Positions 1 through 64,000 of a stretch of DNA of 64,000 nucleotides are shown here, piece after piece. Location: assembly GCF_023055435.1 (NCBI RefSeq), contig NW_025964223.1, forward strand, positions 49,662,001 to 49,726,000. Reading direction: 5' to 3'. A program made the translations under genes and the position numbers. The notes below the pieces were generated by a model. That model was not told the origin of the DNA and ran no database searches. It worked only from the letters and a program-made list of their open reading frames with translations. Source of the stretch: Haliotis rufescens (Eukaryota). Within the stretch, counting starts at the first letter, position 1, and each line of letters starts with the position of its first letter.

Positions 1-408
1 CCAGCTATTTTATGTTCCCCGTTCTAGCTGATCGCTGGCAAACGTACTTTAGACTTATTAGAAAGTATTTCCATACATTTCTCTCGCCATACAACAGGTA
101 GATGTGACATGTTGCAGGTAGGGGGCTAGGCGAAACGCACACGACCAAGGGCGCACAACTCTTGGCGCTCTATTTGAAAAGTCGTGCACAGGCGAGGCGT
201 GTGTCGGTAAAACACCCCGTGGATGTCTGGCCTTTATCGCCGTTTTACACCTTTGAACACAACGTGCATGTGCAGCTACACACATAGGAAGTCTGCACTC
301 AGGATATTATATATATCAACGACACTAATCGCCTCACTTTCCAACATACACCCATTTGGGGGGTTAATAAACAAGCATAACAACAGTCATTAGTGTGAAG
401 ACACACTA

Positions 409-438
409 CCCCACCCCCCCATCCCCCCCCACACACAC
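409..438. repeat. C4-A-C7-AT-C8-(AC)n tract, variable in length between units
   Basis: The C8 run is C34 at 42806-42839 and C18 at 45846-45863. Confidence 0.9.
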
Positions 439-538
439 AATAAAATCCCTGACATACCTTTATCAACATCACCTATGTGTGTTATGTGCGTGGTGGGTGT
501 TGCTGCCACGTTATCTCTGTTATCACGAGAACCTGCAC

Positions 539-566
539 TTTATTACTGCTAATATACATATTTATT
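539..566 (-). terminator. Two AATAAA polyadenylation signals downstream of the stem-loop; in every unit
   Basis: tttatt at 561-566 and 539-544 on + strand. Confidence 0.55.
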
Positions 567-588
567 GTTTTGTTATCAGTGTTTTCAA

Positions 589-599
589 GTTTTCTTTTG
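589..599 (-). promoter_or_regulatory. Putative histone downstream element (U7 pairing site); in every unit
   Basis: Purine-rich CAAAAGAAAAC about 13 nt past the stem-loop. Confidence 0.7.
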
Positions 600-611
600 G
601 GGTATTTAGAT

Positions 612-627
612 GGCCCTGAAAAGGGCC
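612..627 (-). promoter_or_regulatory. Histone mRNA 3' stem-loop (SLBP site); repeated after every H1 stop
   Basis: CCAAA-GGCCCT-TTTC-AGGGCC on - strand, 44 nt after the stop; canonical 6-bp stem and 4-nt loop. Confidence 0.97.
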
Positions 628-670
628 TTTGGACCACAGAAATGTGGAGCGAAGGCGTGACAATGAGAGC

Positions 671-1234
671 TTAAGCCTTCTTTGGCTTGACTGCCTTCTT
701 CTTGGGGGTCTTGACCTTCTTGGGTTTGGCTGCTGCCTTCTTGGGTGTCTTCGCCTTCTTGGGCTTGGCTGCAGCCTTCACCTTCTTTGGTGACTTAGCG
801 GCCTTCTTAGCGGCTGTTTTGGGTTTCTTGGCAGCAGCTGGCTTCTTGACTTTCTTGGGGGATTTGGCAGCCTTCTTTGGTTTGGCAGCTGCCTTAGCCT
901 TCTTGGGTTTTTCGTCTTTCTTTGCCTCGCCAAGACGGAATGATCCAGCGGCTCCAGTTCCCTTTGATTGCTTCAGTGCGCCGTTCTTGACTCCATTTTT
1001 CAAAGCAGTCTTGATGCGAGCATTGATGGCCACCTGGTTGTCACCAACCTTGTAGTTGGCCAAGATGTATTTCAGAACAGCCTGTCGGGAAGAACCACCC
1101 CTCTCCTTCAGGGTTGAAATAGCTTTCTTGATCATCTCCAAATAGGTAGGATGTGCGGCAGCCTTCTTAGGCTTGGCAGCAGCCTTCTTCTTGGGAGTCT
1201 TGACAACAGCGGGGGCAGCAGCAGCATCAGCCAT
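671..1234 (-). CDS. H1: Linker histone H1, 187 aa
   Basis: Winged-helix globular domain ([24 protein letters not shown]...[11 protein letters not shown]), K/A/P-rich tails with SPKK/TPKK motifs, intronless, 3' histone stem-loop. Confidence 0.99.
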
Positions 1235-1290
1235 AGTGGTAAGTTTGAGTGGTAAAAATTCACGTCAGCTACGAGAGAAGCACAGAGAGC

Positions 1291-1413
1291 GAATGACACT
1301 TCCCCACAGACAGCCCGGCTGATACTCCGGAGGCGCGGACGTCGGAGGAGACACCCTGCTTGTTGTGGCTGATAGCTGCACGCTTACAAGCGCGTGTGCT
1401 TTTTCGTGTATTT
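1291..1413 (-). promoter_or_regulatory. H1 promoter: initiator TCATTC, GTCCGC (H4-box-like), AAGCACA/AAATACA (H1/AC-box-like); in every unit
   Basis: gaatga 1291-1296, gcggac 1335-1340, tgtgctt ~1395-1401, tgtattt ~1407-1413; no canonical TATA at -30. Confidence 0.55.
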
Positions 1414-2301
1414 GTATCCGAATAATCACTTCTTAATCAAGGAAAGTTTCAATTTCAACAATACAGTTAGGTAGTAAAAACATTTGGCTACATTTCGGTT
1501 ACAATAGCAACGCTCACGGGTGAAGTTCAAAGCCACACGTGCTGTTTCCAATGAAGCGACCCAGTCTAAAATGTAGACATCGCTACTTTCAAAAGCACAT
1601 TTTTAGCCTTGAGACTCAAGTTTATGCATTTTAAACGTTGCCTGTCAATTCTCAATATATCTAACTATGAAAGTAAAACACAACACTCATCAGTATTGCC
1701 TATGATAAGCTAGAACAAGCTTTCAAACAACGACAATGAAGCACGTTTTTCTGACGACTTCGCCATTTTGCAACAGAAAACATTTGACACTATATTTCTG
1801 GAGACATAATTTTGGTCACTTCAATTAGAGTTGAAACTAACTTTGTCATAACAAGTAAGTAACGGGGATTTTACTTTCAGGAAAACAGTCTAGTAAGACG
1901 AGGATCTCGGGACACAAGCAGCTAGGGCGCGAAGCCCCGAACAGTAACATATATACATTGGTGTTTAGATCACTCGATCGGTCGTCACAGATTAAGTCTT
2001 TTTGCCTGTCTTAATAGCACGATATTAGTAGGGGTCTTCGTCGTTTGGATGTTAATTTAACCAGAACAATATAGGCTACCATCCATCAACGAAAAGTGAA
2101 TGTTTCAGACGAAAGGCCGGATCGAGTGAGCGAGTGTGCCGGGCCTCGTGTTAAACAGTGATCACATGTTTTTAGAACGGCTAGATTTTAATCCCTGTAA
2201 ATATACATCATAAATCAACAAACACAACATGTCTACTGAACCCGCTGAAAACGCGAGCATGCTGTTTTCATGGCAATGTCTGTTTACCAATGTGTGGTGG
2301 C

Positions 2302-2307
2302 TATATG
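2302..2307 (+). promoter_or_regulatory. TATA-like element upstream of 5S (-31 to -26); in each uninterrupted unit
   Basis: TATATG at the position where metazoan 5S genes commonly have an AT-rich box. Confidence 0.6.
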
Positions 2308-2332
2308 TAGCTAAAGTTTGCCGACAAGCATT

Positions 2333-2452
2333 GTCTACGGCCATACCACGTTGAAAACACCGGTTCTCGTCCGATCACCGAAGTTAAGCAACGTCGGGCC
2401 CGGAGAGTACTTGGATGGGTGACCGCCTGGGAACACCGGGTGCAGTAGACAT
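2333..2452 (+). rRNA. 5S: 5S rRNA
   Basis: GTCTACGGCCATACC...CGATCACCGAAGTTAAGC...AGTACTTGGATGGGTGACCGCCTGGGAA...GTAGACA; boxes A and C; terminal helix GTCTAC/GTAGAC. Confidence 0.99.
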
Positions 2453-2486
2453 TTTTGCTGTGCGATTCCCACTTTTTTTCCTTTTT
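2452..2486 (+). terminator. Pol III terminator T5 plus backup T7 and T5; after each 5S
   Basis: T-runs at 2452-2456, 2473-2479, 2482-2486. Confidence 0.9.
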
Positions 2487-3677
2487 CGACCATAAGGTGC
2501 ACTTGCCTCATTCACATCTGATGTAATCATACACTTTTATTTCCTTGTAAATGGCCCCACTCATGCATGTCTGCTCAAAGACATAGCTGCCAGCCATGTA
2601 TTCTTACATACCTTTACAGAAAGGAATTTTCCACTATACATGTGATCATATTCAGTTGTCAGTTCACCCAACTCGTCAACTATTCTGAAGGCATGTACGT
2701 CCTTTTCGCCACATAAAGGTGTTTGCGTGCACCGATAATTGACTATTTTACTTACTTTCTTACTTTCAAAGCATGAATATATAATATATACATGTAAAAT
2801 TATAATGTTGTTCGTGTTAAGTCTCGGCTCACATCTCTTTGCCTACACAGATAAGAAAAGGAGAAAGAGTTAGATCGTACAGAGCGCCTGTCAATAGGAG
2901 TTCACTGGCTTGCTGCTGGAAAATGTATTTTGAAAGCTGTGAGCAAGCTGATCACTGTTGACACGCTTTAAAAATATGAAAAAAAAACGACGCGACTGTG
3001 TGATAAACCAGCTATTTTATGTTCCCCGTTCTAGCTGATCGCTGGCAAACGTACTTTAGACTTATTAGAAAGTATTTCCATACATTTCTCTCGCCATACA
3101 ACAGGTAGATGTGACATGTTGCAGGTAGGGGGCTAGGCGAAACGCACACGACCAAGGGCGCACAACTCTTGGCGCTCTATTTGAAAAGTCGTGCACAGGC
3201 GAGGCGTGTGTCGGTAAAACACCCCGTGGATGTCTGGCCTTTATCGCCGTTTTACACCTTTGAACACAACGTGCATGTGCAGCTACACACATAGGAAGTC
3301 TGCACTCAGGATATTATATATATCAACGACACTAATCGCCTCACTTTCCAACATACACCCATTTGGGGGGTTAATAAACAAGCATAACAACAGTCATTAG
3401 TGTGAAGACACACTACCCCACCCCCCCATCCCCCCCCACACACACAATAAAATCCCTGACATACCTTTATCAACATCACCTATGTGTGTTATGTGCGTGG
3501 TGGGTGTTGCTGCCACGTTATCTCTGTTATCACGAGAACCTGCACTTTATTACTGCTAATATACATATTTATTGTTTTGTTATCAGTGTTTTCAAGTTTT
3601 CTTTTGGGGTATTTGGATGGCCCTGAAAAGGGCCTTTGGACCACAGAAATGTGGAGCGAAGGCGTGACAATGAGAGC

Positions 3678-4241
3678 TTAAGCCTTCTTTGGCTTGACTG
3701 CCTTCTTCTTGGGGGTCTTGACCTTCTTGGGTTTGGCTGCTGCCTTCTTGGGTGTCTTCGCCTTCTTGGGCTTGGCTGCAGCCTTCACCTTCTTTGGTGA
3801 CTTAGCGGCCTTCTTAGCGGCTGTTTTGGGTTTCTTGGCAGCAGCTGGCTTCTTGACTTTCTTGGGGGATTTGGCAGCCTTCTTTGGTTTGGCAGCTGCC
3901 TTAGCCTTCTTGGGTTTTTCGTCTTTCTTTGCCTCGCCAAGACGGAATGATCCAGCGGCTCCAGTTCCCTTTGATTGCTTCAGTGCGCCGTTCTTGACTC
4001 CATTTTTCAAAGCAGTCTTGATGCGAGCATTGATGGCCACCTGGTTGTCACCAACCTTGTAGTTGGCCAAGATGTATTTCAGAACAGCCTGTCGGGAAGA
4101 ACCACCCCTCTCCTTCAGGGTTGAAATAGCTTTCTTGATCATCTCCAAATAGGTAGGATGTGCGGCAGCCTTCTTAGGCTTGGCAGCAGCCTTCTTCTTG
4201 GGAGTCTTGACAACAGCGGGGGCAGCAGCAGCATCAGCCAT
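3678..4241 (-). CDS. H1: Linker histone H1
   Basis: Same protein as 671..1234. Confidence 0.99.
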
Positions 4242-5339
4242 AGTGGTAAGTTTGAGTGGTAAAAATTCACGTCAGCTACGAGAGAAGCACAGAGAGCGAA
4301 TGACACTTCCCCACAGACAGCCCGGCTGATACTCCGGAGGCGCGGACGTCGGAGGAGACACCCTGCTTGTTGTGGCTGATAGCTGCACGCTTACAAGCGC
4401 GTGTGCTTTTTCGTGTATTTGTATCCGAATAATCACTTCTTAATCAAGGAAAGTTTCAATTTCAACAATACAGTTAGGTAGTAAAAACATTTGGCTACAT
4501 TTCGGTTACAATAGCAACGCTCACGGGTGAAGTTCAAAGCCACACGTGCTGTTTCCAATGAAGCGACCCAGTCTAAAATGTAGACATCGCTACTTTCAAA
4601 AGCACATTTTTAGCCTTGAGACTCAAGTTTATGCATTTTAAACGTTGCCTGTCAATTCTCAATATATCTAACTATGAAAGTAAAACACAACACTCATCAG
4701 TATTGCCTATGATAAGCTAGAACAAGCTTTCAAACAACGACAATGAAGCACGTTTTTCTGACGACTTCGCCATTTTGCAACAGAAAACATTTGACACTAT
4801 ATTTCTGGAGACATAATTTTGGTCACTTCAATTAGAGTTGAAACTAACTTTGTCATAACAAGTAAGTAACGGGGATTTTACTTTCAGGAAAACAGTCTAG
4901 TAAGACGAGGATCTCGGGACACAAGCAGCTAGGGCGCGAAGCCCCGAACAGTAACATATATACATTGGTGTTTAGATCACTCGATCGGTCGTCACAGATT
5001 AAGTCTTTTTGCCTGTCTTAATAGCACGATATTAGTAGGGGTCTTCGTCGTTTGGATGTTAATTTTACCAGAACAATATAGGCTACCATCCATCAACGAA
5101 AAGTGAATGTTTCAGACGAAAGGCCGGATCGAGTGAGCGAGTGTGCCGGGCCTCGTGTTAAACAGTGATCACATGTTTTTAGAACGGCTAGATTTTAATC
5201 CCTGTAAATATACATCATAAATCAACAAACACAACATGTCTACTGAACCCGCTGAAAACGCGAGCATGCTGTTTTCATGGCAATGTCTGTTTACCAATGT
5301 GTGGTGGCTATATGTAGCTAAAGTTTGCCGACAAGCATT

Positions 5340-5459
5340 GTCTACGACCATACCACGTTGAAAACACCGGTTCTCGTCCGATCACCGAAGTTAAGCAACG
5401 TCGGGCCCGGAGAGTACTTGGATGGGTGACCGCCTGGGAACACCGGGTGCAGTAGACAT
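5340..5459 (+). rRNA. 5S: 5S rRNA (G8A variant)
   Basis: Starts GTCTACGACC. Confidence 0.98.
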
Positions 5460-6684
5460 TTTTGCTGTGCGATTCCCACTTTTTTTCCTTTTTCGACCAT
5501 AAGGTGCACTTGCCTCATTCACATCTGATGTAATCATACACTTTTATTTCCTTGTAAATGGCCCCACTCATGCATGTCTGCTCAAAGACATAGCTGCCAG
5601 CCATGTATTCTTACATACCTTTACAGAAAGGAATTTTCCACTATACATGTGATCATATTCAGTTGTCAGTTCACCCAACTCGTCAACTATTCTGAAGGCA
5701 TGTACGTCCTTTTCGCCACATAAAGGTGTTTGCGTGCACCGATAATTGACTATTTTACTTACTTTCTTACTTTCAAAGCATGAATATATAATATATACAT
5801 GTAAAATTATAATGTTGTTCGTGTTAAGTCTCGGCTCACATCTCTTTGCCTACACAGATAAGAAAAGGAGAAAGAGTTAGATCGTACAGAGCGCCTGTCA
5901 ATAGGAGTTCACTGGCTTGCTGCTGGAAAATGTATTTTGAAAGCTGTGAGCAAGCTGATCACTGTTGACACGCTTTAAAAATATGAAAAAAAAACGACGC
6001 GACTGTGTGATAAACCAGCTATTTTATGTTCCCCGTTCTAGCTGATCGCTGGCAAACGTACTTTAGACTTATTAGAAAGTATTTCCATACATTTCTCTCG
6101 CCATACAACAGGTAGATGTGACATGTTGCAGGTAGGGGGCTAGGCGAAACGCACACGACCAAGGGCGCACAACTCTTGGCGCTCTATTTGAAAAGTCGTG
6201 CACAGGCGAGGCGTGTGTCGGTAAAACACCCCGTGGATGTCTGGCCTTTATCGCCGTTTTACACCTTTGAACACAACGTGCATGTGCAGCTACACACATA
6301 GGAAGTCTGCACTCAGGATATTATATATATCAACGACACTAATCGCCTCACTTTCCAACATACACCCATTTGGGGGGTTAATAAACAAGCATAACAACAG
6401 TCATTAGTGTGAAGACACACTACCCCACCCCCCCATCCCCCCCCACACACACAATAAAATCCCTGACATACCTTTATCAACATCACCTATGTGTGTTATG
6501 TGCGTGGTGGGTGTTGCTGCCACGTTATCTCTGTTATCACGAGAACCTGCACTTTATTACTGCTAATATACATATTTATTGTTTTGTTATCAGTGTTTTC
6601 AAGTTTTCTTTTGGGGTATTTGGATGGCCCTGAAAAGGGCCTTTGGACCACAGAAATGTGGAGCGAAGGCGTGACAATGAGAGC

Positions 6685-7248
6685 TTAAGCCTTCTTTGGC
6701 TTGACTGCCTTCTTCTTGGGGGTCTTGACCTTCTTGGGTTTGGCTGCTGCCTTCTTGGGTGTCTTCGCCTTCTTGGGCTTGGCTGCAGCCTTCACCTTCT
6801 TTGGTGACTTAGCGGCCTTCTTAGCGGCTGTTTTGGGTTTCTTGGCAGCAGCTGGCTTCTTGACTTTCTTGGGGGATTTGGCAGCCTTCTTTGGTTTGGC
6901 AGCTGCCTTAGCCTTCTTGGGTTTTTCGTCTTTCTTTGCCTCGCCAAGACGGAATGATCCAGCGGCTCCAGTTCCCTTTGATTGCTTCAGTGCGCCGTTC
7001 TTGACTCCATTTTTCAAAGCAGTCTTGATGCGAGCATTGATGGCCACCTGGTTGTCACCAACCTTGTAGTTGGCCAAGATGTATTTCAGAACAGCCTGTC
7101 GGGAAGAACCACCCCTCTCCTTCAGGGTTGAAATAGCTTTCTTGATCATCTCCAAATAGGTAGGATGTGCGGCAGCCTTCTTAGGCTTGGCAGCAGCCTT
7201 CTTCTTGGGAGTCTTGACAACAGCGGGGGCAGCAGCAGCATCAGCCAT
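6685..7248 (-). CDS. H1: Linker histone H1
   Basis: Same protein as 671..1234. Confidence 0.99.
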
Positions 7249-8346
7249 AGTGGTAAGTTTGAGTGGTAAAAATTCACGTCAGCTACGAGAGAAGCACAGA
7301 GAGCGAATGACACTTCCCCACAGACAGCCCGGCTGATACTCCGGAGGCGCGGACGTCGGAGGAGACACCCTGCTTGTTGTGGCTGATAGCTGCACGCTTA
7401 CAAGCGCGTGTGCTTTTTCGTGTATTTGTATCCGAATAATCACTTCTTAATCAAGGAAAGTTTCAATTTCAACAATACAGTTAGGTAGTAAAAACATTTG
7501 GCTACATTTCGGTTACAATAGCAACGCTCACGGGTGAAGTTCAAAGCCACACGTGCTGTTTCCAATGAAGCGACCCAGTCTAAAATGTAGACATCGCTAC
7601 TTTCAAAAGCACATTTTTAGCCTTGAGACTCAAGTTTATGCATTTTAAACGTTGCCTGTCAATTCTCAATATATCTAACTATGAAAGTAAAACACAACAC
7701 TCATCAGTATTGCCTATGATAAGCTAGAACAAGCTTTCAAACAACGACAATGAAGCACGTTTTTCTGACGACTTCGCCATTTTGCAACAGAAAACATTTG
7801 ACACTATATTTCTGGAGACATAATTTTGGTCACTTCAATTAGAGTTGAAACTAACTTTGTCATAACAAGTAAGTAACGGGGATTTTACTTTCAGGAAAAC
7901 AGTCTAGTAAGACGAGGATCTCGGGACACAAGCAGCTAGGGCGCGAAGCCCCGAACAGTAACATATATACATTGGTGTTTAGATCACTCGATCGGTCGTC
8001 ACAGATTAAGTCTTTTTGCCTGTCTTAATAGCACGATATTAGTAGGGGTCTTCGTCGTTTGGATGTTAATTTAACCAGAACAATATAGGCTACCATCCAT
8101 CAACGAAAAGTGAATGTTTCAGACGAAAGGCCGGATCGAGTGAGCGAGTGTGCCGGGCCTCGTGTTAAACAGTGATCACATGTTTTTAGAACGGCTAGAT
8201 TTTAATCCCTGTAAATATACATCATAAATCAACAAACACAACATGTCTACTGAACCCGCTGAAAACGCGAGCATGCTGTTTTCATGGCAATGTCTGTTTA
8301 CCAATGTGTGGTGGCTATATGTAGCTAAAGTTTGCCGACAAGCATT

Positions 8347-8466
8347 GTCTACGACCATACCACGTTGAAAACACCGGTTCTCGTCCGATCACCGAAGTTA
8401 AGCAACGTCGGGCCCGGAGAGTACTTGGATGGGTGACCGCCTGGGAACACCGGGTGCAGTAGACAT
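8347..8466 (+). rRNA. 5S: 5S rRNA (G8A variant)
   Basis: Starts GTCTACGACC. Confidence 0.98.
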
Positions 8467-9691
8467 TTTTGCTGTGCGATTCCCACTTTTTTTCCTTTTT
8501 CGACCATAAGGTGCACTTGCCTCATTCACATCTGATGTAATCATACACTTTTATTTCCTTGTAAATGGCCCCACTCATGCATGTCTGCTCAAAGACATAG
8601 CTGCCAGCCATGTATTCTTACATACCTTTACAGAAAGGAATTTTCCACTATACATGTGATCATATTCAGTTGTCAGTTCACCCAACTCGTCAACTATTCT
8701 GAAGGCATGTACGTCCTTTTCGCCACATAAAGGTGTTTGCGTGCACCGATAATTGACTATTTTACTTACTTTCTTACTTTCAAAGCATGAATATATAATA
8801 TATACATGTAAAATTATAATGTTGTTCGTGTTAAGTCTCGGCTCACATCTCTTTGCCTACACAGATAAGAAAAGGAGAAAGAGTTAGATCGTACAGAGCG
8901 CCTGTCAATAGGAGTTCACTGGCTTGCTGCTGGAAAATGTATTTTGAAAGCTGTGAGCAAGCTGATCACTGTTGACACGCTTTAAAAATATGAAAAAAAA
9001 ACGACGCGACTGTGTGATAAACCAGCTATTTTATGTTCCCCGTTCTAGCTGATCGCTGGCAAACGTACTTTAGACTTATTAGAAAGTATTTCCATACATT
9101 TCTCTCGCCATACAACAGGTAGATGTGACATGTTGCAGGTAGGGGGCTAGGCGAAACGCACACGACCAAGGGCGCACAACTCTTGGCGCTCTATTTGAAA
9201 AGTCGTGCACAGGCGAGGCGTGTGTCGGTAAAACACCCCGTGGATGTCTGGCCTTTATCGCCGTTTTACACCTTTGAACACAACGTGCATGTGCAGCTAC
9301 ACACATAGGAAGTCTGCACTCAGGATATTATATATATCAACGACACTAATCGCCTCACTCTCCAACATACACCCATTTGGGGGGTTAATAAACAAGCATA
9401 ACAACAGTCATTAGTGTGAAGACACACTACCCCACCCCCCCATCCCCCCCCCCACACACAATAAAATCCCTGACATACCTTTATCAACATCACCTATGTG
9501 TGTTATGTGCGTGGTGGGTGTTGCTGCCACGTTATCTCTGTTATCACGAGAACCTGCACTTTATTACTGCTAATATACATATTTATTGTTTTGTTATCAG
9601 TGTTTTCAAGTTTTCTTTTGGGGTATTTGGATGGCCCTGAAAAGGGCCTTTGGACCACAGAAATGTGGAGCGAAGGCGTGACAATGAGAGC

Positions 9692-10255
9692 TTAAGCCTT
9701 CTTTGGCTTGACTGCCTTCTTCTTGGGGGTCTTGACCTTCTTGGGTTTGGCTGCTGCCTTCTTGGGTGTCTTCGCCTTCTTGGGCTTGGCTGCAGCCTTC
9801 ACCTTCTTTGGTGACTTAGCGGCCTTCTTAGCGGCTGTTTTGGGTTTCTTGGCAGCAGCTGGCTTCTTGACTTTCTTGGGGGATTTGGCAGCCTTCTTTG
9901 GTTTGGCAGCTGCCTTAGCCTTCTTGGGTTTTTCGTCTTTCTTTGCCTCGCCAAGACGGAATGATCCAGCGGCTCCAGTTCCCTTTGATTGCTTCAGTGC
10001 GCCGTTCTTGACTCCATTTTTCAAAGCAGTCTTGATGCGAGCATTGATGGCCACCTGGTTGTCACCAACCTTGTAGTTGGCCAAGATGTATTTCAGAACA
10101 GCCTGTCGGGAAGAACCACCCCTCTCCTTCAGGGTTGAAATAGCTTTCTTGATCATCTCCAAATAGGTAGGATGTGCGGCAGCCTTCTTAGGCTTGGCAG
10201 CAGCCTTCTTCTTGGGAGTCTTGACAACAGCGGGGGCAGCAGCAGCATCAGCCAT
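9692..10255 (-). CDS. H1: Linker histone H1
   Basis: Same protein as 671..1234. Confidence 0.99.
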
Positions 10256-11353
10256 AGTGGTAAGTTTGAGTGGTAAAAATTCACGTCAGCTACGAGAGAA
10301 GCACAGAGAGCGAATGACACTTCCCCACAGACAGCCCGGCTGATACTCCGGAGGCGCGGACGTCGGAGGAGACACCCTGCTTGTTGTGGCTGATAGCTGC
10401 ACGCTTACAAGCGCGTGTGCTTTTTCGTGTATTTGTATCCGAATAATCACTTCTTAATCAAGGAAAGTTTCAATTTCAACAATACAGTTAGGTAGTAAAA
10501 ACATTTGGCTACATTTCGGTTACAATAGCAACGCTCACGGGTGAAGTTCAAAGCCACACGTGCTGTTTCCAATGAAGCGACCCAGTCTAAAATGTAGACA
10601 TCGCTACTTTCAAAAGCACATTTTTAGCCTTGAGACTCAAGTTTATGCATTTTAAACGTTGCCTGTCAATTCTCAATATATCTAACTATGAAAGTAAAAC
10701 ACAACACTCATCAGTATTGCCTATGATAAGCTAGAACAAGCTTTCAAACAACGACAATGAAGCACGTTTTTCTGACGACTTCGCCATTTTGCAACAGAAA
10801 ACATTTGACACTATATTTCTGGAGACATAATTTTGGTCACTTCAATTAGAGTTGAAACTAACTTTGTCATAACAAGTAAGTAACGGGGATTTTACTTTCA
10901 GGAAAACAGTCTAGTAAGACGAGGATCTCGGGACACAAGCAGCTAGGGCGCGAAGCCCCGAACAGTAACATATATACATTGGTGTTTAGATCACTCGATC
11001 GGTCGTCACAGATTAAGTCTTTTTGCCTGTCTTAATAGCACGATATTAGTAGGGGTCTTCGTCGTTTGGATGTTAATTTAACCAGAACAATATAGGCTAC
11101 CATCCATCAACGAAAAGTGAATGTTTCAGACGAAAGGCCGGATCGAGTGAGCGAGTGTGCCGGGCCTCGTGTTAAACAGTGATCACATGTTTTTAGAACG
11201 GCTAGATTTTAATCCCTGTAAATATACATCATAAATCAACAAACACAACATGTCTACTGAACCCGCTGAAAACGCGAGCATGCTGTTTTCATGGCAATGT
11301 CTGTTTACCAATGTGTGGTGGCTATATGTAGCTAAAGTTTGCCGACAAGCATT

Positions 11354-11473
11354 GTCTACGACCATACCACGTTGAAAACACCGGTTCTCGTCCGATCACC
11401 GAAGTTAAGCAACGTCGGGCCCGGAGAGTACTTGGATGGGTGACCGCCTGGGAACACCGGGTGCAGTAGACAT
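11354..11473 (+). rRNA. 5S: 5S rRNA (G8A variant)
   Basis: Starts GTCTACGACC. Confidence 0.98.
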
Positions 11474-12699
11474 TTTTGCTGTGCGATTCCCACTTTTTTT
11501 CCTTTTTCGACCATAAGGTGCACTTGCCTCATTCACATCTGATGTAATCATACACTTTTATTTCCTTGTAAATGGCCCCACTCATGCATGTCTGCTCAAA
11601 GACATAGCTGCCAGCCATGTATTCTTACATACCTTTACAGAAAGGAATTTTCCACTATACATGTGATCATATTCAGTTGTCAGTTCACCCAACTCGTCAA
11701 CTATTCTGAAGGCATGTACGTCCTTTTCGCCACATAAAGGTGTTTGCGTGCACCGATAATTGACTATTTTACTTACTTTCTTACTTTCAAAGCATGAATA
11801 TATAATATATACATGTAAAATTATAATGTTGTTCGTGTTAAGTCTCGGCTCACATCTCTTTGCCTACACAGATAAGAAAAGGAGAAAGAGTTAGATCGTA
11901 CAGAGCGCCTGTCAATAGGAGTTCACTGGCTTGCTGCTGGAAAATGTATTTTGAAAGCTGTGAGCAAGCTGATCACTGTTGACACGCTTTAAAAATATGA
12001 AAAAAAAACGACGCGACTGTGTGATAAACCAGCTATTTTATGTTCCCCGTTCTAGCTGATCGCTGGCAAACGTACTTTAGACTTATTAGAAAGTATTTCC
12101 ATACATTTCTCTCGCCATACAACAGGTAGATGTGACATGTTGCAGGTAGGGGGCTAGGCGAAACGCACACGACCAAGGGCGCACAACTCTTGGCGCTCTA
12201 TTTGAAAAGTCGTGCACAGGCGAGGCGTGTGTCGGTAAAACACCCCGTGGATGTCTGGCCTTTATCGCCGTTTTACACCTTTGAACACAACGTGCATGTG
12301 CAGCTACACACATAGGAAGTCTGCACTCAGGATATTATATATATCAACGACACTAATCGCCTCACTTTCCAACATACACCCATTTGGGGGGTTAATAAAC
12401 AAGCATAACAACAGTCATTAGTGTGAAGACACACTACCCCACCCCCCCATCCCCCCCCCACACACACAATAAAATCCCTGACATACCTTTATCAACATCA
12501 CCTATGTGTGTTATGTGCGTGGTGGGTGTTGCTGCCACGTTATCTCTGTTATCACGAGAACCTGCACTTTATTACTGCTAATATACATATTTATTGTTTT
12601 GTTATCAGTGTTTTCAAGTTTTCTTTTGGGGTATTTGGATGGCCCTGAAAAGGGCCTTTGGACCACAGAAATGTGGAGCGAAGGCGTGACAATGAGAGC

Positions 12700-23727: not shown

Positions 23728-24952
23728 TTTTGCTGTGCGATTCCCACTTTTTTTCCTTTTTCGACCATAAGGTGCACTTGCCTCATTCACATCTGATGTA
23801 ATCATACACTTTTATTTCCTTGTAAATGGCCCCACTCATGCATGTCTGCTCAAAGACATAGCTGCCAGCCATGTATTCTTACATACCTTTACAGAAAGGA
23901 ATTTTCCACTATACATGTGATCATATTCAGTTGTCAGTTCACCCAACTCGTCAACTATTCTGAAGGCATGTACGTCCTTTTCGCCACATAAAGGTGTTTG
24001 CGTGCACCGATAATTGACTATTTTACTTACTTTCTTACTTTCAAAGCATGAATATATAATATATACATGTAAAATTATAATGTTGTTCGTGTTAAGTCTC
24101 GGCTCACATCTCTTTGCCTACACAGATAAGAAAAGGAGAAAGAGTTAGATCGTACAGAGCGCCTGTCAATAGGAGTTCACTGGCTTGCTGCTGGAAAATG
24201 TATTTTGAAAGCTGTGAGCAAGCTGATCACTGTTGACACGCTTTAAAAATATGAAAAAAAAACGACGCGACTGTGTGATAAACCAGCTATTTTATGTTCC
24301 CCGTTCTAGCTGATCGCTGGCAAACGTACTTTAGACTTATTAGAAAGTATTTCCATACATTTCTCTCGCCATACAACAGGTAGATGTGACATGTTGCAGG
24401 TAGGGGGCTAGGCGAAACGCACACGACCAAGGGCGCACAACTCTTGGCGCTCTATTTGAAAAGTCGTGCACAGGCGAGGCGTGTGTCGGTAAAACACCCC
24501 GTGGATGTCTGGCCTTTATCGCCGTTTTACACCTTTGAACACAACGTGCATGTGCAGCTACACACATAGGAAGTCTGCACTCAGGATATTATATATATCA
24601 ACGACACTAATCGCCTCACTTTCCAACATACACCCATTTGGGGGGTTAATAAACAAGCATAACAACAGTCATTAGTGTGAAGACACACTACCCCACCCCC
24701 CCATCCCCCCCCACACACACAATAAAATCCCTGACATACCTTTATCAACATCACCTATGTGTGTTATGTGCGTGGTGGGTGTTGCTGCCACGTTATCTCT
24801 GTTATCACGAGAACCTGCACTTTATTACTGCTAATATACATATTTATTGTTTTGTTATCAGTGTTTTCAAGTTTTCTTTTGGGGTATTTGGATGGCCCTG
24901 AAAAGGGCCTTTGGACCACAGAAATGTGGAGCGAAGGCGTGACAATGAGAGC

Positions 24953-25516
24953 TTAAGCCTTCTTTGGCTTGACTGCCTTCTTCTTGGGGGTCTTGACCTT
25001 CTTGGGTTTGGCTGCTGCCTTCTTGGGTGTCTTCGCCTTCTTGGGCTTGGCTGCAGCCTTCACCTTCTTTGGTGACTTAGCGGCCTTCTTAGCGGCTGTT
25101 TTGGGTTTCTTGGCAGCAGCTGGCTTCTTGACTTTCTTGGGGGATTTGGCAGCCTTCTTTGGTTTGGCAGCTGCCTTAGCCTTCTTGGGTTTTTCGTCTT
25201 TCTTTGCCTCGCCAAGACGGAATGATCCAGCGGCTCCAGTTCCCTTTGATTGCTTCAGTGCGCCGTTCTTGACTCCATTTTTCAAAGCAGTCTTGATGCG
25301 AGCATTGATGGCCACCTGGTTGTCACCAACCTTGTAGTTGGCCAAGATGTATTTCAGAACAGCCTGTCGGGAAGAACCACCCCTCTCCTTCAGGGTTGAA
25401 ATAGCTTTCTTGATCATCTCCAAATAGGTAGGATGTGCGGCAGCCTTCTTAGGCTTGGCAGCAGCCTTCTTCTTGGGAGTCTTGACAACAGCGGGGGCAG
25501 CAGCAGCAGCAGCCAT
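24953..25516 (-). CDS. H1: Linker histone H1 (D3A variant)
   Basis: Starts MAAAAAAP, otherwise the same protein. Confidence 0.99.
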
Positions 25517-26614
25517 AGTGGTAAGTTTGAGTGGTAAAAATTCACGTCAGCTACGAGAGAAGCACAGAGAGCGAATGACACTTCCCCACAGACAGCCCGG
25601 CTGATACTCCGGAGGCGCGGACGTCGGAGGAGACACCCTGCTTGTTGTGGCTGATAGCTGCACGCTTACAAGCGCGTGTGCTTTTTCGTGTATTTGTATC
25701 CGAATAATCACTTCTTAATCAAGGAAAGTTTCAATTTCAACAATACAGTTAGGTAGTAAAAACATTTGGCTACATTTCGGTTACAATAGCAACGCTCACG
25801 GGTGAAGTTCAAAGCCACACGTGCTGTTTCCAATGAAGCGACCCAGTCTAAAATGTAGACATCGCTACTTTCAAAAGCACATTTTTAGCCTTGAGACTCA
25901 AGTTTATGCATTTTAAACGTTGCCTGTCAATTCTCAATATATCTAACTATGAAAGTAAAACACAACACTCATCAGTATTGCCTATGATAAGCTAGAACAA
26001 GCTTTCAAACAACGACAATGAAGCACGTTTTTCTGACGACTTCGCCATTTTGCAACAGAAAACATTTGACACTATATTTCTGGAGACATAATTTTGGTCA
26101 CTTCAATTAGAGTTGAAACTAACTTTGTCATAACAAGTAAGTAACGGGGATTTTACTTTCAGGAAAACAGTCTAGTAAGACGAGGATCTCGGGACACAAG
26201 CAGCTAGGGCGCGAAGCCCCGAACAGTGACATATATACATTGGTGTTTAGATCACTCGATCGGTCGTCACAGATTAAGTCTTTTTGCCTGTCTTAATAGC
26301 ACGATATTAGTAGGGGTCTTCGTCGTTTGGATGTTAATTTAACCAGAACAATATAGGCTACCATCCATCAACGAAAAGTGAATGTTTCAGACGAAAGGCC
26401 GGATCGAGTGAGCGAGTGTGCCGGGCCTCGTGTTAAACAGTGATCACATGTTTTTAGAACGGCTAGATTTTAATCCCTGTAAATATACATCATAAATCAA
26501 CAAACACAACATGTCTACTGAACCCGCTGAAAACGCGAGCATGCTGTTTTCATGGCAATGTCTGTTTACCAATGTGTGGTGGCTATATGTAGCTAAAGTT
26601 TGCCGACAAGCATT

Positions 26615-26734
26615 GTCTACGGCCATACCACGTTGAAAACACCGGTTCTCGTCCGATCACCGAAGTTAAGCAACGTCGGGCCCGGAGAGTACTTGGATGG
26701 GTGACCGCCTGGGAACACCGGGTGCAGTAGACAT
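26615..26734 (+). rRNA. 5S: 5S rRNA
   Basis: As 2333..2452. Confidence 0.99.
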
Positions 26735-27960
26735 TTTTGCTGTGCGATTCCCACTTTTTTTCCTTTTTCGACCATAAGGTGCACTTGCCTCATTCACATC
26801 TGATGTAATCATACACTTTTATTTCCTTGTAAATGGCCCCACTCATGCATGTCTGCTCAAAGACATAGCTGCCAGCCATGTATTCTTACATACCTTTACA
26901 GAAAGGAATTTTCCACTATACATGTGATCATATTCAGTTGTCAGTTCACCCAACTCGTCAACTATTCTGAAGGCATGTACGTCCTTTTCGCCACATAAAG
27001 GTGTTTGCGTGCACCGATAATTGACTATTTTACTTACTTTCTTACTTTCAAAGCATGAATATATAATATATACATGTAAAATTATAATGTTGTTCGTGTT
27101 AAGTCTCGGCTCACATCTCTTTGCCTACACAGATAAGAAAAGGAGAAAGAGTTAGATCGTACAGAGCGCCTGTCAATAGGAGTTCACTGGCTTGCTGCTG
27201 GAAAATGTATTTTGAAAGCTGTGAGCAAGCTGATCACTGTTGACACGCTTTAAAAATATGAAAAAAAAACGACGCGACTGTGTGATAAACCAGCTATTTT
27301 ATGTTCCCCGTTCTAGCTGATCGCTGGCAAACGTACTTTAGACTTATTAGAAAGTATTTCCATACATTTCTCTCGCCATACAACAGGTAGATGTGACATG
27401 TTGCAGGTAGGGGGCTAGGCGAAACGCACACGACCAAGGGCGCACAACTCTTGGCGCTCTATTTGAAAAGTCGTGCACAGGCGAGGCGTGTGTCGGTAAA
27501 ACACCCCGTGGATGTCTGGCCTTTATCGCCGTTTTACACCTTTGAACACAACGTGCATGTGCAGCTACACACATAGGAAGTCTGCACTCAGGATATTATA
27601 TATATCAACGACACTAATCGCCTCACTTTCCAACATACACCCATTTGGGGGGTTAATAAACAAGCATAACAACAGTCATTAGTGTGAAGACACACTACCC
27701 CACCCCCCCATCCCCCCCCCACACACACAATAAAATCCCTGACATACCTTTATCAACATCACCTATGTGTGTTATGTGCGTGGTGGGTGTTGCTGCCACG
27801 TTATCTCTGTTATCACGAGAACCTGCACTTTATTACTGCTAATATACATATTTATTGTTTTGTTATCAGTGTTTTCAAGTTTTCTTTTGGGGTATTTGGA
27901 TGGCCCTGAAAAGGGCCTTTGGACCACAGAAATGTGGAGCGAAGGCGTGACAATGAGAGC

Positions 27961-28524
27961 TTAAGCCTTCTTTGGCTTGACTGCCTTCTTCTTGGGGGTC
28001 TTGACCTTCTTGGGTTTGGCTGCTGCCTTCTTGGGTGTCTTCGCCTTCTTGGGCTTGGCTGCAGCCTTCACCTTCTTTGGTGACTTAGCGGCCTTCTTAG
28101 CGGCTGTTTTGGGTTTCTTGGCAGCAGCTGGCTTCTTGACTTTCTTGGGGGATTTGGCAGCCTTCTTTGGTTTGGCAGCTGCCTTAGCCTTCTTGGGTTT
28201 TTCGTCTTTCTTTGCCTCGCCAAGACGGAATGATCCAGCGGCTCCAGTTCCCTTTGATTGCTTCAGTGCGCCGTTCTTGACTCCATTTTTCAAAGCAGTC
28301 TTGATGCGAGCATTGATGGCCACCTGGTTGTCACCAACCTTGTAGTTGGCCAAGATGTATTTCAGAACAGCCTGTCGGGAAGAACCACCCCTCTCCTTCA
28401 GGGTTGAAATAGCTTTCTTGATCATCTCCAAATAGGTAGGATGTGCGGCAGCCTTCTTAGGCTTGGCAGCAGCCTTCTTCTTGGGAGTCTTGACAACAGC
28501 GGGGGCAGCAGCAGCATCAGCCAT
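27961..28524 (-). CDS. H1: Linker histone H1
   Basis: Same protein as 671..1234. Confidence 0.99.
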
Positions 28525-29622
28525 AGTGGTAAGTTTGAGTGGTAAAAATTCACGTCAGCTACGAGAGAAGCACAGAGAGCGAATGACACTTCCCCACAGA
28601 CAGCCCGGCTGATACTCCGGAGGCGCGGACGTCGGAGGAGACACCCTGCTTGTTGTGGCTGATAGCTGCACGCTTACAAGCGCGTGTGCTTTTTCGTGTA
28701 TTTGTATCCGAATAATCACTTCTTAATCAAGGAAAGTTTCAATTTCAACAATACAGTTAGGTAGTAAAAACATTTGGCTACATTTCGGTTACAATAGCAA
28801 CGCTCACGGGTGAAGTTCAAAGCCACACGTGCTGTTTCCAATGAAGCGACCCAGTCTAAAATGTAGACATCGCTACTTTCAAAAGCACATTTTTAGCCTT
28901 GAGACTCAAGTTTATGCATTTTAAACGTTGCCTGTCAATTCTCAATATATCTAACTATGAAAGTAAAACACAACACTCATCAGTATTGCCTATGATAAGC
29001 TAGAACAAGCTTTCAAACAACGACAATGAAGCACGTTTTTCTGACGACTTCGCCATTTTGCAACAGAAAACATTTGACACTATATTTCTGGAGACATAAT
29101 TTTGGTCACTTCAATTAGAGTTGAAACTAACTTTGTCATAACAAGTAAGTAACGGGGATTTTACTTTCAGGAAAACAGTCTAGTAAGACGAGGATCTCGG
29201 GACACAAGCAGCTAGGGCGCGAAGCCCCGAACAGTAACATATATACATTGGTGTTTAGATCACTCGATCGGTCGTCACAGATTAAGTCTTTTTGCCTGTC
29301 TTAATAGCACGATATTAGTAGGGGTCTTCGTCGTTTGGATGTTAATTTAACCAGAACAATATAGGCTACCATCCATCAACGAAAAGTGAATGTTTCAGAC
29401 GAAAGGCCGGATCGAGTGAGCGAGTGTGCCGGGCCTCGTGTTAAACAGTGATCACATGTTTTTAGAACGGCTAGATTTTAATCCCTGTAAATATACATCA
29501 TAAATCAACAAACACAACATGTCTACTGAACCCGCTGAAAACGCGAGCATGCTGTTTTCATGGCAATGTCTGTTTACCAATGTGTGGTGGCTATATGTAG
29601 CTAAAGTTTGCCGACAAGCATT

Positions 29623-29742
29623 GTCTACGGCCATACCACGTTGAAAACACCGGTTCTCGTCCGATCACCGAAGTTAAGCAACGTCGGGCCCGGAGAGTAC
29701 TTGGATGGGTGACCGCCTGGGAACACCGGGTGCAGTAGACAT
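29623..29742 (+). rRNA. 5S: 5S rRNA
   Basis: As 2333..2452. Confidence 0.99.
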
Positions 29743-30967
29743 TTTTGCTGTGCGATTCCCACTTTTTTTCCTTTTTCGACCATAAGGTGCACTTGCCTCA
29801 TTCACATCTGATGTAATCATACACTTTTATTTCCTTGTAAATGGCCCCACTCATGCATGTCTGCTCAAAGACATAGCTGCCAGCCATGTATTCTTACATA
29901 CCTTTACAGAAAGGAATTTTCCACTATACATGTGATCATATTCAGTTGTCAGTTCACCCAACTCGTCAACTATTCTGAAGGCATGTACGTCCTTTTCGCC
30001 ACATAAAGGTGTTTGCGTGCACCGATAATTGACTATTTTACTTACTTTCTTACTTTCAAAGCATGAATATATAATATATACATGTAAAATTATAATGTTG
30101 TTCGTGTTAAGTCTCGGCTCACATCTCTTTGCCTACACAGATAAGAAAAGGAGAAAGAGTTAGATCGTACAGAGCGCCTGTCAATAGGAGTTCACTGGCT
30201 TGCTGCTGGAAAATGTATTTTGAAAGCTGTGAGCAAGCTGATCACTGTTGACACGCTTTAAAAATATGAAAAAAAAACGACGCGACTGTGTGATAAACCA
30301 GCTATTTTATGTTCCCCGTTCTAGCTGATCGCTGGCAAGCGTACTTTAGACTTATTAGAAAGTATTTCCATACATTTCTCTCGCCATACAACAGGTAGAT
30401 GTGACATGTTGCAGGTAGGGGGCTAGGCGAAACGCACACGACCAAGGGCGCACAACTCTTGGCGCTCTATTTGAAAAGTCGTGCACAGGCGAGGCGTGTG
30501 TCGGTAAAACACCCCGTGGATGTCTGGCCTTTATCGCCGTTTTACACCTTTGAACACAACGTGCATGTGCAGCTACACACATAGGAAGTCTGCACTCAGG
30601 ATATTATATATATCAACGACACTAATCGCCTCACTTTCCAACATACACCCATTTGGGGGGTTAATAAACAAGCATAACAACAGTCATTAGTGTGAAGACA
30701 CACTACCCCACCCCCCCATCCCCCCCCACACACACAATAAAATCCCTGACATACCTTTATCAACATCACCTATGTGTGTTATGTGCGTGGTGGGTGTTGC
30801 TGCCACGTTATCTCTGTTATCACGAGAACCTGCACTTTATTACTGCTAATATACATATTTATTGTTTTGTTATCAGTGTTTTCAAGTTTTCTTTTGGGGT
30901 ATTTGGATGGCCCTGAAAAGGGCCTTTGGACCACAGAAATGTGGAGCGAAGGCGTGACAATGAGAGC

Positions 30968-31531
30968 TTAAGCCTTCTTTGGCTTGACTGCCTTCTTCTT
31001 GGGGGTCTTGACCTTCTTGGGTTTGGCTGCTGCCTTCTTGGGTGTCTTCGCCTTCTTGGGCTTGGCTGCAGCCTTCACCTTCTTTGGTGACTTAGCGGCC
31101 TTCTTAGCGGCTGTTTTGGGTTTCTTGGCAGCAGCTGGCTTCTTGACTTTCTTGGGGGATTTGGCAGCCTTCTTTGGTTTGGCAGCTGCCTTAGCCTTCT
31201 TGGGTTTTTCGTCTTTCTTTGCCTCGCCAAGACGGAATGATCCAGCGGCTCCAGTTCCCTTTGATTGCTTCAGTGCGCCGTTCTTGACTCCATTTTTCAA
31301 AGCAGTCTTGATGCGAGCATTGATGGCCACCTGGTTGTCACCAACCTTGTAGTTGGCCAAGATGTATTTCAGAACAGCCTGTCGGGAAGAACCACCCCTC
31401 TCCTTCAGGGTTGAAATAGCTTTCTTGATCATCTCCAAATAGGTAGGATGTGCGGCAGCCTTCTTAGGCTTGGCAGCAGCCTTCTTCTTGGGAGTCTTGA
31501 CAACAGCGGGGGCAGCAGCAGCAGCAGCCAT
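30968..31531 (-). CDS. H1: Linker histone H1 (D3A variant)
   Basis: Starts MAAAAAAP, otherwise the same protein. Confidence 0.99.
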
Positions 31532-32630
31532 AGTGGTAAGTTTGAGTGGTAAAAATTCACGTCAGCTACGAGAGAAGCACAGAGAGCGAATGACACTTCC
31601 CCACAGACAGCCCGGCTGATACTCCGGAGGCGCGGACGTCGGAGGAGACACCCTGCTTGTTGTGGCTGATAGCTGCACGCTTACAAGCGCGTGTGCTTTT
31701 TCGTGTATTTGTATCCGAATAATCACTTCTTAATCAAGGAAAGTTTCAATTTCAACAATACAGTTAGGTAGTAAAAACATTTGGCTACATTTCGGTTACA
31801 ATAGCAACGCTCACGGGTGAAGTTCAAAGCCACACGTGCTGTTTCCAATGAAGCGACCCAGTCTAAAATGTAGACATCGCTACTTTCAAAAGCACATTTT
31901 TAGCCTTGAGACTCAAGTTTATGCATTTTAAACGTTGCCTGTCAATTCTCAATATATCTAACTATGAAAGTAAAACACAACACTCATCAGTATTGCCTAT
32001 GATAAGCTAGAACAAGCTTTCAAACAACGACAATGAAGCACGTTTTTCTGACGACTTCGCCATTTTGCAACAGAAAACATTTGACACTATATTTCTGGAG
32101 ACATAATTTTGGTCACTTCAATTAGAGTTGAAACTAACTTTGTCATAACAAGTAAGTAACGGGGATTTTACTTTCAGGAAAACAGTCTAGTAAGACGAGG
32201 ATCTCGGGACACAAGCAGCTAGGGCGCGAAGCCCCGAACAGTAACATATATACATTGGTGTTTAGATCACTCGATCGGTCGTCACAGATTAAGTCTTTTT
32301 GCCTGTCTTAATAGCACGATATTAGTAGGGGTCTTCGTCGTTTGGATGTTAATTTAACCAGAACAATATAGGCTACCATCCATCAACGAAAAGTGAATGT
32401 TTCAGACGAAAGGCCGGATCGAGTGAGCGAGTGTGCCGGGCCTCGTGTTAAACAGTGATCACATGTTTTTAGAACGGCTAGATTTTAATCCCTGTAAATA
32501 TACATCATAAATCAACAAACACAACATGTCTACTGAACCCGCTGAAAACGCGAGCATGCTGTTTTCATGGCAATGTCTGTTTACCAATGTGTGGTGGCTA
32601 TATGTAGCTAAAGTTTGCCGACAAGCATTG

Positions 32631-35600
32631 CATACCAGTAGCTCACCAACTAAACCACCAGGTACAAAACCTAGTTAAAATAGCAAAAACTAGAGACTGG
32701 AAAAAATTCTGTGAGGGATTAAACAACCGTACAGACGCCAGAACGGTCTGGCGTAAAATCCACGCCGTTAGAGGCCTAAAACGTCACCAAAAGACACCTA
32801 ACATAAATAACTCAACAACCCCTAGCGAAAAAGCAGACAACCTAGCAAACCACTTTTCGGCCACAAGCAGTAATAACAATTTCAGTGACAAATTCCAACT
32901 AAAACTTAAAACAGAAACCAAACCTAGCCAAGACCCAAATAATGACGCCCTAGAAATAAATCAGCCGTACACAATAGAAGAACTCAATTATGTACTCCAA
33001 AATAGGAAAAAGGGAACAGCCCCAGGACTAGACCTAACCTCCTACCAAATATTAAAAAAACTCCCCCCTAAATTACTCCAGACACTACTCAAACTATATA
33101 ACCTAATCTACATAAAAGGCCATGTACCAACCCCCTGGAAAGAGGCGCTAATCATACCTATTCCCAAACCCGGTAAACCAACCAACCAAGCTAACTCTTA
33201 TAGACCAATCTCTCTTACTTCCAACCTTTGCAAAGTAATGGAATCCATGGCCAAAAATAGACTTCAACACTATCTATCTCAAAATAACATAATAAACTCA
33301 GATCAAAGCGGTTTCACTCCTGGCCGCTCCACCCTAGATAACCTCGCTCGTCTCGAACAGGATATTAAAACCGGTCAACTAAACAAACAATACACAACAG
33401 GCATCTTTCTGGACTTCTCTAAAGCCTTTGATATGGTATGGCATAACGGATTAATCCAAAAACTTAAAAAAATAGGACTTAAAGGTCAAATCGTAAACTA
33501 CATCCAAAGCTTCCTCCAAAACCGCAAAATTACAGTGGGTATAGACCAGGCCTTGTCAGAGCAGTGTCCCCTGGAAAACGGCACCCCTCAAGGCAGCATT
33601 CTTAGCCCCACACTTTTTAACATAATGATAAACGACCTATTTGATGGCTTATCCCCCAAAATAAACACCTCAAAATTTGCGGATGACGGAGCCCTATGGA
33701 TCCGCTCCAAAAGTATCTTAACATCTCAGGACTTACTACAAAAATCCCTAAACAAAATACAAAACTGGGCAGACAAATGGGGCTTCTCCCTAAACTCCGA
33801 AAAAACGACAGGAATAGTATTCAAACACAAAAATATGAGACGGGCCTCCCCTCTCCTCAAACTAAACAATAAACCAATCATATTTCAAAAGCAAACTAAA
33901 TTCCTAGGTCTAATCTTCGACGAGCATCTCTCCTGGGATGCTCACGTCCAAAACCTAACCACCAGATGTAACAAAGATCTAAACACACTAAGATGCCTAA
34001 CCGGCTCCAACTGGGGAGCCTCTAAAGATACCCTCCTCAGCCTCTACACATCCCTAATCAGATCTAAACTAGACTACGGCTGTGCCATATACGATACCCT
34101 AAACGAAACCCTAACCAAAAAACTAGATTCAATACAATATCAAGCCCTCAAACTAGTAACACGTACTCAACATGGCACCTCCCTCACATCACTTCAGGCC
34201 CTTACAGGAGAAATGCCACTAAATTTACGTAGACAACACTTAACACTAAACTTCTGGGCAGCATCTCAATCAAACCCCCTTCTCCAAAACATGCTAAACC
34301 AAAACATACGTCCCCAAAACCAGGCACTAACTAGAAAACACCCTCTACTCACCCCAATATCCCAACGAATAATAAACTACCATAACGAACACCAAATAGG
34401 AAACCAACAACAAAACTGCAAACAATCAAACGTATTCACCCCAAAACTTAAAATCCCCAAAATAGACACATCCCTAGCCAACACAATAAACAAACAAACC
34501 GACCCAAACCTAGCTAAAAGCACATCACTAGCTTACATCCATCAAAAATGGCCAAATTGGTGTCACATATACACAGACGGATCCGCTGATCCGATCACAA
34601 ATCACACAGGTTTCGGAGTCCATATAGCCCAACCAGTCAAAAATACTCAATCCTTCCGACTCCCAAACAACCAATCTATATTCACCGCAGAGCTCATGGG
34701 TATCGCCACGGCGCTCCACAGCCATCACACCAAAAACCAAAAAAAAATCTTAATACTCTCAGACTCACTAAGCGGACTTCAGGCCCTCCAAAACAAAAAC
34801 ACCAAAAACCGCCCCAAATTAATAAACCAAATTCTCAAAAGCGTAAACAAACTAACAGAGGCAGGCAAAAACATACAACTTATCTGGATACCAGCTCACG
34901 TAGGAATTTACGGGAATGAAAACGCAGACAGAGCCGCAAAACAATCCCTAAAAATACCAGACATAAGCCTTAAGCTACCAATATCTAAAGCAGAAATCAA
35001 AAGTATAAACAAACGTAAAATCACCCAAAAATGGCATAACCTCTATCAAAACACAAAAACCCAAATCCTAAAAACCCTCAAAAAACCCCTCACCAAACCA
35101 AAAATCCTCCATCCCTCCAAAAAAATCGATAGAATAATCACCAAACTCCAAACAGGACACACCAAACTAAATAACCACCTTCTAAAACTAAAAAAACACG
35201 CAAACGGGAAGTGCCCACACTGCACTCACCCAGAAACAATAGACCACGTACTACTACATTGCACCCACTACCTCACACAACGTACAACATTACAAACCAA
35301 CCTAAATCCAAATAACGCTCTTACCTTAGAAGCAATCCTTAACCCCCAAAATAAAATAGAAAACTTCAAAGCCCTAGGCATTTACCTAACCAAAACAGAA
35401 CTAATTAACCGTATTTAAAACTTCACTAAACCACCAACACTAAACATCCAAAAAACATCAACTCACCCCCACACACTCCCTTAGTCCCAACCACTCCCCC
35501 AAGGCATGTATTCCAAATCTCAAAATTTCAAAACTTTATATAAGCAACCACTAAACCCCCCTCCTTGGTTGCACTCCTCTCGCTACCACTTTTATACCAC

Positions 35601-35684
35601 TAAATGGCCCGGCCGGGCCCGTGTGCGAAATACGCTCCAGTCGGAAAGCGCACGTAAAATCTCCTAATATAAGTAAGTAAGTAA
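32631..35684 (+). mobile_element. 5'-truncated LINE copy (3,054 bp, subfamily A) inserted at the 5S 5' end
   Basis: Matches the full element from ~19242 to its 3' end; 11-bp TSD GACAAGCATTG at 32620-32630 and 35685-35695; 3054+11+3007 equals the observed spacing of 6072. Confidence 0.97.
33238..35418 (+). pseudogene. Truncated ORF2 (RT, RNase H, CCHC; no endonuclease), frame still open
   Basis: 726 aa from an internal Met, near-identical to the C-terminal part of full ORF2. Confidence 0.85.
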
Positions 35685-35694
35685 GACAAGCATT

Positions 35695-35814
35695 GTCTAC
35701 GGCCATACCACGTTGAAAACACCGGTTCTCGTCCGATCACCGAAGTTAAGCAACGTCGGGCCCGGAGAGTACTTGGATGGGTGACCGCCTGGGAACACCG
35801 GGTGCAGTAGACAT
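35695..35814 (+). rRNA. 5S: 5S rRNA, intact, 10 bp downstream of a LINE tail
   Basis: As 2333..2452; native flank upstream of -10 displaced by the LINE. Confidence 0.98.
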
Positions 35815-37039
35815 TTTTGCTGTGCGATTCCCACTTTTTTTCCTTTTTCGACCATAAGGTGCACTTGCCTCATTCACATCTGATGTAATCATACACTTTT
35901 ATTTCCTTGTAAATGGCCCCACTCATGCATGTCTGCTCAAAGACATAGCTGCCAGCCATGTATTCTTACATACCTTTACAGAAAGGAATTTTCCACTATA
36001 CATGTGATCATATTCAGTTGTCAGTTCACCCAACTCGTCAACTATTCTGAAGGCATGTACGTCCTTTTCGCCACATAAAGGTGTTTGCGTGCACCGATAA
36101 TTGACTATTTTACTTACTTTCTTACTTTCAAAGCATGAATATATAATATATACATGTAAAATTATAATGTTGTTCGTGTTAAGTCTCGGCTCACATCTCT
36201 TTGCCTACACAGATAAGAAAAGGAGAAAGAGTTAGATCGTACAGAGCGCCTGTCAATAGGAGTTCACTGGCTTGCTGCTGGAAAATGTATTTTGAAAGCT
36301 GTGAGCAAGCTGATCACTGTTGACACGCTTTAAAAATATGAAAAAAAAACGACGCGACTGTGTGATAAACCAGCTATTTTATGTTCCCCGTTCTAGCTGA
36401 TCGCTGGCAAGCGTACTTTAGACTTATTAGAAAGTATTTCCATACATTTCTCTCGCCATACAACAGGTAGATGTGACATGTTGCAGGTAGGGGGCTAGGC
36501 GAAACGCACACGACCAAGGGCGCACAACTCTTGGCGCTCTATTTGAAAAGTCGTGCACAGGCGAGGCGTGTGTCGGTAAAACACCCCGTGGATGTCTGGC
36601 CTTTATCGCCGTTTTACACCTTTGAACACAACGTGCATGTGCAGCTACACACATAGGAAGTCTGCACTCAGGATATTATATATATCAACGACACTAATCG
36701 CCTCACTTTCCAACATACACCCATTTGGGGGGTTAATAAACAAGCATAACAACAGTCATTAGTGTGAAGACACACTACCCCACCCCCCCATCCCCCCCCA
36801 CACACACAATAAAATCCCTGACATACCTTTATCAACATCACCTATGTGTGTTATGTGCGTGGTGGGTGTTGCTGCCACGTTATCTCTGTTATCACGAGAA
36901 CCTGCACTTTATTACTGCTAATATACATATTTATTGTTTTGTTATCAGTGTTTTCAAGTTTTCTTTTGGGGTATTTGGATGGCCCTGAAAAGGGCCTTTG
37001 GACCACAGAAATGTGGAGCGAAGGCGTGACAATGAGAGC

Positions 37040-37603
37040 TTAAGCCTTCTTTGGCTTGACTGCCTTCTTCTTGGGGGTCTTGACCTTCTTGGGTTTGGCT
37101 GCTGCCTTCTTGGGTGTCTTCGCCTTCTTGGGCTTGGCTGCAGCCTTCACCTTCTTTGGTGACTTAGCGGCCTTCTTAGCGGCTGTTTTGGGTTTCTTGG
37201 CAGCAGCTGGCTTCTTGACTTTCTTGGGGGATTTGGCAGCCTTCTTTGGTTTGGCAGCTGCCTTAGCCTTCTTGGGTTTTTCGTCTTTCTTTGCCTCGCC
37301 AAGACGGAATGATCCAGCGGCTCCAGTTCCCTTTGATTGCTTCAGTGCGCCGTTCTTGACTCCATTTTTCAAAGCAGTCTTGATGCGAGCATTGATGGCC
37401 ACCTGGTTGTCACCAACCTTGTAGTTGGCCAAGATGTATTTCAGAACAGCCTGTCGGGAAGAACCACCCCTCTCCTTCAGGGTTGAAATAGCTTTCTTGA
37501 TCATCTCCAAATAGGTAGGATGTGCGGCAGCCTTCTTAGGCTTGGCAGCAGCCTTCTTCTTGGGAGTCTTGACAACAGCGGGGGCAGCAGCAGCATCAGC
37601 CAT
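37040..37603 (-). CDS. H1: Linker histone H1
   Basis: Same protein as 671..1234. Confidence 0.99.
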
Positions 37604-38701
37604 AGTGGTAAGTTTGAGTGGTAAAAATTCACGTCAGCTACGAGAGAAGCACAGAGAGCGAATGACACTTCCCCACAGACAGCCCGGCTGATACTCCGGA
37701 GGCGCGGACGTCGGAGGAGACACCCTGCTTGTTGTGGCTGATAGCTGCACGCTTACAAGCGCGTGTGCTTTTTCGTGTATTTGTATCCGAATAATCACTT
37801 CTTAATCAAGGAAAGTTTCAATTTCAACAATACAGTTAGGTAGTAAAAACATTTGGCTACATTTCGGTTACAATAGCAACGCTCACGGGTGAAGTTCAAA
37901 GCCACACGTGCTGTTTCCAATGAAGCGACCCAGTCTAAAATGTAGACATCGCTACTTTCAAAAGCACATTTTTAGCCTTGAGACTCAAGTTTATGCATTT
38001 TAAACGTTGCCTGTCAATTCTCAATATATCTAACTATGAAAGTAAAACACAACACTCATCAGTATTGCCTATGATAAGCTAGAACAAGCTTTCAAACAAC
38101 GACAATGAAGCACGTTTTTCTGACGACTTCGCCATTTTGCAACAGAAAACATTTGACACTATATTTCTGGAGACATAATTTTGGTCACTTCAATTAGAGT
38201 TGAAACTAACTTTGTCATAACAAGTAAGTAACGGGGATTTTACTTTCAGGAAAACAGTCTAGTAAGACGAGGATCTCGGGACACAAGCAGCTAGGGCGCG
38301 AAGCCCCGAACAGTAACATATATACATTGGTGTTTAGATCACTCGATCGGTCGTCACAGATTAAGTCTTTTTGCCTGTCTTAATAGCACGATATTAGTAG
38401 GGGTCTTCGTCGTTTGGATGTTAATTTAACCAGAACAATATAGGCTACCATCCATCAACGAAAAGTGAATGTTTCAGACGAAAGGCCGGATCGAGTGAGC
38501 GAGTGTGCCGGGCCTCGTGTTAAACAGTGATCACATGTTTTTAGAACGGCTAGATTTTAATCCCTGTAAATATACATCATAAATCAACAAACACAACATG
38601 TCTACTGAACCCGCTGAAAACGCGAGCATGCTGTTTTCATGGCAATGTCTGTTTACCAATGTGTGGTGGCTATATGTAGCTAAAGTTTGCCGACAAGCAT
38701 T

Positions 38702-38821
38702 GTCTACGGCCATACCACGTTGAAAACACCGGTTCTCGTCCGATCACCGAAGTTAAGCAACGTCGGGCCCGGAGAGTACTTGGATGGGTGACCGCCTGGG
38801 AACACCGGGTGCAGTAGACAT
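38702..38821 (+). rRNA. 5S: 5S rRNA
   Basis: As 2333..2452. Confidence 0.99.
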
Positions 38822-40046
38822 TTTTGCTGTGCGATTCCCACTTTTTTTCCTTTTTCGACCATAAGGTGCACTTGCCTCATTCACATCTGATGTAATCATA
38901 CACTTTTATTTCCTTGTAAATGGCCCCACTCATGCATGTCTGCTCAAAGACATAGCTGCCAGCCATGTATTCTTACATACCTTTACAGAAAGGAATTTTC
39001 CACTATACATGTGATCATATTCAGTTGTCAGTTCACCCAACTCGTCAACTATTCTGAAGGCATGTACGTCCTTTTCGCCACATAAAGGTGTTTGCGTGCA
39101 CCGATAATTGACTATTTTACTTACTTTCTTACTTTCAAAGCATGAATATATAATATATACATGTAAAATTATAATGTTGTTCGTGTTAAGTCTCGGCTCA
39201 CATCTCTTTGCCTACACAGATAAGAAAAGGAGAAAGAGTTAGATCGTACAGAGCGCCTGTCAATAGGAGTTCACTGGCTTGCTGCTGGAAAATGTATTTT
39301 GAAAGCTGTGAGCAAGCTGATCACTGTTGACACGCTTTAAAAATATGAAAAAAAAACGACGCGACTGTGTGATAAACCAGCTATTTTATGTTCCCCGTTC
39401 TAGCTGATCGCTGGCAAGCGTACTTTAGACTTATTAGAAAGTATTTCCATACATTTCTCTCGCCATACAACAGGTAGATGTGACATGTTGCAGGTAGGGG
39501 GCTAGGCGAAACGCACACGACCAAGGGCGCACAACTCTTGGCGCTCTATTTGAAAAGTCGTGCACAGGCGAGGCGTGTGTCGGTAAAACACCCCGTGGAT
39601 GTCTGGCCTTTATCGCCGTTTTACACCTTTGAACACAACGTGCATGTGCAGCTACACACATAGGAAGTCTGCACTCAGGATATTATATATATCAACGACA
39701 CTAATCGCCTCACTTTCCAACATACACCCATTTGGGGGGTTAATAAACAAGCATAACAACAGTCATTAGTGTGAAGACACACTACCCCACCCCCCCATCC
39801 CCCCCCACACACACAATAAAATCCCTGACATACCTTTATCAACATCACCTATGTGTGTTATGTGCGTGGTGGGTGTTGCTGCCACGTTATCTCTGTTATC
39901 ACGAGAACCTGCACTTTATTACTGCTAATATACATATTTATTGTTTTGTTATCAGTGTTTTCAAGTTTTCTTTTGGGGTATTTGGATGGCCCTGAAAAGG
40001 GCCTTTGGACCACAGAAATGTGGAGCGAAGGCGTGACAATGAGAGC

Positions 40047-40610
40047 TTAAGCCTTCTTTGGCTTGACTGCCTTCTTCTTGGGGGTCTTGACCTTCTTGGG
40101 TTTGGCTGCTGCCTTCTTGGGTGTCTTCGCCTTCTTGGGCTTGGCTGCAGCCTTCACCTTCTTTGGTGACTTAGCGGCCTTCTTAGCGGCTGTTTTGGGT
40201 TTCTTGGCAGCAGCTGGCTTCTTGACTTTCTTGGGGGATTTGGCAGCCTTCTTTGGTTTGGCAGCTGCCTTAGCCTTCTTGGGTTTTTCGTCTTTCTTTG
40301 CCTCGCCAAGACGGAATGATCCAGCGGCTCCAGTTCCCTTTGATTGCTTCAGTGCGCCGTTCTTGACTCCATTTTTCAAAGCAGTCTTGATGCGAGCATT
40401 GATGGCCACCTGGTTGTCACCAACCTTGTAGTTGGCCAAGATGTATTTCAGAACAGCCTGTCGGGAAGAACCACCCCTCTCCTTCAGGGTTGAAATAGCT
40501 TTCTTGATCATCTCCAAATAGGTAGGATGTGCGGCAGCCTTCTTAGGCTTGGCAGCAGCCTTCTTCTTGGGAGTCTTGACAACAGCGGGGGCAGCAGCAG
40601 CATCAGCCAT
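40047..40610 (-). CDS. H1: Linker histone H1
   Basis: Same protein as 671..1234. Confidence 0.99.
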
Positions 40611-41708
40611 AGTGGTAAGTTTGAGTGGTAAAAATTCACGTCAGCTACGAGAGAAGCACAGAGAGCGAATGACACTTCCCCACAGACAGCCCGGCTGATA
40701 CTCCGGAGGCGCGGACGTCGGAGGAGACACCCTGCTTGTTGTGGCTGATAGCTGCACGCTTACAAGCGCGTGTGCTTTTTCGTGTATTTGTATCCGAATA
40801 ATCACTTCTTAATCAAGGAAAGTTTCAATTTCAACAATACAGTTAGGTAGTAAAAACATTTGGCTACATTTCGGTTACAATAGCAACGCTCACGGGTGAA
40901 GTTCAAAGCCACACGTGCTGTTTCCAATGAAGCGACCCAGTCTAAAATGTAGACATCGCTACTTTCAAAAGCACATTTTTAGCCTTGAGACTCAAGTTTA
41001 TGCATTTTAAACGTTGCCTGTCAATTCTCAATATATCTAACTATGAAAGTAAAACACAACACTCATCAGTATTGCCTATGATAAGCTAGAACAAGCTTTC
41101 AAACAACGACAATGAAGCACGTTTTTCTGACGACTTCGCCATTTTGCAACAGAAAACATTTGACACTATATTTCTGGAGACATAATTTTGGTCACTTCAA
41201 TTAGAGTTGAAACTAACTTTGTCATAACAAGTAAGTAACGGGGATTTTACTTTCAGGAAAACAGTCTAGTAAGACGAGGATCTCGGGACACAAGCAGCTA
41301 GGGCGCGAAGCCCCGAACAGTAACATATATACATTGGTGTTTAGATCACTCGATCGGTCGTCACAGATTAAGTCTTTTTGCCTGTCTTAATAGCACGATA
41401 TTAGTAGGGGTCTTCGTCGTTTGGATGTTAATTTAACCAGAACAATATAGGCTACCATCCATCAACGAAAAGTGAATGTTTCAGACGAAAGGCCGGATCG
41501 AGTGAGCGAGTGTGCCGGGCCTCGTGTTAAACAGTGATCACATGTTTTTAGAACGGCTAGATTTTAATCCCTGTAAATATACATCATAAATCAACAAACA
41601 CAACATGTCTACTGAACCCGCTGAAAACGCGAGCATGCTGTTTTCATGGCAATGTCTGTTTACCAATGTGTGGTGGCTATATGTAGCTAAAGTTTGCCGA
41701 CAAGCATT

Positions 41709-41828
41709 GTCTACGGCCATACCACGTTGAAAACACCGGTTCTCGTCCGATCACCGAAGTTAAGCAACGTCGGGCCCGGAGAGTACTTGGATGGGTGACC
41801 GCCTGGGAACACCGGGTGCAGTAGACAT
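41709..41828 (+). rRNA. 5S: 5S rRNA
   Basis: As 2333..2452. Confidence 0.99.
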
Positions 41829-42804
41829 TTTTGCTGTGCGATTCCCACTTTTTTTCCTTTTTCGACCATAAGGTGCACTTGCCTCATTCACATCTGATGT
41901 AATCATACACTTTTATTTCCTTGTAAATGGCCCCACTCATGCATGTCTGCTCAAAGACATAGCTGCCAGCCATGTATTCTTACATACCTTTACAGAAAGG
42001 AATTTTCCACTATACATGTGATCATATTCAGTTGTCAGTTCACCCAACTCGTCAACTATTCTGAAGGCATGTACGTCCTTTTCGCCACATAAAGGTGTTT
42101 GCGTGCACCGATAATTGACTATTTTACTTACTTTCTTACTTTCAAAGCATGAATATATAATATATACATGTAAAATTATAATGTTGTTCGTGTTAAGTCT
42201 CGGCTCACATCTCTTTGCCTACACAGATAAGAAAAGGAGAAAGAGTTAGATCGTACAGAGCGCCTGTCAATAGGAGTTCACTGGCTTGCTGCTGGAAAAT
42301 GTATTTTGAAAGCTGTGAGCAAGCTGATCACTGTTGACACGCTTTAAAAATATGAAAAAAAAACGACGCGACTGTGTGATAAACCAGCTATTTTATGTTC
42401 CCCGTTCTAGCTGATCGCTGGCAAACGTACTTTAGACTTATTAGAAAGTATTTCCATACATTTCTCTCGCCATACAACAGGTAGATGTGACATGTTGCAG
42501 GTAGGGGGCTAGGCGAAACGCACACGACCAAGGGCGCACAACTCTTGGCGCTCTATTTGAAAAGTCGTGCACAGGCGAGGCGTGTGTCGGTAAAACACCC
42601 CGTGGATGTCTGGCCTTTATCGCCGTTTTACACCTTTGAACACAACGTGCATGTGCAGCTACACACATAGGAAGTCTGCACTCAGGATATTATATATATC
42701 AACGACACTAATCGCCTCACTTTCCAACATACACCCATTTGGGGGGTTAATAAACAAGCATAACAACAGTCATTAGTGTGAAGACACACTACCCCACCCC
42801 CCCA

Positions 42805-42853
<49 letters not shown>

Positions 42854-43085
42854 AATAAAATCCCTGACATACCTTTATCAACATCACCTATGTGTGTTAT
42901 GTGCGTGGTGGGTGTTGCTGCCACGTTATCTCTGTTATCACGAGAACCTGCACTTTATTACTGCTAATATACATATTTATTGTTTTGTTATCAGTGTTTT
43001 CAAGTTTTCTTTTGGGGTATTTGGATGGCCCTGAAAAGGGCCTTTGGACCACAGAAATGTGGAGCGAAGGCGTGACAATGAGAGC

Positions 43086-43649
43086 TTAAGCCTTCTTTGG
43101 CTTGACTGCCTTCTTCTTGGGGGTCTTGACCTTCTTGGGTTTGGCTGCTGCCTTCTTGGGTGTCTTCGCCTTCTTGGGCTTGGCTGCAGCCTTCACCTTC
43201 TTTGGTGACTTAGCGGCCTTCTTAGCGGCTGTTTTGGGTTTCTTGGCAGCAGCTGGCTTCTTGACTTTCTTGGGGGATTTGGCAGCCTTCTTTGGTTTGG
43301 CAGCTGCCTTAGCCTTCTTGGGTTTTTCGTCTTTCTTTGCCTCGCCAAGACGGAATGATCCAGCGGCTCCAGTTCCCTTTGATTGCTTCAGTGCGCCGTT
43401 CTTGACTCCATTTTTCAAAGCAGTCTTGATGCGAGCATTGATGGCCACCTGGTTGTCACCAACCTTGTAGTTGGCCAAGATGTATTTCAGAACAGCCTGT
43501 CGGGAAGAACCACCCCTCTCCTTCAGGGTTGAAATAGCTTTCTTGATCATCTCCAAATAGGTAGGATGTGCGGCAGCCTTCTTAGGCTTGGCAGCAGCCT
43601 TCTTCTTGGGAGTCTTGACAACAGCGGGGGCAGCAGCAGCATCAGCCAT
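43086..43649 (-). CDS. H1: Linker histone H1
   Basis: Same protein as 671..1234. Confidence 0.99.
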
Positions 43650-44747
43650 AGTGGTAAGTTTGAGTGGTAAAAATTCACGTCAGCTACGAGAGAAGCACAG
43701 AGAGCGAATGACACTTCCCCACAGACAGCCCGGCTGATACTCCGGAGGCGCGGACGTCGGAGGAGACACCCTGCTTGTTGTGGCTGATAGCTGCACGCTT
43801 ACAAGCGCGTGTGCTTTTTCGTGTATTTGTATCCGAATAATCACTTCTTAATCAAGGAAAGTTTCAATTTCAACAATACAGTTAGGTAGTAAAAACATTT
43901 GGCTACATTTCGGTTACAATAGCAACGCTCACGGGTGAAGTTCAAAGCCACACGTGCTGTTTCCAATGAAGCGACCCAGTCTAAAATGTAGACATCGCTA
44001 CTTTCAAAAGCACATTTTTAGCCTTGAGACTCAAGTTTATGCATTTTAAACGTTGCCTGTCAATTCTCAATATATCTAACTATGAAAGTAAAACACAACA
44101 CTCATCAGTATTGCCTATGATAAGCTAGAACAAGCTTTCAAACAACGACAATGAAGCACGTTTTTCTGACGACTTCGCCATTTTGCAACAGAAAACATTT
44201 GACACTATATTTCTGGAGACATAATTTTGGTCACTTCAATTAGAGTTGAAACTAACTTTGTCATAACAAGTAAGTAACGGGGATTTTACTTTCAGGAAAA
44301 CAGTCTAGTAAGACGAGGATCTCGGGACACAAGCAGCTAGGGCGCGAAGCCCCGAACAGTAACATATATACATTGGTGTTTAGATCACTCGATCGGTCGT
44401 CACAGATTAAGTCTTTTTGCCTGTCTTAATAGCACGATATTAGTAGGGGTCTTCGTCGTTTGGATGTTAATTTAACCAGAACAATATAGGCTACCATCCA
44501 TCAACGAAAAGTGAATGTTTCAGACGAAAGGCCGGATCGAGTGAGCGAGTGTGCCGGGCCTCGTGTTAAACAGTGATCACATGTTTTTAGAACGGCTAGA
44601 TTTTAATCCCTGTAAATATACATCATAAATCAACAAACACAACATGTCTACTGAACCCGCTGAAAACGCGAGCATGCTGTTTTCATGGCAATGTCTGTTT
44701 ACCAATGTGTGGTGGCTATATGTAGCTAAAGTTTGCCGACAAGCATT

Positions 44748-44867
44748 GTCTACGGCCATACCACGTTGAAAACACCGGTTCTCGTCCGATCACCGAAGTT
44801 AAGCAACGTCGGGCCCGGAGAGTACTTGGATGGGTGACCGCCTGGGAACACCGGGTGCAGTAGACAT
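44748..44867 (+). rRNA. 5S: 5S rRNA
   Basis: As 2333..2452. Confidence 0.99.
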
Positions 44868-46103
44868 TTTTGCTGTGCGATTCCCACTTTTTTTCCTTTT
44901 TCGACCATAAGGTGCACTTGCCTCATTCACATCTGATGTAATCATACACTTTTATTTCCTTGTAAATGGCCCCACTCATGCATGTCTGCTCAAAGACATA
45001 GCTGCCAGCCATGTATTCTTACATACCTTTACAGAAAGGAATTTTCCACTATACATGTGATCATATTCAGTTGTCAGTTCACCCAACTCGTCAACTATTC
45101 TGAAGGCATGTACGTCCTTTTCGCCACATAAAGGTGTTTGCGTGCACCGATAATTGACTATTTTACTTACTTTCTTACTTTCAAAGCATGAATATATAAT
45201 ATATACATGTAAAATTATAATGTTGTTCGTGTTAAGTCTCGGCTCACATCTCTTTGCCTACACAGATAAGAAAAGGAGAAAGAGTTAGATCGTACAGAGC
45301 GCCTGTCAATAGGAGTTCACTGGCTTGCTGCTGGAAAATGTATTTTGAAAGCTGTGAGCAAGCTGATCACTGTTGACACGCTTTAAAAATATGAAAAAAA
45401 AACGACGCGACTGTGTGATAAACCAGCTATTTTATGTTCCCCGTTCTAGCTGATCGCTGGCAAACGTACTTTAGACTTATTAGAAAGTATTTCCATACAT
45501 TTCTCTCGCCATACAACAGGTAGATGTGACATGTTGCAGGTAGGGGGCTAGGCGAAACGCACACGACCAAGGGCGCACAACTCTTGGCGCTCTATTTGAA
45601 AAGTCGTGCACAGGCGAGGCGTGTGTCGGTAAAACACCCCGTGGATGTCTGGCCTTTATCGCCGTTTTACACCTTTGAACACAACGTGCATGTGCAGCTA
45701 CACACATAGGAAGTCTGCACTCAGGATATTATATATATCAACGACACTAATCGCCTCACTTTCCAACATACACCCATTTGGGGGGTTAATAAACAAGCAT
45801 AACAACAGTCATTAGTGTGAAGACACACTACCCCACCCCCCCCATCCCCCCCCCCCCCCCCCCACACACACAATAAAATCCCTGACATACCTTTATCAAC
45901 ATCACCTATGTGTGTTATGTGCGTGGTGGGTGTTGCTGCCACGTTATCTCTGTTATCACGAGAACCTGCACTTTATTACTGCTAATATACATATTTATTG
46001 TTTTGTTATCAGTGTTTTCAAGTTTTCTTTTGGGGTATTTGGATGGCCCTGAAAAGGGCCTTTGGACCACAGAAATGTGGAGCGAAGGCGTGACAATGAG
46101 AGC

Positions 46104-46667
46104 TTAAGCCTTCTTTGGCTTGACTGCCTTCTTCTTGGGGGTCTTGACCTTCTTGGGTTTGGCTGCTGCCTTCTTGGGTGTCTTCGCCTTCTTGGGCTTG
46201 GCTGCAGCCTTCACCTTCTTTGGTGACTTAGCGGCCTTCTTAGCGGCTGTTTTGGGTTTCTTGGCAGCAGCTGGCTTCTTGACTTTCTTGGGGGATTTGG
46301 CAGCCTTCTTTGGTTTGGCAGCTGCCTTAGCCTTCTTGGGTTTTTCGTCTTTCTTTGCCTCGCCAAGACGGAATGATCCAGCGGCTCCAGTTCCCTTTGA
46401 TTGCTTCAGTGCGCCGTTCTTGACTCCATTTTTCAAAGCAGTCTTGATGCGAGCATTGATGGCCACCTGGTTGTCACCAACCTTGTAGTTGGCCAAGATG
46501 TATTTCAGAACAGCCTGTCGGGAAGAACCACCCCTCTCCTTCAGGGTTGAAATAGCTTTCTTGATCATCTCCAAATAGGTAGGATGTGCGGCAGCCTTCT
46601 TAGGCTTGGCAGCAGCCTTCTTCTTGGGAGTCTTGACAACAGCGGGGGCAGCAGCAGCATCAGCCAT
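46104..46667 (-). CDS. H1: Linker histone H1
   Basis: Same protein as 671..1234. Confidence 0.99.
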
Positions 46668-47765
46668 AGTGGTAAGTTTGAGTGGTAAAAATTCACGTCA
46701 GCTACGAGAGAAGCACAGAGAGCGAATGACACTTCCCCACAGACAGCCCGGCTGATACTCCGGAGGCGCGGACGTCGGAGGAGACACCCTGCTTGTTGTG
46801 GCTGATAGCTGCACGCTTACAAGCGCGTGTGCTTTTTCGTGTATTTGTATCCGAATAATCACTTCTTAATCAAGGAAAGTTTCAATTTCAACAATACAGT
46901 TAGGTAGTAAAAACATTTGGCTACATTTCGGTTACAATAGCAACGCTCACGGGTGAAGTTCAAAGCCACACGTGCTGTTTCCAATGAAGCGACCCAGTCT
47001 AAAATGTAGACATCGCTACTTTCAAAAGCACATTTTTAGCCTTGAGACTCAAGTTTATGCATTTTAAACGTTGCCTGTCAATTCTCAATATATCTAACTA
47101 TGAAAGTAAAACACAACACTCATCAGTATTGCCTATGATAAGCTAGAACAAGCTTTCAAACAACGACAATGAAGCACGTTTTTCTGACGACTTCGCCATT
47201 TTGCAACAGAAAACATTTGACACTATATTTCTGGAGACATAATTTTGGTCACTTCAATTAGAGTTGAAACTAACTTTGTCATAACAAGTAAGTAACGGGG
47301 ATTTTACTTTCAGGAAAACAGTCTAGTAAGACGAGGATCTCGGGACACAAGCAGCTAGGGCGCGAAGCCCCGAACAGTAACATATATACATTGGTGTTTA
47401 GATCACTCGATCGGTCGTCACAGATTAAGTCTTTTTGCCTGTCTTAATAGCACGATATTAGTAGGGGTCTTCGTCGTTTGGATGTTAATTTAACCAGAAC
47501 AATATAGGCTACCATCCATCAACGAAAAGTGAATGTTTCAGACGAAAGGCCGGATCGAGTGAGCGAGTGTGCCGGGCCTCGTGTTAAACAGTGATCACAT
47601 GTTTTTAGAACGGCTAGATTTTAATCCCTGTAAATATACATCATAAATCAACAAACACAACATGTCTACTGAACCCGCTGAAAACGCGAGCATGCTGTTT
47701 TCATGGCAATGTCTGTTTACCAATGTGTGGTGGCTATATGTAGCTAAAGTTTGCCGACAAGCATT

Positions 47766-47885
47766 GTCTACGGCCATACCACGTTGAAAACACCGGTTCT
47801 CGTCCGATCACCGAAGTTAAGCAACGTCGGGCCCGGAGAGTACTTGGATGGGTGACCGCCTGGGAACACCGGGTGCAGTAGACAT
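47766..47885 (+). rRNA. 5S: 5S rRNA
   Basis: As 2333..2452. Confidence 0.99.
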
Positions 47886-49112
47886 TTTTGCTGTGCGATT
47901 CCCACTTTTTTTCCTTTTTCGACCATAAGGTGCACTTGCCTCATTCACATCTGATGTAATCATACACTTTTATTTCCTTGTAAATGGCCCCACTCATGCA
48001 TGTCTGCTCAAAGACATAGCTGCCAGCCATGTATTCTTACATACCTTTACAGAAAGGAATTTTCCACTATACATGTGATCATATTCAGTTGTCAGTTCAC
48101 CCAACTCGTCAACTATTCTGAAGGCATGTACGTCCTTTTCGCCACATAAAGGTGTTTGCGTGCACCGATAATTGACTATTTTACTTACTTTCTTACTTTC
48201 AAAGCATGAATATATAATATATACATGTAAAATTATAATGTTGTTCGTGTTAAGTCTCGGCTCACATCTCTTTGCCTACACAGATAAGAAAAGGAGAAAG
48301 AGTTAGATCGTACAGAGCGCCTGTCAATAGGAGTTCACTGGCTTGCTGCTGGAAAATGTATTTTGAAAGCTGTGAGCAAGCTGATCACTGTTGACACGCT
48401 TTAAAAATATGAAAAAAAAACGACGCGACTGTGTGATAAACCAGCTATTTTATGTTCCCCGTTCTAGCTGATCGCTGGCAAACGTACTTTAGACTTATTA
48501 GAAAGTATTTCCATACATTTCTCTCGCCATACAACAGGTAGATGTGACATGTTGCAGGTAGGGGGCTAGGCGAAACGCACACGACCAAGGGCGCACAACT
48601 CTTGGCGCTCTATTTGAAAAGTCGTGCACAGGCGAGGCGTGTGTCGGTAAAACACCCCGTGGATGTCTGGCCTTTATCGCCGTTTTACACCTTTGAACAC
48701 AACGTGCATGTGCAGCTACACACATAGGAAGTCTGCACTCAGGATATTATATATATCAACGACACTAATCGCCTCACTTTCCAACATACACCCATTTGGG
48801 GGGTTAATAAACAAGCATAACAACAGTCATTAGTGTGAAGACACACTACCCCACCCCCCCATCCCCCCCCCCCCACACACAATAAAATCCCTGACATACC
48901 TTTATCAACATCACCTATGTGTGTTATGTGCGTGGTGGGTGTTGCTGCCACGTTATCTCTGTTATCACGAGAACCTGCACTTTATTACTGCTAATATACA
49001 TATTTATTGTTTTGTTATCAGTGTTTTCAAGTTTTCTTTTGGGGTATTTGGATGGCCCTGAAAAGGGCCTTTGGACCACAGAAATGTGGAGCGAAGGCGT
49101 GACAATGAGAGC

Positions 49113-49543
49113 TTAAGCCTTCTTTGGCTTGACTGCCTTCTTCTTGGGGGTCTTGACCTTCTTGGGTTTGGCTGCTGCCTTCTTGGGTGTCTTCGCCTTC
49201 TTGGGCTTGGCTGCAGCCTTCACCTTCTTTGGTGACTTAGCGGCCTTCTTAGCGGCTGTTTTGGGTTTCTTGGCAGCAGCTGGCTTCTTGACTTTCTTGG
49301 GGGATTTGGCAGCCTTCTTTGGTTTGGCAGCTGCCTTAGCCTTCTTGGGTTTTTCGTCTTTCTTTGCCTCGCCAAGACGGAATGATCCAGCGGCTCCAGT
49401 TCCCTTTGATTGCTTCAGTGCGCCGTTCTTGACTCCATTTTTCAAAGCAGTCTTGATGCGAGCATTGATGGCCACCTGGTTGTCACCAACCTTGTAGTTG
49501 GCCAAGATGTATTTCAGAACAGCCTGTCGGGAAGAACCACCCC
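49113..49543 (-). pseudogene. H1: H1 3' remnant cut off from its start by a LINE insertion at codon 45
   Basis: H1 sequence resumes at GGSSRQ directly after the (TAAG)n tail. Confidence 0.95.
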
Positions 49544-51398
49544 TTACTTACTTACTTATATTAGGAGATTTTACGTGCGCTTTCCGACTGGAGCGTATTT
49601 CGCACACGGGCCCGGCCGGGCCACTTAGTGGTATAAAAGTGGTAGCGAGAGGAGTGCAACCAAGGAGGGGGGTTTAGTGGTTGCTTATATAAAGTTTTGA
49701 AATTTTGAGATTTGGAATACATGCCTTGGGGGAGAGGTTGGGACTAAGGGAGTGTGTGGGGGTGAGTTGATGTTTTTTGGATGTTTAGTGTTGGTGGTTT
49801 AGTGAAGTTTTAAATACGGTTAATTAGTTCTGTTTTGGTTAGGTAACTGCCTAGGGCTTTGAAGTTTTCTATTTTATTTTGGGGGTTAAGGATTGCTTCT
49901 AAGGTAAGAGCGTTATTTGGATTTAGGTTGGTTTGTAATGTTGTACGTTGTGTGAGGTAGTGGGTGCAATGTAGTAGTACGTGGTCTATTGTTTCTGGGT
50001 GAGTGCAGTGTGGGCACTTCCCGTTTGCGTGTTTTTTTAATTTTAGAAGGTGGTTATTTAGTTTGGTGTGTCCTGTTTGGAGTTTGGTGATTATTCTATC
50101 GATTTTTTTGGAGGGATGGAGGATTTTTGGTTTGGTGAGGGGTTTTTTGAGGGTTTTTAGGATTTGGGTTTTTGTGTTTTGATAGAGGTTATGCCATTTT
50201 TGGGTGATTTTACGTTTGTTTATACTTTTGATTTCTGCTTTAGATATTGGTAGCTTAAGGCTTATGTCTGGTATTTTTAGGGATTGTTTTGCGGCTCTGT
50301 CTGCGTTTTCATTCCCGTAAATTCCTACGTGAGCTGGTATCCAGATAAGTTGTATGTTTTTGCCTGCCTCTGTTAGTTTGTTTACGCTTTTGAGAATTTG
50401 GTTTATTAATTTTGGGCGGTTTTTGGTGTTTTTGTTTTGGAGGGCCTGAAGTCCGCTTAGTGAGTCTGAGAGTATTAAGATTTTTTTTTGGTTTTTGGTG
50501 TGATGGCTGTGGAGCGCCGTGGCGATACCCATGAGCTCTGCGGTGAATATAGATTGGTTGTTTGGGAGTCGGAAGGATTGAGTATTTTTGACTGGTTGGG
50601 CTATATGGACTCCGAAACCTGTGTGATTTGTGATCGGATCAGCGGATCCGTCTGTGTATATGTGACACCAATTTGGCCATTTTTGATGGATGTAAGCTAG
50701 TGATGTGCTTTTAGCTAGGTTTGGGTCGGTTTGTTTGTTTATTATGTTGGCTAGGGATGTGTCTATTTTGGGGATTTTAAGTTTTGGGGTGAATACGTTT
50801 GATTGTTTGCAGTTTTGTTGTTGGTTTCCTATTTGGTGTTCGTTATGGTAGTTTATTATTCGTTGGGATATTGGGGTGAGTAGAGGGTGTTTTCTAGTTA
50901 GTGCCTGGTTTTGGGGACGTATGTTTTGGTTTAGCATGTTTTGGAGAAGGGGGTTTGATTGAGATGCTGCCCAGAAGTTTAGTGTTAAGTGTTGTCTACG
51001 TAAATTTAGTGGCATTTCTCCTGTAAGGGCCTGAAGTGATGTGAGGGAGGTGCCATGTTGAGTACGTGTTACTAGTTTGAGGGCTTGATATTGTATTGAA
51101 TCTAGTTTTTTGGTTAGGGTTTCGTTTAGGGTATCGTATATGGCACAGCCGTAGTCTAGTTTAGATCTGATTAGGGATGTGTAGAGGCTGAGGAGGGTAT
51201 CTTTAGAGGCTCCCCAGTTGGAGCCGGTTAGGCATCTTAGTGTGTTTAGATCTTTGCTACATCTGGTGGTTAGGTTTTGGACGTGAGCATCCCAGGAGAG
51301 ATGCTCGTCGAAGATTAGACCTAGGAATTTAGTTTGCTTTTGAAATATGATTGGTTTATTGTTTAGTTTGAGGAGAGGGGAGGCCCGTCTCATATTTT
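49544..51398 (-). mobile_element. 5'-truncated LINE copy (1,855 bp, subfamily A) in H1, no clear TSD
   Basis: Tail begins at 49544; 5' junction at 51398/51399; net insertion 1855 bp. Confidence 0.96.
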
Positions 51399-51531
51399 TC
51401 TCCTTCAGGGTTGAAATAGCTTTCTTGATCATCTCCAAATAGGTAGGATGTGCGGCAGCCTTCTTAGGCTTGGCAGCAGCCTTCTTCTTGGGAGTCTTGA
51501 CAACAGCGGGGGCAGCAGCAGCATCAGCCAT
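49810..51531 (-). CDS. Chimeric ORF: H1 residues 1-44 fused in frame to the LINE ORF2 C-terminus (RT thumb/tether, RNase H, CCHC), 573 aa
   Basis: Junction ...STLKE|KNMRRASP; no internal stops; keeps YTDGS, AEL, SDS, WIPAHVGIYGNENAD. Expression is not shown by sequence. Confidence 0.75.
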   Translation of the reverse strand: MADAAAAPAVVKTPKKKAAAKPKKAAAHPTYLEMIKKAISTLKEKNMRRASPLLKLNNKPIIFQKQTKFLGLIFDEHLSWDAHVQNLTTRCSKDLNTLRCLTGSNWGASKDTLLSLYTSLIRSKLDYGCAIYDTLNETLTKKLDSIQYQALKLVTRTQHGTSLTSLQALTGEMPLNLRRQHLTLNFWAASQSNPLLQNMLNQNIRPQNQALTRKHPLLTPISQRIINYHNEHQIGNQQQNCKQSNVFTPKLKIPKIDTSLANIINKQTDPNLAKSTSLAYIHQKWPNWCHIYTDGSADPITNHTGFGVHIAQPVKNTQSFRLPNNQSIFTAELMGIATALHSHHTKNQKKILILSDSLSGLQALQNKNTKNRPKLINQILKSVNKLTEAGKNIQLIWIPAHVGIYGNENADRAAKQSLKIPDISLKLPISKAEIKSINKRKITQKWHNLYQNTKTQILKTLKKPLTKPKILHPSKKIDRIITKLQTGHTKLNNHLLKLKKHANGKCPHCTHPETIDHVLLHCTHYLTQRTTLQTNLNPNNALTLEAILNPQNKIENFKALGSYLTKTELINRI

Positions 51532-52629
51532 AGTGGTAAGTTTGAGTGGTAAAAATTCACGTCAGCTACGAGAGAAGCACAGAGAGCGAATGACACTTCC
51601 CCACAGACAGCCCGGCTGATACTCCGGAGGCGCGGACGTCGGAGGAGACACCCTGCTTGTTGTGGCTGATAGCTGCACGCTTACAAGCGCGTGTGCTTTT
51701 TCGTGTATTTGTATCCGAATAATCACTTCTTAATCAAGGAAAGTTTCAATTTCAACAATACAGTTAGGTAGTAAAAACATTTGGCTACATTTCGGTTACA
51801 ATAGCAACGCTCACGGGTGAAGTTCAAAGCCACACGTGCTGTTTCCAATGAAGCGACCCAGTCTAAAATGTAGACATCGCTACTTTCAAAAGCACATTTT
51901 TAGCCTTGAGACTCAAGTTTATGCATTTTAAACGTTGCCTGTCAATTCTCAATATATCTAACTATGAAAGTAAAACACAACACTCATCAGTATTGCCTAT
52001 GATAAGCTAGAACAAGCTTTCAAACAACGACAATGAAGCACGTTTTTCTGACGACTTCGCCATTTTGCAACAGAAAACATTTGACACTATATTTCTGGAG
52101 ACATAATTTTGGTCACTTCAATTAGAGTTGAAACTAACTTTGTCATAACAAGTAAGTAACGGGGATTTTACTTTCAGGAAAACAGTCTAGTAAGACGAGG
52201 ATCTCGGGACACAAGCAGCTAGGGCGCGAAGCCCCGAACAGTAACATATATACATTGGTGTTTAGATCACTCGATCGGTCGTCACAGATTAAGTCTTTTT
52301 GCCTGTCTTAATAGCACGATATTAGTAGGGGTCTTCGTCGTTTGGATGTTAATTTTACCAGAACAATATAGGCTACCATCCATCAACGAAAAGTGAATGT
52401 TTCAGACGAAAGGCCGGATCGAGTGAGCGAGTGTGCCGGGCCTCGTGTTAAACAGTGATCACATGTTTTTAGAACGGCTAGATTTTAATCCCTGTAAATA
52501 TACATCATAAATCAACAAACACAACATGTCTACTGAACCCGCTGAAAACGCGAGCATGCTGTTTTCATGGCAATGTCTGTTTACCAATGTGTGGTGGCTA
52601 TATGTAGCTAAAGTTTGCCGACAAGCATT

Positions 52630-52749
52630 GTCTACGGCCATACCACGTTGAAAACACCGGTTCTCGTCCGATCACCGAAGTAAAGCAACGTCGGGCCCGG
52701 AGAGTACTTGGATGGGTGACCGCCTGGGAACACCGGGTGCAGTAGACAT
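52630..52749 (+). rRNA. 5S: 5S rRNA (T53A in box A)
   Basis: GAAGTAAAGC in place of GAAGTTAAGC at 52682. Confidence 0.95.
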
Positions 52750-53974
52750 TTTTGCTGTGCGATTCCCACTTTTTTTCCTTTTTCGACCATAAGGTGCACT
52801 TGCCTCATTCACATCTGATGTAATCATACACTTTTATTTCCTTGTAAATGGCCCCACTCATGCATGTCTGCTCAAAGACATAGCTGCCAGCCATGTATTC
52901 TTACATACCTTTACAGAAAGGAATTTTCCACTATACATGTGATCATATTCAGTTGTCAGTTCACCCAACTCGTCAACTATTCTGAAGGCATGTACGTCCT
53001 TTTCGCCACATAAAGGTGTTTGCGTGCACCGATAATTGACTATTTTACTTACTTTCTTACTTTCAAAGCATGAATATATAATATATACATGTAAAATTAT
53101 AATGTTGTTCGTGTTAAGTCTCGGCTCACATCTCTTTGCCTACACAGATAAGAAAAGGAGAAAGAGTTAGATCGTACAGAGCGCCTGTCAATAGGAGTTC
53201 ACTGGCTTGCTGCTGGAAAATGTATTTTGAAAGCTGTGAGCAAGCTGATCACTGTTGACACGCTTTAAAAATATGAAAAAAAAACGACGCGACTGTGTGA
53301 TAAACCAGCTATTTTATGTTCCCCGTTCTAGCTGATCGCTGGCAAACGTACTTTAGACTTATTAGAAAGTATTTCCATACATTTCTCTCGCCATACAACA
53401 GGTAGATGTGACATGTTGCAGGTAGGGGGCTAGGCGAAACGCACACGACCAAGGGCGCACAACTCTTGGCGCTCTATTTGAAAAGTCGTGCACAGGCGAG
53501 GCGTGTGTCGGTAAAACACCCCGTGGATGTCTGGCCTTTATCGCCGTTTTACACCTTTGAACACAACGTGCATGTGCAGCTACACACATAGGAAGTCTGC
53601 ACTCAGGATATTATATATATCAACGACACTAATCGCCTCACTTTCCAACATACACCCATTTGGGGGGTTAATAAACAAGCATAACAACAGTCATTAGTGT
53701 GAAGACACACTACCCCACCCCCCCATCCCCCCCCACACACACAATAAAATCCCTGACATACCTTTATCAACATCACCTATGTGTGTTATGTGCGTGGTGG
53801 GTGTTGCTGCCACGTTATCTCTGTTATCACGAGAACCTGCACTTTATTACTGCTAATATACATATTTATTGTTTTGTTATCAGTGTTTTCAAGTTTTCTT
53901 TTGGGGTATTTGGATGGCCCTGAAAAGGGCCTTTGGACCACAGAAATGTGGAGCGAAGGCGTGACAATGAGAGC

Positions 53975-54405
53975 TTAAGCCTTCTTTGGCTTGACTGCCT
54001 TCTTCTTGGGGGTCTTGACCTTCTTGGGTTTGGCTGCTGCCTTCTTGGGTGTCTTCGCCTTCTTGGGCTTGGCTGCAGCCTTCACCTTCTTTGGTGACTT
54101 AGCGGCCTTCTTAGCGGCTGTTTTGGGTTTCTTGGCAGCAGCTGGCTTCTTGACTTTCTTGGGGGATTTGGCAGCCTTCTTTGGTTTGGCAGCTGCCTTA
54201 GCCTTCTTGGGTTTTTCGTCTTTCTTTGCCTCGCCAAGACGGAATGATCCAGCGGCTCCAGTTCCCTTTGATTGCTTCAGTGCGCCGTTCTTGACTCCAT
54301 TTTTCAAAGCAGTCTTGATGCGAGCATTGATGGCCACCTGGTTGTCACCAACCTTGTAGTTGGCCAAGATGTATTTCAGAACAGCCTGTCGGGAAGAACC
54401 ACCCC
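53975..54405 (-). pseudogene. H1: H1 3' remnant (duplicate of 49113..49543)
   Basis: Same junction, offset 4862 bp. Confidence 0.95.
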
Positions 54406-56260
54406 TTACTTACTTACTTATATTAGGAGATTTTACGTGCGCTTTCCGACTGGAGCGTATTTCGCACACGGGCCCGGCCGGGCCACTTAGTGGTATAAAA
54501 GTGGTAGCGAGAGGAGTGCAACCAAGGAGGGGGGTTTAGTGGTTGCTTATATAAAGTTTTGAAATTTTGAGATTTGGAATACATGCCTTGGGGGAGTGGT
54601 TGGGACTAAGGGAGTGTGTGGGGGTGAGTTGATGTTTTTTGGATGTTTAGTGTTGGTGGTTTAGTGAAGTTTTAAATACGGTTAATTAGTTCTGTTTTGG
54701 TTAGGTAACTGCCTAGGGCTTTGAAGTTTTCTATTTTATTTTGGGGGTTAAGGATTGCTTCTAAGGTAAGAGCGTTATTTGGATTTAGGTTGGTTTGTAA
54801 TGTTGTACGTTGTGTGAGGTAGTGGGTGCAATGTAGTAGTACGTGGTCTATTGTTTCTGGGTGAGTGCAGTGTGGGCACTTCCCGTTTGCGTGTTTTTTT
54901 AATTTTAGAAGGTGGTTATTTAGTTTGGTGTGTCCTGTTTGGAGTTTGGTGATTATTCTATCGATTTTTTTGGAGGGATGGAGGATTTTTGGTTTGGTGA
55001 GGGGTTTTTTGAGGGTTTTTAGGATTTGGGTTTTTGTGTTTTGATAGAGGTTATGCCATTTTTGGGTGATTTTACGTTTGTTTATACTTTTGATTTCTGC
55101 TTTAGATATTGGTAGCTTAAGGCTTATGTCTGGTATTTTTAGGGATTGTTTTGCGGCTCTGTCTGCGTTTTCATTCCCGTAAATTCCTACGTGAGCTGGT
55201 ATCCAGATAAGTTGTATGTTTTTGCCTGCCTCTGTTAGTTTGTTTACGCTTTTGAGAATTTGGTTTATTAATTTTGGGCGGTTTTTGGTGTTTTTGTTTT
55301 GGAGGGCCTGAAGTCCGCTTAGTGAGTCTGAGAGTATTAAGATTTTTTTTTGGTTTTTGGTGTGATGGCTGTGGAGCGCCGTGGCGATACCCATGAGCTC
55401 TGCGGTGAATATAGATTGGTTGTTTGGGAGTCGGAAGGATTGAGTATTTTTGACTGGTTGGGCTATATGGACTCCGAAACCTGTGTGATTTGTGATCGGA
55501 TCAGCGGATCCGTCTGTGTATATGTGACACCAATTTGGCCATTTTTGATGGATGTAAGCTAGTGATGTGCTTTTAGCTAGGTTTGGGTCGGTTTGTTTGT
55601 TTATTATGTTGGCTAGGGATGTGTCTATTTTGGGGATTTTAAGTTTTGGGGTGAATACGTTTGATTGTTTGCAGTTTTGTTGTTGGTTTCCTATTTGGTG
55701 TTCGTTATGGTAGTTTATTATTCGTTGGGATATTGGGGTGAGTAGAGGGTGTTTTCTAGTTAGTGCCTGGTTTTGGGGACGTATGTTTTGGTTTAGCATG
55801 TTTTGGAGAAGGGGGTTTGATTGAGATGCTGCCCAGAAGTTTAGTGTTAAGTGTTGTCTACGTAAATTTAGTGGCATTTCTCCTGTAAGGGCCTGAAGTG
55901 ATGTGAGGGAGGTGCCATGTTGAGTACGTGTTACTAGTTTGAGGGCTTGATATTGTATTGAATCTAGTTTTTTGGTTAGGGTTTCGTTTAGGGTATCGTA
56001 TATGGCACAGCCGTAGTCTAGTTTAGATCTGATTAGGGATGTGTAGAGGCTGAGGAGGGTATCTTTAGAGGCTCCCCAGTTGGAGCCGGTTAGGCATCTT
56101 AGTGTGTTTAGATCTTTGCTACATCTGGTGGTTAGGTTTTGGACGTGAGCATCCCAGGAGAGATGCTCGTCGAAGATTAGACCTAGGAATTTAGTTTGCT
56201 TTTGAAATATGATTGGTTTATTGTTTAGTTTGAGGAGAGGGGAGGCCCGTCTCATATTTT
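54406..56260 (-). mobile_element. Duplicate of the 1,855-bp LINE insertion in the next H1
   Basis: Identical junctions; one difference seen (49735 A vs 54597 T). Confidence 0.96.
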
Positions 56261-56393
56261 TCTCCTTCAGGGTTGAAATAGCTTTCTTGATCATCTCCAA
56301 ATAGGTAGGATGTGCGGCAGCCTTCTTAGGCTTGGCAGCAGCCTTCTTCTTGGGAGTCTTGACAACAGCGGGGGCAGCAGCAGCATCAGCCAT
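54672..56393 (-). CDS. Second copy of the H1(1-44)/ORF2 RNase H chimeric ORF, 573 aa
   Basis: Same translation as 49810..51531. Confidence 0.75.
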   Translation of the reverse strand: MADAAAAPAVVKTPKKKAAAKPKKAAAHPTYLEMIKKAISTLKEKNMRRASPLLKLNNKPIIFQKQTKFLGLIFDEHLSWDAHVQNLTTRCSKDLNTLRCLTGSNWGASKDTLLSLYTSLIRSKLDYGCAIYDTLNETLTKKLDSIQYQALKLVTRTQHGTSLTSLQALTGEMPLNLRRQHLTLNFWAASQSNPLLQNMLNQNIRPQNQALTRKHPLLTPISQRIINYHNEHQIGNQQQNCKQSNVFTPKLKIPKIDTSLANIINKQTDPNLAKSTSLAYIHQKWPNWCHIYTDGSADPITNHTGFGVHIAQPVKNTQSFRLPNNQSIFTAELMGIATALHSHHTKNQKKILILSDSLSGLQALQNKNTKNRPKLINQILKSVNKLTEAGKNIQLIWIPAHVGIYGNENADRAAKQSLKIPDISLKLPISKAEIKSINKRKITQKWHNLYQNTKTQILKTLKKPLTKPKILHPSKKIDRIITKLQTGHTKLNNHLLKLKKHANGKCPHCTHPETIDHVLLHCTHYLTQRTTLQTNLNPNNALTLEAILNPQNKIENFKALGSYLTKTELINRI

Positions 56394-57265
56394 AGTGGTA
56401 AGTTTGAGTGGTAAAAATTCACGTCAGCTACGAGAGAAGCACAGAGAGCGAATGACACTTCCCCACAGACAGCCCGGCTGATACTCCGGAGGCGCGGACG
56501 TCGGAGGAGACACCCTGCTTGTTGTGGCTGATAGCTGCACGCTTACAAGCGCGTGTGCTTTTTCGTGTATTTGTATCCGAATAATGGAACGAGGAAATAG
56601 AACAAACTAGGAAAAAACGTAAATCAGCCTTCAATAAAGCCAAACGCGACCATAATCACATACCGGTAGCTCACCAACTAAACCACCAAGTCCAAACACT
56701 AGTCAAAATAGCAAAAACCAGAGACTGGAAAAAATTCTGCGAGGGACTAAATAATCGCACAGATGCCAGAACAGTCTGGCGCAAAATCCACGCCGTCAGA
56801 GGCTTAAAAAAACAAAAAAAAACGCCTAACATAAACAACTCAAATACTCCCAGCGAAAAAGCAAATAACCTAGCAAACCACTTTTCGGCAATAAGTAGCA
56901 ATAACAACTTCAGCCATAAATTCAAACAAAAACTCCAGGCAGAAACCAAACCTATCCAAGAACCAAACAATAACAACCTAGAAATAAACCAACCGTACAC
57001 AATAGAAGAACTAAACCACGTACTTCAAAATAGGAAAAAAGGAACAGCCCCAGGTCTAGACTTAACTTCCTACCAAATAATCAAAAAACTCCCGCCCAAA
57101 CTACTCCAGTCACTACTAAAACTCTATAATCTAATTTATCTAAACGGCCAGGTTCCAAATCCTTGGAAAGAAGCTCTCATTATCCCCATCCCTAAACCCG
57201 GTAAACCAGCCAACCAAGCCAACTCCTATAGGCCAATATCGCTCACCTCTAACCTATGCAAAGTA

Positions 57266-59446
57266 ATGGAATCCATGGCAAAAAATAGACTCCAACACTA
57301 CTTAACCCAAAATAATATAATTAATTCAGACCAAAGCGGTTTTACTCCCGGCCGCTCAACCCTAGATAACCTAGCACGTCTAGAACAGGATATTAAAACA
57401 GGACAACTAAATAAACAATATACTACAGGCATCTTTCTGGACTTTTCCAAAGCCTTCGATATGGTATGGCACAACGGGCTAATCCAAAAACTTAAAAAAA
57501 TAGGACTAAAAGGTCAAATCATAAACTACATCCAAAGTTTCCTTAAAAACCGTAAAATCACAGTGGGTATAGACCAGGCCTTGTCGGACCAGTGTCCACT
57601 AGAAAACGGCACACCCCAAGGCAGCATTCTTAGCCCCACACTATTCAACATAATGATAAACGATCTCTTTGATGGCTTATCCCCTAAAATAAATACTTCC
57701 AAATTTGCAGATGACGGAGCCCTCTGGATCCGTTCTAAAAGTATTTTAACATCCCAGGACTTACTCCAGAAATCACTAAACAAAATACAACAATGGGCCG
57801 ATAAATGGGGGTTCTCCCTAAACACTGAAAAAACCACAGGAATAGTATTTAAACATAAAAATATGACACGGGCCACCCCCACCCTTAAACTAAACAACAA
57901 ACCAATCCAATTTCAGAAACAAACTAAATTCTTAGGACTAATATTCGACGAACATCTCTCCTGGGATGCCCACGTCCAAAACCTAACCACAAGATGTAGC
58001 AAAGATTTAAACACACTAAGATGTCTAACCGGCTCCAACTGGGGTGCCTCTAAAGATACCCTCCTCAGCCTCTATACATCCCTAATCAGATCCAAACTAG
58101 ACTACGGCTGTGCCATATACGATACCTTAAACGAAACATTAACCAAAAAACTAGATTCAATCCAATACCAAGCCCTCAAATTAGTCACACGTACCCAACA
58201 AGGCACCTCCCTTACGTCACTTCAGGCCCTCACAGGAGAAATGCCGCTAAACCTACGTAGGCAACACTTAACACTAAACTTCTGGGCAGCTTCTCAATCA
58301 AACCCTCTTCTACAAAATCTCCTAAACCTAAACATACGTCCCAAAAACCAGGCACTAACTAGGAAACACCCTCTACTCACTCCAATTTCCCAACGTATTA
58401 TAAACTACCGCAACGAACACCAAATAGGGAACCTACAACAAAACTGCAAAAAATCCAACGTATTCACCCCAAAACTTAAAATCCCCAAAATAGACACTTC
58501 CCTAGCCAAAACAATAAACAAACAAACTGACCCTAACATAGCTAAATCCACCTCACTAGCCTACATACATCAAAACTGGCCAAATTGGTGCCACATCTAC
58601 ACAGATGGATCTGCTGATCCATTCACAAATCACACAGGTTTCGGAGTCCACATAGCCCAACCAATAAGAAATACGCAATCCTTCCGACTCCCAAACAACA
58701 AATCTATCTTCACCGCAGAACTCATGGGTATCGCCACGGCCCTCCACAGCCATCACACTAAAAACCAAAATAAAATCCTAATACTCTCAGACTCACTAAG
58801 TGGACTCCAGGCCCTCCAAAGCAAAAACACCAAAAACCGCCCCAAATTAATAAACCAAATTCTCAAAAGTATAGATAAATTAACAGAGGCAGGCAAAAAC
58901 ATAGTACTCACCTGGATACCAGCCCACGTAGGAATATACGGTAATGAGAACGCCGACCAAGCCGCTAAACAGTCCCTAAAAATACCAGAGATAAGCCTTA
59001 AGCTACCAATAAGTAAATCAGAGATCAAAAGTATCAACAAACACAAAATCACCCAAAAATGGCATAGCCTCTATCAAAACACAAACACCCAAATCATAAA
59101 AGTCCTCAAAAAACCCCTTACCAAACCAAAAATCCTCCATCCATCCAAAAAAATCGATAGAATAATCACCAAACTCCAAACAGGACACACCAAACTAAAT
59201 AACCATCTTCTAAAACTAAAAAAACACGCAAACGGGAAGTGTCCACACTGCACTCACCCAGAAACCATAGACCACGTACTACTACATTGCACCCACTACC
59301 TCATCCAACGTACAACATTACAAACCAACCTAAATCCAAATAAAGCTCTTACCTTAGAAGCAATCCTCAACCCCCAAAATAAAATAGAAAACTTCAAAGC
59401 CCTAGGCATTTACCTAACCAAAACAGACCTAATTAATCGTATCTAA
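57266..59446 (+). pseudogene. Truncated ORF2 of subfamily B (RT, RNase H, CCHC), frame open
   Basis: 726 aa, colinear with 33238..35418 with mostly conservative substitutions. Confidence 0.85.
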
Positions 59447-59599
59447 AAATTCACTAAACCACCAACACTAAACATCTAAAAACAACAACTCACCCCCACA
59501 CACTCCCTTAGTCCCAACCACTCCCCCAAGGCATGTCTTCCAAATCTCAAAATTTCAAAACTTTATATAAGCAACCACTAAACCCCCCTCCTTCCCTTT

Positions 59600-61252
59600 T
59601 GTCATTATGTGGGCTTTTAGTGTTTGGAGATTACGATTTTGGTTTGGTTTTTGGTTTATAGTCCTGCGATTGCTAGGTTGTAACTATCGTAGAATTCTTG
59701 GTAGGTTTGGGTAGTTAGATTTAGTCTATGTGCTACCTGGTGTAGGTTAGTGGCTTTAAGGTCTGGTTTGATTTCTTTAAGCATGTATACTAGTAGGAGT
59801 GTGAAGCTATTTAGTTTGGTGGTTAAAGTTTCGGGTTCAGGTTGAGTTTGGGGTTTGCGTTTGCGATTTTTCAGGGTTTTGGGGGCTGAAAATGTTTTAT
59901 CATTTATGTTTTGATCAGTTGTGGTTTGGGAGTCATCTAGGTTAATTAGATTGGTTTCCTCACTATCCATGGGAGTTGTGTGGGTGTTTGGTTGTGTTGG
60001 AGTAGGTGTACTGGGTATTTCAATGGGTTTAGTAATGTTTAGTTTTTCGTGTGTTGCTTGCTCGTGTGTGGTTGTTGTTGCCCTGGTGGCTGTAGATTGT
60101 ATGGTGTTGGGGTGAGATATGGTAGGTTTAGTGAGTTTTGGTTTAGGTGCGGGTGTGGATGCGGCGACTGGTTTGGGTGTGGCGAATGTTGGCGGGTAGT
60201 GTTGGGTTTGGGTGTTTGTGGCTGATGCTTGTGGTGTTGGCATGAGGACGCCGTCGTACGGGCTCTGTAGGTGTGGTTGGTTGTTTGGTTGTGGTGTGGG
60301 TAGTAGGGGTGTTCTTGGATGCTGTGTCAGTTTTCGTGTTTGTAGTTTGGCCGAGTCGATGTTTATGTGTCGGTTGGCCTGTTGGGTGAGTGTGTGTTTG
60401 TGGGGGCATTTGTTGGATAGTGAGGAGTGGGTGTTTGTTTTGCAGTGAATGCACCAGGGGGCGCATGGCCCTAGACATTGAGGTTGAGCGCAGTTTCTAC
60501 ATTTAGTTTTTTGATATTTACATCCGTTAGCGGTGTGATTGTATTGGAGGCAGTTTGTGCACTGTTTGACTTGTTTGATATAGGGTTTAACTTCTAATTT
60601 AGATGACGCTCCGAAGGAGATGTGTTTAGGGGCTTCTGGATACGTTTCTGATTTTTGGAAGTTTATGATGACTATCGGTGTGTTGGTTATTCTACCGTTC
60701 CTATTTGATGTAATTCTTTTAGTGCTGGTTATTTTAGGTTGGGGGAAGGAGCCTGTGTTTAGATTTGCTTCGTTACTGTAGAATTCTAGGTCCTCCTCTG
60801 ACTCTCTAGGGTTTACTCTAATTACTCCTCTAGTGTATAGTTGCCAGTTTGGGGTTTGGTGGGTTACTGTGTATTGAAATATTTCCGTTATTTTTTTGGC
60901 TGCGTTAAGTGATTGTTGGTCCGGAAAGATGATCTGAAATCCTTTGTGGGCTTCCCTGATTTTATCGAAGAGTATTTGTTGTTTTTTAAAGAATGATCCT
61001 ACTTTATTGGCGGAGAGTACCTTACTTAGGATGTTTATGGGGCCAGCCGCGCAGAAGTAGAGGGCGAAGGTGACTATAGATGCGGGGGTGGAAGGTGATG
61101 CAGGTGTTGTGTTTGAAGCATTTAGCTTCCGTTTCTTTGGGTTTGTTGTGGTTGCAGGCGAATCCGGAGTTTTGGTGGGAGAAGCGACTGTGGTTTGCTT
61201 TCCGAATTCGTGCGGGATGAGGGTTTCAGGTGTCCGATCGGAGGTGTTGTGG
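59600..61252 (-). mobile_element. Inverted LINE fragment: ORF1 from about codon 24 through the first two codons of ORF2
   Basis: Colinear with 20211-21863 at a constant offset of 39389; two substitutions noticed; no tail or TSD. Confidence 0.93.
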
Positions 61253-61378
61253 TTGCACTCTTCTCGCTTCCCCTTTTATATCACTAAATGGCCCGGCCGG
61301 GCCCGTGTGCGAAATACGCTCCAGTCGGAAAGCGCACGTAAAATCCCCTAATATAAGTAAGTAAGTAAGACAAGCATT

Positions 61379-61498
61379 GTCTACGGCCATACCACGTTGA
61401 AAATACCGGTTCTCGTCCGATCACCGAAGTTAAGCAACGTCGGGCCCGGAGAGTACTTGGATGGGTGACCGCCTGGGAACACCGGGTGCAGTAGACAT
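61379..61498 (+). rRNA. 5S: 5S rRNA (C26T variant), 10 bp downstream of a LINE tail
   Basis: GAAAATACCGG at 61404; otherwise as 2333..2452. Confidence 0.97.
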
Positions 61499-62722
61499 TT
61501 TTGCTGTGCGATTCCCACTTTTTTTCTTTTTCGACCATAAGGTGCACTTGCCTCATTCACATCTGATGTAATCATACACTTTTATTTCCTTGTAAATGGC
61601 CCCACTCATGCATGTCTGCTCAAAGACATAGCTGCCAGCCATGTATTCTTACATACCTTTACAGAAAGGAATTTTCCACTATACATGTGATCATATTCAG
61701 TTGTCAGTTCACCCAACTCGTCAACTATTCTGAAGGCATGTACGTCCTTTTCGCCACATAAAGGTGTTTGCGTGCACCGATAATTGACTATTTTACTTAC
61801 TTTCTTACTTTCAAAGCATGAATATATAATATATACATGTAAAATTATAATGTTGTTCGTGTTAAGTCTCGGCTCACATCTCTTTGCCTACACAGATAAG
61901 AAAAGGAGAAAGAGTTAGATCGTACAGAGCGCCTGTCAATAGGAGTTCACTGGCTTGCTGCTGGAAAATGTATTTTGAAAGCTGTGAGCAAGCTGATCAC
62001 TGTTGACACGCTTTAAAAATATGAAAAAAAAACGACGCGACTGTGTGATAAACCAGCTATTTTATGTTCCCCGTTCTAGCTGATCGCTGGCAAACGTACT
62101 TTAGACTTATTAGAAAGTATTTCCATACATTTCTCTCGCCATACAACAGGTAGATGTGACATGTTGCAGGTAGGGGGCTAGGCGAAACGCACACGACCAA
62201 GGGCGCGCAACTCTTGGCGCTCTATTTGAAAAGTCGTGCACAGGCGAGGCGTGTGTCGGTAAAACACCCCGTGGATGTCTGGCCTTTATCGCCGTTTTAC
62301 ACCTTTGAACACAACGTGCATGTGCAGCTACACACATAGGAAGTCTGCACTCAGGATATTATATATATCAACGACACTAATCGCCTCACTTTCCAACATA
62401 CACCCATTTGGGGGGTTAATAAACAAGCATAACAACAGTCATTAGTGTGAAGACACACTACCCCACCCCCCCATCCCCCCCCACACACACAATAAAATCC
62501 CTGACATACCTTTATCAACATCACCTATGTGTGTTATGTGCGTGGTGGGTGTTGCTGCCACGTTATCTCTGTTATCACGAGAACCTGCACTTTATTACTG
62601 CTAATATACATATTTATTGTTTTGTTATCAGTGTTTTCAAGTTTTCTTTTGGGGTATTTGGATGGCCCTGAAAAGGGCCTTTGGACCACAGAAATGTGGA
62701 GCGAAGGCGTGACAATGAGAGC

Positions 62723-63286
62723 TTAAGCCTTCTTTGGCTTGACTGCCTTCTTCTTGGGGGTCTTGACCTTCTTGGGTTTGGCTGCTGCCTTCTTGGGCGT
62801 CTTCGCCTTCTTGGGCTTGGCTGCAGCCTTCACCTTCTTTGGTGACTTAGCGGCCTTCTTAGCGGCTGTTTTGGGTTTCTTGGCAGCAGCTGGCTTCTTG
62901 ACTTTCTTGGGGGATTTGGCAGCCTTCTTTGGTTTGGCAGCTGCCTTAGCCTTCTTGGGTTTTTCGTCTTTCTTTGCCTCGCCAAGACGGAATGATCCAG
63001 CGGCTCCAGTTCCCTTTGATTGCTTCAGTGCGCCGTTCTTGACTCCATTTTTCAAAGCAGTCTTGATGCGAGCATTGATGGCCACCTGGTTGTCACCAAC
63101 CTTGTAGTTGGCCAAGATGTATTTCAGAACAGCCTGTCGGGAAGAACCACCCCTCTCCTTCAGGGTTGAAATAGCTTTCTTGATCATCTCCAAATAGGTA
63201 GGATGTGCGGCAGCCTTCTTAGGCTTGGCAGCAGCCTTCTTCTTGGGAGTCTTGACAACAGCGGGGGCAGCAGCAGCATCAGCCAT
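62723..63286 (-). CDS. H1: Linker histone H1
   Basis: Same protein as 671..1234. Confidence 0.99.
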
Positions 63287-64000
63287 AGTGGTAAGTTTGA
63301 GTGGTAAAAATTCACGTCAGCTACGAGAGAAGCACAGAGAGCGAATGACACTTCCCCACAGACAGCCCGGCTGATACTCCGGAGGCGCGGACGTCGGAGG
63401 AGACACCCTGCTTGTTGTGGCTGATAGCTGCACGCTTACAAGCGCGTGTGCTTTTTCGTGTATTTGTATCCGAATATAATCACTTCTTAATCAAGGAAAG
63501 TTTCAATTTCAACAATACAGTTAGGTAGTAAAAACATTTGGCTACATTTCGGTTACAATAGCAACGCTCACGGGTGAAGTTCAAAGCCACACGTGCTGTT
63601 TCCAATGAAGCGACCCAGTCTAAAATGTAGACATCGCTACTTTCAAAAGCACATTTTTAGCCTTGAGACTCAAGTTTATGCATTTTAAACGTTGCCTGTC
63701 AATTCTCAATATATCTAACTATGAAAGTAAAACACAACACTCATCAGTATTGCCTATGATAAGCTAGAACAAGCTTTCAAACAACGACAATGAAGCACGT
63801 TTTTCTGACGACTTCGCCATTTTGCAACAGAAAACATTTGACACTATATTTCTGGAGACATAATTTTGGTCACTTCAATTAGAGTTGAAACTAACTTTGT
63901 CATAACAAGTAAGTAACGGGGATTTTACTTTCAGGAAAACAGTCTAGTAAGACGAGGATCTCGGGACACAAGCAGCTAGGGCGCGAAGCCCCGAACAGTA

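Follow-up and report, generated by a model that had tools for sequence, protein, structure and literature searches.

LINEs of a single clade have inserted on at least six or seven separate occasions at nearly one base, 8-10 bases upstream of the 5S rRNA start, in the 5S-histone H1 array of Haliotis rufescens. The elements are not 5S specialists, most of their copies being elsewhere, and we estimate a probability of about 0.65 that the insertions were guided by promoter position, at the TATA box or the initiation complex.

Two LINE copies share a junction in front of 5S

Of the 107 canonical 5S starts in the H. rufescens genome, 104 lie in its only large 5S-histone H1 array. The 3008-bp unit of this array carries one 5S gene on the + strand and one histone H1 gene on the - strand, and the array repeats the 5S promoter ~100-fold. 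The window analyzed here, a stretch of 64,000 nucleotides free of N runs, is part of this array and contains 15 5S genes. Thirteen of these follow the native sequence ...GTTTGCC/GACAAGCATT (here and below, the slash marks the junction site), and the remaining two have a LINE upstream. We inspected 264 kb of genomic DNA; the right third of the array and the LINE-rich interval C1:42.33-42.46 Mb lie outside it. The majority of insertions in these 264 kb belong to one LINE clade, the exceptions being one LTR element, one unrelated LINE and one 2.7-kb insert of unassigned type. The native target and the first of the two LINEs, copy A, are arranged as follows (window positions; TSD, target-site duplication):

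29592-29622, + strand: native empty target in a reference unit; TATA-like box (TATATG) at 5S -31 to -26, hot spot at -11/-10
32620-32629, + strand: upstream TSD copy (5S -10 to -1, gacaagcatt); no unit sequence is missing up to 32629, and these 10 bases recur at 35685-35694
32630-35684, + strand: LINE copy A, 3055 bp, lineage A, 5'-truncated at element position 3174 by comparison with the full-length copy, tail TAATATAA(GTAA)3
35620-35654, + strand: conserved stem-loop of the LINE 3' UTR (arms at 35620-35626 and 35648-35654), with TAAAATC and the 4-nt repeat tail after it
35685-35694, + strand: downstream TSD copy, with first-strand cleavage between the equivalents of 35684 and 35685, that is, between 5S -11 and -10
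35695-35813, + strand: complete 5S rRNA gene (RF00001, 111.5 bits, full length)

Copy A matches the window's full-length copy at 99.8% identity, and its TSD is a perfect repeat of 10 bp, or of 11 bp if the shared G is included. Its 5' junction is unique in the genome. This junction was absent from the contigs of three other DNA runs, which are of a kind that drops rare variants; in the same contigs, the unit side of the junction ran on into 5S and the LINE side into upstream LINE. An RNA-like run contained LINE contigs at low depth, which may be DNA. None of the contigs resembled human sequence.

The second insertion, copy B, comprises:

56586-61368, + strand: LINE copy B, its 5' end adjoining unit position 2102
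59594-61249, - strand: lineage-A fragment of the ORF1 region (element positions 553-2205), inverted and nested in the 3' UTR of copy B, on the strand opposite to B
61369-61497, + strand: 5S -10 to -1 flank and complete 5S gene (61379-61497; 109.1 bits)

Copy B has no TSD; given that its 5' end lies at unit position 2102, ~0.9 kb of the unit is missing, a target deletion. It starts 73 bp further 5' than copy A, with which it shares 89.7% identity in the body and 95.8% in the last 119 bp. Its body is 97% identical to a lineage termed n1, its last 119 bp are identical to the tail of another lineage, and the inverted 1653-bp piece is 99.9% identical to the full-length copy.

Copies A and B each directly precede GACAAGCATT and then a whole 5S gene. 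The first-pass annotation of this DNA had placed both ends at the same junction before 5S and in the 5S orientation, had read the TSD of copy A as running from -10 to the +1 G with the 5S gene left whole, and had treated the two as independent events of different lineages. We confirmed all of this, the last point by the divergence of the two bodies and by the TSD in one case and the deletion in the other.

Seven junctions across the array share one nick position

Across the whole array, a LINE 3' tail at -10 or -8 precedes seven of the 5S genes, and each of these LINEs is oriented like the 5S gene. The occupants represent at least five lineages, with ORF2 identity down to 42%. Three kinds of tail occur among them, (GTAA)n, (TATC)n and one with a variant pre-tail, and the 5' junctions vary, with TSDs of 10, 8-9, 8 or 5 bp, or the 0.9-kb deletion. 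Among them are an A-type copy at C445:49774705, within a 9247-bp interval whose length matches that of a unit and a full-length element together; a copy of 97.8% identity with the junction GTA/CAAGCATT; a lineage C copy with the TSD gacaa, besides a separate tandem C block with the TSD gataagca; and a lineage E copy with a (TATC)n tail and an 8-9-bp TSD. Each TSD agrees with that copy's own unit variant.

Independent insertions thus have one nick position in common: all seven junctions place first-strand cleavage between -11 and -10 of the 5S template strand, within a margin of 2 nt. Such a combination of fixed nick and varying 5' junction is the hallmark of target-primed reverse transcription that started independently, time and again, at one preferred nick site, and the recurrence extends well past the two events known from the first-pass annotation. 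Seven of ~21 events fall into one 3-nt window, which gives a corrected P of 5e-15 if uniform insertion within the 3-kb unit is assumed; by chance, 3e-4 hits would be expected genome-wide. Copy A and the copy at 49774705 are identical across 1.7 kb, and it is solely by their differing 5' ends that they count as independent.

We rejected microhomology between tail and target as the cause of the hot spot, the same bases being used by (TATC)n and (GTCA)n lineages. Flanks of lineage A begin with G at ~72% of sites and with GT at ~41%, which leaves 1-3 nt of ambiguity in the tail register. We likewise rejected insertion into a resident copy's tail; the 5' ends of the A, C and E copies abut unit sequence, not an older LINE.

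The elements form one young clade and are mostly dispersed

Three more copies of A's family, overlooked in the first pass, lie in the window, all on the - strand and inside the H1 gene:

16188-22415, - strand: intact 6228-bp LINE, full length (ORF1 20267-21931, ORF2 16455-20216), in the H1 coding region, sense to H1, TSD cctacctatt
49545-51398, - strand: 1854-bp lineage-A copy, 5'-truncated, in the H1 coding region at unit position 1778, sense to H1
54407-56260, - strand: 1854-bp lineage-A copy in the adjacent unit, at the same insertion site as the preceding copy

The two short copies are 99.95% identical and probably represent one event that was duplicated along with the unit. Insertions that disrupt H1 persist in the array, so selection for harmless sites cannot yield single-base precision.

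ORF2 of the full-length copy contains an Exo_endo_phos domain (residues 8-216, 6.5e-13; Exo_endo_phos_2, 4.6e-21), RVT_1 at 502-753 (1e-46) and, after the reverse transcriptase (RT), RNase_H at 970-1097 (3e-18). The 554-aa ORF1 has no Pfam match; we read two CCHC knuckles in it (C-X2-C-X4-H-X4-C and C-X2-C-X4-H-X6-C). Judged by this domain build, the elements would be non-LTR retrotransposons of the I superfamily (I/Nimb/Ingi group), in agreement with the I-group assignment made in the first pass; the tree comprised only unnamed database relatives. In that tree all lineages fall into one clade with 99% local support, their ORF2 identity to A being 75-83% (C), 70-78% (D) and ~42% (E and F). The clade is young, with intact copies present, and is characterized throughout by 4-nt microsatellite tails and a conserved 3' stem-loop, whose 7-bp stem is 100% paired in seven lineages with compensatory changes at three pairs.

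A first look at 3' ends gave ~996 for lineage A, ~1290 for C and ~171 for E, spread over many contigs, and the dispersed copies have unrelated flanks. Most copies do not share one target sequence: hundreds to more than 1000 dispersed 3' ends stand against seven at 5S, a share well under 1%. The clade is therefore not 5S-targeting in the R1 or Mutsu sense; the first pass had proposed a candidate 5S-targeting retrotransposon and had itself named dispersal of most copies as an outcome that would count against it. Lineage F has 5 of its 11 near-full 3' ends inside the array, and the lineage-A copies in the array include ones that are identical to dispersed copies.

Recurrent sites lie 17-23 nt downstream of TATA-like boxes

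The same clade uses two further sites recurrently. One is 5S -45, hit antisense to 5S by two lineages; the other is H1 -12, hit sense to H1 by lineage F at least twice. Single insertions, all sense to H1, occur at H1 -3, +32, +56, +144 and +192, where positions refer to a cap site that we take to be marked by the CATTC histone cap consensus. Read in the orientation of the element, all three recurrent sites (5S -10, 5S -45 and H1 -12) lie 17-23 nt downstream of a TATA-like box, three sites that represent only two promoters, with 5S -10 and 5S -45 using one common quasi-palindromic TATATA box. No TATA-like motif was found at 17-23 nt for some of the single H1 hits, for example +144 and +32. The TSDs cover about -10/-12 to -1/-2.

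A young clade of LINEs with the I-superfamily build has colonized the 5S-H1 array many times, and we propose that its ribonucleoprotein is directed by where the promoter lies rather than by recognition of a long DNA word. First-strand cleavage would then hit the template strand where a TBP-containing initiation complex has its upstream edge, be it assembled for Pol III at 5S or for Pol II at H1. The span of the TSDs may correspond to the stretch that is melted in the open initiation complex, and the ~100-fold repetition of the promoter would make such recurrences visible. A more specific version, to which we give somewhat less than even odds, is that a metazoan LINE clade recognizes the TBP/TATA-bound initiation complex, whether on Pol III or on Pol II genes, nicks the template ~20 nt past the TATA box, where the open complex has its upstream edge, and makes the second nick near +1. 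Elements would then land between TATA box and start and leave the transcribed region whole.

Alternative explanations

The first-pass annotation had attributed the shared junction either to an endonuclease with sequence preference for 5S or to a tether to Pol III factors. With the H1 and 5S -45 sites in use, sense to H1 and antisense to 5S, respectively, both are too narrow, and we weighed them separately.

In the first, the APE domain or another part of ORF2 would read a word near the 5S start (for example ACARRCATTG) and nick a few bases upstream of it, like the elements of the R1 and Tx1 clades. The flanks of 5S -10 and 5S -45 do have this word in common, which leaves room for sequence recognition: in the orientation of the element, the two hot spots read G/ACAAGCATTG and GGTAA/ACAGACATTG, and CATTC occurs 11 nt past the nick at the H1 hot spot. 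However, the distance from nick to word varies by site (1, 5 and 11 nt), more than 99% of copies are elsewhere, and lineages that differ in their tails and share only 42% ORF2 identity use the one base before 5S. The word is also missing from ~46 distinct dispersed flanks of lineage A, in which CATT was not enriched; only three flanks outside the array had CATT, near expectation. We therefore regard a sequence-specific endonuclease as unlikely, though it is the best of the alternatives.

Little behind it in our ranking, and also unlikely, is a Pol III-specific tether, by which the element would bind TFIIIB or TFIIIC in the manner of Ty3 and Dictyostelium TRE5-A. The TFIIIB footprint on Pol III genes spans -45 to -10, and the two 5S hot spots bracket this region. 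Against such a tether, the same clade recurs at the start and in the leader of H1, which is transcribed by Pol II.

We consider it improbable that the elements home by read-through transcripts, in which transcription of copies sitting at 5S -10 would run on into the 5S flank, and the flank on the RNA would pair with other units and recreate one junction no matter where the nick falls, akin to the 3' flank pairing of R2 and R1. Homing of this kind would account for a constant 3' junction next to a variable 5' junction, and would let lineages evolve in place within the array. It is at odds with junctions that lie 2 nt apart between lineages and with tails that vary in length and type, it leaves the H1 and -45 sites unexplained, and the identity of lineage-A array copies to dispersed ones also speaks against it. 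Moreover, no dispersed copy has 5S flank after its tail, all exact matches to tail plus flank being in the array.

The absence of any targeting, with one old insertion spread or overwritten by unequal crossing-over or gene conversion, or with the array as a passive sink for coincident survivors, is hardly credible: arrays do amplify insertions, as seen in the H1 copies at 49545 and 54407 and in a block of 28 kb that is duplicated in this array's left part, but the seven junctions differ in TSD length, 5' truncation point, tail and lineage, an anatomy that excludes chance as well as the single overwritten insertion that the first-pass annotation had named as the case against it.

Relation to known retrotransposons

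Guidance by promoter position would be unusual for an animal element. To our knowledge, positional targeting of retrotransposons to gene starts is understood in detail only for yeast Ty elements and Dictyostelium TREs, and the site-specific LINEs of animals that we know of recognize DNA words. We found no LINE in the literature with a described rule of position relative to the TATA box or the initiation complex.

The Tx1 clade LINE Mutsu is specific for the 5S rRNA genes of fish (PMC5340908, PMC10946416). Like the abalone clade, it is an APE-type LINE that resides in 5S arrays in the 5S orientation and uses one base repeatedly. However, Mutsu is a true specialist of the L1/Tx1 superfamily with a site inside the 5S gene, whereas the abalone site lies 8-10 bp upstream and leaves the gene whole, the elements carry an RNase H (I superfamily), and less than 1% of copies are at 5S.

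TRE5-A of Dictyostelium (PMC5391098, PMC3159450, PMC6101501) and Ty3 of yeast (PMC5911963) choose their sites by position, integrating ahead of Pol III genes (5S among them) or right at their start, independently of flank sequence, which has been attributed to contacts with TFIIIB (PMC5391098, PMC3159450, PMC6101501, PMC5911963). At 5S, the one class of Pol III gene examined, the abalone clade keeps a fixed distance to the start; the hits in H1, a Pol II gene, speak against exclusivity for Pol III. TRE5-A inserts ~48 bp upstream, Ty3 is an LTR element that uses an integrase, and both are near-exclusive for Pol III genes, whereas the abalone elements also use a Pol II histone promoter, are mostly dispersed and are known here from sequence alone, any protein contact being putative.

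Among gastropod LINEs of the I superfamily, Nimbus and Ingi are abundant in molluscs and described as dispersed, and share with the abalone clade the ORF2 order APE-RT-RNase H (PMC11203168), a likeness of domain order and not of an RT tree. We found no report in the literature of a positional or site preference for gastropod LINEs of this superfamily. R1 and R2 of the 28S rDNA resemble the abalone clade in using one base of a tandem RNA gene array, in forming tandem element blocks split by target and in their variable 5' junctions; they are strict sequence specialists within the gene, in contrast to the partial preference for a site upstream of the gene seen here.

If our reading is correct, an animal LINE clade that nicks one base before 5S and a histone gene would add a third way of reaching landing sites that are safe or privileged, and would illustrate how chromatin-bound factors can steer APE-type endonucleases. 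The insertions are also of relevance for rDNA biology: in ~7% of the genome's 5S genes, the native upstream promoter region has been swapped for a LINE 3' end.

The 5S-histone H1 array and its LINE copies

On the + strand of the window Rfam identifies 15 complete 5S genes; by the same search the - strand carries 16 histone 3' stem-loops. Self-comparison of the window resolved a unit of 3008 bp with repeats >99.7% identical. Each unit comprises one 5S gene and an opposite-strand histone H1 gene encoding 187 aa, whose product shares 98% identity with 'histone 24-like [Haliotis rufescens]'. This single array (C445:49.27-49.84 Mb, C445 being the window's contig) contains 104 of the 107 canonical 5S starts of the 1.33-Gb assembly. 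The H1 ATG lies at unit position 1910. Upstream of it stand CATTC, the classic histone cap word, with its A at unit 1970, and TATCA at -30; from this consensus we take unit 1970 to be the H1 cap and number H1 positions accordingly. A TATA-like box, TATATG, occupies 5S -31 to -26, at the center of a near-palindrome, CAATGTCTGT ... TATATG ... ACAAGCATTG, that spans -60 to +1 in any unit (for example, window 29563-29623). Three successive units (window 5340, 8347, and 11354) carry a 5S variant with GTCTACGACC replacing GTCTACGGCC and have lower Rfam scores, a case of local homogenisation.

The first-pass annotation had described two LINE copies, A and B, that end at one nucleotide before 5S, and this description is correct: both end in TAATATAA(GTAA)3, after which come GACAAGCATT and an intact 5S gene. 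The remaining 13 5S genes of the window have the native upstream sequence, GTTTGCC followed by GACAAGCATT. Three further copies, inside H1 on the - strand, had been overlooked.

LINE copies in the window (TSD, target-site duplication)
32630-35684, + strand (5S orientation): copy A, 5'-truncated, 3055 bp, 99.8% identical to the full-length copy
56586-61368, + strand: copy B, 89.7% body identity to A, 95.8% over the last 119 bp
59594-61249, strand opposite to B: inverted ORF1-region piece of 1653 bp inside the 3' UTR of B
16188-22415, - strand: intact full-length element, ORF1 554 aa, ORF2 1253 aa, TSD cctacctatt
Adjacent units, - strand: two 1854-bp copies at one shared site in H1

Copy A lies between two perfect copies of the 10 bp at 5S -10 to -1. 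Copy B starts 73 bp further 5' than A and adjoins unit position 2102, so that ~0.9 kb of the target is absent; the body of B matches another array lineage at 97% identity, and the tail is the same as that of a third. The inverted fragment within B is 99.9% lineage A, has no 3' end, lies exactly 119 bp from the end of B and is no simple TPRT product. Behind copy A (window 35661-35694), the LINE's own TAATATAA supplies TATAA at 5S -27 to -23, compared with the native TATATG at -31 to -26, and the 5S gene there may therefore keep a TATA-like box; its distance to 5S varies with the number of GTAA repeats.

An I-superfamily clade of several lineages

ORF1 carries CCHC knuckles and ORF2 carries APE endonuclease, RT, and RNase H domains. 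By these predicted domains the element is of I-superfamily build. All lineages share a 3' UTR module consisting of a 7-bp stem, TAAAATC, and a tail of 4-nt repeats (GTAA, GTCA, TATC, or TGAC, depending on the lineage); the stem pairs fully (100%) across lineages, and three of its pairs carry compensatory changes. An ORF2 tree that included database relatives groups all array lineages in one clade (99% local support), together with three relatives from other sources. Of these three, one splits off between the A-D group and the E/F pair, which argues that the insertion habit is old or general for the clade.

Some lineages are modular: a full-length copy to the left of the window (C445:49500283-49506515) is 98.4% identical in ORF2 to the one at window 16188-22415 (lineage A) and only 68% identical in ORF1, which suggests recombination between lineages. 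The final ~80 nt of the LINE (window 35611-35694) reached ~100x the contig depth seen for its body in one public run of RNA-like character, which is compatible with an abundant short retroposon that has the LINE's tail.

Seven LINE junctions immediately before 5S

We surveyed the array by reading the 200 kb left of the window, plus small loci at junction matches, and found a LINE tail at -10 or -8 in seven 5S genes.

LINE junctions at 5S -10/-8
Junction 1: copy A, lineage A; 10-bp TSD, 5' junction unique in the genome
Junction 2: A-type copy at C445:49774705, same lineage as A; 9247-bp interval between 5S starts
Junction 3: copy B, 89.7% to A; target deletion
Junction 4: copy in array region L023, 97.8% to A; GTA joined to CAAGCATT, at -8
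Junction 5: lineage C, 80% nt to A; TSD gacaa
Junction 6: lineage C tandem block, 80% nt to A; TSD gataagca between repeats, in a unit variant with T at -8
Junction 7: lineage E, ORF2 ~42% to A; (TATC)n tail, TSD (a)caagcatt

The first-strand nick, next to the LINE 3' tail, is fixed within 2 nt across these junctions, and the second-strand or 5' junction is variable, as are the tails and sequences of the lineages. This combination rules out a single ancestral insertion, insertion into a resident tail and gene conversion, including the scenario, raised in the first-pass annotation, of one old insertion later overwritten by conversion. Over 1.7 kb, copies 1 and 2 do not differ; because each matches the lineage consensus and they have no derived change in common, their independence rests on their different 5' ends. 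The 9247-bp interval of junction 2 matches the 9246-bp interval of the window's full-length copy, and the copy at 49774705 is thus most simply full length. We count six secure independent 5S events and a probable seventh.

The corrected probability that seven of ~21 clade events share a single 3-nt window and orientation is 5e-15 if insertion within the unit is uniform. Uniform insertion of ~2457 copies genome-wide would place ~3e-4 hits at this site and about one copy anywhere in the array. The coincidence of the A and B junctions is real, and it exposes a small part of a strong hot spot used by multiple lineages.

The family is dispersed in the genome

The last 119 bp of A gave 996 first-look candidates in the genome, and the 40 matches that were scored were all 100% identical and spread over >20 contigs. 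Genome searches with the 3' ends of lineages C and E gave 1290 and 171 candidates, respectively; in each set, the top 40 include no array copy other than the query. The 58 exact tails are followed by ~46 distinct flanks, which share no word except an initial G or GT that reflects ambiguity of the tail register. Every exact tail-plus-flank match falls within the array, and in no dispersed copy does 5S flank follow the tail. Lineage F is an exception, with 29 3'-end candidates in the genome and 5 of 11 near-full 3' ends in the array. The proposal of a dedicated 5S-targeting LINE was thus too narrow, given hundreds to >1000 dispersed 3' ends with unrelated flanks and seven copies at 5S -10/-8; most copies lie elsewhere.

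The 3' ends of lineages A, C, and E also occur close together, at distances of a few to tens of kb, at several further loci (C1:42.33-42.46 Mb, C583:16.245-16.266 Mb, C586:0.878-0.883 Mb, and C2:17.590-17.595 Mb), and copies form periodic arrays at C46:19.445-19.639 Mb, C2:11.420-11.464 Mb, and C8:402146-404093. Seven lineage-A tails, many ~10 kb apart, share the flank GTGGTTGTAAACTTA; eight lineage-C 3' ends recur with a period of ~6.36 kb and three more with a period of 874 bp.

A possible promoter-position rule for the recurrent sites

Two other sites in the unit are hit recurrently. At 5S -45 (unit 2964), the 3' ends of two lineages lie in the orientation opposite to 5S (89% to A with a (GTAA)n tail, and 78% to A with a (GTCA)n tail). 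Lineage F, with a (TGAC)n tail and ORF2 ~42% to A, occurs at least twice at unit 1982 (H1 -12), as a 1.9-kb truncated copy with an 11-bp TSD and as a full-length copy with a different 5' flank (array regions L015:9610 onward and L001:7383-9300; C445:49551610 and 49409383). A third lineage F 3' end further left may have a compatible offset, and lineage F may be the most specialised. In the presumed cap numbering, its TSD spans H1 -12 to -2, and other lineages sit at H1 -3, +32, +56, +144, and +192. All H1 copies, including lineage F, are sense to H1, and this orientation makes the gene's template strand the first to be nicked. One copy of lineage A sits at unit 1135, + strand.

Measured in element orientation, the start of the TATA-like box precedes the nick by 21-23 nt at 5S -10/-8, 17 nt at 5S -45, and 18 nt at H1 -12. 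Relative to the gene starts, the TSDs span ~-10/-12 to -1/-2, the stretch that is unwound in the open initiation complex, and the abalone LINE may thus insert at this complex. Among the single-hit sites, a small sample, an A/T-rich run stands at about this distance in several, and in two there is none. The motif ACARRCATTG, common to the 5S -10 and 5S -45 flanks, leaves room for a sequence component. These two hot spots are near mirror images within the 5S upstream near-palindrome.

The LINEs known to be associated with 5S, the fish Mutsu elements of the Tx1 clade (PMC5340908), sit inside the 5S gene, whereas the abalone LINE tails lie at 5S -10/-8 and leave the gene intact. A 2024 review lists animal TE insertions in 5S spacers from fish only and gives no positional rule (PMC10946416). 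Ty1/Ty3 and the Dictyostelium TRE elements have been described to target positions upstream of Pol III genes (PMC5911963, PMC5391098, PMC6101501), and the gastropod I-superfamily LINEs Nimbus and Ingi are described as dispersed (PMC11203168). Our literature search found no report of a LINE guided by TATA boxes or start sites, and none on the 5S-H1 arrays of abalone.

Targeted insertion or a passive sink

The array might simply act as a passive sink for insertions. A sink, however, would be expected to gather the common repeats of the genome rather than mainly one clade; the 264 kb read contain ~18-20 insertions of the LINE clade, and outside the clade there are a single Ty3/gypsy-type element, a single unrelated LINE, and a 2.7-kb insert. 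Best supported is the view that this I-superfamily clade is active and dispersed and that its insertion would be guided by promoter position, with the 5S promoter, repeated ~100 times, as its most frequently hit target.

The Ty3/gypsy-type element is an LTR retrotransposon (L001:22-5404; C445:49402022-49407404) with a 1276-aa ORF containing RT, RNase H, integrase, and a chromodomain. Its right end adjoins 5S at ~+12, inside the gene start.

Follow-up and report, generated by a model that had tools for sequence, protein, structure and literature searches.

Histone H1 fusion frames in an H1-5S array

The 64,000-nucleotide stretch analysed here (the window) lies within a 0.48-Mb tandem array (G000:C445:49.354-49.837 Mb) whose unit combines a histone H1 gene with a 5S rRNA gene, and it carries copies of one LINE lineage, labelled A to F (Table 1). 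The lineage belongs to the I group of LINEs: ORF1 is followed by an ORF2 in which the APE, RT and RNase H domains stand in that order (Pfam and open-reading-frame list), with a C-terminal CCHC finger and a short tandem-repeat 3' tail; the assignment is made at group level, the 185 database hits carrying no named clade references. It resembles I-group LINEs in this two-frame layout and tail, in its target duplications of 8-13 bp and in its microhomology-joined 5' truncations. The clades I, Nimb, Ingi, Loa, Tad1, R1, Loner and Outcast are given as I-group APE-type LINEs with RNase H in the available text of PMC4640811. Copy A is flanked by a 10-bp target duplication; that of copy B corresponds to positions -10 to -1 of the 5S gene at 35695. 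A TATA-like box now precedes copy B, 31 bases ahead of its first base. The 3' UTR of copy E/F contains an inverted piece of ORF1 (59600-61252). The JGI metagenome contigs scanned with the ORF2 C-terminus gave no relative, and the folding stability of the LINE 3' end was not significant (z 0.14).

Table 1. Features of the window, numbered from its first base
Feature	Position	Strand	Basis
Tandem array, 3007-bp unit of H1 (minus) and 5S rRNA (plus)	1..64000	.	Rfam, sequence match
Copy A, full-length 6228-bp element, sense in H1 at ~+145	16188..22415	-	ORFs, Pfam, alignment
Copy A ORF2, APE-RT-RNase H-CCHC	16455-20216	-	ORF list, Pfam
Copy A ORF1	20267-21931	-	ORF list
Near-palindromic TATA-like box, -31..-24 of 5S gene	32599..32606	+	sequence
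Copy B, 5'-truncated, sense to 5S	32630..35684	+	alignment, Rfam
Histone 3' stem-loop, unit C	49029..49074	-	Rfam RF00032
H1 3' remnant behind insert C	49113..49544	-	sequence match
Insert C, 5'-truncated LINE (element bases 4372-6228), sense in H1	49544..51399	-	alignment
Fusion ORF copy C, H1 codons 1-44 and LINE ORF2 residues 725-1253 (end of RT, thumb/tether, RNase H, CCHC)	49810..51531	-	ORF list, Pfam
Initiator-like hexamer, putative H1 start, 60 nt 5' of ATG	51588..51593	-	consensus-inferred
Histone 3' stem-loop, unit D	53891..53936	-	Rfam search
H1 3' remnant behind insert D	53975..54406	-	sequence match
Insert D, duplicate of insert C	54406..56261	-	1 difference in 1856 bases
Fusion ORF copy D, protein as copy C	54672..56393	-	ORF list, comparison of copies
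Copy E/F, sister subfamily (90% to A), ends at -10 of 5S gene at 61379	56585..61368	+	

A preliminary description of this DNA had reported a frame joining H1 to the LINE RNase H in two adjacent units, and the open-reading-frame listing contains it twice, as identical 573-residue proteins. The junction is as first given, H1 codon 44 being followed in frame by residue 725 of ORF2, with a single A common to both partners as 1-nt microhomology. APE and the FADD motif (ORF2 674-677) are missing from the protein, as stated; it does contain the CCHC finger and the RNase H domain (Pfam PF00075, residues 290-417, E 1e-18) with its D/E/D/D motifs. Several points needed correction. The H1 globular domain (28-102) has kept just 17 of its 75 residues, and the target duplication of the fusion insertion, which lies at ~+193 from the putative H1 start, measures 0-1 bp, against a family mode of 11. 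The H1 promoter, described as intact, is fully so for the first copy; in the second, host DNA reaches 192 bp upstream of the ATG, beyond which another LINE copy replaces the spacer. In both units the H1 3' remnant and its stem-loop do follow the (TAAG)n tail, and the distance from the stop codon to the end of the stem-loop match is 781 nt, compared with 84 normally.

Insertion sites of the lineage

Three small-gene arrays, estimated roughly at ~0.13% of the genome, hold 45 of the 154 young 3' ends (17 in H1-5S, 14 in U1 and 14 in a U1-like mini gene, mini-U1), an enrichment of ~220-fold. At the 5S genes seven sense inserts end at -10/-9, from subfamilies 67-99.9% alike and with two tail types, while two antisense inserts from different subfamilies share one site at -55..-45, which mirrors the sense site about the TATA-like box; one antisense insert at -7 is a misfit to the rule. 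The H1 inserts occupy seven distinct sense sites (-12, -3, +16, +32, +57, +145 and +193 from the putative start), scattered over 200 bases in contrast to the sharp U1 and 5S sites, and none was antisense among the H1 sites examined in the array. Relatives with TATC, TCAG and TGAC tails occupy the same 5S and H1 sites. The possibility that one sequence serves as the target in the H1-5S array was rejected.

A 320-kb sample with 253 U1 genes yielded 12 tailed inserts of the lineage. Every one is in sense and ends at -10/-9, their 5' ends differ, and host DNA is kept exactly to -1 in eight of them; one is a 67% relative bearing a different tail. This U1 site is used by a relative with a (CAA)n tail. 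At U1, at mini-U1 and at 5S alike, the host base next to the element's 3' end is -11 to -9, and the one next to its 5' end is usually -1. At U1 and mini-U1 the tail shows microhomology of 1-3 nt, which may fix the exact base there. Five mini-U1 inserts have one 5' end in common, and some array copies are duplicates. The mini gene itself, whose U1-like RNA would measure 76 nt, has no Rfam match, even at E 10, and its folding stability is not significant (z -0.63).

Away from the arrays, the 5' junction was available for 82 of 110 dispersed sites. A strict TATA box was found within -38..-16 at 20 of these 82, compared with 7/328 and 55/3098 control windows (2%), and 19 of the 20 boxes start at -32..-29 before the element; target duplications reach at least 7 bp at 55/82 sites, with a mode of 11. 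A second, genome-wide set covering all subfamilies was drawn from the first 100 of 397 matches and gave 41 distinct flanks once duplicates, one element-internal match and one discovery site had been left out. In 26 of these, a TATA box precedes the insert by 29-33 bases, where 31 spacings were possible (p ~1e-11; 24 under another rule for nested boxes). The remaining 62 of the 82 sites have no strict TATA, and the placement reads as a strong preference that is not absolute. The same spacing recurs for TATA boxes carried by a tRNA-derived SINE and by a tandem repeat (L223, L211, L233 and L198). An initiator motif lies +4..12 behind the tail in 8/105 flanks (against 2.2%, p 0.002). No target consensus emerges over 22 positions in the 105 flanks. 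The targets U1, mini-U1, 5S, H1 and dispersed sites differ in sequence, unlike those of sequence-specific elements such as R1 and Tx1.

One insert, of 66 nt (L197), sits between the TATA box and the initiator of a β-tubulin gene, the only gene start found; in the 2.5 kb that follow the dispersed copies no core-histone motif occurs. No tRNA-type targeting was seen: no adjacent tRNA gene was present at the 99 loci scanned (two tRNA calls lie ~0.9 kb away), and the four A-box matches genome-wide share no spacing. No Rfam family was found next to non-array copies among the scanned subset of loci, and at least ten copies adjoin the 5' region of other LINEs. All of this placement evidence comes from one genome, and start sites other than the +1 of U1 and 5S are positioned from consensus motifs.

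Placement relative to start sites

The best explanation of the fusion frame is, in our judgement with good probability, that it is a by-product of a LINE that inserts at a fixed, mostly sense position relative to start sites, likely by docking on the initiation complex. Since the targets have no common sequence, position rather than sequence is apparently read. Selection cannot explain the placement, because promoters are the costliest of targets and the 2-kb spacer is nearly empty. In the proposed mechanism, the RNP would dock on a TBP-containing, polymerase II-type initiation complex, a step to which we give about an even chance, and docking would set the first nick ~20 bp behind the TBP site. 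From target-primed reverse transcription it follows that the endonuclease nicks near -11/-10 on the template strand and at -1/+1 on the opposite one. An 11-bp duplication is ordinary for related elements (~12 bp in Nimb-2_DR; PMC4245944, available text), and with duplication length thus intrinsic only the first nick carries positional information. The element's first base would often replace host +1, so that the host promoter would transcribe the element, and such promoter capture would let even the promoterless 66-nt 3' fragment spread. At H1 the docking would be looser, trailing into the first 200 transcribed bases, where one 5'-truncated copy would have met codon 44 in frame by chance and the fused unit would then have been duplicated by unequal crossover. 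Taken as a whole, the stronger reading could equally prove right or wrong: that an animal LINE reads the polymerase II-type initiation complex, its first base becoming host +1 at snRNA, TATA, histone and 5S promoters, and that each landing captures a promoter, sustains a promoterless 66-nt micro-element consisting solely of the LINE 3' end and yields fusions, a behaviour common to subfamilies down to 67% identity. The absence of hits at tRNA-type promoters runs against a plain TBP/TFIIIB tether, which predicts them.

The main alternative dispenses with a protein tether: the endonuclease would simply cut where the melted bubble of an open or paused polymerase has its upstream edge, an explanation we regard as possible but rather unlikely. 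The extent of the open-complex bubble agrees with nicks at -11/-10 and -1/+1, the H1 sense inserts trailing from +16 to +193 fit a promoter-proximal polymerase, and three promoter types are among the targets. However, the mirrored 5S sites and the use of repeat-borne TATA boxes at the same spacing suggest that bound TBP is enough; tRNA genes form bubbles too, yet are not hit; and how long the duplication is depends on the clade itself (PMC4245944, available text).

It is very unlikely that open-chromatin preference, tail microhomology and array homogenization gave the clustering with no positional targeting at all. The Drosophila I-element does weakly prefer promoters (PMC10018349, available text), and the short tail matches at U1 and mini-U1, like the shared 5' end of five mini-U1 inserts, would be expected; but the 5' ends vary while host DNA is kept exactly to -1, various subfamilies and tails meet at one base with a near-complete strand bias, and the TATA-spacing peak is 4-5 bases wide at unrelated single-copy sites, and the spacing data of both dispersed sets already largely refute this explanation. 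Least probable of all is RNA-guided docking, in which the (UAAG)n tail, a 5' splice-site consensus, would pair with the 5' arm of nascent U1 or U1-like RNA and draw the RNP to those genes: the tail is complementary to this arm, which U1 and the mini gene have in common, 28 of the 154 young copies are at U1 or mini-U1, and such pairing may add to the U1 share, but as a general rule it is rejected by the (CAA)n-tailed relative at the U1 site, by the 5S, H1 and TATA sites, which lack such an arm, and by the TATC-, TCAG- and TGAC-tailed relatives at the 5S and H1 sites.

Because the family inserts in sense at or just behind start sites, 5' fusions to H1 are an expected by-product, a point missed by the preliminary description, which had raised the possibility of a new chimeric gene for a nuclear RNase H under the histone promoter, able to act on R-loops or to interfere with the LINE RNP, while noting that selection is not shown. 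In its full form, with the gene translated and kept by selection, we consider that proposal very unlikely. It can draw on an open frame with all RNase H motifs intact behind a host promoter in two copies, on a basic tail able to import the protein, on the presence of the H1 promoter and stem-loop, and on the estimate that 2 of ~106 units could yield 1-2% of the array's H1 mRNA. Both units are indeed present and, since they differ at an array-polymorphic site (21 versus 75 units), the duplication is probably real; with the same junctions, one difference in the element and six in the 5189-bp duplicated segment, they represent a single insertion event plus local duplication, and other insert-bearing units are also duplicated (28-kb duplication, 49.55/49.58 Mb). 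The copies are very young, as first described: the LINE part is 99.5% identical to the full-length copy, with two non-synonymous and three synonymous changes relative to copy A and no sign of selection at so young an age, and intactness is expected at 0.5% divergence. The chance of one in three quoted for an in-frame join matches the one long frame among three independent sense insertions in or at the H1 coding start in the array, the other two giving frames of 39 and 10 residues. Across the array there are two fusion units against ~104 intact H1 genes; whole-junction matches were confined to the two copies in the window among 40 scored of 227 genome candidates, and an H1-like N-terminus occurs in none of the 185 database relatives (lengths 315-2193 aa only). 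The displaced stem-loop also tells against a functional gene, as do the full-length copies, in which the same RNase H is already encoded; piRNAs would moreover target RNA that carries the LINE in sense. What stands of the earlier reading is thus the anatomy and the plausibility of transcription from the H1 promoter, while the functional-gene interpretation has found no support; the fusion mRNA is probably made at a low level with no selected role, and the frame is likely an accidental by-product of a LINE family placed at start sites. Host-transposon chimeric genes such as SETMAR are old, fixed, expressed and under selection. The fusion is like them in joining a host 5' part to a transposon enzyme domain in frame, but differs in being one very recent event.

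Relation to known elements and significance

The target-specific LINEs known so far recognize a DNA sequence (R1, R2, Tx1) or, in the case of amoebae, the complex of polymerase III on tRNA genes. Tx1 and R1 are the only target-specific APE clades named in the available text of PMC4640811, and that of PMC4245944 reports no target preference for Nimb-2_DR. The Drosophila I-element, also I-group and promoter-leaning, shows a de novo lean to active promoters that is ~2-fold, broad, ~150 bp upstream, free of strand bias and depleted in germline copies (PMC10018349, available text), whereas the placement described here is base-precise, strand-biased and visible in inherited copies. According to the accessible part of PMC5911963, Ty3 inserts 1-4 bp from the start site and TRE5-A 40-54 bp upstream in the opposite orientation, TRE5-A, NLTR-A, NLTR-B and Ty3/Tj1 being positioned by the initiation complex via TFIIIB/TBP, with 5S genes also hit. 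Ty3 and TRE5-A appear to be the nearest analogues of the present lineage, which likewise stands at a set distance from the start site, in a set orientation, and is position- rather than sequence-specific; the upstream antisense site of TRE5-A may be compared with the antisense 5S site. Those elements are, however, confined to genes of polymerase III, for the most part tRNA genes (PMC5911963, as above), whereas this lineage uses polymerase II snRNA, TATA and histone promoters, with no tRNA gene among the copies seen; Ty3 is moreover an LTR element and TRE5 belongs to the L1 clade, in contrast to an I-group LINE. Array-targeting elements include Keno (Tx1 clade, U2), the 5S and U5 Tx1 families, Utopia, R2 and Dada-U1 (PMC4494074, PMC4640811 and PMC8869645, available text). 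Like these elements, the lineage accumulates in tandem small-RNA-gene arrays at one base per target, but they recognize one conserved sequence inside the gene, whereas the lineage lands ahead of several unrelated genes, spares their RNA-coding part and shows no consensus at its targets. In the literature searched, which left most subscription papers and Repbase Reports outside its coverage, there was no report of such LINE targeting, of an H1-5S unit, of a mini U1 or of a histone-RNase H fusion.

If the proposed reading is true, a LINE able to locate polymerase II start sites with single-base accuracy, and in sense, would represent a third targeting rule and would give a direct handle on the choice of nick by an APE-type RNP. 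The inserts would mark active germline promoters in an unannotated genome, the spread of very short promoterless retroposons would be explained and a starting point for promoter-directed insertion tools would be at hand. Through such placement, frames fusing host and transposon would also keep arising, the H1-RNase H frame being a fresh, so far unselected example.

Insertion sites in the H1-5S, U1 and mini-U1 arrays

The element is a two-ORF LINE (APE, RT, RNase H and CCHC finger) with a (TAAG)n tail. Its anatomy places it in the I group, and its closest named relative is a Haliotis asinina protein (40%). The genome contains 154 instances of its young 3' end, of which the sequence analysis took in 152. 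Arrays account for 17 in H1-5S, 14 directly before U1 genes (12 sequences examined and two from a separate search) and another 14 in front of a mini gene that resembles U1 (13 and L120, a locus classed as dispersed by script). By a rough size estimate resting on 909 U1 and 904 mini genes, the three arrays make up ∼0.13% of the genome, an enrichment near 220-fold; because some array copies are duplicates, independent insertions are fewer than copies. Sister subfamilies contribute 2372 further 3' ends.

In the U1 arrays (320 kb, 253 genes), all 12 tailed lineage inserts, among them a (CAA)n-tailed relative (67%), are in the sense orientation and end at −10/−9, with differing 5' ends. Host DNA is retained exactly to −1 in eight of them, and the first base of the element therefore occupies +1; a thirteenth copy, which has lost its 3' part, likewise starts at +1. 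All 16 mini-U1 inserts that precede a gene are sense and come from subfamilies 80–99.8% alike; 11 lie at about −8, and the other five, at 0, are duplicates of a single event.

The window is a section of a tandem array of 3007 bp units, in each of which a single histone H1 gene on the minus strand is paired with a single 5S rRNA gene on the plus strand; the array holds about 104 full-length H1 matches (99 + 3 + 2). We counted 19 distinct events, excluding three unrelated inserts and any copy lying within another element. At the 5S gene, seven are sense at −10/−9 (subfamilies 67–99.9%, two tails), two of different subfamilies are antisense at −55 to −45, where they mirror the sense position across a TATA-like box that is nearly palindromic (−31 to −24), and one is antisense at −7. 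Numbered from a putative H1 initiator that lies 60 nt upstream of the ATG, H1 has seven sense sites at −12, −3, +16, +32, +57, +145 (the full-length copy A) and +193 (the fusion insert). The remaining two share one spacer site, 31 bases downstream of an AATAAAA box.

The unit carries H1 and 5S alone, without core histones, whereas the available text of PMC13525598 describes brine shrimp and mussels in which 5S is linked to complete histone quartets or quintets. Unrelated elements lie inside 5S genes at about +17 and +55. Copy E/F, of a 90% subfamily, carries within its 3' UTR an inverted 1.65 kb ORF1 piece of the young subfamily; on its 5' side the array unit lacks about 900 bp.

The mini gene (∼76 nt; 379 bp unit, 904 exact matches) joins the U1 5' arm directly to a stretch resembling the U1 3' half, apparently without stem-loops 1 and 2. 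True U1 genes share with it a stretch resembling a 3' box, as well as a 15 nt proximal-element-like motif (51 versus 53 nt upstream); neither Rfam nor a literature search gave a match. It is possibly an abbreviated U1 paralogue equal to U1 in copy number. A distant RT element (26% to ORF2) is frequent in the U1 arrays as 5.8 kb and 2.1 kb inserts that leave the U1 upstream region intact; it may be a Tx1-like U1-array family.

Locations of the features discussed
Feature	Location	Strand
H1-5S array	G000:C445 (array contig), about 49.354 to 49.837 Mb	
Copy A, full length, 6228 bp	window 16188-22415	−
Fusion ORF, copy C	window 49810-51531	−
Fusion ORF, copy D	window 54672-56393	−
Copy E/F	window 56585-61368	+
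Array unit with H1 and 5S alone	window 1-64000	
Unrelated elements inside 5S genes	G000:C445:49398813-49407404 and 49474040-49476783 (L064-L065, L032)	
Mini-U1 loci	L101-L110, L120, L153-L160; G000:C46:19.37-19.64 Mb and 20.65 Mb; example L159:586-662	
Distant RT element in U1 arrays	L121-L152	
Stacks at LINE 5' regions	L074-L082 (C1:42.3-42.45 Mb), L183, L184, L207, L112	
Copies in one dispersed repeat	L010, L086, L100, L117, L118, L219	
Hammerhead-like motifs	L199:7030-7080	

Dispersed copies and TATA spacing

The 5' junction lay within the examined DNA for 82 of the 110 dispersed copies, and 55 of these 82 sites show a target duplication of at least seven bases (mode 11). Twenty of the 82 (two being duplicates of one site) have a strict TATA box at −38 to −16, versus 7/328 near and 55/3098 far control windows, and in 19 of the 20 it starts at −32 to −29, the spacing canonical for polymerase II start sites. 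The other 62 sites lack a strict TATA box and are not accounted for by this spacing. An independent pattern search across all subfamilies gave 43 flanks from the first 100 of 397 matches after collapse of duplicates, or 41 once a match internal to the element and a site from the discovery set had been removed. Among the matches listed, TATA lies 29–33 bases before the insert in 26 of 41 flanks, with 31 spacings possible (24 of 41 under another counting rule; p below 1e-9). An initiator follows the tail at +4 to +12 in 8/105 cases versus 2.2%, and the L197 insert separates the TATA box of a β-tubulin gene from its initiator. No target consensus was found among the insertion flanks.

Micro-inserts consisting of only the last 50–80 nt of the element make up 28 of the 110 copies (for example L094, L197, L208, L222 and L233); most begin at base 6160–6167, just behind a GC-rich palindrome, and are candidates for a promoterless micro-retroposon or a reverse-transcriptase stop. 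TATA boxes accompany 12 of 28 inserts of 66 nt and 8 of the 54 that are longer, a difference that purging of long inserts from single-copy promoters would predict.

Stacks of the lineage and its relatives, head to tail at the 5' region of other LINEs, are consistent with targeting of internal LINE promoters. Six copies occupy sites a few bases apart in one dispersed repeat. Hammerhead-like core motifs lie just behind one start-site insert; they gave no Rfam match at the gathering score.

Proposed docking at the initiation complex

Inserts are placed and oriented relative to start sites. The LINE may dock on a TBP-containing, polymerase II-type initiation complex, a proposal to which we give about even credence; it is suggested because U1, though without a TATA box, has the same insertion geometry, because the 5S box serves both directions, because TATA boxes within a SINE body are enough and because tRNA genes go untouched (no adjacent tRNA gene at 99 loci scanned; four A-box matches with no common spacing). 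Target-primed reverse transcription would nick the template strand first near −11/−10 and the second strand at −1/+1. The host promoter would then initiate at the first base of the element, which would explain why 28 of 110 copies are micro-inserts. The main rival, cutting by the endonuclease at the edge of the opened transcription bubble, is tentative and somewhat improbable in our estimation, and accounts better for the trail of H1 sites. The fusion insert stands at the far end of this trail.

The lineage behaves like Ty3 and TRE5-A, yet is a member of neither; the available text of PMC5911963 describes these, with Tj1 and NLTR-A/B, as elements whose position-specific insertion at polymerase III genes runs through TFIIIB. 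Nor does it belong with the sequence-specific LINEs. In the portions seen, PMC4640811 names Tx1 and R1 as the APE clades with target specificity and places RNase H in the I group; the sequence-specific targets of Tx1 and Dada are the subject of PMC4494074 and PMC8869645. The corresponding portions report a weak, strand-neutral promoter lean for the I-element (PMC10018349) and duplications of about 12 bp with microhomology joins for Nimb-2_DR (PMC4245944); those on mollusc LINEs and SINEs (PMC11203168, PMC11481361) state no target rule. A literature search of incomplete coverage returned no report of a LINE with base-precise polymerase II start-site targeting.

Origin and status of the H1/RNase H fusion

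Both in-frame fusion ORFs of the preliminary description are present, joining H1 codons 1–44 to residue 725 onward of LINE ORF2. As described, they keep the RNase H domain with its catalytic motifs as well as the CCHC finger, and lack APE and the FADD motif. The H1 promoter, said to be intact, is fully so only in copy C; in copy D only 192 bp is left upstream of the ATG. The copies have both junctions in common, marking one insertion event, and one difference in 1856 element bases. Their duplicated segment (5189 bp) has six differences; the duplication is probably real rather than an artefact of assembly, because one differing site is polymorphic across the array (21 versus 75 units). The remaining insert-bearing units also include duplicated ones.

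A nascent functional chimeric gene, which had been raised as a possibility, is a weak reading of a young, single event, and we regard it as very unlikely. The fusion is 99.5% identical to copy A (two amino-acid and three silent changes), and since it is a single event at that identity its intact frame is uninformative on selection. Between subfamilies, purifying selection acts on the ORF2 of the element itself (pN 0.03, pS 0.31). Among the 40 matches scored, of 227 candidates in the genome, the window's two copies were the only ones to cover the whole junction, and an H1-like N-terminus occurs in 0/185 database relatives. The two other sense insertions located at the H1 coding start or inside it yield frames of 39 and 10 residues. 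Histone mRNA control requires a stop near the stem-loop; from the fusion stop to the end of the stem-loop match is 781 nt, versus 84 normally, with no polyadenylation hexamer between stop and stem-loop. A literature search of incomplete coverage found no report of a histone–RNase H fusion.

The start-site targeting from which the fusion probably arose is well supported in this one genome and appears not to have been described before.
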